Shown here: one piece after another, positions 1-64,000 of the stretch
Layout: each line of letters starts with the position of its first letter
How positions within the stretch are numbered: position 1 is the stretch's first letter
DNA from: Mytilus trossulus
Lineage: Eukaryota
Direction of reading: 5' to 3'
Length of the DNA: 64,000 bases
Assembly (NCBI RefSeq): GCF_036588685.1
Contig: NC_086379.1
Coordinates: 52,452,001-52,516,000 of the forward strand
The notes under the pieces: generated by a model
Seen by the model: only the letters and a program-made list of their open reading frames with translations
Database searches by the model: none
Told to the model about the DNA's origin: nothing
Position numbers and translations under genes: made by a program

Positions 1-3000
1 AAAATTATTTTACAGAAGTTTTTTCTGACTTTTGAATAAAGATATACAAAAATCTTGATTACCAATAAAACCTAAGATTAGAAGTTTGGCAACAAACAGA
101 ACATTTTGAAAATAACACAAATTCTTAACTACATGAGCAAAAACTTTTTCTGCAATTGAAAGTGATTGGGTTGAAAATTTACTATTAAAATCATTTAAAA
201 TACTAGAATAAATTTTCAAAAATGCATAATTTCTGAAACAGGGTTATTTTGAAATACACAAATAAGCATTAGAAAAGTTCTGAATTAAGATTGTTTCTTC
301 GTTCTCTTTTCTTTCAAATACCAATCTGTTCAGGTTGAAGGAAGATTGTACACAAAAAAAAACACAATAGATTCCAAAGAGTACATGAAGTTTGTTCAAA
401 ATTCATAAAAAATCCATTCAAATTGTTGAAATAAGTGAATTTATTAGTTTAAACAAGTTTTAGCACAGTACAACCATTTTCCCCCTAATGGAAATTATAG
501 TTGACCTACCAACTGTTAATAATAGCTCCACTGATGAAAATCCTTTTGATATACAGTATACAAGTCTGATTGGTTGAAATTTGAAATATTCAAATGTTCA
601 AATTCAGTTACTTTAATACATATTTGTAGAGAAAGTTTAAAGTGTCTTTGTCCTTAGAGCTTAATTATACAATGTATAAGACACTAAACTAGCACAGCAA
701 ATGTAGGTTATTTTTTTTATAAAAAGTACCATGTAAGGTATTTCCTGAGATTTTTTATGAAATTTATGATATACAACCTATTCATATTGAAAAGTTTCAG
801 ATTAGAAATTAATAAAACAGTTAATAAATTTCGATAATAAATATTTGATGCAAATTTTGAAAATGAAGAACCTTTTCTTTAGGAATTTAATATCAAGAGT
901 TTATTTATTTTTGGAAAAAATATTTATACAGACCCTGTCTTAAACTTTTCATATAGTGGTGTCAAATATAAATCGAATAAAATCCACAAGGTGCCATTTG
1001 GTGTATAACATTTTTATGCCTATGTGTAAAACTAAAACCAACGAATGGGATATTTCATGACTGTTTTCTGGTTATATTTTTTTATCCATTATCCTTACTA
1101 AAACAAAATACAGGTTTTATACAGTCTAGATTTACATTTTGGAGGGAGCTATATCTTTATTTTACAATTCCCCTGAAATATCTGCTGACATTACTTAAAT
1201 ACAGATATACAACTGGTAGTCAAACTCCTAATCTGGAATTCCATAAAAAGAAACAGCATCTTCAATTCAAATTTTTATCACATTTTTTTCTCTCCACATA
1301 ATTAAAGTTCTGGAAGTGAGACATGGGTGATCTATTTGTGGCATGGCGGTCCAGAATTGTCAACATTTTAAAAGTTTAACTGGTAGGTCACACAGGTGTG
1401 ACATATCAGTGTTCACACTTTATTTTGGTTTTCTTGGCCGCTTTGTTGGACATTTTAGAAAATGGCATCTTGTGGATTAGTTTGTTCTATTTTAAAAACA
1501 AGGTTTTTGAAATAACAGTTTTGTATTTCAGATGAAAACAATGTCTTTAAGTTTTCTTTGATTAAATATTAAAATATGTTTTACTTTTTTTTCGTTTCAG
1601 TGAGGAAGCCATTGCAGGATGAGTGTGAATTGCCATTGTACATACAGATACATTTCCATTTTCTACTGACCATTGCGACAGAGAAATCTGCTGTTGAACA
1701 TTAATCTGTTATTGAGTCATTTCATATACTTGTTGATCCAATTGCTTGAACAATAAAATTGTATAAAGTTTTAAGTAATTTTTGTGTTGTAGCTTACATT
1801 TTACTAAAAAGATTTTTTTTATCATTATTTAGAAGTGAAATAGGGAGCAAAGAGCAGAAAATAGATGAAGGCTACCAATGAGACTTAACACTGAGAAAAT
1901 CCCACACACTGAGGCAGGCTTCAGCTGGCCCTTAAACAAAATGTGTATTTATTCAATGAAATTAAAACATTAAAGTAATTATTCATATAAAACTATTCAT
2001 CACCTGTCAAGTGATTCTCCTACATATTGACTTTGTCTAGAGTGGATGATTTCTATTCTTTTAACGAACTTTATTGGATGGAGCAAATATGTAGTTTTAT
2101 TCATCTTTCCTGTGCAAGTTTTAAACATGACTAAGGTGTGGTATTCCTTACATCAGTGTAATTATCAGACGTAACAGTATATGAATACATCTTAATACAA
2201 GTGAAGATAAAGGATGCTAACTGAAATACTATGTCTTGTAGAGTTATTTTATGATGAAATTTGTGAAAAGCATAATGACTCTGAAATGAAATTCCTCCAG
2301 TTAAAATATTTTGGCCTTATAATAAATAATAAAGAAATATAAAGCTGAAACATGTGAAAAGCATTAGCTGGAGTTTGGAAATGCCTTAAAAATTTTGGGA
2401 CCCTCATAAACATTGGTTTACAATTAACGGCAAACCAAAGGTAAAAGTGTTTGTTCAATGAGTAGCCTAAAAAGTGGTAAACCTAGTCTACCTCCTAACT
2501 GTTGAAAACCAGATTTGGCTAGAGTTTATTACAATCTTTAGTCTTAGAATATGATACATCAATTTTAAATTGCAGAAGAGAAAAGAGTAGTTTAGAACGA
2601 ACTCGACTTTATACCACCATTTATGCTACCTAAAATGAGGTCTATTGAAACACATGAGTTTGGGTTCTTAACAAATTATTACCAGTTCTGGTTGGATGTC
2701 GTCAAGAGATTGTCTTCTCATTATCTGTCGAGACAATTTCCACTTAAATCATACTGTTGTATCAGTGGAGTTTATCTTAATTAAAATCAATACATTGTAT
2801 ACTTACCACAGATTTATGTATAAATCTCGACCTTGATGCATACTAAACTACCGTAATTGATTAGAAATCCTTAGTTTTCTCTGTTGAATTTTGTTTATTG
2901 TTGTTTGTCTAGTTTAGTCTTTCCTTTGTGGTCATGGTGTTGTCAGTTATTTCTTACTTGATGAGTTTGAAAATTGCTTTGGTATCTTTAACATCTCTTT

Positions 3001-6000
3001 CTAAATCACAAGCTGTCGAAGAAAGATATAAGAAAATATGGTATGAGTGCCAATGAGACAACATCCAAGCCGCAATTTGGAAAAGTAAACCATAATAGGT
3101 CAAATTTTGGTCTTCAACACACAGCCTTGGCTCACACCGACCAGCATGCTATAAAGGGCACAAAAATTACTTGTGTAAACCGGTTTAAATGGAGAAAGTC
3201 TTTGTTATCAGGATACAGATTAGATAACATCTTAACTAAACAGAGGTAAGTGAAACCCCGCCCATTGCAAAGTTCTTGATAAATTTAAAAAACCAGTCCA
3301 ATAAATAACTTATTCCGGGAATATTTTGCGGGGACACAATCTTTATTATTGCCTGTACCTAAATAAAGGCAACAGTAGTATACCGCTGTTCAAAACTCAT
3401 AAATCCATGGACAAAAAACAAAATCGGGGCAACAAACCAAAACTGAGGGAAACGCTTTAAATATAAGAGGAGAACAACGACACAACACCGAAACGCAACA
3501 GCATACAGAAACGGACCAAGCAACAGACAATACACCACGAGAATAACAAATATAACATCAAAACCAAATACATGAATATGGGATAGACAAGTACCGTGCC
3601 ACGTCTTATCTAAAAAATAAGAGAAAACAGAAACGAACAATATTATAACAATGGCCATCTTCCTGACTTGGTACAGGACACCTTTAAAGGGGAATAAAAG
3701 TGATCCGTCTGCACCCGTATAAGATTCTCTACCTCATGTTTAAAAAAAATCAATTTGCAGCATTAATCAAGCATATGATAACCTCGAAAAGACTTTCTGC
3801 AAATGAATCAAATGTTTCACTAAACAACTGTTCCATCATCTAGGTACAAAACTAGAACATTCCAGGGCAATCCCCGCATTGCTGTCTCGATAATTCTTTC
3901 TTTGAAACGATGCTCCTGCGTTGCACAATCCAATTGGCATCGTAACATGTTGGTTTAAACCACCTTTGCATGTAGAACATGCAGTCTTTTCCTTATCTGT
4001 TGGATTCATAGGCACCTGATGATAACCCATACTAAGGTCCAAAACTGACATCCATTGGCTCAATTGAGTGCGTCTATATTAGCCTCTATTTAAGAAATCG
4101 GATATGCATCTTTGATCGTTTTTGTGTTCAATTTCCTGTAATCTACTTTTGATGATTACAACTTCTGCAGATTCAAATTGTGTATCTTCTCGGGTCAGCT
4201 CAGGGTTATACTCATCAAATGTTTCACTAAACACGGTTATATCGTCTAAGTACAAAACTAGACCATGTTTCTTCAATCTTAGCAATGCTGTTTCAATAAT
4301 TCTTTGAAACGATGCTCCTGTCTTGCACAATTCAAATTGCATCATTACATATTGATATAAACCATCTCCGAGAGTAGAAAATGCAGTCTTTTCCTTACAT
4401 GTTGGATTCATAGGCACCTGATGATAAGCAGTACTCAGATCCAAAACTGATATCTACTTGGCTCATTTGAGAGCGTCTTTATTATCCTCTATTCTATGGA
4501 TCGGATATGCGTCTTTGATCGCCTTAGTGTTCAATTTCCTGTCATCAACACACAGACGCCGGGGAAGATCTTTCTTTTGTACAAATATAAAGCCTGAAGA
4601 CTAGGGGCTATTGGACTTTTTCAATAAGTTTCTTATCCTCCAATTTCTTAATTACATCATCAATCGCCTGCCGTTTATATAGACGTATTCGTCTTGCAGG
4701 TTCCTTTGCTGGAATTTCTTCTTTTTAGTTTGATACTATACATACAAATTTTTGTCTTTCCTGGCTTTCCTACCGGATCATGGAAAGTAGCTCTATACTT
4801 AAGAAGAATCTATCTAACCCTTTCGTCTTCATTCTACGTGAGGTTTTCTCTTCCATCACTATACATTTCCACCTTATACTCGGGAATTTGTTGTGGATCC
4901 GTGTCCTTTTCAGAACATGACAAATAGTCCACTCATCAATTCAATATTACTTACAATTTTTTGGGCTGGAACAACCAATCCAATATGACTTCTTTTGTAA
5001 AGAATAATATCGGTATCACAAGGATTCAGGATCCTCGAATAAATATTCGACCGTGATGCATTCACTTTAACTCCTCCAATAGATAATCCATACTTCCTTA
5101 TGAAATTAGTATCAAGACATAAAATTCCAAACACTTTTGAATTTTCTCCAGCATAAACTTTTCTAGTGAGCTTCCCTTTTTCAAATTCAATTATTTATGT
5201 TTTGCAGGAATGTTCATGATTTTCATTGCTATAACACGACTAGTTTGCACATTGATACACTCTTGGCTCAAGCAGAGCTGCAAATCCGTGTATATATAAT
5301 TATACAGACCAATGACATTGATATTTTTAAATAAAACTGATGCCTTATAGATTTAGTTAACGCCTCTAACATAAATTGGAAATGCAGCTAACAATGCGCC
5401 CAAAAATAATGTTCATTTCAGCCATACATAAATTTATAGTGTACTTCCATCTGTAAATTCAAATTGTGTATCCTCTCGGGTCAGCACAGGTCTACACTCA
5501 TCAAATGTTTCACTAAACACGGTTATATCGTCTAGGTACAAAATTAGACAATCCTACTTCAATCTTAGCAATGCTGTTTCAATAATTCTTTGACACGATG
5601 CTCCTGCCTTGCACAATCCAAATGGCATCATTACATATTGATATTAACCATCTCCATGTGTAGACAATGCAGTCTTTCCTTATATGTTGGAGTCATAGGC
5701 ACCTGACTGTAAGCAATACTCAGATCCAAAACTGACATCTACTTGACTCATCTGAGGGCGTCTATATTATTCTCTTTTCTTTGGATCGAATATGCATCTT
5801 TGATTGCCTTAGTGTTCAATTTCCTGTAATCAATACAAAGACGCTAAGGAAGATCTTTATTTTGCATTAATATAAAGCCTGAAGACTAGGGCTATTGGAC
5901 TTTTCAATAAGTTTCTTAAACTCAAATTTCTTAATTACATCATCAATCGCCTGACGTTTTTATAGACGTATTCGTCTTGAAGGTTCCTTTACTGGAATTT

Positions 6001-7444
6001 CTTCTTTTTAATTTGATACTATACATACAAATTGTTGTCTTTCCTGATTAACCTTTTCACCTTCTCTCTATGTGAGGTTTTCTCTTTCATCACTACATTT
6101 CCTTCTTATATTCTGGAATTTGTTGTGGATCCGTGTCCATTTCCAGAATTTGACAAACAGTCCACTTCTCAATCGAATATCACTAACAAGTTTTTGAGCT
6201 GGAACAATTAATCCAATATAATTCTTTTGTAAAGAATAATATCTGGTTCACAAGGATTCAGGATCCTCGAATAAATATGCGACCGTGATGCGTTCACTAA
6301 AACTCCTCCAATAGATAATGCATGCTTCCTTATGAAATTAATATCAGGGCACAAATTCCAAACACTTCTGAATTCTCTTCAGCATACACTATTCTTGTGA
6401 GCTTCGCTTTTACGATTATTTCATGTCTCGCAGGAATGATTATGCTTACCATTGCTATAACAGGACTAGATCGCACATGGGCACACTCTTGGTCAAACGG
6501 AGCTGCAATTTCGTTAATATCTAATGATCCCGAGTTCAAAGTCCATTGGCATCGATATTTTTTAAATAAAACATTAACCGCCTAATAGATTTAGTTTCAC
6601 ACCTCAATTATAAATTGGAAATGCAGCACAAAATTCGCAAAAATAATAAAGTTCATTACAGCCGTACCTAAAATATTCAGTGTACTTACATCTGCAGTTT
6701 TAAACTGTGTATCTTCTCAGTTGAGCACAGGTCTACTCTTCGGTATAATACTATAGTTGCTCTTTTCTGGGATAAATGTTCTCCTGGATCCTGTATCAAC
6801 TTTCCAAGTTATAGCGGATCCTTCAATCATTCCATATATCATCATCCTTTTCATACTAGCTATCACGGCTACATTATCTTGCCTGTTGTTCGTTTTTAAA
6901 TCTTCACTGTTCGGATTTTAGGGTTCAGGTTGGCTGTCATGGCTTGAATGGCATTATTCCTTTTAGAATCGTCTAGTGAATATCCTGCATATTCACATGT
7001 ATCCCGTCTAGACATACTTGCTCACTGGAAACATGAATATCAACACTTGTGCTAAGTCTCAAATAGGCTGCGGTCGAAGCATGACATACTAATCCGACTG
7101 TGATCCGTTTAAATGTGATACTACCTTTTCTCCCTCTGTTTTTACAGGCGGAACACTTGTTAACGACTGAAATCGACCACACTTGCTTCTGTAATGTCCA
7201 ATTTCACCACATTTATAACATGTAACACTACCTTTGCTACTTTGTGGTGATTTGAGGTATTTTGAAAGCATCATCCTCTTTGTGCTGAGTTTTTGATTTT
7301 TTCCCCTTGAATATTGATCCTTGTTTTTAGTTTCAACGGAATACACATTCTTTTTCATCTAATTCTTTTCCAAAGCCTGATACATTCTTTCTCCATGGCA
7401 CTCGTCACATCATCTTGTAAAGTTTTAAATCCAAAACGTCTAAC

Positions 7445-8710
7445 TAAGGAAGATAGATAAGAAGTTATCAATATCCTTTAACTTTACTTTCCGCTAGATT
7501 ATTTTCTCTCTCCAAATAATTCAAAAGTTGGTGACTGTTGGACGCTTCTATCCAATCGGAATAGAGATAAAGGATACAACAGATACAGTAAAGTCGGCCT
7601 CATATCTTGACTTATATCTAGAAATTGACAATGAGGGTCGGTTGAAAACAAAACGACAAATGAGATAATTTCAGCTTTCCTATTGTGAACTTTCCATATC
7701 TGAATGGTCTAGAACCTGATTATGTATCTATTAAATTTACTGCTTGTGCTGATCTTTATAATTATTGTCTGAGGTCGACAACATCAGGACTTCTTCGTGT
7801 ACCAAGACCTAATTCTATTATTTTTTTTAAAAACATTTTAATATTCTGGTCTTATTACCTGGAATAATTTACCAAATAATATTAAAGAAATAGATAATTT
7901 AGGTAATTTAAGACCAACTGTTCAAACTATTTTCTAACTGAATAGAATGAAGATGCACGAAACTAATGTATTTTTTTCTTCTTCTATACTGAATGCATAT
8001 GTACTTATTCAATATTTAAGCTGCTATATTTAACTGTATTATGTATTTTATTTTGTATGTATTTTTTTTTCCGTTTTCTTATTTGTATTAATAGTTTTTG
8101 AAGGTCTCATGGAAGATTAACATGTAATTGTTAAATGTGCTACCTTCGTTAAATAAAGAATTTTATTATTATTAATATAGCTACATTCCAGCAGCACCTG
8201 CATACGGGGTATATATCTCCCAATTGATACGACATTCCCGTGCTTGTATTTTCTATCATGATTTTCTTGATAGAGGGTGGCTGCTCACAAGGAAGCTATT
8301 TAACCAAGAATTCCAAACGTTAAGTTAAATAATCTCTTCGTAAATGTTACGGACGACACGACATCACGAGTTGGTTGACCGTCATGAAATAACCGTTTCA
8401 CAGATGATATCGGATATGTTCCTTACGTCGTTACTATAATGCCCTTCTCTTTTAGAATGTGACCTACCGAATTATACTTCTTATCGGATTTGTTATATTA
8501 AAATGAGCAACATGACGGGTGCCACATGTGGAGCAGGATAAGATCGCCCCTAGTTTTTGGTGGGGTTCGTGTTGCTTATTCTGTATTTTTATATGTTGTG
8601 TCATGTGTACTATTGTTTGTCTGTTTGTCTTTTTTCATTTTTAGCTATGGCGTTTATTTTCGATTTATGAGTTTGGCTGTCCCTCTGGTATCTTTCGTCC
8701 CTCTTTTTTT
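7445..8710 (+). mobile_element. Penelope-like retroelement RT C-terminal fragment with attached repeat tail, inserted in Gypsy gag
   Basis: Reads EIKDTTDTVKSASYLDLYLEIDNEGRLKTK...FSFPIVNFPYL up to ~7701 and resumes at ~8176 with YIPAAPAYGVYISQLIRHSRAC...DFLDRG.LLTRKLFNQEF. This resembles the RT thumb region of Penelope-like elements. The catalytic FRYIDD region (~7480-7505) is degenerate. Confidence 0.7.
7702..8174 (+). mobile_element. 5'-truncated CR1/L2-type LINE 3' end
   Basis: LNGLEPDY...YCLRS...LLRVPRPN... then, after a frameshift, YSG.ITWNNLPNNIKEIDNL, a typical CR1/L2 ORF2 C-terminus. It is followed by a 3'UTR, AATAAA and a (TTA)n tail, and it splits the Penelope-like frame. Confidence 0.7.
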
Positions 8711-9993
8711 CTTTGGTAGTCTTAACTCCTCTGATTCACCACAAGCATCAATGAAAGTCTTAATACTATTTTCCTGAACTGTGTCTGAACTAGCAGTACT
8801 TTTATTTTATCGACGTTACTTTCAAATAAAATCGACAATATTTTAACGAGAACTGCAAATAAAGTAAGCTGCAACATAAACAATGATTCAAATGTATCTG
8901 TTTGCTTTCAACAAAGCAGGATACATGATAGACATGCGAATACTATTTTGTATCTATATACTAGTAGTAAAATGGTCGACTGCAGGATACAGAAGTTCTT
9001 CCAGCTACAGAAAAAACACACTTACTATACAAATCCTTGATGAACTAAATTAAATGTATTATAGTGACATTCGCCATCAGTGATCGCTGTGGATAGTAAA
9101 CTTAGAACTGATAGTAAACTTGGAATTGATGGTAAAAAGCAAATACAAGTTATTTATAGTTAATTTATTTTCATATTATACAGTAAAACGCAAAAATAAT
9201 TGTTATCAACGAAAAACAACAACAGTGATTTTTGAAAAAAGGGGGAGGGATAAAAAAAATATCCTGTCCCCAAGAACCTAGACTCGCTTTAGGGTCTATA
9301 AATTTGAAAACAGTCTATACAAAAAAAATGCGTGAAAAGAGCTCTTTTCGTTTGAAATTTATGTTATACTTTTCAGAAATTCAAAAGTTGAAAAAACGAT
9401 TTACACATTTATATGAATCAAGCAGTTTCAATCTGGAATATCTCGATTGCCAATTACACGGACCACCAGGTGTAATGAACTGTATACCTGAATCAAACAC
9501 AATCATATTTTCCCGGTATCAAACTTTATAAATTTACCTTTATAGTTACCTTGACATCATTCTGTATGCATCGGATTTGTACCTTTATAAAAATGTTGGA
9601 GTGGGAAATTTGAATTTATAAACAAGTAATATACTACCGTAAGTTTTGTTTATTATTAGTATTAATTCTGAACGTTCTCTATGAAAAGAATATGATTGGT
9701 TCGTCGAATCATTTTTGAACAAGGAATTTTTTTACCCATTCACACCTACACGTTTTTTTGTAGTTTTCTATTTCTCAATCATGATTGGTGAAAATGATAA
9801 TATCCGAAATATTTGTATTTTTTATGTTCTTGTTTTTAGTGAGTTGTTAAAAAAATTGCTTATAGTAGTTGTAAATAGACTGTTAGAGTGACATTTCTGT
9901 CGTTGAGTGCGTGTTTGAGGTCCTTTTTCCATGACTTGTCCTATAATTTTTCTTGTTGGATATGGACCTACTTTAGAAACCTTTATAATGTTT

Positions 9994-10158
9994 CAGTGAC
10001 GGATCCAGAAATTTTCATAAGTGGGGGCCCACAGACTGCCTAAGAGGGGGCCCGCTCCAGTCACGCACAGTCACGGATTCCCTATATATGAGCAACCATT
10101 GTTTTCCCCAAAAAGGGGGGACAGGCCCCCTGCCCCTCCCCCTCTAAATCCGCCTTTG
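9994..10158. mobile_element. Short MITE-like element
   Basis: Imperfect terminal inverted repeats CAGTGACGGAT...ATCCGCCTTTG around a GC-rich GGGGGCCC-containing core in AT-rich DNA. No clean TSD. Confidence 0.55.
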
Positions 10159-11351
10159 AAGTTGTTCAGATAAACTATGTCTTATCTTATCTTAATGTGT
10201 TCCATTTTTTACGTAATTCATCTTTATAATTTTAACTTCATACATTTTTTCATGTAATGCATTTTTTTGTTCTAAGATGTAACATGTAACCTTTAATAAC
10301 CTGTATGTCGTGCTGTCTTTTTATTCTTACTGTCAAAGACAATTCCACAGTTCATTCATATACACGAATTAGTACTGTTATTCAACGATAGCCAACTTAG
10401 TTTTCTCTATTGTTTCAAATTCTCCTACGCGGCTTTTTAAAGCGGACTATACGGTATGGATGTTTCTCGTACGGTTGCCTATAATTGCTTACATCCACTT
10501 CATTTGAATAGTTTTTTCATTGGCAAACATATACTACATTTCGTTATCTTATAAAATATCTGAAAAGAAAACCCATGCAGCTTCATTTTCGGCATGTCCG
10601 ACAGATAAAACAAGTTTTTGAGTGAATATTTCTTTTTTCATTTCTTTTTGATAAAACCTTCAAAATTCTCAAAATGTTCAAGTCATTAAAATGTTGAATA
10701 ATTTGGTTAGAGGTTGAAGAATACAAAAATGCTGTTACAACTTCAAATAGACCTGGGAACAGTATATCTAACAATATATATGTTCCTTAATAGACTCATA
10801 AAGATGTGATATTGCGATTGATTGATTAATTGTTTGGTTTATTGATTGGTTGGTTGACACGTTTGATTGATTGATTGTTACTAAAACTTTCAAAATGAAA
10901 CAAATTCATTTTTATTTTACACAAAATTGTATGGTTTTTACTATTCACTACACATACATATGGTTCAATATTTTAAAGACATACGTACAGTTCTCTGAGC
11001 ACAGTGTACTATGCTCTGATCTCAATGGTTTATATTTGTTGTCATGGCAAATACTCTAGAACTATTGAAATCAATATATCAAAAAGGTGTGGGTGATTAA
11101 GAAAGAGAATTAAGACTGACTGAAAAGGGTATGTATATAGCGACCTACGAACCTCACCTTTGACATTTAAACAAACAGCAACCAATCAATCAACGGAACT
11201 TGAGTTTTAAATGTGCTTCAATGTACAACAGGGTGGCACTTTTCAAATAATTTGGATGGAGAGACGTTGGGAACGACATTAACTTGCTAATTACTTTTAA
11301 TATTATCATGTCAACCCAGTTCTTGTTTTATCATAGAATCTGTTTACAACA

Positions 11352-14300
11352 ATGACTAAAAGGAGAGCGAAAGAACAGAAAGTGCCAGAAGAACCAGAAG
11401 AAAGGTAAGCACTTTTAATTTGTTGCCTCTAATGCTCTATTTCAGGCATACACAAAGTTGCAATTCAGTTATTACATACATATATGTCATATCGACTCGA
11501 TAAATCATAACAGAGGATGGAGTGATTTTCAATGGTTGGTTGTTGCTGACAGAGAGAATGTACCAAGGATGCAATTTAAAGCATAATCAATTTAAAAAAA
11601 AAGACAACACAACGGCAAAGAACGAAAACGAAAAAGGACAGACGACACTATTTTAACATTACACAGAAAACCAAAGATTGGACAAGACGAACCCAACCAA
11701 AAAACGTACGGTGAACTCGTGTGCTGGCCTGGCAAGCAGTTTCTGTTCCACGTGTGGCATCCATCATGTTGCTCATTCATCAATATATAACTGATGATAA
11801 AATGTTAGGAGAAAAAAAATTATATTTAATCTATATTTATCCTCCTTATCCATTTCGTGATCAATTTGTTAAATGCACACGTCGAATAGTGTATGCAGCG
11901 TATCATTGGTGACTATGGTCATTTCATTCGGACAGATAAAATCAAACGTTGCTTGTGCAATAGATTAGTAGAAATGCAGACCTCATTATGATTTCAAATA
12001 CTAGAAGCAAATTTAAGTAATCCATACATTTTTGTATGTCAAACGCTCTGAAAACTGCACAAAGCCTGCATGGCGTCATGGCTCTATCAGGCTAATGAAG
12101 GAAGTACAAGTAGTTGAAAATGCGCCTACAAACTCAAATTAGTCGGAATTCATTTGTAAACTTAAAATCAGTGTTCACTGATGATATACACATGCTGCTA
12201 AAAACTCATTTTCAGATGCAAATCATTTAAATCAATATGTATTTTCAACGAAAACCAAAACTACAGATTCCGACTGCAGTAGATTTAAAAAGTTACTCAG
12301 AGCTTATATTGTTCGAAAATTATGCACGTAGACTTCAAGTTAGAATAAACTTTTGACTTGACTTTGATTTTTAACAGCTCGAGTATGCAGATATATTTTT
12401 AATTTCAATATTCAAAGAAAGGAATTCATAAGGGACGACATCAAAAGATCGATGTAGGATAAAAAAAAAAACTTAAATCAAATAGTTTGGGGGTGGGGGT
12501 CAACATTGCTGGAAGTTTTGTTAATCTAAAATCGATTTTACATATATCCCTATTGGTCAATCAATTTTTCACAAATTAAGTTAAGAGGGGGGGGGGGGGG
12601 GGGGGGGGGGGGTCAGTGAAAAAACTGTGAATTAAGTTTTTTATCCTTCATTGAACTTTTGATGTTGTCCCTTAGTGATTTCAGTGCTTTCTTTGGATAG
12701 TTAAATTAAAAACCAATAAGGTCAAGTGGACACATTCTAATCGTGTATTGCAATTATAATTATTCACATGTGCAACTATATAGACCAACTATATACAACA
12801 ACAAGTTAAAAACAATTTTTATTTATAAGAGCACCCTTTTACTTTTTTATAGATACTTCCTGAATCCAGAGTCAGTCAGTTCTCACTTATTTTGTTCTAT
12901 ATGTCAGGATGTTTTCAACCAGCCATACAGAGCTCCATGTGGTCATAGTTTCTGCAAAGCAGTAAGTGATGGAAAGATACATTCAATAGTTAAAATAATA
13001 CTCTGAATGTCCAATGGTTTCAGACCGGTCTATATCGTTCGCCTGGTTGCATGAGTTTACCAAAAGCAACTATTTAGTAGTACTTTTAGATTGATGAGGT
13101 TGAGCAGTCCTCTAACGGGTCACCCTGGGGCAATATTTTTCTTTTATATTTGTATTCTCCTTTTTTAGTGAGCTTTTCTCATCACTTGGCGTCCGTCGTT
13201 TGTCGTCGTCCGTCGTCGTCCTGCGTTAACTTTTACAAAAATCTTCTCCTCTGAAACTACTTGGCCAAATTTCACCAAACTTGGCCACAATCATCATTGG
13301 GGTATCTAGTTTGAAATGAGTCCGGTGACCTGGTCAACCAACCAAGATGGCTGCCATGGCTAAAAATAGAACATAGGGATAAAACTGCCGATTTTTGCAT
13401 ACAACTCAAAAACCAAAGCATTTAGAGCAAATCTGACAGGAGGTAAAATTGTTTCTCAGGTCAAGATCTATTTGCCCTGAAATTTTTAGATGAATCCGAC
13501 AACCTTTTGTTTGGTTGCTGCCCCTGAATAAGTAATTTAAGGAAATTTTGCCGTTTTTGGTTATATCTTGAATAATATTATTATAGATAAAGATAAACTG
13601 TAAGCAGCAATAATGTTAAGCAAAGTAAGATTTACAAATAAGTCAATATGATCGAAATGGTCAGGTGACCCCCTAAGGAGTTATTGCCTTTTATAGTCAA
13701 TTTTTAACCATTTTTGTAAATCTTAGTTATCTTTTACAAAAATCTTCTCCTCTGCAAATACTGGGCCAAATTAATTTAAACTTGGCCACAATCATCTTTG
13801 GGTTATCTAGTTTAAAAAATGTGTCCGATGACCCGGCCATCCAACCAAGCTGGCCACCACAGCTAAAAATAGAACATAGGGGTAAAATGCAGTTTTTTGC
13901 TAATAACTCAAAAATCAAAGCATTTAGAGCAAATCGGATGGAGGTTTAACTCTTTATCAGGTCAAGATCTATCTGCCCTGAAATTTTCAGATGAATCGGA
14001 CAACCTTTTGTTGGGTTGCTGCCCCTGAATTTGGTAATTTAAAGGAAATATTGCCGTTTTTGGTATTATCTTGAATATTATTATAGATAAAGATAAACTG
14101 TAAACAGCAAAAATGTTCAGCAAAGTAAGATTTACAAATAAGCCAAATTGACCGAAATGGTCAATTGACCCCCTAGGGAGTTATTGCCCCTTATAGTCAA
14201 TTTTTAACAATTTACATAAAATTTGTTAATTTTTACTAACATTTTCAACTGAAACAACTGGGCCAAGTTCATTATAGGTAGAGATAATTGTAAGCAGCAA

Positions 14301-15976
14301 GAATGTTCAGTATGAACAAACACATCACCATCACCAAAACACAATTTTGTCATGAATCCATCTGCTTCCTCTGTTTAATATTCACATAGACCAAGGTGAG
14401 CGACACAGGCTCTTTAGAGCCTCTAGTTTCATTTTGCTTAATTTGCTATTTATTAATTCTTATTTACTGTTTGCTGATTTCAGTGTATCACGGCATGGTT
14501 ACGGAACAGCAAGACTTGTCCAGAGGACAGGTAAGTCAGTTTATTCAGCAGCCATATTAGTACTGTAAAATGGCTTCCTGTAGATTTCTAACTTTTGGTT
14601 TTGTTTTTTTAAATAAATTAAGAAATTGCTATTTTTTTTACATTATGATCATTGATCGATTGTTGTTTACTGTTCGTTGAATGGCAAATATTGCATGGAT
14701 GTCTCTTTCGGATTCGGTATGCACCTGAAATTACAAAATAATTGTCATTACAACTTATTGTGTTTTTTTCTGTTTTAGAAAGAGCTTACAGTTACACCAA
14801 ATGCACCATGACTTTATTGTTGAAAATATTATAGGCGATCAAATGGTGAGTTAATGTCGTATAATTTTTTTTTGTCTGCTTGTTTTATGCACTGTTGATT
14901 AAAATGTTTATATATGGATAAATGTTATATGGATAAATAACAGCAAATGTTGAAAAAAAAAACATTGAGGCAGGACCAACCTACGTCATAGATTTAGACA
15001 CCTAGAGGACATCACATGGAGTCTGAAACCACGGTCAATTTCCTTACTATTAAGTAGTTTCAAATATATAACAAGATATTTGATATGATTATCAATTTGA
15101 CAAGAGACAACTTTCTTTCAGACCAATAAGACACGAGTTTTGTCTTGTGATGTGATAAAGTCACCGATATGAACTCAAATCAACAACCCAAAATAAATAG
15201 AAAACCATAAACTAGATTGTTGCTATGTTTATAAGGAGGTATAAGGGAGTTCCATTGAACACTTATTCATGATGATATTTGGTACATCTGAAAACGCTAG
15301 CTACTTTCTTATTTCAGGTTGCATGTCCATTTAGAAAATCAGGCTGTGATTTCATTGGGCAGTTGCAAATGTTAAAATCTCACAAGAAATCCTGTGAATT
15401 TAATCCAATTAACCTACCTGAATTTCTGAAAATGAAAGAAAAAGAAAATACTCCAGGTGAGTCTTATATTTTCAACTGAAAGTACTTATTAATATTTTCT
15501 TGTAAGTGGCAATGTTATGACAGTGATTTTAAAAATATCAGATATTATACCTCCAATTTTTTCACTGAAGTTAAAGTCCACTGGTTAACTTACATGGGGC
15601 AAACTTTTACACCTATCCATAAGCAATGTTGATTTCTTGAATTATTAAAATAAGGAACACTTCAAAATGAATTGTACAAGAAATTAGTCTTGTATGTGTT
15701 TTGTGAAATTAATATCTGTTATCAACAGATTTTATGATTGGTTTCTATAGACATTCACCTATAACAATTATAGGTGTAAAGGATATATTATAACAATTAA
15801 GATTTAGAAAATTAATTGCTATGTATCTTTTTTCAGATTCACATGTTACAGATGACGAAGTCCTGTCATCTCCAGCAAAGCCGTCCTTAATGATGAGACT
15901 GTTTCGTTCTGGTGACAGTCAGAAATCTTTGTTGAAAACTATGTTTGAAGACAAAGAAAATACGCCTTCAACTTGA
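11352..15976 (+). CDS. RING (C3HC3D) plus TRAF-type zinc-finger protein, RNF151/TRAF-N-terminus-like putative E3 ligase, 184 aa (complete copy)
   Basis: Coding exons 11352-11404, 12853-12961, 14484-14530, 14779-14845, 15318-15456, 15837-15976. All introns GT-AG with consistent phases, 555 nt total. Protein MTKRRAKEQKVPEEPEERYFLNPESVSSHLFCSICQDVFNQPYRAPCGHSFCKACITAWLRNSKTCPEDRKSL...VACPFRKSGCDFIGQLQMLKSHKKSCEFNP...DKENTPST*. ATTAAA at ~16016. Confidence 0.9.
12429..12674. mobile_element. MITE with ~40-bp TIRs and a central poly-G tract (intron 1 of RING gene)
   Basis: TAAGGGACGACATCAAAAGATCGATGTAGGATAAAAAA matches the reverse complement of the right end, TAAGGGACAACATCAAAAGTTCAATGAAGGATAAAAAA. 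TA at both ends; G26 run at 12587-12612. Only its right half recurs at 23798 and 35032. Confidence 0.8.
13162..14428 (+). mobile_element. Non-autonomous Helentron/DINE-1-like element (HINE) with internal ~501-bp tandem repeat; repeated at +11235 and +22469
   Basis: T-rich start, (GTC)n microsatellite, core repeated at 13231 and 13732, subterminal GGTGAGCGA, 3' hairpin AGGCTCT-TT-AGAGCCT, then CTAGTTT. Confidence 0.75.
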
Positions 15977-16897
15977 TATAAATCTTCGTATTTTGCTATT
16001 TATTTTCTCATGTTTATTAAATAATATACTTATTTGCAATTTATTTTCTTATAGCCCTTTATTTAACCCAATAATTTTGTCATCATGAAAGTATCAGAAT
16101 GCGAAACATAAAGATCTGTGTTTTTTCTTGTTGTTGACGATTTTACGGTTGACTATAATTGCTTACAGATCTACTTCATTTGAATTTAGGGCCGTGGATA
16201 GTTGTCTTTTTTGCAATCATACCACATCTCCTTATTTTGATATAGGTCGGAATTTCTTCTTGTGAACTTTTAGGACGCCAACAAAACCTTGTCGTCTTGT
16301 GCACAGAATGGTTCATTTTTTTTTGTACAATAATCAGGCCGTATGTTTCCTCGTTGGATTCTTTTTTATCTATCATTTTGGATCTTTTTAAAGCTCGATA
16401 TGAGCTATTGATTTTGCTCATTGTTGAAGGTCGTATGGTGACACAGAGTTGCTAATTTTTACGTATTTTTTTCTTTCTCTGGGGGATATTTGTGTAATTG
16501 GCAATCATATCATATCTTCTTACTTTTATATTCATACCCATGTCAGATAGACGTTATCTTCCTGATTTCTTACATCCACCAACCATGGTATCAAAAGTCT
16601 GGCGTACTCAATTATAATCCTGGTACCTTTGATAACTAATTAGCTGATACGGTGATTTGATGAACAAAACCAAATTGAATGGTTTCTGATTTTTCTTTAA
16701 AGAATATTATACTTTATAGAGCAAACTATTTATAGGAAGATGCACAATGAACTCACACTTTGATTTAAATTAAAAAAAATCTAACAAGCAAACAAAAATG
16801 GATAACAGAATGGACGATTTAGTACCCTGAAATATCTATAAAAACATATATACATTTATCTGAGAGCATTACACGTGCAATAAAACTCTGAAGCTCT

Positions 16898-17171
16898 GGA
16901 TTTGATTTTTGATTTTTTTCATGTTTTAACGGATATTTTAGGCAATGCATTTGGGCTGTTTCGTGGCGGCCAGTTTTTATTGTTGGAGGAAGCCCGAGTG
17001 TCCGTAGAAAACCACCGACTTTCGGTAGGAAAACTAACCATCCTAGTCAATTAAGATTTGGAGTCAAGTGTACCCACCGCACCCGCACGAGGGGGGTTCG
17101 AACTCACAACCTCTGCTGACTGGCTTGTGATTCCAGAAGTAACGTCCTAAACCACTCGGCCACCGAGGCCC
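16898..17171 (-). mobile_element. tRNA-derived SINE (also at +11234 and +22468; decayed relative at ~59755-60022)
   Basis: Minus strand starts GGGCCTCGGTGGCCGAGTGG (A box), contains GAGTTCGAACC (B box) and ends in an AAATC-like tail. Confidence 0.75.
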
Positions 17172-18144
17172 TCTAAAGCTATGGATCCCGCTAGTGTCTC
17201 TATATAAATAAAGTTACAAATCTCATTCGTTTAAAATAATAAAAATCACAAAAACACAGAACTCAGAAAGAACTTTGTAACGGAGTCTCTAATCGAATTA
17301 CAAAATCAAAATCAAAATCTCAAATACATCAAACGAATGGACAACAACTGTCATATTCCTGACTTTGTACAGGCATCGTCTTATGCAGAAAATGGTAGAT
17401 TAATAAAAATGGAAAATGGAAATTAATGGGTAATGTGTCATAGAGACAAACAACCCGACCAAAGAGCAGAACATTGCCGTGGTCCAACAATGGGTTTTCA
17501 ACACATCAAGAAAATCCCACACCAAAAGGCACGTCCCAGCCGCCTCAAGTCTGGTTTTATAGCTAGCTGAACCTCTCTCATGCTTAGACATGCTCTATGG
17601 CTCACAAATTATTGATTATTATTTTTTGTAAAAAAGATAACAGCGATTCGACAGGTGATTAAAACATATATTACAACTCCAAAGCCGTTCATCCCATAAT
17701 GATATAAAGAAGGTTTGTGGTAAAATATAGTCTATATATGATCGCACACTTACAGGCAATCTAAAAAAAACCATGAAAGCATGCAGTTGAAAGTTTCACA
17801 TCTGCGTTTAAGAAAATAGTGTGATTTGGTTGTATCAAGAAAGTATATAACAAAAAGTTGGGACACAAACAACTCCTCCAAATTATTTTTGCTACCTGTC
17901 TGTACGAGATCACCCATCATACAATAATATTGTTGATTCGCACGGGGATAACAATATCATTTAAAGATCTAACATTTTATGTCATGTCACAGAAAACTTT
18001 CGAGGTCTTACACCTTATAATTTTATCATATTCTAATGCCTTATTTGATGAAAATACCACGATCCGTAATACAGATAAGGTGTAACTGATAAGACAGAAC
18101 AGTATTGTAGTAGCCCAATTATTCAGTATTGTTGATACCCCAAG

Positions 18145-21100
18145 ATGATTGTACTCATAGTAACTCTAGCTCTAGTAGTAGGAACTCAAGCACAAATATG
18201 CTGTGTTCCTGCACAGTGGGAAGGAACGGAGGGAACGATTATTGCAGTTTCTCAAAATGATACAGCAGATCCGATGATAGTTACGGTAGGTCAAGTCAAA
18301 TAAGGATGAAGAAATAGAACGCCGAGGTCGTATTTATTGACCCCAAAAAATTCTTTCTCAGAACATCTTGAAGAATATCAGAACCTAATATAGAAATAAA
18401 TTTTTTAACTGTATTGGCAATTTGCTGGACTGGAATATCGATTTAAGAATCTCTACCGCCAGATATATTTCAGACAATACACGTATCATATTAAGGATGT
18501 CTTTAATTTTTCTAAGACCTCAGGATTTCCTAAATTATCTGAATCTAGGTAGGAGACATGAACATCGGTGTATTATGTACATGCTTGTTTATCATGTATC
18601 TTACAATGTAACATTCGCTTGAACCATTGAAGAGGTCTTGAACATCAATATTTTATTTCCAAACTCCTAGTAGATAGATATCTTAATTTCAACTTCACAT
18701 TGTCAATAAATATAATGCGACTTCTTAAAAGCGAACTGTGGAGGTTCTTTAAGAAACTTAAATAAAAGATTTTTGTCTATTTTTGGAGGTTATATAATAT
18801 TGACGATTTCAGATATAACTATGAACTCATTTAATTGTTTTGTTTTTATTTGCAGGGTGCTATAAGTGTTGCGTATGATGCCACCAACAAACGTATCGCT
18901 GCAATGTTGTACATGAGTACAGGAGGATATAACGGAAATGTTGGTGTCATTTTGAATTATGCACAGGCAAGTACATATTTGAGTTTGTTCAGCATTTCAT
19001 GTGTATTTTAGTCTAGACGTTGTATAATGAACTGTCGATGTGACCTCATATTGAACCGACAGTCATAAAACCAAACATAGATAGAACTAGAAAGCGACTA
19101 CGTGCAATTGGATATTTCTAGGTCTGTTTAATTTTTGTTCAGCCTGCAACTTTGGTAGCAAAAGCCAGACATAGCGATCCTACAATTCCCTCGTCAGCGG
19201 TGGCGGCGTCCACTAATCTTCACTCTGTGATTTCCGTTTTTGAAATTTTAAATACTACCTTTAACTGTCCGGGATTTCTAATAAACTTGGACAGAACTAT
19301 GCTTATCAATTGTATACCTTTTAAAATACGATACTTATAGACTGTAACCGTGAAGATTTAAATTTGAAATGTGATTGTCTATCAAATGATAAAATCTCTC
19401 TTCGTTATTTCAGGGCATTCAATACACAGTTAGTGGCAATAACTGCACTAGAACACCTCTTGGAGCATTTGTTCCTAACTGTATTCCAAGTAAGTAACCT
19501 CTTTATTAGTTTACTAAACTCGACAATTTTTTAAGCCAATATGTGTTTTTCTCTAGTATTTTCGGTATTCAATCTCTCTGTAGGTGTTAAACGATTGGAA
19601 TTATTATCCAATGTCTCCTTTCATTCATAAAGATATATAATAAAAGAACATATTTCTTTAAAAAAAAATTACTTCTCTTGGGTTTTTGTTTTAGCTGGGT
19701 GGCGGGTCCATTGTCCTATACTACAAACTGTCCTGATTGTTGTATTGGATGAACTATTCACACACTTGGTGATTAGTCAAACCAAATATAAAGCAATCTT
19801 CTTAGGATGCTAATGTGGGACTGGTGGTTGCTTTCTAAATGCCCAGTGGCAAATATTTCAAACAAGTTTGTAAGGACAACAATTTACATTTGATGTACAT
19901 GTATTAAGTATGTGCAAGAGCTACAGTTTTTCAATTAATGGGTGTTATCTAAATTATAAAGCTATTTATCATTTAATGTAGGCTGCATATGTATGAACAC
20001 ATTTTAATTCAAACTTAAAATTAAAATCATGTATGTAAAACACATATTATATCTCCCTTCTACGTTTTAACCTTTAGGTGATGCTAAATTGCAGAGATCA
20101 AGCTATATGGGACCTCCCAGTAACAAGATGATGATAAATTCATACACCTACATGAGAGGACCATTAGAAGTTGGTGTAACAGTAACAGCTAATACATGTG
20201 TACCAGTGGGAGAGTTGATCAATGGTCAAACTCCAAATGGTACATTTTTTTTTAATTTATTGTGTGTATGTTATCTTATCTGAAATTATTATCATAGAAG
20301 AAAAACAATAATCATTGTTAAAATATAAGATGTGATGTCCTCAGTGAATCAGCTGCCCACTTAAGACCACGTGAACAGGTAGGGGTTCATCTAAATCCCC
20401 CATATTGGAAAATAAGCAAACATAAGCATTTTTACATAACTTTTTAAATGATTGAAAACAAAACTAAAATTCAAGATAGATTTGAATGAGCATAGAACAA
20501 TAAACAAAACACTTTTTATTTTAACTCGATTCACAAATAAATACTTCTCTGTTGTTCTTAAAGACTCCTGTAAATTGATTCCAAGTGTGCATAACTTCTT
20601 TTTTATTCCGAATTGCTGCAAATAAAAAGAATCTTCCTTCCTGGCAACAATTATTACCATAACATACTGCATAATCTTATTGTTTCATTTTTAGAATTTG
20701 TTATACAGAGTGTTGGTTTCAGTAACATTACTCCAGGAATAAGCAAGGCTGATTCATTTACTCCACCCAGCAGCTGTTTAAACAGTCCTTTGGTCCAAGC
20801 TGTAAGTAGCTAGTATCACAACATTCATTTTGTAACCTAGGCCAATGAGGGCAGGAAACAGGGGCATTAAAAGCTTTGCATGCATGAGAGAAAGTAAGGC
20901 AGATACCTAAGAATTCTTTGAGGGCCATTGTTTGCCTTATATAATAAAAGCGTTAAAGATTATCAATCAAAGAGGATAAATTTACACTTCTACCCAATAT
21001 ATCATAAATAAAAGTGGAAAGATTATTTTTGGAAAACTTGAACAAAAGAAATTGATCCAGTCAGTCAGTGTTAGTCAACATTACAGAGTACAGACATACA

Positions 21101-21389
21101 TGTATTTGAAATTCTTGTCTTGCTGAATTCTTCTATTAGAAAAGTTAACAGTAAAAGGTATGGTTTACTTTTTAAATTGTTACTTGGATGGAGAGTTGTC
21201 TCATTGGCACTCACACCACATCTTCCTATATCTATTCAGAATTTAAATTTAATTTCACAACTGTATCTATAATTCAGCAGTTTCTGTTTGAGATTGATTA
21301 CAATTGCAATAAATTTCTTTTCTTGTTTTCAGAACTTGATTCCAATGCAAGGCAGACTTTTGAGAAGATACTTAGATTTATTGCCATAG
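18145..21389 (+). CDS. EPDR: Ependymin-related protein (secreted/lysosomal), 217 aa, copy 1
   Basis: Exons 18145-18285, 18856-18966, 19414-19489, 20078-20239, 20695-20801, 21333-21389 (654 nt, phases consistent, intron 2 GC-AG). Signal peptide MIVLIVTLALVVGTQA followed by ependymin-family motifs CCVPAQWEG, YDATNKRI, NC.R..L, CIP, CVPV, FSNITPGI and FTPPSSC. AATAAA at 21422. Confidence 0.9.
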
Positions 21390-21542
21390 GCAAATTTCAT
21401 ATGATGCCCATTGTGCACTTCAATAAACAGGATAAAATACTTGTCATGCATCTTTGAACATATTGTAATTTTTCAAAATAAACTTATTTTTTGTGTGAAT
21501 TTTGAAAGATTCCCATTTATTTGGTAGCTCTAAAACAGGAAT

Positions 21543-21862
21543 TACAAGAATGTGTCCTTAGTACACGGATGCATATCACTTTCTATGTTCAATGGACTGT
21601 AATATTCTGGTAAAAACTAAAATTTGCATTAGATTAGAAGGATCATAATATTCTGGTAAAAACTAAAATTTGCATTAGATTAGAAAGATCATATCATAGT
21701 GAACATGCATTTCAGGTTGATTGGACCAAAACCTCAGCAAAACTTTCTTGACCAAAAACTTTAACCTGAAGCATGAAAGAAAAACAAAGAGATGGACCAA
21801 CAGAATAACAAACAGACACACAGACCGAAAAAAACATAATGCCCTTTAGTAGGGCATAAAAA
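21543..21862 (-). mobile_element. Short HINE-like element (same family as 46137-46435), repeated in each unit
   Basis: ACAAGAATGTGTCC..GTACACGGATGC at one end and the hairpin ATGCCCT..AGGGCAT followed by AAAAA at the other. Contains a (CAGA)n-like tract and a short internal direct duplication. Confidence 0.6.
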
Positions 21863-24087
21863 TCCTGAACATAGAAAGGAAACGCATCTGCATCTTTATC
21901 ACTGTAGATATATTGGGGACAATGCTATGCAACTTTGCATATAAAATAGGGAAGATATGGTATTATTGCCAATGAGACAACTATCCACAAAAGACCAAAT
22001 GACATATAAATTAATAAATATAGGTAATTGTAGGGCCTTCATCACAACAATGAGCAAAACCTGTACTGCATAGTAAGCTATACATGGCCTCCAAATGACC
22101 AATGTAAAACTATTCAAAAAGTAAAACTAACAGCCTATTCAGTAACAAACAATCACTGAATTACAGGCTCCTTACATAGGAAAGGTGCATACAGAGCGTG
22201 GCGGGGTTAAAACTATTTTGAAGGTGTCAACCTTCCCTCTAATCTTGGTTGGAAAAGCTTAATTTTTCACATATGAGAAAATTAACAACAGGAAGTCCTT
22301 TTTATCATTTAATGATGACAACACTATTTAATCTAATGTTTGTACACAATTTTAACAGTGCAACATTTTGATTCTATAACAAATAAAGCACATTAAGCAA
22401 AAAGCATATTTTTGATTTCAAGTAAACATTCTTGGCAGTAATAATACTTTACATGTAAAGTTTTAACTAATCTCATTTTCAATTTACCAGCAAACTACAT
22501 TATGATAAGAGAAACATTATAATGAATAAGTCAATGCCTGCATAATAGTTACGAAATTAATAATGACATTTGTAAAAGAAAAAAAAATCATTCATTCACC
22601 CTTGATTTTATAACAATAACACATATTCAGCAAAATTAAAGTATATTTTTGACAATAAATTATAATCTAAACCCTAGTATGACCTATTAAATAAATTTAG
22701 ATTTTTCAAATAACTTTAGTCTAGTTTTGACATGAAAATATCAGCCATGCAAACTTTTAGCCTTAACAGTTTGCTAAAAGCTGAAAATTAAAACAGAATA
22801 TATGAATTATTGACAGATCTGTAAAAGTGAACACATTCCTGTTGGCCCCATATCAAAAACTAACAAATGAAAAATAACTCGTTTTTATTCTTCAAAATTA
22901 TCCACAAATAAGTGATCTCCTGAAATTAATTATGTTTTGCAATACATATAAAGACAAAATAAAAAGCTACTATGCATTAAAACATGGATGATATATGCAA
23001 AAACAGAATAATAATAAATGAATAAAAAATAAACACAACCTAATTGAGCTGCCTTTTGAATCTTTCAAAATAAATGTACTGGAACTGTACTACAGCCATT
23101 TGACCTGCTATACAAATGTTTAATTGCACTGTAAAAAAACCCAAATAAACAGAGTATCTGAGATTCTCCTAAAATAATATTGTAATGCAAGTTATCATTT
23201 AAATATTACAACTTATAAACCACCAATAAAATCAATTATCTATTGCTTATCTTACAAAATCATATTTATATTATGATATTTACAAATCTTATGATTAATC
23301 ATTTCCCTAAATTAAGAGATTCCATATTTCTAGAATATTGATAAAATTTCTATGACACCTTTGGCTCGACTAAATTAACCAGGGAAGACACAATCAAGAA
23401 TACATTTTGTCATTTTATTTCAAGAAATGCAGCATTTGAATGGTTATTGAAGAAAAAAAGAAAGAAAAAATTAAATTAAATTTCCAATATCTCTGGAATA
23501 AATCTTTGGATACTGTTTTTTATTCTATTTTTTTCTGATTTGAGTGTAAAAATACAGCAAAGCTGTACTGTGGAAAGTATCACAGTGATAACATTTTGAA
23601 GTTAACAGAAAAAGTTCACCTGTTGATTACAAAGCAAACTGAACTAATAATAACGATAACATACATCTAAAACAAGATTGTGTCCCAAGTACACGGATGC
23701 CTCACTTGCACTATCATTTTTTATGTTCAGTGGACTGTGAAATTGGGGTAAAAACTCTAATTGTGCATTAATTTTGATGCAAAATTAGAAAGATCATATT
23801 TTTCACAAATTAAGTTAAGAGGGGGGGGGGGGGGGGGGGGGGGGGGGTCAGTGAAAAAACTGTGAATTAAGTTTTTTATCCTTCATTGAACTTTTGATGT
23901 TGTCCCTTAGTGATTTCAGTGCTTTCTTTGGATAGTTAAATTAAAAACCAATAAGGTCAAGTGGACACATTCTAATCGTGTATTGCAATTATAATTATTC
24001 ACATGTGCAACTATATAGACCAACTATATACAACAACAAGTTAAAAACAATTTTTATTTATAAGAGCACCCTTTTACTTTTTTATAG

Positions 24088-27000
24088 ATACTTCCTGAAT
24101 CCAGAGTCAGTCAGTTCTCACTTATTTTGTTCTATATGTCAGGATGTTTTCAACCAGCCATACAGAGCTCCATGTGGTCATAGTTTCTGCAAAGCAGTAA
24201 GTGATGGAAAGATACATTCAATAGTTAAAATAATACTCTGAATGTCCAATGGTTTCAGACCGGTCTATATCGTTCGCCTGGTTGCATGAGTTTACCAAAA
24301 GCAACTATTTAGTAGTACTTTTAGATTGATGAGGTTGAGCAGTCCTCTAACGGGTCACCCTGGGGCAATATTTTTCTTTTATATTTGTATTCTCCTTTTT
24401 TAGTGAGCTTTTCTCATCACTTGGCGTCCGTCGTTTGTCGTCGTCCGTCGTCGTCCTGCGTTAACTTTTACAAAAATCTTCTCCTCTGAAACTACTTGGC
24501 CAAATTTCACCAAACTTGGCCACAATCATCATTGGGGTATCTAGTTTGAAATGAGTCCGGTGACCTGGTCAACCAACCAAGATGGCTGCCATGGCTAAAA
24601 ATAGAACATAGGGATAAAACTGCCGATTTTTGCATACAACTCAAAAACCAAAGCATTTAGAGCAAATCTGACAGGAGGTAAAATTGTTTCTCAGGTCAAG
24701 ATCTATTTGCCCTGAAATTTTTAGATGAATCCGACAACCTTTTGTTTGGTTGCTGCCCCTGAATAAGTAATTTAAGGAAATTTTGCCGTTTTTGGTTATA
24801 TCTTGAATAATATTATTATAGATAAAGATAAACTGTAAGCAGCAATAATGTTAAGCAAAGTAAGATTTACAAATAAGTCAATATGATCGAAATGGTCAGG
24901 TGACCCCCTAAGGAGTTATTGCCTTTTATAGTCAATTTTTAACCATTTTTGTAAATCTTAGTTATCTTTTACAAAAATCTTCTCCTCTGCAAATACTGGG
25001 CCAAATTAATTTAAACTTGGCCACAATCATCTTTGGGTTATCTAGTTTAAAAAATGTGTCCGATGACCCGGCCATCCAACCAAGCTGGCCACCACAGCTA
25101 AAAATAGAACATATGGGTAAAATGCAGTTTTTTGCTAATAACTCAAAAATCAAAGCATTTAGAGCAAATCGGATGGAGGTTTAACTCTTTATCAGGTCAA
25201 GATCTATCTGCCCTGAAATTTTCAGATGAATCGGACAACCTTTTGTTGGGTTGCTGCCCCTGAATTTGGTAATTTAAAGGAAATATTGCCGTTTTTGGTA
25301 TTATCTTGAATATTATTATAGATAAAGATAAACTGTAAACAGCAAAAATGTTCAGCAAAGTAAGATTTACAAATAAGCCAAATTGACCGAAATGGTCAAT
25401 TGACCCCCTAGGGAGTTATTGCCCCTTATAGTCAATTTTTAACAATTTACATAAAATTTGTTAATTTTTACTAACATTTTCAACTGAAACAACTGGGCCA
25501 AGTTCATTATAGGTAGAGATAATTGTAAGCAGCAAGAATGTTCAGTATGAACAAACACATCACCATCACCAAAACACAATTTTGTCATGAATCCATCTGC
25601 TTCCTCTGTTTAATATTCACATAGACCAAGGTGAGCGACACAGGCTCTTTAGAGCCTCTAGTTTCATTTTGCTTAATTTGCTATTTATTAATTCTTATTT
25701 ACTGTTTGCTGATTTCAGTGTATCACGGCATGGTTACGGAACAGCAAGACTTGTCCAGAGGACAGGTAAGTCAGTTTATTCAGCAGCCATATTAGTACTG
25801 TAAAATGGCTTCCTGTAGATTTCTAACTTTTGGTTTTGTTTTTTTAAATAAATTAAGAAATTGCTATTTTTTTTACATTATGATCATTGATCGATTGTTG
25901 TTTACTGTTCGTTGAATGGCAAATATTGCATGGATGTCTCTTTCGGATTCGGTATGCACCTGAAATTACAAAATAATTGTCATTACAACTTATTGTGTTT
26001 TTTTCTGTTTTAGAAAGAGCTTACAGTTACACCAAATGCACCATGACTTTATTGTTGAAAATATTATAGGCGATCAAATGGTGAGTTAATGTCGTATAAT
26101 TTTTTTTTGTCTGCTTGTTTTATGCACTGTTGATTAAAATGTTTATATATGGATAAATGTTATATGGATAAATAACAGCAAATGTTGAAAAAAAAACATT
26201 GAGGCAGGACCAACCTACGTCATAGATTTAGACACCTAGAGGACATCACATGGAGTCTGAAACCACGGTCAATTTCCTTACTATTAAGTAGTTTCAAATA
26301 TATAACAAGATATTTGATATGATTATCAATTTGACAAGAGACAACTTTCTTTCAGACCAATAAGACACGAGTTTTGTCTTGTGATGTGATAAAGTCACCG
26401 ATATGAACTCAAATCAACAACCCAAAATAAATAGAAAACCATAAACTAGATTGTTGCTATGTTTATAAGGAGGTATAAGGGAGTTCCATTGAACACTTAT
26501 TCATGATGATATTTGGTACATCTGAAAACGCTAGCTACTTTCTTATTTCAGGTTGCATGTCCATTTAGAAAATCAGGCTGTGATTTCATTGGGCAGTTGC
26601 AAATGTTAAAATCTCACAAGAAATCCTGTGAATTTAATCCAATTAACCTACCTGAATTTCTGAAAATGAAAGAAAAAGAAAATACTCCAGGTGAGTCTTA
26701 TATTTTCAACTGAAAGTACTTATTAATATTTTCTTGTAAGTGGCAATGTTATGACAGTGATTTTAAAAATATCAGATATTATACCTCCAATTTTTTCACT
26801 GAAGTTAAAGTCCACTGGTTAACTTACATGGGGCAAACTTTTACACCTATCCATAAGCAATGTTGATTTCTTGAATTATTAAAATAAGGAACACTTCAAA
26901 ATGAATTGTACAAGAAATTAGTCTTGTATGTGTTTTGTGAAATTAATATCTGTTATCAACAGATTTTATGATTGGTTTCTATAGACATTCACCTATAACA

Positions 27001-27210
27001 ATTATAGGTGTAAAGGATATATTATAACAATTAAGATTTAGAAAATTAATTGCTATGTATCTTTTTTCAGATTCACATGTTACAGATGACGAAGTCCTGT
27101 CATCTCCAGCAAAGCCGTCCTTAATGATGAGACTGTTTCGTTCTGGTGACAGTCAGAAATCTTTGTTGAAAACTATGTTTGAAGACAAAGAAAATACGCC
27201 TTCAACTTGA
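24088..27210 (+). pseudogene. 5'-truncated duplicate of RING gene (exons 2-6, no exon 1, ATG or promoter), copy 2
   Basis: Exons 24088-24196, 25719-25765, 26014-26080, 26552-26690, 27071-27210 look identical to copy 1. The array breakpoint lies in intron 1. Confidence 0.85.
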
Positions 27211-29378
27211 TATAAATCTTCGTATTTTGCTATTTATTTTCTCATGTTTATTAAATAATATACTTATTTGCAATTTATTTTCTTATAGCCCTTTATTTAA
27301 CCCAATAATTTTGTCATCATGAAAGTATCAGAATGCGAAACATAAAGATCTGTGTTTTTTCTTGTTGTTGACGATTTTACGGTTGACTATAATTGCTTAC
27401 AGATCTACTTCATTTGAATTTAGGGCCGTGGATAGTTGTCTTTTTTGCAATCATACCACATCTCCTTATTTTGATATAGGTCGGAATTTCTTCTTGTGAA
27501 CTTTTAGGACGCCAACAAAACCTTGTCGTCTTGTGCACAGAATGGTTCATTTTTTTTTGTACAATAATCAGGCCGTATGTTTCCTCGTTGGATTCTTTTT
27601 TATCTATCATTTTGGATCTTTTTAAAGCTCGATATGAGCTATTGATTTTGCTCATTGTTGAAGGTCGTATGGTGACACAGAGTTGCTAATTTTTACGTAT
27701 TTTTTTCTTTCTCTGGGGGATATTTGTGTAATTGGCAATCATATCATATCTTCTTACTTTTATATTCATACCCATGTCAGATAGACGTTATCTTCCTGAT
27801 TTCTTACATCCACCAACCATGGTATCAAAAGTCTGGCGTACTCAATTATAATCCTGGTACCTTTGATAACTAATTAGCTGATACGGTGATTTGATGAACA
27901 AAACCAAATTGAATGGTTTCTGATTTTTCTTTAAAGAATATTATACTTTATAGAGCAAACTATTTATAGGAAGATGCACAATGAACTCACACTTTGATTT
28001 AAATTAAAAAAAATCTAACAAGCAAACAAAAATGGATAACAGAATGGACGATTTAGTACCCTGAAATATCTATAAAAACATATATACATTTATCTGAGAG
28101 CATTACACGTGCAATAAAACTCTGAAGCTCTGGATTTGATTTTTGATTTTTTTCATGTTTTAACGGATATTTTAGGCAATGCATTTGGGCTGTTTCGTGG
28201 CGGCCAGTTTTTATTGTTGGAGGAAGCCCGAGTGTCCGTAGAAAACCACCGACTTTCGGTAGGAAAACTAACCATCCTAGTCAATTAAGATTTGGAGTCA
28301 AGTGTACCCACCGCACCCGCACGAGGGGGGTTCGAACTCACAACCTCTGCTGACTGGCTTGTGATTCCAGAAGTAACGTCCTAAACCACTCGGCCACCGA
28401 GGCCCTCTAAAGCTATGGATCCCGCTAGTGTCTCTATATAAATAAAGTTACAAATCTCATTCGTTTAAAATAATAAAAATCACAAAAACACAGAACTCAG
28501 AAAGAACTTTGTAACGGAGTCTCTAATCGAATTACAAAATCAAAATCAAAATCTCAAATACATCAAACGAATGGACAACAACTGTCATATTCCTGACTTT
28601 GTACAGGCATCGTCTTATGCAGAAAATGGTAGATTAATAAAAATGGAAAATGGAAATTAATGGGTAATGTGTCATAGAGACAAACAACCCGACCAAAGAG
28701 CAGAACATTGCCGTGGTCCAACAATGGGTTTTCAACACATCAAGAAAATCCCACACCAAAAGGCACGTCCCAGCCGCCTCAAGTCTGGTTTTATAGCTAG
28801 CTGAACCTCTCTCATGCTTAGACATGCTCTATGGCTCACAAATTATTGATTATTATTTTTTGTAAAAAAGATAACAGCGATTCGACAGGTGATTAAAACA
28901 TATATTACAACTCCAAAGCCGTTCATCCCATAATGATATAAAGAAGGTTTGTGGTAAAATATAGTCTATATATGATCGCACACTTACAGGCAATCTAAAA
29001 AAAACCATGAAAGCATGCAGTTGAAAGTTTCACATCTGCGTTTAAGAAAATAGTGTGATTTGGTTGTATCAAGAAAGTATATAACAAAAAGTTGGGACAC
29101 AAACAACTCCTCCAAATTATTTTTGCTACCTGTCTGTACGAGATCACCCATCATACAATAATATTGTTGATTCGCACGGGGATAACAATATCATTTAAAG
29201 ATCTAACATTTTATGTCATGTCACAGAAAACTTTCGAGGTCTTACACCTTATAATTTTATCATATTCTAATGCCTTATTTGATGAAAATACCACGATCCG
29301 TAATACAGATAAGGTGTAACTGATAAGACAGAACAGTATTGTAGTAGCCCAATTATTCAGTATTGTTGATACCCCAAG

Positions 29379-32300
29379 ATGATTGTACTCATAGTAACTC
29401 TAGCTCTAGTAGTAGGAACTCAAGCACAAATATGCTGTGTTCCTGCACAGTGGGAAGGAACGGAGGGAACGATTATTGCAGTTTCTCAAAATGATACAGC
29501 AGATCCGATGATAGTTACGGTAGGTCAAGTCAAATAAGGATGAAGAAATAGAACGCCGAGGTCGTATTTATTGACCCCAAAAAATTCTTTCTCAGAACAT
29601 CTTGAAGAATATCAGAACCTAATATAGAAATAAATTTTTTAACTGTATTGGCAATTTGCTGGACTGGAATATCGATTTAAGAATCTCTACCGCCAGATAT
29701 ATTTCAGACAATACACGTATCATATTAAGGATGTCTTTAATTTTTCTAAGACCTCAGGATTTCCTAAATTATCTGAATCTAGGTAGGAGACATGAACATC
29801 GGTGTATTATGTACATGCTTGTTTATCATGTATCTTACAATGTAACATTCGCTTGAACCATTGAAGAGGTCTTGAACATCAATATTTTATTTCCAAACTC
29901 CTAGTAGATAGATATCTTAATTTCAACTTCACATTGTCAATAAATATAATGCGACTTCTTAAAAGCGAACTGTGGAGGTTCTTTAAGAAACTTAAATAAA
30001 AGATTTTTGTCTATTTTTGGAGGTTATATAATATTGACGATTTCAGATATAACTATGAACTCATTTAATTGTTTTGTTTTTATTTGCAGGGTGCTATAAG
30101 TGTTGCGTATGATGCCACCAACAAACGTATCGCTGCAATGTTGTACATGAGTACAGGAGGATATAACGGAAATGTTGGTGTCATTTTGAATTATGCACAG
30201 GCAAGTACATATTTGAGTTTGTTCAGCATTTCATGTGTATTTTAGTCTAGACGTTGTATAATGAACTGTCGATGTGACCTCATATTGAACCGACAGTCAT
30301 AAAACCAAACATAGATAGAACTAGAAAGCGACTACGTGCAATTGGATATTTCTAGGTCTGTTTAATTTTTGTTCAGCCTGCAACTTTGGTAGCAAAAGCC
30401 AGACATAGCGATCCTACAATTCCCTCGTCAGCGGTGGCGGCGTCCACTAATCTTCACTCTGTGATTTCCGTTTTTGAAATTTTAAATACTACCTTTAACT
30501 GTCCGGGATTTCTAATAAACTTGGACAGAACTATGCTTATCAATTGTATACCTTTTAAAATACGATACTTATAGACTGTAACCGTGAAGATTTAAATTTG
30601 AAATGTGATTGTCTATCAAATGATAAAATCTCTCTTCGTTATTTCAGGGCATTCAATACACAGTTAGTGGCAATAACTGCACTAGAACACCTCTTGGAGC
30701 ATTTGTTCCTAACTGTATTCCAAGTAAGTAACCTCTTTATTAGTTTACTAAACTCGACAATTTTTTAAGCCAATATGTGTTTTTCTCTAGTATTTTCGGT
30801 ATTCAATCTCTCTGTAGGTGTTAAACGATTGGAATTATTATCCAATGTCTCCTTTCATTCATAAAGATATATAATAAAAGAACATATTTCTTTAAAAAAA
30901 AATTACTTCTCTTGGGTTTTTGTTTTAGCTGGGTGGCGGGTCCATTGTCCTATACTACAAACTGTCCTGATTGTTGTATTGGATGAACTATTCACACACT
31001 TGGTGATTAGTCAAACCAAATATAAAGCAATCTTCTTAGGATGCTAATGTGGGACTGGTGGTTGCTTTCTAAATGCCCAGTGGCAAATATTTCAAACAAG
31101 TTTGTAAGGACAACAATTTACATTTGATGTACATGTATTAAGTATGTGCAAGAGCTACAGTTTTTCAATTAATGGGTGTTATCTAAATTATAAAGCTATT
31201 TATCATTTAATGTAGGCTGCATATGTATGAACACATTTTAATTCAAACTTAAAATTAAAATCATGTATGTAAAACACATATTATATCTCCCTTCTACGTT
31301 TTAACCTTTAGGTGATGCTAAATTGCAGAGATCAAGCTATATGGGACCTCCCAGTAACAAGATGATGATAAATTCATACACCTACATGAGAGGACCATTA
31401 GAAGTTGGTGTAACAGTAACAGCTAATACATGTGTACCAGTGGGAGAGTTGATCAATGGTCAAACTCCAAATGGTACATTTTTTTTTAATTTATTGTGTG
31501 TATGTTATCTTATCTGAAATTATTATCATAGAAGAAAAACAATAATCATTGTTAAAATATAAGATGTGATGTCCTCAGTGAATCAGCTGCCCACTTAAGA
31601 CCACGTGAACAGGTAGGGGTTCATCTAAATCCCCCATATTGGAAAATAAGCAAACATAAGCATTTTTACATAACTTTTTAAATGATTGAAAACAAAACTA
31701 AAATTCAAGATAGATTTGAATGAGCATAGAACAATAAACAAAACACTTTTTATTTTAACTCGATTCACAAATAAATACTTCTCTGTTGTTCTTAAAGACT
31801 CCTGTAAATTGATTCCAAGTGTGCATAACTTCTTTTTTATTCCGAATTGCTGCAAATAAAAAGAATCTTCCTTCCTGGCAACAATTATTACCATAACATA
31901 CTGCATAATCTTATTGTTTCATTTTTAGAATTTGTTATACAGAGTGTTGGTTTCAGTAACATTACTCCAGGAATAAGCAAGGCTGATTCATTTACTCCAC
32001 CCAGCAGCTGTTTAAACAGTCCTTTGGTCCAAGCTGTAAGTAGCTAGTATCACAACATTCATTTTGTAACCTAGGCCAATGAGGGCAGGAAACAGGGGCA
32101 TTAAAAGCTTTGCATGCATGAGAGAAAGTAAGGCAGATACCTAAGAATTCTTTGAGGGCCATTGTTTGCCTTATATAATAAAAGCGTTAAAGATTATCAA
32201 TCAAAGAGGATAAATTTACACTTCTACCCAATATATCATAAATAAAAGTGGAAAGATTATTTTTGGAAAACTTGAACAAAAGAAATTGATCCAGTCAGTC

Positions 32301-32623
32301 AGTGTTAGTCAACATTACAGAGTACAGACATACATGTATTTGAAATTCTTGTCTTGCTGAATTCTTCTATTAGAAAAGTTAACAGTAAAAGGTATGGTTT
32401 ACTTTTTAAATTGTTACTTGGATGGAGAGTTGTCTCATTGGCACTCACACCACATCTTCCTATATCTATTCAGAATTTAAATTTAATTTCACAACTGTAT
32501 CTATAATTCAGCAGTTTCTGTTTGAGATTGATTACAATTGCAATAAATTTCTTTTCTTGTTTTCAGAACTTGATTCCAATGCAAGGCAGACTTTTGAGAA
32601 GATACTTAGATTTATTGCCATAG
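29379..32623 (+). CDS. EPDR: Ependymin-related protein, copy 2 (complete)
   Basis: Exons 29379-29519, 30090-30200, 30648-30723, 31312-31473, 31929-32035, 32567-32623. No coding difference from copy 1 seen. Confidence 0.85.
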
Positions 32624-35321
32624 GCAAATTTCATATGATGCCCATTGTGCACTTCAATAAACAGGATAAAATACTTGTCATGCATCTTTGAACATATTGT
32701 AATTTTTCAAAATAAACTTATTTTTTGTGTGAATTTTGAAAGATTCCCATTTATTTGGTAGCTCTAAAACAGGAATTACAAGAATGTGTCCTTAGTACAC
32801 GGATGCATATCACTTTCTATGTTCAATGGACTGTAATATTCTGGTAAAAACTAAAATTTGCATTAGATTAGAAGGATCATAATATTCTGGTAAAAACTAA
32901 AATTTGCATTAGATTAGAAAGATCATATCATAGTGAACATGCATTTCAGGTTGATTGGACCAAAACCTCAGCAAAACTTTCTTGACCAAAAACTTTAACC
33001 TGAAGCATGAAAGAAAAACAAAGAGATGGACCAACAGAATAACAAACAGACACACAGACCGAAAAAAACATAATGCCCTTTAGTAGGGCATAAAAATCCT
33101 GAACATAGAAAGGAAACGCATCTGCATCTTTATCACTGTAGATATATTGGGGACAATGCTATGCAACTTTGCATATAAAATAGGGAAGATATGGTATTAT
33201 TGCCAATGAGACAACTATCCACAAAAGACCAAATGACATATAAATTAATAAATATAGGTAATTGTAGGGCCTTCATCACAACAATGAGCAAAACCTGTAC
33301 TGCATAGTAAGCTATACATGGCCTCCAAATGACCAATGTAAAACTATTCAAAAAGTAAAACTAACAGCCTATTCAGTAACAAACAATCACTGAATTACAG
33401 GCTCCTTACATAGGAAAGGTGCATACAGAGCGTGGCGGGGTTAAAACTATTTTGAAGGTGTCAACCTTCCCTCTAATCTTGGTTGGAAAAGCTTAATTTT
33501 TCACATATGAGAAAATTAACAACAGGAAGTCCTTTTTATCATTTAATGATGACAACACTATTTAATCTAATGTTTGTACACAATTTTAACAGTGCAACAT
33601 TTTGATTCTATAACAAATAAAGCACATTAAGCAAAAAGCATATTTTTGATTTCAAGTAAACATTCTTGGCAGTAATAATACTTTACATGTAAAGTTTTAA
33701 CTAATCTCATTTTCAATTTACCAGCAAACTACATTATGATAAGAGAAACATTATAATGAATAAGTCAATGCCTGCATAATAGTTACGAAATTAATAATGA
33801 CATTTGTAAAAGAAAAAAAAATCATTCATTCACCCTTGATTTTATAACAATAACACATATTCAGCAAAATTAAAGTATATTTTTGACAATAAATTATAAT
33901 CTAAACCCTAGTATGACCTATTAAATAAATTTAGATTTTTCAAATAACTTTAGTCTAGTTTTGACATGAAAATATCAGCCATGCAAACTTTTAGCCTTAA
34001 CAGTTTGCTAAAAGCTGAAAATTAAAACAGAATATATGAATTATTGACAGATCTGTAAAAGTGAACACATTCCTGTTGGCCCCATATCAAAAACTAACAA
34101 ATGAAAAATAACTCGTTTTTATTCTTCAAAATTATCCACAAATAAGTGATCTCCTGAAATTAATTATGTTTTGCAATACATATAAAGACAAAATAAAAAG
34201 CTACTATGCATTAAAACATGGATGATATATGCAAAAACAGAATAATAATAAATGAATAAAAAATAAACACAACCTAATTGAGCTGCCTTTTGAATCTTTC
34301 AAAATAAATGTACTGGAACTGTACTACAGCCATTTGACCTGCTATACAAATGTTTAATTGCACTGTAAAAAAACCCAAATAAACAGAGTATCTGAGATTC
34401 TCCTAAAATAATATTGTAATGCAAGTTATCATTTAAATATTACAACTTATAAACCACCAATAAAATCAATTATCTATTGCTTATCTTACAAAATCATATT
34501 TATATTATGATATTTACAAATCTTATGATTAATCATTTCCCTAAATTAAGAGATTCCATATTTCTAGAATATTGATAAAATTTCTATGACACCTTTGGCT
34601 CGACTAAATTAACCAGGGAAGACACAATCAAGAATACATTTTGTCATTTTATTTCAAGAAATGCAGCATTTGAATGGTTATTGAAGAAAAAAAGAAAGAA
34701 AAAATTAAATTAAATTTCCAATATCTCTGGAATAAATCTTTGGATACTGTTTTTTATTCTATTTTTTTCTGATTTGAGTGTAAAAATACAGCAAAGCTGT
34801 ACTGTGGAAAGTATCACAGTGATAACATTTTGAAGTTAACAGAAAAAGTTCACCTGTTGATTACAAAGCAAACTGAACTAATAATAACGATAACATACAT
34901 CTAAAACAAGATTGTGTCCCAAGTACACGGATGCCTCACTTGCACTATCATTTTTTATGTTCAGTGGACTGTGAAATTGGGGTAAAAACTCTAATTGTGC
35001 ATTAATTTTGATGCAAAATTAGAAAGATCATATTTTTCACAAATTAAGTTAAGAGGGGGGGGGGGGGGGGGGGGGGGGGGGTCAGTGAAAAAACTGTGAA
35101 TTAAGTTTTTTATCCTTCATTGAACTTTTGATGTTGTCCCTTAGTGATTTCAGTGCTTTCTTTGGATAGTTAAATTAAAAACCAATAAGGTCAAGTGGAC
35201 ACATTCTAATCGTGTATTGCAATTATAATTATTCACATGTGCAACTATATAGACCAACTATATACAACAACAAGTTAAAAACAATTTTTATTTATAAGAG
35301 CACCCTTTTACTTTTTTATAG

Positions 35322-38300
35322 ATACTTCCTGAATCCAGAGTCAGTCAGTTCTCACTTATTTTGTTCTATATGTCAGGATGTTTTCAACCAGCCATACAGA
35401 GCTCCATGTGGTCATAGTTTCTGCAAAGCAGTAAGTGATGGAAAGATACATTCAATAGTTAAAATAATACTCTGAATGTCCAATGGTTTCAGACCGGTCT
35501 ATATCGTTCGCCTGGTTGCATGAGTTTACCAAAAGCAACTATTTAGTAGTACTTTTAGATTGATGAGGTTGAGCAGTCCTCTAACGGGTCACCCTGGGGC
35601 AATATTTTTCTTTTATATTTGTATTCTCCTTTTTTAGTGAGCTTTTCTCATCACTTGGCGTCCGTCGTTTGTCGTCGTCCGTCGTCGTCCTGCGTTAACT
35701 TTTACAAAAATCTTCTCCTCTGAAACTACTTGGCCAAATTTCACCAAACTTGGCCACAATCATCATTGGGGTATCTAGTTTGAAATGAGTCCGGTGACCT
35801 GGTCAACCAACCAAGATGGCTGCCATGGCTAAAAATAGAACATAGGGATAAAACTGCCGATTTTTGCATACAACTCAAAAACCAAAGCATTTAGAGCAAA
35901 TCTGACAGGAGGTAAAATTGTTTCTCAGGTCAAGATCTATTTGCCCTGAAATTTTTAGATGAATCCGACAACCTTTTGTTTGGTTGCTGCCCCTGAATAA
36001 GTAATTTAAGGAAATTTTGCCGTTTTTGGTTATATCTTGAATAATATTATTATAGATAAAGATAAACTGTAAGCAGCAATAATGTTAAGCAAAGTAAGAT
36101 TTACAAATAAGTCAATATGATCGAAATGGTCAGGTGACCCCCTAAGGAGTTATTGCCTTTTATAGTCAATTTTTAACCATTTTTGTAAATCTTAGTTATC
36201 TTTTACAAAAATCTTCTCCTCTGCAAATACTGGGCCAAATTAATTTAAACTTGGCCACAATCATCTTTGGGTTATCTAGTTTAAAAAATGTGTCCGATGA
36301 CCCGGCCATCCAACCAAGCTGGCCACCACAGCTAAAAATAGAACATATGGGTAAAATGCAGTTTTTTGCTAATAACTCAAAAATCAAAGCATTTAGAGCA
36401 AATCGGATGGAGGTTTAACTCTTTATCAGGTCAAGATCTATCTGCCCTGAAATTTTCAGATGAATCGGACAACCTTTTGTTGGGTTGCTGCCCCTGAATT
36501 TGGTAATTTAAAGGAAATATTGCCGTTTTTGGTATTATCTTGAATATTATTATAGATAAAGATAAACTGTAAACAGCAAAAATGTTCAGCAAAGTAAGAT
36601 TTACAAATAAGCCAAATTGACCGAAATGGTCAATTGACCCCCTAGGGAGTTATTGCCCCTTATAGTCAATTTTTAACAATTTACATAAAATTTGTTAATT
36701 TTTACTAACATTTTCAACTGAAACAACTGGGCCAAGTTCATTATAGGTAGAGATAATTGTAAGCAGCAAGAATGTTCAGTATGAACAAACACATCACCAT
36801 CACCAAAACACAATTTTGTCATGAATCCATCTGCTTCCTCTGTTTAATATTCACATAGACCAAGGTGAGCGACACAGGCTCTTTAGAGCCTCTAGTTTCA
36901 TTTTGCTTAATTTGCTATTTATTAATTCTTATTTACTGTTTGCTGATTTCAGTGTATCACGGCATGGTTACGGAACAGCAAGACTTGTCCAGAGGACAGG
37001 TAAGTCAGTTTATTCAGCAGCCATATTAGTACTGTAAAATGGCTTCCTGTAGATTTCTAACTTTTGGTTTTGTTTTTTTAAATAAATTAAGAAATTGCTA
37101 TTTTTTTTACATTATGATCATTGATCGATTGTTGTTTACTGTTCGTTGAATGGCAAATATTGCATGGATGTCTCTTTCGGATTCGGTATGCACCTGAAAT
37201 TACAAAATAATTGTCATTACAACTTATTGTGTTTTTTTCTGTTTTAGAAAGAGCTTACAGTTACACCAAATGCACCATGACTTTATTGTTGAAAATATTA
37301 TAGGCGATCAAATGGTGAGTTAATGTCGTATAATTTTTTTTTGTCTGCTTGTTTTATGCACTGTTGATTAAAATGTTTATATATGGATAAATGTTATATG
37401 GATAAATAACAGCAAATGTTGAAAAAAAAACATTGAGGCAGGACCAACCTACGTCATAGATTTAGACACCTAGAGGACATCACATGGAGTCTGAAACCAC
37501 GGTCAATTTCCTTACTATTAAGTAGTTTCAAATATATAACAAGATATTTGATATGATTATCAATTTGACAAGAGACAACTTTCTTTCAGACCAATAAGAC
37601 ACGAGTTTTGTCTTGTGATGTGATAAAGTCACCGATATGAACTCAAATCAACAACCCAAAATAAATAGAAAACCATAAACTAGATTGTTGCTATGTTTAT
37701 AAGGAGGTATAAGGGAGTTCCATTGAACACTTATTCATGATGATATTTGGTACATCTGAAAACGCTAGCTACTTTCTTATTTCAGGTTGCATGTCCATTT
37801 AGAAAATCAGGCTGTGATTTCATTGGGCAGTTGCAAATGTTAAAATCTCACAAGAAATCCTGTGAATTTAATCCAATTAACCTACCTGAATTTCTGAAAA
37901 TGAAAGAAAAAGAAAATACTCCAGGTGAGTCTTATATTTTCAACTGAAAGTACTTATTAATATTTTCTTGTAAGTGGCAATGTTATGACAGTGATTTTAA
38001 AAATATCAGATATTATACCTCCAATTTTTTCACTGAAGTTAAAGTCCACTGGTTAACTTACATGGGGCAAACTTTTACACCTATCCATAAGCAATGTTGA
38101 TTTCTTGAATTATTAAAATAAGGAACACTTCAAAATGAATTGTACAAGAAATTAGTCTTGTATGTGTTTTGTGAAATTAATATCTGTTATCAACAGATTT
38201 TATGATTGGTTTCTATAGACATTCACCTATAACAATTATAGGTGTAAAGGATATATTATAACAATTAAGATTTAGAAAATTAATTGCTATGTATCTTTTT

Positions 38301-38444
38301 TCAGATTCACATGTTACAGATGACGAAGTCCTGTCATCTCCAGCAAAGCCGTCCTTAATGATGAGACTGTTTCGTTCTGGTGACAGTCAGAAATCTTTGT
38401 TGAAAACTATGTTTGAAGACAAAGAAAATACGCCTTCAACTTGA
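35322..38444 (+). pseudogene. 5'-truncated duplicate of RING gene (exons 2-6), copy 3
   Basis: Exons 35322-35430, 36953-36999, 37248-37314, 37786-37924, 38305-38444. Exon 1 is absent upstream. Confidence 0.85.
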
Positions 38445-40612
38445 TATAAATCTTCGTATTTTGCTATTTATTTTCTCATGTTTATTAAATAATATACTTA
38501 TTTGCAATTTATTTTCTTATAGCCCTTTATTTAACCCAATAATTTTGTCATCATGAAAGTATCAGAATGCGAAACATAAAGATCTGTGTTTTTTCTTGTT
38601 GTTGACGATTTTACGGTTGACTATAATTGCTTACAGATCTACTTCATTTGAATTTAGGGCCGTGGATAGTTGTCTTTTTTGCAATCATACCACATCTCCT
38701 TATTTTGATATAGGTCGGAATTTCTTCTTGTGAACTTTTAGGACGCCAACAAAACCTTGTCGTCTTGTGCACAGAATGGTTCATTTTTTTTTGTACAATA
38801 ATCAGGCCGTATGTTTCCTCGTTGGATTCTTTTTTATCTATCATTTTGGATCTTTTTAAAGCTCGATATGAGCTATTGATTTTGCTCATTGTTGAAGGTC
38901 GTATGGTGACACAGAGTTGCTAATTTTTACGTATTTTTTTCTTTCTCTGGGGGATATTTGTGTAATTGGCAATCATATCATATCTTCTTACTTTTATATT
39001 CATACCCATGTCAGATAGACGTTATCTTCCTGATTTCTTACATCCACCAACCATGGTATCAAAAGTCTGGCGTACTCAATTATAATCCTGGTACCTTTGA
39101 TAACTAATTAGCTGATACGGTGATTTGATGAACAAAACCAAATTGAATGGTTTCTGATTTTTCTTTAAAGAATATTATACTTTATAGAGCAAACTATTTA
39201 TAGGAAGATGCACAATGAACTCACACTTTGATTTAAATTAAAAAAAATCTAACAAGCAAACAAAAATGGATAACAGAATGGACGATTTAGTACCCTGAAA
39301 TATCTATAAAAACATATATACATTTATCTGAGAGCATTACACGTGCAATAAAACTCTGAAGCTCTGGATTTGATTTTTGATTTTTTTCATGTTTTAACGG
39401 ATATTTTAGGCAATGCATTTGGGCTGTTTCGTGGCGGCCAGTTTTTATTGTTGGAGGAAGCCCGAGTGTCCGTAGAAAACCACCGACTTTCGGTAGGAAA
39501 ACTAACCATCCTAGTCAATTAAGATTTGGAGTCAAGTGTACCCACCGCACCCGCACGAGGGGGGTTCGAACTCACAACCTCTGCTGACTGGCTTGTGATT
39601 CCAGAAGTAACGTCCTAAACCACTCGGCCACCGAGGCCCTCTAAAGCTATGGATCCCGCTAGTGTCTCTATATAAATAAAGTTACAAATCTCATTCGTTT
39701 AAAATAATAAAAATCACAAAAACACAGAACTCAGAAAGAACTTTGTAACGGAGTCTCTAATCGAATTACAAAATCAAAATCAAAATCTCAAATACATCAA
39801 ACGAATGGACAACAACTGTCATATTCCTGACTTTGTACAGGCATCGTCTTATGCAGAAAATGGTAGATTAATAAAAATGGAAAATGGAAATTAATGGGTA
39901 ATGTGTCATAGAGACAAACAACCCGACCAAAGAGCAGAACATTGCCGTGGTCCAACAATGGGTTTTCAACACATCAAGAAAATCCCACACCAAAAGGCAC
40001 GTCCCAGCCGCCTCAAGTCTGGTTTTATAGCTAGCTGAACCTCTCTCATGCTTAGACATGCTCTATGGCTCACAAATTATTGATTATTATTTTTTGTAAA
40101 AAAGATAACAGCGATTCGACAGGTGATTAAAACATATATTACAACTCCAAAGCCGTTCATCCCATAATGATATAAAGAAGGTTTGTGGTAAAATATAGTC
40201 TATATATGATCGCACACTTACAGGCAATCTAAAAAAAACCATGAAAGCATGCAGTTGAAAGTTTCACATCTGCGTTTAAGAAAATAGTGTGATTTGGTTG
40301 TATCAAGAAAGTATATAACAAAAAGTTGGGACACAAACAACTCCTCCAAATTATTTTTGCTACCTGTCTGTACGAGATCACCCATCATACAATAATATTG
40401 TTGATTCGCACGGGGATAACAATATCATTTAAAGATCTAACATTTTATGTCATGTCACAGAAAACTTTCGAGGTCTTACACCTTATAATTTTATCATATT
40501 CTAATGCCTTATTTGATGAAAATACCACGATCCGTAATACAGATAAGGTGTAACTGATAAGACAGAACAGTATTGTAGTAGCCCAATTATTCAGTATTGT
40601 TGATACCCCAAG

Positions 40613-43600
40613 ATGATTGTACTCATAGTAACTCTAGCTCTAGTAGTAGGAACTCAAGCACAAATATGCTGTGTTCCTGCACAGTGGGAAGGAACGGAGG
40701 GAACGATTATTGCAGTTTCTCAAAATGATACAGCAGATCCGATGATAGTTACGGTAGGTCAAGTCAAATAAGGATGAAGAAATAGAACGCCGAGGTCGTA
40801 TTTATTGACCCCAAAAAATTCTTTCTCAGAACATCTTGAAGAATATCAGAACCTAATATAGAAATAAATTTTTTAACTGTATTGGCAATTTGCTGGACTG
40901 GAATATCGATTTAAGAATCTCTACCGCCAGATATATTTCAGACAATACACGTATCATATTAAGGATGTCTTTAATTTTTCTAAGACCTCAGGATTTCCTA
41001 AATTATCTGAATCTAGGTAGGAGACATGAACATCGGTGTATTATGTACATGCTTGTTTATCATGTATCTTACAATGTAACATTCGCTTGAACCATTGAAG
41101 AGGTCTTGAACATCAATATTTTATTTCCAAACTCCTAGTAGATAGATATCTTAATTTCAACTTCACATTGTCAATAAATATAATGCGACTTCTTAAAAGC
41201 GAACTGTGGAGGTTCTTTAAGAAACTTAAATAAAAGATTTTTGTCTATTTTTGGAGGTTATATAATATTGACGATTTCAGATATAACTATGAACTCATTT
41301 AATTGTTTTGTTTTTATTTGCAGGGTGCTATAAGTGTTGCGTATGATGCCACCAACAAACGTATCGCTGCAATGTTGTACATGAGTACAGGAGGATATAA
41401 CGGAAATGTTGGTGTCATTTTGAATTATGCACAGGCAAGTACATATTTGAGTTTGTTCAGCATTTCATGTGTATTTTAGTCTAGACGTTGTATAATGAAC
41501 TGTCGATGTGACCTCATATTGAACCGACAGTCATAAAACCAAACATAGATAGAACTAGAAAGCGACTACGTGCAATTGGATATTTCTAGGTCTGTTTAAT
41601 TTTTGTTCAGCCTGCAACTTTGGTAGCAAAAGCCAGACATAGCGATCCTACAATTCCCTCGTCAGCGGTGGCGGCGTCCACTAATCTTCACTCTGTGATT
41701 TCCGTTTTTGAAATTTTAAATACTACCTTTAACTGTCCGGGATTTCTAATAAACTTGGACAGAACTATGCTTATCAATTGTATACCTTTTAAAATACGAT
41801 ACTTATAGACTGTAACCGTGAAGATTTAAATTTGAAATGTGATTGTCTATCAAATGATAAAATCTCTCTTCGTTATTTCAGGGCATTCAATACACAGTTA
41901 GTGGCAATAACTGCACTAGAACACCTCTTGGAGCATTTGTTCCTAACTGTATTCCAAGTAAGTAACCTCTTTATTAGTTTACTAAACTCGACAATTTTTT
42001 AAGCCAATATGTGTTTTTCTCTAGTATTTTCGGTATTCAATCTCTCTGTAGGTGTTAAACGATTGGAATTATTATCCAATGTCTCCTTTCATTCATAAAG
42101 ATATATAATAAAAGAACATATTTCTTTAAAAAAAAATTACTTCTCTTGGGTTTTTGTTTTAGCTGGGTGGCGGGTCCATTGTCCTATACTACAAACTGTC
42201 CTGATTGTTGTATTGGATGAACTATTCACACACTTGGTGATTAGTCAAACCAAATATAAAGCAATCTTCTTAGGATGCTAATGTGGGACTGGTGGTTGCT
42301 TTCTAAATGCCCAGTGGCAAATATTTCAAACAAGTTTGTAAGGACAACAATTTACATTTGATGTACATGTATTAAGTATGTGCAAGAGCTACAGTTTTTC
42401 AATTAATGGGTGTTATCTAAATTATAAAGCTATTTATCATTTAATGTAGGCTGCATATGTATGAACACATTTTAATTCAAACTTAAAATTAAAATCATGT
42501 ATGTAAAACACATATTATATCTCCCTTCTACGTTTTAACCTTTAGGTGATGCTAAATTGCAGAGATCAAGCTATATGGGACCTCCCAGTAACAAGATGAT
42601 GATAAATTCATACACCTACATGAGAGGACCATTAGAAGTTGGTGTAACAGTAACAGCTAATACATGTGTACCAGTGGGAGAGTTGATCAATGGTCAAACT
42701 CCAAATGGTACATTTTTTTTAATTTATTGTGTGTATGTTATCTTATCTGAAATTATTATCATAGAAGAAAAACAATAATCATTGTTAAAATATAAGATGT
42801 GATGTCCTCAGTGAATCAGCTGCCCACTTAAGACCACGTGAACAGGTAGGGGTTCATCTAAATCCCCCATATTGGAAAATAAGCAAACATAAGCATTTTT
42901 ACATAACTTTTTAAATTATTGAAAACAAAACTAAAATTCAAGATAGATTTGAATGAGCATAGAACAATAAACAAAACACTTTTTATTTTAACTCGATTCA
43001 CAAATAAATACTTCTCTGTTGTTCTTAAAGACTCCTGTAAATTGATTCCAAGTGTGCATAACTTCTTTTTTATTCCGAATTGCTGCAAATAAAAAGAATC
43101 TTCCTTCCTGGCAACAATTATTACCATAACATACTGCATAATCTTATTGTTTCATTTTTAGAATTTGTTATACAGAGTGTTGGTTTCAGTAACATTACTC
43201 CAGGAATAAGCAAGGCTGATTCATTTACTCCACCCAGCAGCTGTTTAAACAGTCCTTTGGTCCAAGCTGTAAGTAGCTAGTATCACAACATTCATTTTGT
43301 AACCTAGGCCAATGAGGGCAGGAAACAGGGGCATTAAAAGCTTTGCATGCATGAGAGAAAGTAAGGCAGATACCTAAGAATTCTTTGAGGGCCATTGTTT
43401 GCCTTATATAATAAAAGCGTTAAAGATTATCAATCAAAGAGGATAAATTTACACTTCTACCCAATATATCATAAATAAAAGTGGAAAGATTATTTTTGGA
43501 AAACTTGAACAAAAGAAATTGATCCAGTCAGTCAGTGTTAGTCAACATTACAGAGTACAGACATACATGTATTTGAAATTCTTGTCTTGCTGAATTCTTC

Positions 43601-43856
43601 TATTAGAAAAGTTAACAGTAAAAGGTATGGTTTACTTTTTAAATTGTTACTTGGATGGAGAGTTGTCTCATTGGCACTCACACCACATCTTCCTATATCT
43701 ATTCAGAATTTAAATTTAATTTCACAACTGTATCTATAATTCAGCAGTTTCTGTTTGAGATTGATTACAATTGCAATAAATTTCTTTTCTTGTTTTCAGA
43801 ACTTGATTCCAATGCAAGGCAGACTTTTGAGAAGATACTTAGATTTATTGCCATAG
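40613..43856 (+). CDS. EPDR: Ependymin-related protein, copy 3 (complete)
   Basis: Exons 40613-40753, 41324-41434, 41882-41957, 42546-42707, 43162-43268, 43800-43856. Differences seen only in intron 4 and downstream. Confidence 0.85.
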
Positions 43857-46136
43857 GCAAATTTCATATGATGCCCATTGTGCACTTCAATAAACAGGAT
43901 AAAATACTTGTCATGCATCTTTGAACATATTGTAATTTTTCAAAATAAACTTATTTTTTGTGTGAATTTTGAAAGATTCCCATTTATTTGGTAGCTCTAA
44001 AACAGGAATTACAAGAATGTGTCCTTAGTACACGGATGCATATCACTTTCTATGTTCAATGGACTGTAATATTCTGGTAAAAACTAAAATTTGCATTAGA
44101 TTAGAAGGATCATAATATTCTGGTAAAAACTAAAATTTGCATTAGATTAGAAAGATCATATCATAGTGAACATGCATTTCAGGTTGATTGGACCAAAACC
44201 TCAGCAAAACTTTCTTGACCAAAAACTTTAACCTGAAGCATGAAAGAAAAACAAAGAGATGGACCAACAGAATAACAAACAGACACACAGACCGAAAAAA
44301 ACATAATGCCCTTTAGTAGGGCATAAAAATCCTGAACATAGAAAGGAAACGCATCTGCATCTTTATCACTGTAGATATATTGGGGACAATGCTATGCAAC
44401 TTTGCATATAAAATAGGGAAGATATGGTATTATTGCCAATGAGACAACTATCCACAAAAGACCAAATGACATATAAATTAATAAATATAGGTAATTGTAG
44501 GGCCTTCATCACAACAATGAGCAAAACCTGTACTGCATAGTAAGCTATACATGGCCTCCAAATGACCAATGTAAAACTATTCAAAAAGTAAAACTAACAG
44601 CCTATTCAGTAACAAACAATCACTGAATTACAGGCTCCTTACATAGGAAAGGTGCATACAGAGTGTGGCGGGGTTAAAACTATTTTGAAGGTGTCAACCT
44701 TCCCTCTAATCTTGGTTGGAAAAGCTTAATTTTTCACATATGAGAAAATTAACAACAGGAAGTCCTTTTTATCATTTAATGATGACAACACTATTTAATC
44801 TAATGTTTGTACACAATTTTAACAGTGCAACATTTTGATTCTATAACAAATAAAGCACATTAAGCAAAAAGCATATTTTTGATTTCAAGTAAACATTCTT
44901 GGCAGTAATAATACTTTACATGTAAAGTTTTAACTAATCTCATTTTCAATTTACCAGCAAACTACATTATGATAAGAGAAACATTATAATGAATAAGTCA
45001 ATGCCTGCATAATAGTTACGAAATTAATAATGACATTTGTAAAAGAAAAAAAAATCATTCATTCACCCTTGATTTTATAACAATAACACATATTCAGCAA
45101 AATTAAAGTATATTTTTGACAATAAATTATAATCTAAACCCTAGTATGACCTATTAAATAAATTTAGATTTTTCAAATAACTTTAGTCTAGTTTTGACAT
45201 GAAAATATCAGCCATGCAAACTTTTAGCCTTAACAGTTTGCTAAAAGCTGAAAATTAAAACAGAATATATGAATTATTGACAGATCTGTAAAAGTGAACA
45301 CATTCCTGTTGGCCCCATATCAAAAACTAACAAATGAAAAATAACTCGTTTTTATTCTTCAAAATTATCCACAAATAAGTGATCTCCTGAAATTAATTAT
45401 GTTTTGCAATACATATAAAGACAAAATAAAAAGCTACTATGCATTAAAACATGGATGATATATGCAAAAACAGAATAATAATAAATGAATAAAAAATAAA
45501 CACAACCTAATTGAGCTGCCTTTTGAATCTTTCAAAATAAATGTACTGGAACTGTACTACAGCCATTTGACCTGCTATACAAATGTTTAATTGCACTGTA
45601 AAAAAACCCAAATAAACAGAGTATCTGAGATTCTCCTAAAATAATATTGTAATGCAAGTTATCATTTAAATATTACAACTTATAAACCACCAATAAAATC
45701 AATTATCTATTGCTTATCTTACAAAATCATATTTATATTATGATATTTACAAATCTTATGATTAATCATTTCCCTAAATTAAGAGATTCCATATTTCTAG
45801 AATATTGATAAAATTTCTATGACACCTTTGGCTCGACTAAATTAACCAGGGAAGACACAATCAAGAATACATTTTGTCATTTTATTTCAAGAAATGCAGC
45901 ATTTGAATGGTTATTGAAGAAAAAAAGAAAGAAAAAATTAAATTAAATTTCCAATATCTCTGGAATAAATCTTTGGATACTGTTTTTTATTCTATTTTTT
46001 TCTGATTTGAGTGTAAAAATACAGCAAAGCTGTACTGTGGAAAGTATCACAGTGATAACATTTTGAAGTTAACAGAAAAAGTTCACCTGTTGATTACAAA
46101 GCAAACTGAACTAATAATAACGATAACATACATCTA

Positions 46137-46435
46137 AAACAAGATTGTGTCCCAAGTACACGGATGCCTCACTTGCACTATCATTTTTTATGTTCAGTGG
46201 ACTGTGAAATTGGGGTAAAAACTCTAATTGTGCATTAATTTTGATGCAAAATTAGAAAGATCATATCATAGGAAACATGTGTACTAAATTTCAAGTTGAT
46301 TGAACTTCAACTTCATCAAAAACTACCTTGACCATGAACTTTAATCTAAAGCGGGACGAAAGAAAGGACAGACGAACAGACCCACAGACCAGAAAACATA
46401 ATGCCCCTTTACTATCGTAGGTGGGGCATAAAAAA
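46137..46435 (-). mobile_element. HINE-like element containing the right breakpoint of the tandem array
   Basis: AAACAAGATTGTGTCCCAAGTACACGGATGCC ... ATGCCCC(TTTACTATCGTAGGT)GGGGCATAAAAA hairpin end. It is complete here but truncated after AGATCATAT at 23799 and 35033. Confidence 0.65.
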
Positions 46436-47537
46436 TTGAGTTAAAGATATAAGAGTTCTTTTTCTGCTATGCAGTCAAACAAATAAACAAAATTTCTGTA
46501 TATAAATACTAATGAAAAGTTACTTTTAAACTGCAAGGGAGCCAACTTACATGCAATTGTTTCTCATATTTACAATAATCTTTTAATATGAAGGTTCCAT
46601 ATAAAATACATATATAGAACCAGAGAAGACACATTCAAATCTTTCCAATGGGTGGATTTGATACTTTTTTGTACTGTGAATATGTAAGAGAAGTTCTATA
46701 ATAACCTCTAAAGAAGGTCACCCCTTTTACACATTGCTTTCCTTGGGTACAATGTACCATGTATATGTTTTAAAGGAACAGCTGTATAAACTGTAAAGTA
46801 TTCATCTTATAACAGTCATTTTTAGAGGCAAATTTTATGTGGTTTTGAGCAAATTAAATAGTACATGTACCAATGCATAATTATTGATATCAACAAAAAA
46901 ATAAAAACAACTAATAACTTATTCTTATAAAATAAACACCTTTCTAAACAAATAATAATAAAAGTTTATACATAAATTTTCAAGATGTTTTTTTAACAAA
47001 CAAAATAAATATTTGGTGTATTTTTCAAGTCCTTCAGGTAAATCCCAGACAATGGTTGAATACACTACAACTACAAACCCTGTTTTGTCACTTCATAAAT
47101 AATTTGTGAATCATTGTTTTTAGGTTTTTATTTTATGCATCTTTATATAGTGTACTAAAACAAATTCCTCTCAGAAAACAAAATTCCATTCCATTTTCCT
47201 TTGCATAATAAATATACATCATGTACTTTAATTTCCATCATTCTACAATCTAGCACTTACAATGATTTCAAGTACAGACAACATTACACTTATTTTATTA
47301 TGCATATTCTATTTCCAATTGTTTACCTTCTTTGAACAATATGATTGTTCAAAATTTTCAGGCACATTCTTGCCTAGATATATGTTGATACATGTATTTT
47401 TACCCTGTAGCTAATATTTCCCTTGAAGCTGGTTAATATTGAAGTCATGGTTCCTTTCCTGGAAGCAAATCTATGTGTTTGATATATTGGTTAACTGTTA
47501 TACAGATTGTCAGTTTTGTTTTTGGATGTAAGAGAAT

Positions 47538-50500
47538 TTATGGCCTATCCTGCTCTGCTGGAATTCCATGAACTCTAAATCTGTACAGACATGTAAACAT
47601 TTGGTTTCCATGGTTACTTGTTATTCGTAATTCTATAAACTTGAAGTTGCCCTTTGCAGCCTGCAAGAAAAATATATGTACAAGTTAAAAGCATGATGGG
47701 AATAAATTGATGATTATTAGACAGGTGATAGCAAAATAAATACCTGCTACATATATATTTTAACAACACATCATTATATAGGGTTATTCGAAGTAGTTGC
47801 ATTATACAGTTGGGTCAAAAGTATTTCTATTATAACAATTACAATATATTTGAAGTCTCTATTTTCATCTGTGCCTCTTTTATTAAAATTTTATACAGTG
47901 TTTGTTGTCATTTGTTGCTATCTATCATTTTGGGTTTTTGTTCATTATTTTGTGCATAAACCAGGCTGTTAGTTTTTTTGTTTGATTGTGACCTATAGTT
48001 GTTCATTTCTATATTATTTGGTCTTTTGTGGAGAGTAGTCTCCTTAGCAATCATACCACTTCTTCTTATTTCAATATTCCATCTTTATTGTATGTTAGAA
48101 TTATCTTACCTGCACAGGGAAAAACTGGAGTGGTTTTCCATCTTCATTGTATGTATAATTTCCTAGAAGTGTACCGTCTGTATCACATTCTCTGCCTAAA
48201 CCCTAAAATAAGATTATGATTAAGAATTTAAGACATTATAAAGTTGCTTTGTTCTGTAATGGAAATTTCCATAATAGAAATGGGAATAACAGAAAATATA
48301 AATATCTTAATCTATTTTTTAAACAGAAAAGTAAAGAAAAGAAAACAGAAAATATTTACATCAAGTACAAACCCATTGTACAAACCAATTTCAAGTCAAT
48401 AGTATGTCCCTTATACAATACTAGTGGTGTAAGGGCAAGCTTCCTACTATTATATACTTGACACATTTATTTAAAGGTGCAAAGATGTTATAATTTATGT
48501 TGTTTATATTTCTAATCAAGAAGCACTTTTTATAATTGAAAATATCATTCATATCCATTTATAATACATTTAAATGTACCAAATACTGGATACTTTTCCA
48601 CAAAAATGGTTGACATTATGATGTGTATGTATTTTCACCAGTTAGTTTAAGCCTTCAACTCATTCCAATAAGAAAGCAAATGATAAACATAACCTACCAG
48701 TACATGGAAATCTTTAGGAGCACTTGTAATTTTACCATCAGGTGTCACAGATTTAGGTATGTGTTCTAATGTAAAGGCTGTTGGGTTTATAACAGTAGAC
48801 AACTCTATCACTAAATATCCTTGGGCTCCTTGGAAAGCCCAACAAGATCCGGGGTAAATTTCTGGCTGAAAAAACAAACAATAAATTGCTATAAAATTAT
48901 GAGGTTGAAATTACTAAAATAGTTCTCACAGCATGCATATTTTGCAGTTTCAAGTTAATATTTTTAAAGGTAACTCTTGCAAGTCGGTAGAGAAGGTTGT
49001 CTATAGAATATTCATACATATTGTATAATAATATTTCTTCAGATATAATATAGAGTGCATTATTTGCTGTTTTGGATGTTAATATAATTGACATAATTAG
49101 ACAGGATCTAAACTTTGAAGGCATACTTTAGTAGATCTATATGTTCTTACATAACTTTTTATATAAAAAATATGAATTTATTAAATTTTTATGTTTGGCT
49201 GTAGCAGATTCTTTCAAGTATTCATTCAATATTCTGCATAATCTTACCTGAATAACAGTCCTTGGTGAGTTAGACACATACCACAGTGGTATGCCTAGTA
49301 TACTATACTGAGCTGTTTTACGACGGTATGTGTGACTTACCTGAATAACAGTCCTTGGTGAGTTAGACACATACCACAGTGGTATACCTAGTATACTATA
49401 CTGAGCTGTTTTACGACGGTATGTGTGACTTACCTGAATAACAGTCCTTGGTGAGTTAGACACATACCACAGTGGTATGCCTAGTATACTATACTGAGCT
49501 GTTTTACGACGGTATGTGTGACTTACCTGAATAACAGTCCTTGGTGAGTTAGACACATACCACAGTGGTATACCTAGTATACTATACTGAGCTGTTTTAC
49601 GATGGTATGTATGAGAACATCTGGTACTGACAACACTCCCTCCTGTAACATTGTTTATATGTAAATATTTTCAAATGGATCATTTTTAAACAATATGTAA
49701 TTAAATTAGCTATACAATCAAAAAACTGTTTTTTGACTGCACTAGAATATACCAGTCTGATAAGAAATGCTTTATATGACTTATGAATGTTAAGTTTTTA
49801 AATTTAAGTATTCCTTTTTTGGAAGGTTGATTTTGAGCAAAAGAAAACTAGTCTGCTTAGACATGTTTCAATGACTATTGAATGGTTTGATAGGTTATAA
49901 GTTCAACAGTGTCGACTTCCTTGTGTCCCTACATTCCATTCACAGATTTAAACAATTTTGCTGGTCATTTATGTAATTTATGTAATTTGTCCAATTTATT
50001 ACATGTTGTTTATAAAATAACTATGACAAACTAGACAAAGTATTTGCAGATTTCTGAGTATTTCTTTAAGAAAATAGTATACCCATTGCTGTTATCAACA
50101 ATCACTCCCTTATTATACCTTGTTTTAACTTTTTTCATATGTAAATACATAAACAATATTAAAAGCAAAATTGAGTTTACATACAGGTTTGAGAATACAA
50201 TAAAGACAAGACAGCAATACATACCTGCAGATTCCAGAGCAAAATCTGGCAAAGCCAATTTATCTGCACTGTACTTCAACAAAGCTGCCTCTACTATTCT
50301 TTGTACAATCTGTAAAAAAAGTCCAAATAATTAATATAAGTTTTATTTCCAAAAATACAATATTCATTTTTATATACACAGCACTGGTTAAAACAAAAAT
50401 CTGATAAAGCTCTGAATTATCGCCACTGTCTCAAATAAATCTTGGTTGATTTTATTGCTACTGACTTAAAATAGTTTTTGTCTTTGATTTCTTTTGAATT

Positions 50501-53500
50501 TTCTTTGATTTTTTTTGTTTGGTAATTTTTATTTTTTTTTAAATTTACTGTGGATTCATTATTATTCATTGGATACCAATTTTTGTTAATTTCATGGGTG
50601 CGGGTAAATCAGAAAATTAAATGTTCAATGAATGACAAATTTTCTATAGGCTTATATGTGGACCGCTGCAAAACCACAAAATTAAATGTCCACGAACATG
50701 CAAGTTTTCCTTTTTCCATGAAAATTGGTACCAACAAAAATAAATGAATCCACAGTAGTTTTGTCTAAGGAATCGGTTTTATGCACTAATATTTCATCCT
50801 ATCATCTTTACCTAGTATTGACATACAGTAATTTACCTGTTCCGACAAACCTCCCTCTCCAAGAACAACTTGTGTCTTCTGTTGTTTTCCTACTTCTAAC
50901 ATGACCATCTTGGTAATCTCCTGACCAAACTTATCCATATGGTCAGTTAAATCATTTCGACTGATATAGTGATTATGGAACCATTTAGTGAATGAGTCTT
51001 GGTCATCTATACCTGTCATTTTACCTGCCATCAACTGAAAGATAATTAATCAAAATATAAACACACACATTTTGAGGCACTAATAGAAAAACATTCCTTG
51101 CATGTAACATATGTTTTTATGACAAAAGGCAATCAAGCATCGTACCTGACAAATCTATTCAATATATAATTGATTCCTTTTTGTTTAAGCCAAAAAAACT
51201 GCACAGGATGGGTACTTCAAAAATGAAAATTCATTTTTTGTTTCATAGCATACTACAAAAGGCACATAATTGCAATGATTAGACTGTTGTTGAAATTTAA
51301 CAATAATTAATGTATGCACCAAATTCTGAAAATTATTGTTTAACTATATTTTGATTTGTTTCTTTTCTTGTTGTATATATACAAGACACCAATAAGAAAA
51401 CAAGAAAGTAGTCTTATAACAATACCAGGTACCCTCTAGTCTACATTTTGTCCTCTTATTCTAAATTTTCTGTATTTAAAATGCTTTTTAAATGCCTGTC
51501 CCAAGTCAGGAGCCTCTGGCCTTTGTTAGTCTTGTATTATTTTAATTTTAGTTTCTTGTGTACAATTTGGAAATTAGTATGGCGTTCATTATCACTGAAC
51601 TAGTATATATTTGTTTAGGGGCCAGCTGAAGGACGCCTCCGGGTGCGGGAATTTCTCGCTACATTGAAGACCTGTTGATGACCTTCTGCTGTTGTTTTTT
51701 TATTTGGTCGGGTTGTTGTCTCTTTGACACATTCCCCATTTCCATTCTCAATTTTATTTTAAAATTACAATTATAAAAATCAGGCAGATTATAATTCAAA
51801 TTTAGACACCATTTCAAGAAAATATAAACAAATTACTACAAACAATAAAATGCTTCTGGATTCTACAAGGAAGGCGTAAGTGAGGAAGACCAAAAAACAC
51901 ATGGAGACGTACTATAGAAGGAGGACTGAAGACCATGAACAAAACATGGGGAACAGTAGAAAAGATGGCCTAAGACAGACAGAAATAGAGAACCTTTGTT
52001 ACTGCCATACATGCCGATGGAATACCGGGCAGTAAGTAAGTGAGTAAGCTCAGCCTGATACGACCGCATAGGTTGAACCCAGAACAGTTGGTGCAAGTTT
52101 GGACATAATATTCAAGCCTGATACTGTCTGAATTTGGATTGTTATCAATTTGTTTTACATAAAAAAAGGTTTCTGCCACAAAATAAATGTGGTAAAAAAT
52201 TGTAAAAATTTGAATTGGGTTGAAATACTTGTATAAATTTCATTTGAAGATTTTTTGCTATTTATGCAATACTGTGCAATTGGATATTTCTAGCAATCGT
52301 GCAATACTGTGCAATTGGATATTTCTAGCTTTCGGGCAATACTGTGCAATTGGATATTTCTTACTATTGCACAACACTATGCTATTGGAGACTTCTTGCT
52401 CATGTGCAGTATTGTGCTATTGCTCAATACTGTGCAATGGAATATTTTTTGCTTTTGTGCAGTACTGTGCAATTGAAGATTTCTTGCTATTGAGCAATAC
52501 TGTGCAATTGAAGATTTCAATTCTGTGCTATTACCCAACACTATGCAATTGAAGATTTCCTGCTATTGCACAATACTGTACTATTGCACTGTTCTTTATA
52601 TAATTTACACATCATTTTTAGGTGTGTATCTCCTGTTGTATCAGTATTTTTTGCTTTTATGTATAAATCAGAGAGAATCAATGTAAAAATGGAAAATGTT
52701 TTAAGATAAAAAAAAAAACTCAATCCCAGCTGTCCCTTTATGGTATGGTTCCTTGCAGGACAATTTCAGAGAGATCCATACACTTAAACACAAGTTATTG
52801 TCTGGAAACTACAGAAATGCTTGTTTGAGGCCCCTTTTTGGCCCTTTCTTTCTAAACTGTCGGTACCTAAATCAATCCCAACATTCCTTTTGTGGTATTG
52901 AACCTTCAGGTAAAATTTCATAGAGATAAAAAATAAATGTTTGCGGTCGTATAAAAATAAAGTCTGTTCTGACAAGCGCATGTAAGTTACATATACTATT
53001 TTTATTTTACAAAGTTTGTACCATGACCTACCTGTTGTAATATCCTATTGACATGTGTTTGTATAGTCATGGCATAAAAACTGTCATTCTTACAACAGTT
53101 CTTCATCTGTAATTGTAGTGCATCTTGTGATAACTCAACGTTCTTCAAAGCAGACTTTAGATCTGATATTTCTTGTTGTAATTTTTGTATGTTTAAAACA
53201 GCTGCTGATGACTCTGAACTACCTTCACTGAAAATAAATGTACATACTTGTTAAAAATTTGCTTTATTAAAAATTAAACAAAATTCTGAAAACAAATGAA
53301 TAAAATGTGTGAGTCTTTACCTGCTTTCTCTAAATAACAAATGTTCATGTCTGACTATAATGGTAATAATATTGATATCAGAGACAAATACAGGTGTAAT
53401 GTTGGCTGCAAGAATGTACCAATAATCTTCTGTACAAGAGCAATTAATTTGGGCTATGATTTATCTATTTCTGTTGGTTCATAAACCAAAAGAAGTTCAT

Positions 53501-56500
53501 TGATGATAGAATTGAATTGTTGATATCAACTGACTGTCAAAAAACATGGATCTGTTGATTGACCAGTCAAGTGTGACCATAAAAAGAATAATATAAACCT
53601 TCCAGATTTTTAATTTGTATTTTAAAATTTTGTTCCCAAAGGTTAAAGATAAGCAAAGCAACCTTTATTAACCTTTATCAAAAGGTATGGCTTACAAACA
53701 TTCATAATCCATTGCAGACCTGACATTAACCCTTAGACTGCTGCATTGATTTCTATTGTACTTTTGTGTAATGCTGAGTAAAATTTTAATCACTGATGAA
53801 ATAAACATGTTCACTTACAATTGCTGTATCTTTGTAAATATTGAATATTCATCAATAAAAGTTATATAAAAAAGTATTGTTAGATTTTGTATTTTGTATT
53901 TATTTTATTTTTGTGTGAGTCTCTGGTCATTTTTTACCTGTACAGGTGTGAATAGAGGTAAACAAAGGTAAACTTATGTTTTCATGTTTTATTAACGAAT
54001 CCATCAAAAGTATCCATGACTTCAGAACTGAACCAATATAGTTAAAAATCTCTTTTAAGAACTAAGTTCCATTGTGATTATCAAAAAATAAAAGTTTCTT
54101 CTCAGACCAACGGCCTTTTTTATGCAAATATTTTCCGGTATTTCCCTCCAACTTTCACTGCGCCAACTTTTACTTCCATGTACAAATATATTTATACGAC
54201 AAGTTCATTGTTAAAGCTTTAATCAATATAAAATCTTGACAAACTTAAAGTTCGGGTCTATTGATGTGAGTCAATATTGATTCACATTTGAAAGGCGAAA
54301 TGATAAACATCACAAATCCCGTTTCATGTCATTCATTTTGAACAAGGTCTGGGAATTCCCGTAATTCTCGCTTTAAAAGTCTCCTGTTTGCAGTTTTGAT
54401 AGAATGCTTCTATTTCTGTCTATTATATCTTCGGTTCTCGTTCAAATCCTTTTAATCGGCAGCCGCTGTTGAATCGTTATCATTGAAATACTTCTGAACG
54501 TGTTGGCCATTTCTCCAAATAATGTCCGCCATTTTGTCACTTTTTTCATCAAAAATTTTCACTTTCGGTTTATCGCTTATACCTCATTAAAAGTCAAGAG
54601 ACATTCGAAAGAACGCAGATTTTTAACCAATCAGAATCCATTCAAGTCGAAACTGCTGCAATCTCATGAATAGTGACTCTGCACATTCCATGTTAACTGT
54701 GTAAACAAACGAGTTATGAAAAACGACTATAGTCGCAAGTAACAGTAGCGGACTGTCTTATCGGAACGACAATAGTCGCGCGTAGCAGTCTAAGGGTTAA
54801 CATGCAATTGCTGATGGACTGAATTTTCATACCTTCAAATCCATCCTTTGAATGAAATATTTGAACTTACCTCTGAATTATCTTCATTTCTGCTGACAAC
54901 CTATTTTGTAAAATCTGGAAAAATAAATTACGAAATTATACATGTGGATCGGTTGATAACTGTTTGGAATTATAATATCAAAGTTTGTAATTTGTCCTTA
55001 GGTTTTACTCGTGGATAAAAAGAGATGTGTGATATAAGTTGACAAACTAAAATGAGGTATAGTTTGGTTCCTTAAAACTTTTCATTTATAGAGAAGTGTC
55101 AATACCAAATGAGACTGGACATATTCAATAAATCAATAGAAAATGACAAGCAATAAAAGTTGACAACAGGTACTTACTGTAATGTTCTCTAATATCTGTG
55201 AATTCATGATATTTAATTTCTGGTTAAATTCATTACCCTGGCTCATCTACAAAAGAAGATAAAGATATCATTACAGTTTTACACATTTAAAATTGTTATT
55301 ATAGTTTTGCACTTTTTAGTAGCCTTTTATCAAACATTTCTTAAAATACTGAAATTAAACTCGGAGCAGATACATACATATATTTTTAAATTGTTATTTG
55401 GATGGAGAGTTGTCTCATTGGCACTCACACCACATCTTCCTATATCTATATATATTTATAAATCAGAGATTTCACTTTAGCAACTTTAAAGAGTTTCAAT
55501 TTACTAATCTAAAACATACCCAAGCCTGATAGAAAGTACACAAAACATATTAAAATGATATTTTCATCTGTGATTCTGATACATGTTGTTTACATATCAA
55601 AAGAGTCCTACTTTTTATCTTTGATGCAACTTTTGTACATACAACAGATATACAAAAAGTGGGTATAATTTCCTTCTTACTTAAATATAATTCTAAAATT
55701 TAAAAGTATTGTATCTATGATCATCTATAGATTTTTTCATATCCATCTGATCTTGCAACACTGAGTAGAGGAGAAAGTTTTAAGTGACTGTAGTTCCTGA
55801 TAAATTTAGGCTAATCTGAATGTTTACCTATGCAAATAATCTTGTTCATTGGCTTTATATAATTAAATGGACTGTGTTGCATGTGCACCATTGCAACAGC
55901 AAACCTTTTAAACAAGAAAAATTTGTAAGGGTTCCGCTGAACCCAGTGTCTCGCCTACTTTTGCTGTAAATCGCAGGCTCAACAAAAATGAGGAAAAAAA
56001 TCAATAAAAATATTCCTCTTGATACTACTATCTTATGATTGTAAGAAGCTTCTGCCCAAGTTTGGTAAAAATCTAGGATAGTTAATGAATCTAATAAATA
56101 TTTTGAAAACTTTAACTGCAGACTGTATGTAATGTTAACTGGAAGAAAATCTAAGTCCATTTAAAAGTAAAAATAAAGAAAAAATGGAGTTATCTTTTTA
56201 CAAAACTTACTTCTGGATACTATCTTATGATCATAAATAAGCTTCTGTCCAAGTTTGGTACAAACCCAGGATAGTTTAAGAAAGTTATTAAAATTTTAAA
56301 AACTTTAACCACAGAGTGAATGTTATGTTTCCCCACAGAAAAAACTAATAGATATAGGAAGATGTGGTGTGAGTGCCAATGAGACAACTCTCCATCCAAA
56401 TAACAATTTAAAAATTAAACCATTATAGGTTAAAGTACGGCCTTCAACACGGAGCCTTGGCTCACACCGAACAACAAGCTATAAAGGGCCCCAAAATTAC

Positions 56501-59500
56501 TAGTGTAAAACCATTCAAACTGGAAAACCAACAGTCTAATCTATATAAACAAAACGAGAAACGAGAAACACGTATATATTACATAAACAAACGACAACTA
56601 CTGTACATCAGATTCCTGACTTAGGACAGGTGCAAACATTTGCAGCGGGATTAAACGTTTTAATGGGCCCAAACCTTCTCCCTTTTTCTGAAACAAGTCC
56701 ATTTATAAGTAAAATACAGAAAAATGGAATTTTATTTTTACAAAATTTACTTCTGGACACTATCTTATTATCATAAACAAGTTTATGTCCAAGTTTGGTA
56801 GAAATCCAGTATAGTTTAAGAAAGTTAGTAAAATTTCAAAAACTTTAACCACAGAGTGGATATTTGTGGACCCCGCCGCCACGGCCAACGGAATGTAGGA
56901 TTGCTTGGTCTCACTTTTTCGACTAAAATCGAAGGCTTGACAAAAATGAAATATAAACACCATAGAATGTTTATTCAATATGTCCAGCTTGTAATCCCCT
57001 TTTAGTTGTATTCCTTTCTGTTGATTCCTGTCCCAATAAAAAGTCCAAGCTATAATATTTTCTGTTGTAACATTGTACATGAACATATAAATATATACTT
57101 ACAATGGCAGCTTTATGTTGATTCTGTTCCTCTGATAGACTCCTACTCAGCTGTGATACTTCATGATGTAACATACTTTGTACAATAGCCTTAACATCAA
57201 CCTCAGATAAAACCTTCCTATTATCCTGAAGCTGTACAATGATTCTTTTTACTTCAGTTTCCAAATGACCCATATTGATACTGGAACCCTCTGACTGAAA
57301 ATATATGTTGTAATCTTGAAGGTATATATACTTTAAATAATATATTCTTACAAAATGTTTATGATTAACATATGTAAATCATGTCATGCAGGGAAATTGT
57401 CAAGGAAGCTTTAACACTTATTTCAGGTGTACTTTACCATGTTAACATAGAGTAAACAAGTACAACTAGAAGCTACTGCTCGCTGACGATACCCCCGCAG
57501 CAATATTTCATTTGACAGGAAGTTGTTGAGTGATGAATCAAAAAATACATCACACGGTATAAATGCCTTATATAAACCCTGAAACCAAATTTCAGGAATC
57601 CTTTGCATGCAGTTCCCGAGAAAAATGTGACGAAAATTTTCAACTTGGTTATCATGTGTAAAATGATTCAAATGTTCAGTCAACTGGAAGTTGTTGAGTG
57701 ATGAATCTGAAAATGAATCACATGGTATAGCTGAAATATATCAAGACTAAAATTGAATCCCAGAAATCTTGGATGATAGTTCCTGTGAAAAATGTGACGG
57801 AAAATGTCAACTTGGCTATGCATGTGTAACAAGTGATACAAGTTTTTCAGTAAACAGGAAGTTGTTGAGATGAAACTGAAAATGCATCACACGGTATAAC
57901 TGCCTTATATAAACCCTGAAAACAAATTTCAGAAATCCTTGTAATATTGTTCCTGAGAGATGCGACAAAAATATTCATTGAACAATGGACTGATAATTAG
58001 ATGGATGGATAGACTGACGGACTGACTGATGGACATACAGAGGTAAAACAGTATACATGTACCTCCACTTTTTTAAACCAGGAGTATAACTTTTTTGAAG
58101 CGGGTGTATAAAAGAAAACATGTTTTATGAAGGTCTGAAAAGCCATTGTAGAAATTCCATGTGTCATTGGTTTCTTGTAGAGAGTTTTCTCATTTCCAAT
58201 CATACTACATTTTCTTATTTTATATGACAGTGACACAAAGGGAAAAGAGATATGATGTTATAATCAGTTTAAAAATAAAGAAATATGGTACGATTACCAA
58301 TGAGACTAACTACCCACTAAAGTTCAAATGAAGTGGATGTAAGCAATTATAGGTATAAACTGTACAGCCTTCAACAATTAGAAAAAAAGTTTATAGTACA
58401 TCTAGAATACAAAATAAGTTTGTTATGGGATTGCATACTGTTGAAATAATGTTTCCTGTTTTCCTATGATAAGGATTAATTGTTGTACATTTCATATTGA
58501 AAACTTACATCTGTGATTTTGATGACCCTGTTTGATGATGTGGTAAATATTGATAACCATGATGATTCTGATGATTCTGATAATAACGGCAAGACACTTC
58601 TACCTAGAAAATCAGTTATCAATTAAAACAAATATTTAATGAAGCTAATATTTTAAACAATGTGAGCATTAAATGTAACTGATGTAGTTATAAAGTTATT
58701 CTTCAAAATAAAGTGTACTAACTTGTACTTGCAAATTGCAACTTACACAAGAGGTTATATTTTGATAATAAAACCCAATAGGACATGCAGGATATACAGA
58801 ATGAAAAAAATAGCACGTACCTTATTTTTTTTTACATCTTATCCAAATTAGGTGAGAAATAGTACATGTAGTACTTACATGTACAATACTACTTAAGATA
58901 CTTTATTTTAACCCTTTCACCAATAGCTGCCAATACAGAAGCTACTCTGAGACGATGGCTTCCCTGATTACTATTAATCAAGTGGGAGATCTTCATAATA
59001 AATGTCAATAAAAACTTGTCTGTAGTTATTTGTGTCTTTATTCCATTGTGTTCATTCACAAACACCATGTTCACAGTTTTGTTCATCTTTTGAAAAATTT
59101 TTCTTCATAAAATATTCAAATTTTTAAATTTTCGGGCATATCTAGGTCATGTAGGTGAAATTTTCCAAATTCTGCTCTTTGACCCAAAATTGTATTTTTT
59201 TTTTTTAACTCAAAACAGCAAAATTTTCACAAATTTAATCAGGCTGTACAAATTCCTTACACTGAACAATGTCCATTCCAAGTGTTTTGTACATAAAACA
59301 ACATTGTATGTCAAAAAAGTATACTAATTTGGCTTCAATTCTTCCAAAAAATGTTCCCTCATTTCAAATTCTGGTAAATTCCGTAAATTATCTCTGTTTC
59401 TGACACGTTTTTTTAACAAACGGAAGCGCCATTGTTACAATTTCCTCCGGGTATTCAACAAAGAAAGATAACTTGTGTTTGCACTGTTTTGAGCTGGAAA

Positions 59501-62500
59501 TATAAGAGATTTTCCAATCCCAGTAAAACGGGACTCATTGTAAGCTGTCTGAAGCATGAATCCTGGTAAACTGGGATTCATCAGCGAAATAGTTAATAAG
59601 TAAAATGAGATAAAACATATTTGTGGTCATACTTACTGGCAATAAATAAGAGAGGTAGCAACAATAACAATGGTAAACATAAACAACATGCTGATGTCTT
59701 TCTCCTGAAAAAATATTCAAAATTTAATGCAATAAAGGAGTATTAGTGTTAAAGTTGATTGATTTGTGTGTAAACCCACTTTCAACAATATTGGGTTTTT
59801 TGTGGCTGTCAGTTTTAATTGTTAGAAGAAGCTGGAGTGCTTGTATACATGGTAGAGAAGGACTGGTCTTCAGTAAGAAAACACTTAACAGACTATCCCA
59901 GTCAATTAAGGTTGGAGTCAAGTGTACCTGCACAATGCAGGATTTGAACTCACAAACTCAGTGTAATCTAGCTATTGATAAAGTAGTTCCAATACTCAAA
60001 CCACTGGGCCACAGAGGCCCCCTATTGTCATTTAAGAGTTGCTCCTGTCAATTAGGAAATTGCAATTGCAAATGTAGTTTTATTGGCAATATGTAGCATA
60101 TATATAATACATCAGAGCTTGATTTTTTTTTGTAATCTAACATTTAATAAAATTTTAGCAAAGAATGTTGGCAAATTAAAGAACATGACATCATATATGC
60201 ATTCAAATGTAAAAATTAAAAATTTCGGATAATTTCACACAAAATACATTTTTTGAGGTAGTTCAGTTATTATTTTTTTGATTATATTATAGTAATGAAA
60301 CATTTGTTGATTCAAGCAATTCAATGTGGTGGCTTAATCCTTAGTAATGACATGTCAATAGTAGATTTGATGTTATACCATCAAAGATTAGCTCATACAA
60401 GTACAAAGAATTTATCTTGCAAGTATTGAATAAATTCTTTAAAGATGTAATCATTTTTTGTTTGTTTGAATGTATCTTCTATTTAGCACTGCTTCACACC
60501 AATAAGGTTGCAATTCAATATTATAAACACAAAAACTTTTTTGGTGTTTTTTCCAGTGTTGTAATTAAAGATGGTGCTTTAAATGTCTTGCTGATATTCA
60601 TATGATGAAATCATAATCTTTCAATCAGTTTAATTGTAGTCTGGAGCTGGCATGTCAGTTAACTGCTAGTAGTCTGTTGTTATTTATGTAATATTGTCAT
60701 TTTGTTTATTTTCTTTGGTTACATCTTCTGACATCAGACTCGGACTTCTCTTGAACTGAATTTAAATGTGCGTATTGTTATGTGTTTACTTTTCTACATT
60801 GGCTAGAGGTAAAGAGGGAGGGTTGAGATCTCATAAACATGTTTAACCCCGCCACATTTTTGCGCCTGTCCCAAGTCAGGAGCCTTTGTTAGTCTTGTAT
60901 TATTTTAATTTTAGTTTTTTGTGTACAATTTGGAAATAAGTATGGCATTCATTATCAATGAACTAATAATATATATTTGTTTAGGGGCCAGCTGAAGGAC
61001 TCCGCTGGGCGCGTGAATTTCTCGCTACATTGAAGACCTGTTGGTGACCTTCTGCTGTTGTTTTTTTTATGGTCCGGTTGTTGTCTTTTTGACACATTCC
61101 CCATTTTTATTTTCAATTCTATTATGAAGAGAAGAATTATTTACATCTGCATTAAAAACTGGAAGACTGTGTTCAGGAAATTACTATACCCACCTTTTTA
61201 ATATCCAAGTATCCAATAGAATGAAATGCATGATAAAATATTGCACTAAGTTCCATAATGTATTTGATACAGTTTTTCCTAATGAATATAAATATTGTCC
61301 TGATGAAGTCCACAACACTAAATGTAATACACTTAAAATTGATGAAACAGTAGTCCATAAAACCATTGACGCAGGTCGTCCCACTGTATTCCACACTGGT
61401 GTCACTATGGGACTGGCTATGTATGATACAGATTCTAAAAAGTACAAAAAGTAATACTATGCAAAGTGAATTGAAATATTCCCACTATCAGTAAAAAAAT
61501 CAGCAGAGAATTTTTTTTTTCTTCTTTTTCTTAGATATGGAGATTTTAAGTTTATTTTAATTAGTCAGCTTAGTCGTTTAACCAGGTATTAATCATACGT
61601 TTTTTGATTGAGTTAAGTCTGCCAATTGATATTTTATCGTATGTTTTTCTATGTTGTGATGTTATGCTATTGTTTCAGAAAAAGGGAGAAGGTTTGGATC
61701 CATTAAAACGTTTAATCCCGCTGCAAATGTTTGCACCTCTCCTAAGTCAGGAATCTGATGTACAGTAGTTGTCGTTTGTTTATGTAATATATACGTGTTT
61801 CTCGTTTTGTTTATATAGATTAGACCGTTGGTTTTCCCGTTTGAATGGTTTTACACTAGTAATTTTGGGGCCCTTTATAGCTTGTTGTTCGGTGTGAGAC
61901 AAGGCTCCGTGTTGAAGGCCGTACTTTAACCTATAATGGTTTACTTTTTAAATTGTTATTTGGATGGAGACTTGTCTCATTAGCACTCACACCACATCTT
62001 CCTATATCTATATGTTATTTTCAATAATTCTAAATCCAGTTTTTCTTGTATACCTTTAATGCTACATCCATCATTAAAACCACCTAGACCATCTTGTGGT
62101 CACATGCTCAACTTAAGTGCAGGAGGTTGTGGGTTTGAGCCCCTGTCAGCTTGAACAAAAGACTTTAAAATTGCAATAGCAGCTTCTCTGCTTAACACCC
62201 ACAATTTAGGAGTAAAAGCATGACCGGAATAACATGTCCTTGGAGGGTGACATGTTACTATGCAGACTGTGTTACCTTGTGAACAAGCACATACAAATCT
62301 AGCTCAGCATGTCAGTCTTGTACATAGGGGGGTTATTATTCATATAACATTCACATGTTCTTGTCCTGAATATGCATTTAATCTGGAACTGGATGTTTAG
62401 CAGCATCATTTTCATAATCATCAACATCTATATCCATAGGTAAGTATTTAAAATTTTCATTATTTATGATATATTTTTTTTTATTTAGTCATCCTAGTAG

Positions 62501-63264
62501 TTTCTGTTTTGTATTCATATCAATAAATGTACTCTACATCCAAGTAAAAAAAAAATTCAAAAGATTAGGGAAATGAAATATACCTATAATGGTTGTAACT
62601 ACAGTTGAGGTAACGCTGGTTTCACTGTCAGATGAACTTTGACCTTTCAGAAGGTATTTACTGTTGTTCTCTGTCGAGGCTGAGTTTGAGGCTGAATTCA
62701 TTAATGACCATTCAGATTCTGTAAGAAAATGGACAGTATTGAAAATTAAACACTTTACATTTTGCTTGTTTTACAACTCTATATATAGCCATCAAATTAC
62801 ATTGTTTCCACAAATCTTTATTTACAGAATAATTCTAATAAGGAATATGATATAATTTTACCATGCCCATTTTATATTTATTGTTTATCAATGCTTCATG
62901 TTTAAAATCTGTTTGTTTTAGGAGTTTTTAACATGGGCTTTCATATTTTATTGTTAATCCTTTATATATGTGAATGGATATATGTTGTAAAGCACTTAGG
63001 GTAATTTTAATATTATATAATGCGCTATTATAAATTGTGTATAATAATAGAATATAGTCATTAGTGTGCCCTTCTTGAGAATTATGTACACAATTTTCTC
63101 AGTTCAATATCAAATATCATGTGACCTTCATTATCAGTTGTAATGACAAGTTTTTTAATTCTTCTTTCCAGAATTGTGCTTACATTCATGACATTTCCTT
63201 GTTCTTTATATCATGTAATACATATACAAATACAACTGACCTGACAATTCTTCAGAATCCAAAC
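47538..63264 (-). CDS. SUN1: SUN-domain inner nuclear membrane protein (SUN1/SUN2-like, LINC complex); 5' part outside window
   Basis: Phase-consistent GT-AG exons in transcript order: 63264-63241, 62718-62584, 61434-61194, 59704-59637 (TM: CCLCLPLLLLLPLLFIA), 58603-58509, 57294-57103, 55246-55178, 54914-54871, 53227-53032 (coiled coil), 51034-50837, 50309-50225 (YSADKLALPDFALESAG), 49642-49527 (GSVVSTRCSHTY..LGIPLWY.SNSPRTVIQ), 48865-48698 (PGSCWAFQG..TLEHIPK..SAPKDF), 48202-48110, 47660-47538 (ELRITSNHGN..TCLYRFRVHG..*). SUN1 versus SUN2 orthology cannot be resolved. Confidence 0.95.
49243..49614 (-). repeat. 4 x 93-bp tandem repeat of SUN exon 3' part plus splice donor
   Basis: The unit encodes VSHTYRRKTAQYSILGIPLWYVSNSPRTVIQ with no stop. 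CAG|GTAAG donors follow positions 49527, 49434, 49341 and 49248. Confidence 0.97.
50546..50757. mobile_element. Tc1/mariner-type MITE
   Basis: Perfect TIR TACTGTGGATTCATT...AATGAATCCACAGTA with TA ends. Confidence 0.8.
51490..51760 (+). repeat. Interspersed repeat (longer copy ~60625-61122; decayed inverted relative ~17400-17580 in each unit)
   Basis: Shared GCCTGTCCCAAGTCAGGAGCC...GGGGCCAGCTGAAGGAC...GACACATTCCCCATTT sequence. Confidence 0.75.
51864..52050 (+). mobile_element. RTE-clade LINE 3' fragment
   Basis: QGRRK*GRPKNTWRRTIEGGLKTMNKTWGTVEKMA*DRQK*RTFVTAIHA, a typical RTE ORF C-terminus, ending in a (TAAG)n tail. Confidence 0.8.
52255..52590. repeat. Degenerate minisatellite (~38-bp unit, GCAATACTGTGCAATTGGATATTTC core), probably the core of a HINE-like element spanning ~52055-52957
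   Basis: About 8 decayed units, flanked by the inverted pair ATACGACCGCA (~52058) and TGCGGTCGTAT (~52942). Confidence 0.65.
53730..54796. mobile_element. Non-autonomous piggyBac-like DNA transposon
   Basis: TTAA TSDs at 53726-53729 and 54797-54800; perfect 13-bp TIR CCCTTAGACTGCT/AGCAGTCTAAGGG; no long ORF. Confidence 0.88.
55909..56946 (-). mobile_element. HINE-like element with ~200-bp internal tandem units, interrupted by another repeat at 56348-56696
   Basis: Repeated AGTCCATTT...TTTACAAAA.TTACTTCTGGA.ACTATCTTAT..TCATAAA.AAG units and a hairpin-like end TTTTCGACT..AATCGAAGG. A related inverted fragment lies at ~19130-19315 in each array unit. Confidence 0.65.
56348..56696 (+). repeat. 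High-copy interspersed repeat (inverted near-identical copy at 61670-62011; fragments at ~3030-3200, ~21165-21232, ~55383-55450)
   Basis: ATAGATATAGGAAGATGTGGTGTGAGTGCCAATGAGACAACTCTCCATCC...CCTTCTCCCTTTTTCTGAAACAA and its reverse complement. Confidence 0.85.
57453..58112 (-). mobile_element. HINE-like element with three ~170-bp internal tandem units
   Basis: GGAAGTTGTTGAG(T)GATGAA...AAATGTGACG units at ~57518, ~57686 and ~57857, with a (GACT/GATG)n tract near the end. Confidence 0.6.
62078..62420 (+). mobile_element. Decayed tRNA-derived SINE
   Basis: B-box-like GGGTTTGAGCCC followed by a AAAGACTTTAAAATTG...GCTTCTCTGCTTAAC...TTTAGGAGTAAAAGCA core. Confidence 0.5.
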
Positions 63265-64000
63265 CTGGAAAGAAAAATATAAAATTACTTAAAAGTTATC
63301 AATTATCCTTGACTTAAATCTAAAGTTTAACTTATTCTTAATACAAAGGAGATTTAAATTGTTAGCTGAACCTATCTGTATAATCTTATGAGTGTCTTCA
63401 ACTGACTAACATATTCATAAGGTAAATGTGAACTAGCTAGTTACCACACTTAATTGATGTAAAAATATCTTTTAATTTTTTTTCCCTTTAGAAATTGAAA
63501 GTAGAACATAATAATTGCATAATACTCATTGTTTATAACTGACCCTGACTATGACATGCATCCTTCATTTTACTTCCCTGTTTTAATAAGTATTACAATC
63601 ATATTTTCCCTATTTCAAGTTAACTGCAAACTTTTAAAAAGTCTAAATAAGTGAATGGATGTTAAATGGTTGTAGCAATATTTTTATGATCAATCAATAA
63701 ATACTGCAAAATATGGCTACTTTGTAGATCTGTGAAATTACATCACATATTTTTAAAATAAGGCCAAATAAACAGAAAACTATCAAACTAAAAAGGGTTT
63801 ATTTATAGTTTGAGATATTCAGTTTTATGTCCTTAGGTGTAAACTTTATTATACAAAAATTAAATACTGTCTCACACTTCTTTCAATTAAAGATCAATAA
63901 CTTTAATGCAACAATTAAAACAATAATTTAAACACAAACGTAGATTTCAGTCTGTAATATATCAGTGTTAAATTTCATGAATACCATTTAAAGTAAATTT

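What the first reader, a model, noticed from the sequence alone, without database searches (positions are those of the whole stretch)
12564..46266. Very young 11.2-kb tandem triplication spanning two genes
Seen: three head-to-tail units with identical junctions and only six differences noticed by eye (G-run 26/27/27; G13879 vs T,T; A-run 10/9/9; T-run 9/9/8; G,G vs T42917; C,C vs T44664). Inference: a very recent copy-number gain, probably polymorphic. The junction sequence is novel and not found at either array edge, which supports at least one real duplication.
Basis: seen in the sequence. Interest (0 to 1): 0.7.

Follow-up and report, generated by a model that had tools for sequence, protein, structure and literature searches.

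The report
Young mussel duplication, likely over-assembled
An 11-kb stretch of a mussel genome holding one whole ependymin-like gene is written three times in a row; the join between copies is present in public sequence data, but depth suggests the animal likely has two copies and the middle one was likely added during assembly, so this is likely an ordinary young duplication.

Summary
Observation confirmed: three head-to-tail 11.23-kb units, two identical junctions and exactly the six differences listed. Its left part equals unit 3 and its right part equals unit 1: the mark of a two-copy array slipped by one period, by unequal crossover or by the assembler.

One public DNA run (X1, possibly the window's source) holds an error-free contig across the junction, so at least one duplication is real. 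Its contig depths fit two copies on one haplotype better than three, though contig depth is a rough proxy.

The unit holds one complete ependymin-related gene, a RING-finger gene cut off from its first exon, and likely a neighbour's 3' tail. All six differences are non-coding. The junction has 2-bp microhomology.

Verdict: a real, young tandem duplication; third copy about 60% assembly loop, 30% real. A known kind of event. The scan noted other tandem duplications in this genome but not this one.

The parts
12564..23797 (+). Unit 1 (copy a): G26, G13879, A10, T9, G20450, C22197
23798..35031 (+). Unit 2 (mosaic): left three markers as unit 3, right three as unit 1; no private variant; switch lies in unit positions 2392-7682; likely an assembly loop, otherwise a crossover product
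35032..46266 (+). Unit 3 (copy b), ending 46264 plus the 2-bp microhomology
23798..23799 (.). Junction 1: 2-bp microhomology (AT), no inserted bases; crossed by an 83-bp contig of run X1
35032..35033 (.). Junction 2, identical to junction 1
12396..12712 (.). Dispersed repeat element with inverted arms (12429-12466 / 12637-12674, 89%; 12396-12421 / 12687-12712, 88%); the left breakpoint lies in its loop, 23 bases before a G26 run (12587-12612); three other genomic copies read have only 6 G at that place
46139..46414 (.). Second, different dispersed repeat element containing the right breakpoint
11352..15976 (+). RING-finger (RNF151-like) gene, complete copy, 6 exons, 184 aa; exon 1 (11352-11404) lies outside the unit
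   Evidence: equals P0018
24088..27210 (+). RING gene exons 2-6, orphan copy without promoter and start exon
35322..38444 (+). RING gene exons 2-6, second orphan copy
18145..21389 (+). Ependymin-related (EPDR) gene, coding exons complete, 6 exons, 217 aa, copy 1
   Evidence: equals P0001
29379..32623 (+). EPDR gene copy 2, identical protein
40613..43856 (+). EPDR gene copy 3, identical protein
44763..46205 (-). Likely distal 3' UTR of the minus-strand SUN-domain gene (stop 47538-47540); same sequence at 22296-23738 and in unit 2. Strand and gene are inferred
   Evidence: X6 record 30, a guessed RNA run; two minus-strand ATTAAA 12 and 31 bases from the contig end; PF07738

Best explanation
An 11.2-kb segment carrying one whole ependymin-related gene and the exon-1-less body of a RING-finger gene is tandemly repeated, likely as two real copies on one haplotype made by one microhomology-joined duplication, with the middle unit likely added when the assembly went once more round the repeat. 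Step 1 (junction shown; pathway inferred): a break or stalled fork in a hairpin-forming, G-run-bearing repeat at 12564 was joined to a point 11.2 kb downstream through 2 bp of microhomology, as in polymerase-theta or template-switch tandem duplications. Step 2 (shown): the copies then came to differ at 3 substitutions and 3 run lengths, all non-coding. Step 3 (pattern shown; cause inferred): a join inside the 5.3-kb stretch where the copies are identical gave the order a-left a-right / b-left a-right / b-left b-right. Predicted effect: one extra ependymin gene dose; the orphan RING exons would be silent.
For: Junction: X1 contig 23745-23826, 0 differences, depth 37.2. Copies are not alleles: 0.027% apart against 1.2% for flank contigs. 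In X1 the 6 of 6 listed long contigs inside the unit have 0 substitutions, while 2 of 2 listed in the flank have 11 and 19, as expected if the window's haplotype outnumbers the other only inside the unit. Depth: flank 37.5, unit 59.1 (AT-rich end 45.9); at 22491 window allele 42.5 against other allele 21.6, ratio 1.97. One value near 21-24 per copy fits all nine figures tested for two copies; three copies would need 61 or more in the unit and 51 or more on the junction contig (observed 45-63 and 37). Best-fit chi-square 0.0 for two copies, 4.6-10.6 for three. A pattern with no middle-unit variant and ordered blocks occurs in 7 of 729 arrangements if three copies were equally old.
Against: The tool warns that contig depth is no copy number, and only the longest contigs were listed (8 records for X1). 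The fit uses loose bounds and error sizes I assumed; with 20% error three copies cost only chi-square 4.6, and one copy costs about 5, so depth alone is weak. The junction contig lies beside a 27-G run, which could lower its depth; its ratio to the nearest unit contig (37.2/44.9 = 0.83) taken alone fits three copies. It has 29 laid bases right of the junction, under the tool's 31-base rule for bridging, because the stretch I laid ended there. X1 may be another animal than the assembled one. None of the three substitution sites was among the 40 of 553 rows shown, so copies a and b were not seen apart in reads. Neither outer edge was shown bridged. Two bases of microhomology or more arise by chance about 1 time in 5 at this base composition (hand arithmetic from 32.3% GC). 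The assembly method is unknown to me.
Confidence: 0.6

Rival explanations
1. True triplication. The two-copy allele misaligned with itself and one unequal crossover in the 5.3-kb identical stretch made a three-copy allele, so recently that the middle unit has no mutation of its own. X1 is then a two-copy relative, or its depths mislead.
For: The mosaic middle unit and identical junctions are what such a crossover gives. No gap in the array. A comparable duplication in maize rearranges to single copies at 1.27 x 10^-3 on average and gave three-copy alleles in 5 of 104 stocks (PMC6904753, abstract and section 7). Accurate reads longer than 6.6 kb could in principle phase the middle unit.
Against: X1 depth ratio at 22491 is 1.97, the unit/flank ratio is 1.58, and the junction contig has depth 37; three copies predict 3 or more, at least about 1.6-2.0, and 51 or more. 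X1 matches the window with 0 substitutions over 5.7 kb of listed unit contigs, so it may be the source animal.
Confidence: 0.3
2. Mixed cells or a circle. The animal carries two copies in most cells, and a minority of cells with three copies, or an excised 11.2-kb circle, supplied the reads that made the middle unit.
For: A circle or a somatic crossover gives the same junction and the same marker order (inference). The unit/flank ratio does not exclude a small excess over two copies.
Against: Junction depth is near one full copy per haplotype (37.2 = 1.49 x 25 under two copies), more than a rare circle would give. No direct sign of a minority class was seen, though contigs drop rare variants.
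Confidence: 0.06
3. Wholly an artefact: a single-copy locus written three times, or both haplotypes placed in tandem.
For: The copies are almost identical, and depth alone fits one copy with chi-square about 5. False duplications are common in heterozygous genomes (PMC9516828, passages).
Against: The junction is in X1's contigs at depth 37. The copies are about 45 times closer than the flank haplotypes, so they are not uncollapsed alleles. No gap lies between them.
Confidence: 0.03

Closest known systems
Maize q-gamma-27 locus: Sab duplication and its Rabb triplication (PMC6904753; abstract and section 7 read)
   Same: A tandem duplication of a gene-bearing segment that can rearrange to one or three copies; the three-copy allele shows a 1:2 ratio of copy markers, as the assembled array does at each of its six markers.
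   Different: In maize three copies were shown by qPCR, clone ratios and protein level. Here the only depth data favour two copies, and no phenotype is known.
Microhomology-joined tandem duplications of polymerase-theta type (TONSL loss in C. elegans and Arabidopsis, PMC13031629, passages seen; about 11-kb class of BRCA1-deficient tumours, 10.1101/240648, search listing only)
   Same: One head-to-tail junction, a few bases of microhomology (mean 2.7 bp in the plant data of that paper), no long homology at the edges, size near 11 kb.
   Different: Those arise in repair mutants or tumours; this is one natural allele. That paper reports no enrichment at particular sequence elements, so the hairpin and G-run here may be incidental. 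The pathway cannot be tested from one junction.
Homotype false duplication in genome assemblies (PMC9516828, passages seen)
   Same: An extra assembled copy with no haplotype-specific words of its own and less depth per assembled copy than the haploid level.
   Different: No gap, and depth is not 'very low': it sits on a real duplication, so the shortfall is about one third. The heterotype class (uncollapsed alleles) does not fit.
Segregating tandem duplications in Drosophila yakuba (PMC5460883, abstract read)
   Same: Young tandem duplications that capture whole genes and gene fragments.
   Different: That study finds little expression change from whole-gene duplication and more from chimeras; no expression from the duplicated haplotype was measured here.
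Ependymin-related proteins, cysteine profile 2 (PMC6280359, passages seen)
   Same: Pfam PF00811, hydrophobic N-terminus, six cysteines with an adjacent pair, 217 aa; lineage-specific duplications are frequent in molluscs.
   Different: The copies here encode an identical protein, so there is no divergence yet.

Membership tests
Tandem duplication with microhomology junction | Head-to-tail copies with one new junction absent from both edges | tested here: met
Tandem duplication with microhomology junction | Junction present in sequencing data | tested here: met
   83-bp contig, 0 differences, depth 37.2, in 1 of 4 runs laid; 29 laid bases on the right side, under the tool's 31-base rule; the run may be the window's source
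Tandem duplication with microhomology junction | Short microhomology, no long homology at the edges | tested here: met
   exact identity stops at 12563 and 46267, leaving a 2-bp overlap
Polymerase-theta / template-switch tandem duplication | Microhomology above chance, or templated insertion | tested here: inconclusive
   2 bp, no insertion; chance about 0.19 by hand arithmetic
Polymerase-theta / template-switch tandem duplication | Genetic dependence on the pathway | not testable with these tools
   needs mutants
Triplication by unequal crossover of a duplication (Rabb type) | Middle copy recombinant, junctions identical | tested here: met
Triplication by unequal crossover of a duplication (Rabb type) | Three-copy dosage | tested here: not met
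   ratio 1.97 at 22491; rough proxy, in a run whose relation to the assembled animal is not on record
Triplication by unequal crossover of a duplication (Rabb type) | Single molecules carrying the recombinant markers | not testable with these tools
   all 24 runs listed are kept as contigs
Heterotype false duplication | Copies differ at haplotype level | tested here: not met
   0.027% against 1.2%
Heterotype false duplication | Gap between the copies | tested here: not met
   no N in the window
Homotype false duplication (middle unit only) | No copy-specific words in the extra copy | tested here: met
   no private variant in unit 2
Homotype false duplication (middle unit only) | Depth per assembled copy below the haploid level | tested here: inconclusive
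   about two thirds of the one-copy level; proxy only
Ependymin-related protein (profile 2) | Pfam PF00811 above cut-off | tested here: met
   50.5 bits against 32.3; P0001 equals all three window copies
Ependymin-related protein (profile 2) | Six conserved cysteines with an adjacent pair; length near 213 aa | tested here: met
   Cys 19, 20, 95, 107, 150, 191; 217 aa; matched by count and spacing to the passages, not aligned to that paper's set
Ependymin-related protein (profile 2) | Signal peptide | tested here: inconclusive
   hydrophobic N-terminus by eye; no predictor run
RNF151-like RING E3 ligase | C3HC4 RING followed by a Sina/TRAF-type zinc finger | tested here: met
   RING 37.7 bits over cut-off 25.2; Sina_ZnF E 0.0024, under its cut-off; database name RNF151-like

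The most novel reading that the evidence does not exclude
A live one/two/three-copy allele series segregates in mussels, and the junction gives the orphaned RING exons a new first exon from the end of the preceding unit (22315-22337 spliced across the junction to 23956, the 218-aa database model P0010). That would be a new RING ligase isoform plus tripled ependymin dose, caught within a few generations of birth.
Probability: 0.04. Interest if true: 0.5.

Novelty: new member of a known kind. Interest (0 to 1): 0.2.

Why it matters
Biologically modest: one more young tandem duplication in a genus known for structural variation. It could serve as a natural test of gene dosage for a secreted ependymin-like protein and of how fast an 11-kb duplicate slips to one or three copies. 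In practice it is a caution. The database lists three accessions for the ependymin protein and two for a RING model whose start is borrowed across the junction, so gene counts may include one false unit and two patched pseudogene models. The marker order (a a / b a / b b) is a cheap flag for 'one-period slip, check reads' in any assembly.

Tried and rejected
Raw reads: none available; all 24 runs listed are contigs, and no RNA holder was listed, which is no evidence on expression. 19 of the 24 runs were small shares; I laid 6 of 24 in all (X1-X6), so 18 were never laid. Joints table: the back-joint 23797 to 12564 was not among the 15 of 3,381 rows shown, and the G-run was skipped as a repeat, so one search was aimed at the junction in line. 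Allele ratios at 13879, 20450, 22197: not among the rows shown. One unit contig has 1 gap letter, probably the A-run, which does not separate two from three copies. The one loose end at 23799 in X1 and X4 does not match the window's right edge and is probably another copy of the element. No junction contig in X2, X4, X5: shallow, other organism label, contigs show presence only. Uncollapsed haplotypes: rejected. Repeat-mediated crossover for the first duplication: rejected, the two edges lie in different repeat families with 2 bp shared. G-run or hairpin as cause: kept only as a possibility, one junction, no genome-wide control. In-frame EPDR-to-RING chimera: EPDR exons end in phase 0 or 1 while RING exon 2 starts in phase 2, so splicing to the first RING acceptor shifts frame. 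Absolute age: not given, no mutation rate was looked up; gene conversion or error-prone copying could bias it. The human CMT1A triplication paper (recalled) is not held. Searches on mollusc ependymins (12 of 15 listed) and Mytilus copy-number terms (12 of 211 listed) showed no title on this locus; that is not a full search. No paper supplements were opened; none is expected to bear on the claims.
Full report
1. Observation. Self-comparison of the window gives a 22,476-column match at 99.97% identity offset by about 11,234 bases. The units are 12564-23797, 23798-35031 and 35032-46264. Exact identity stops at 12563 on the left and 46267 on the right, leaving a 2-base overlap (AT) and no inserted bases at the junction. 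There is no N in the window. In the own genome (G000, 1.30 Gb) the junction stretch is full-length only at the two junctions, and a unique part of the unit only at the three units.

2. What the six differences say. At the first three (unit positions 24, 1317, 2391) unit 1 is the odd one; at the last three (7683, 7888, 9635) unit 3 is. Unit 2 has no variant of its own. The array reads a-left a-right / b-left a-right / b-left b-right. If three copies were equally old, 7 of 729 arrangements would look like this. So there are two sequence types, and the middle unit is a join between them inside a 5,291-bp identical stretch (6,570 bp between the nearest substitutions). An unequal crossover between two-copy chromatids gives this order; so does an assembly path that goes once more round the repeat (inference). 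Sequence alone cannot separate them.

3. Contents. A RING-finger gene of 184 aa starts at 11352. Its exon 1 lies outside the unit, so units 2 and 3 carry only exons 2-6, identical to the original. The full protein equals P0018, named RNF151-like in the database; exon 2 scores above the Pfam RING cut-off. An ependymin-related gene (18145-21389, 217 aa) lies wholly inside, and all three copies encode P0001, Pfam PF00811 50.5 bits against cut-off 32.3, with six cysteines matching profile 2 of PMC6280359 (passages seen). The database labels P0001 Mytilus trossulus; orthologues at 94-97% are in three other Mytilus species, each with one RefSeq accession against three for P0001. A contig of run X6 (guessed RNA) holds ependymin exons 4 and 6 without the introns; another covers 22296-23738. 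Two minus-strand ATTAAA lie 12 and 31 bases from its end, so it is likely the 3' tail of the SUN-domain gene to the right (PF07738; stop at 47538). Strand is inferred, and nearer signals at 47127 and 47294 could end that message earlier. All six differences are intronic or intergenic.

4. Breakpoints. The left one lies in the loop of a dispersed element with inverted arms, 23 bases before a G26 run. Two of three other genomic copies read share the left-edge context, showing that the edge is the intact state and the junction the derived one; all three have only 6 G at that place. The right breakpoint lies in a different high-copy element. Short microhomology without long homology resembles polymerase-theta-type tandem duplications (PMC13031629, passages seen), and 11 kb is a modal size in BRCA1-deficient tumours (10.1101/240648, search listing). 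But 2 bases or more arise by chance about 19% of the time (hand arithmetic), so the pathway is inferred only.

5. Is the junction real? Of 24 runs listed, one (X1) holds 87% of the sampled words; it may be the window's source and is not independent support. Laid on 23742-23826, X1 has one 83-bp contig over 23745-23826 with no difference at depth 37.2. Only 29 laid bases fall right of the junction, under the tool's 31-base rule, because my stretch ended there; every 31-mer in those 82 laid bases is nonetheless in the run. X2, X4 and X5 list no such contig (0 of 3; shallow, other organism label, contigs cannot show absence). Neither outer edge was shown bridged.

6. Two copies or three? The tool warns that contig depth is no copy number, so this is a proxy. 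In one search the two listed flank contigs of X1 carry 11 and 19 substitutions (other haplotype or mosaic) at depth 36.7 and 37.8. The six listed unit contigs carry none, at 60.7, 55.1, 63.0, 61.4, 47.3 and 44.9. At 22491 the other allele, also seen in X2 and X6, has depth 21.6 and the window's 42.5 (ratio 1.97). Since at least 15% of the words in the longer flank contig are haplotype-specific, one copy is worth at least 20.5. Two copies then predict 41-61 in the unit and 31-41 on the junction contig; three predict 61-82 and 51-61. A one-parameter fit with loose bounds gives chi-square 0.0 for two copies, 4.6-10.6 for three and about 5 for one (one is excluded by the junction). Against this reading: error sizes are my assumptions; low depth in AT-rich DNA or beside the G-run could rescue three; the junction/nearest-contig ratio 0.83 alone fits three; the diagnostic sites were not among the 40 of 553 rows shown; and X1 may be a two-copy relative. 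X2 and X3 show no rise (unit/flank 0.92 and 1.01).

7. Age. Copies a and b differ at 3 of 11,234 sites (2.7e-4; 95% range 0.6-7.8e-4), about 45 times less than the 1.2% between the window and X1's flank contigs. The duplication is therefore much younger than the alleles at this locus, unless conversion has homogenised the copies.

8. Mechanism and effect. Shown: one junction, two sequence types, mosaic middle unit, gene content. Inferred: a microhomology-joined duplication on one haplotype, then a one-period slip, in silico (about 0.6) or by crossover (about 0.3). Predicted effect: extra ependymin dose, though whole-gene duplicates often show little expression change (PMC5460883, abstract read), and silent RING fragments. 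The database has a 218-aa model (P0010, two accessions) whose first exon maps to 22315-22337 and is spliced across the junction into RING intron 1. Its donor is weak, its acceptor lacks a pyrimidine tract, and I saw no RNA for it; it is most likely an annotation patch, and it is the basis of the novel case.

9. Comparison. It works like the maize Sab-to-Rabb series (PMC6904753, abstract and section 7 read) but fails the dosage test for a triplication in the only data at hand. It is not a heterotype false duplication; the middle unit resembles a homotype one (PMC9516828, passages seen). Earlier notes of this scan list other tandem duplications in this genome but none like this one (8 of 274 shown; 1; 0 nearby). 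Verdict: new member of a known kind; interest 0.2.

Noticed in passing
window 49243-49614 (- strand): Four 93-bp head-to-tail copies of the 3' end of a SUN-domain exon with its splice donor. The unit is 31 codons and reads through in frame; copies alternate (1=3; 2 and 4 share a variant), as from a doubled dimer. It fits the 'mirage' exon-boundary repeats of amphioxus (PMC3087553, abstract read). Use of the later donors was not tested.
   Followed up: partly
proteins P0003 and P0009; window 11352-14845 with 18856-21389: Database models labelled Mytilus edulis join RING exons 1-4 in frame to ependymin exons 2-6: read-through between the two neighbours, or an annotation merge. Both splice sites are phase 0.
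   Followed up: partly
window 22315-22337 and 23956-24196 (also one period later): Database model P0010 borrows a start exon across the junction for the two orphan RING copies; likely an annotation patch.
   Followed up: yes
window 3807-7450 (- strand): Older 1.3-kb tandem repeat (4164-5498 / 5450-6739, 82%) and a 340-bp piece in three copies, beside a broken retroelement-like reading frame with a CCHC zinc-knuckle motif near 7170-7220 (motif recognised from memory).
   Followed up: no
window 12587-12612: The G26 run is a local expansion: three other genomic copies of the element have 6 G, an interruption, then a few more. It predates the duplication, since all units carry it.
   Followed up: partly
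window 13225-14273: Two 550-bp copies (84%) of a very high-copy element in RING intron 2.
   Followed up: no
window 56339-56696 and 61670-62020: Inverted pair of a 358-bp element at 95% identity, 5 kb apart.
   Followed up: no
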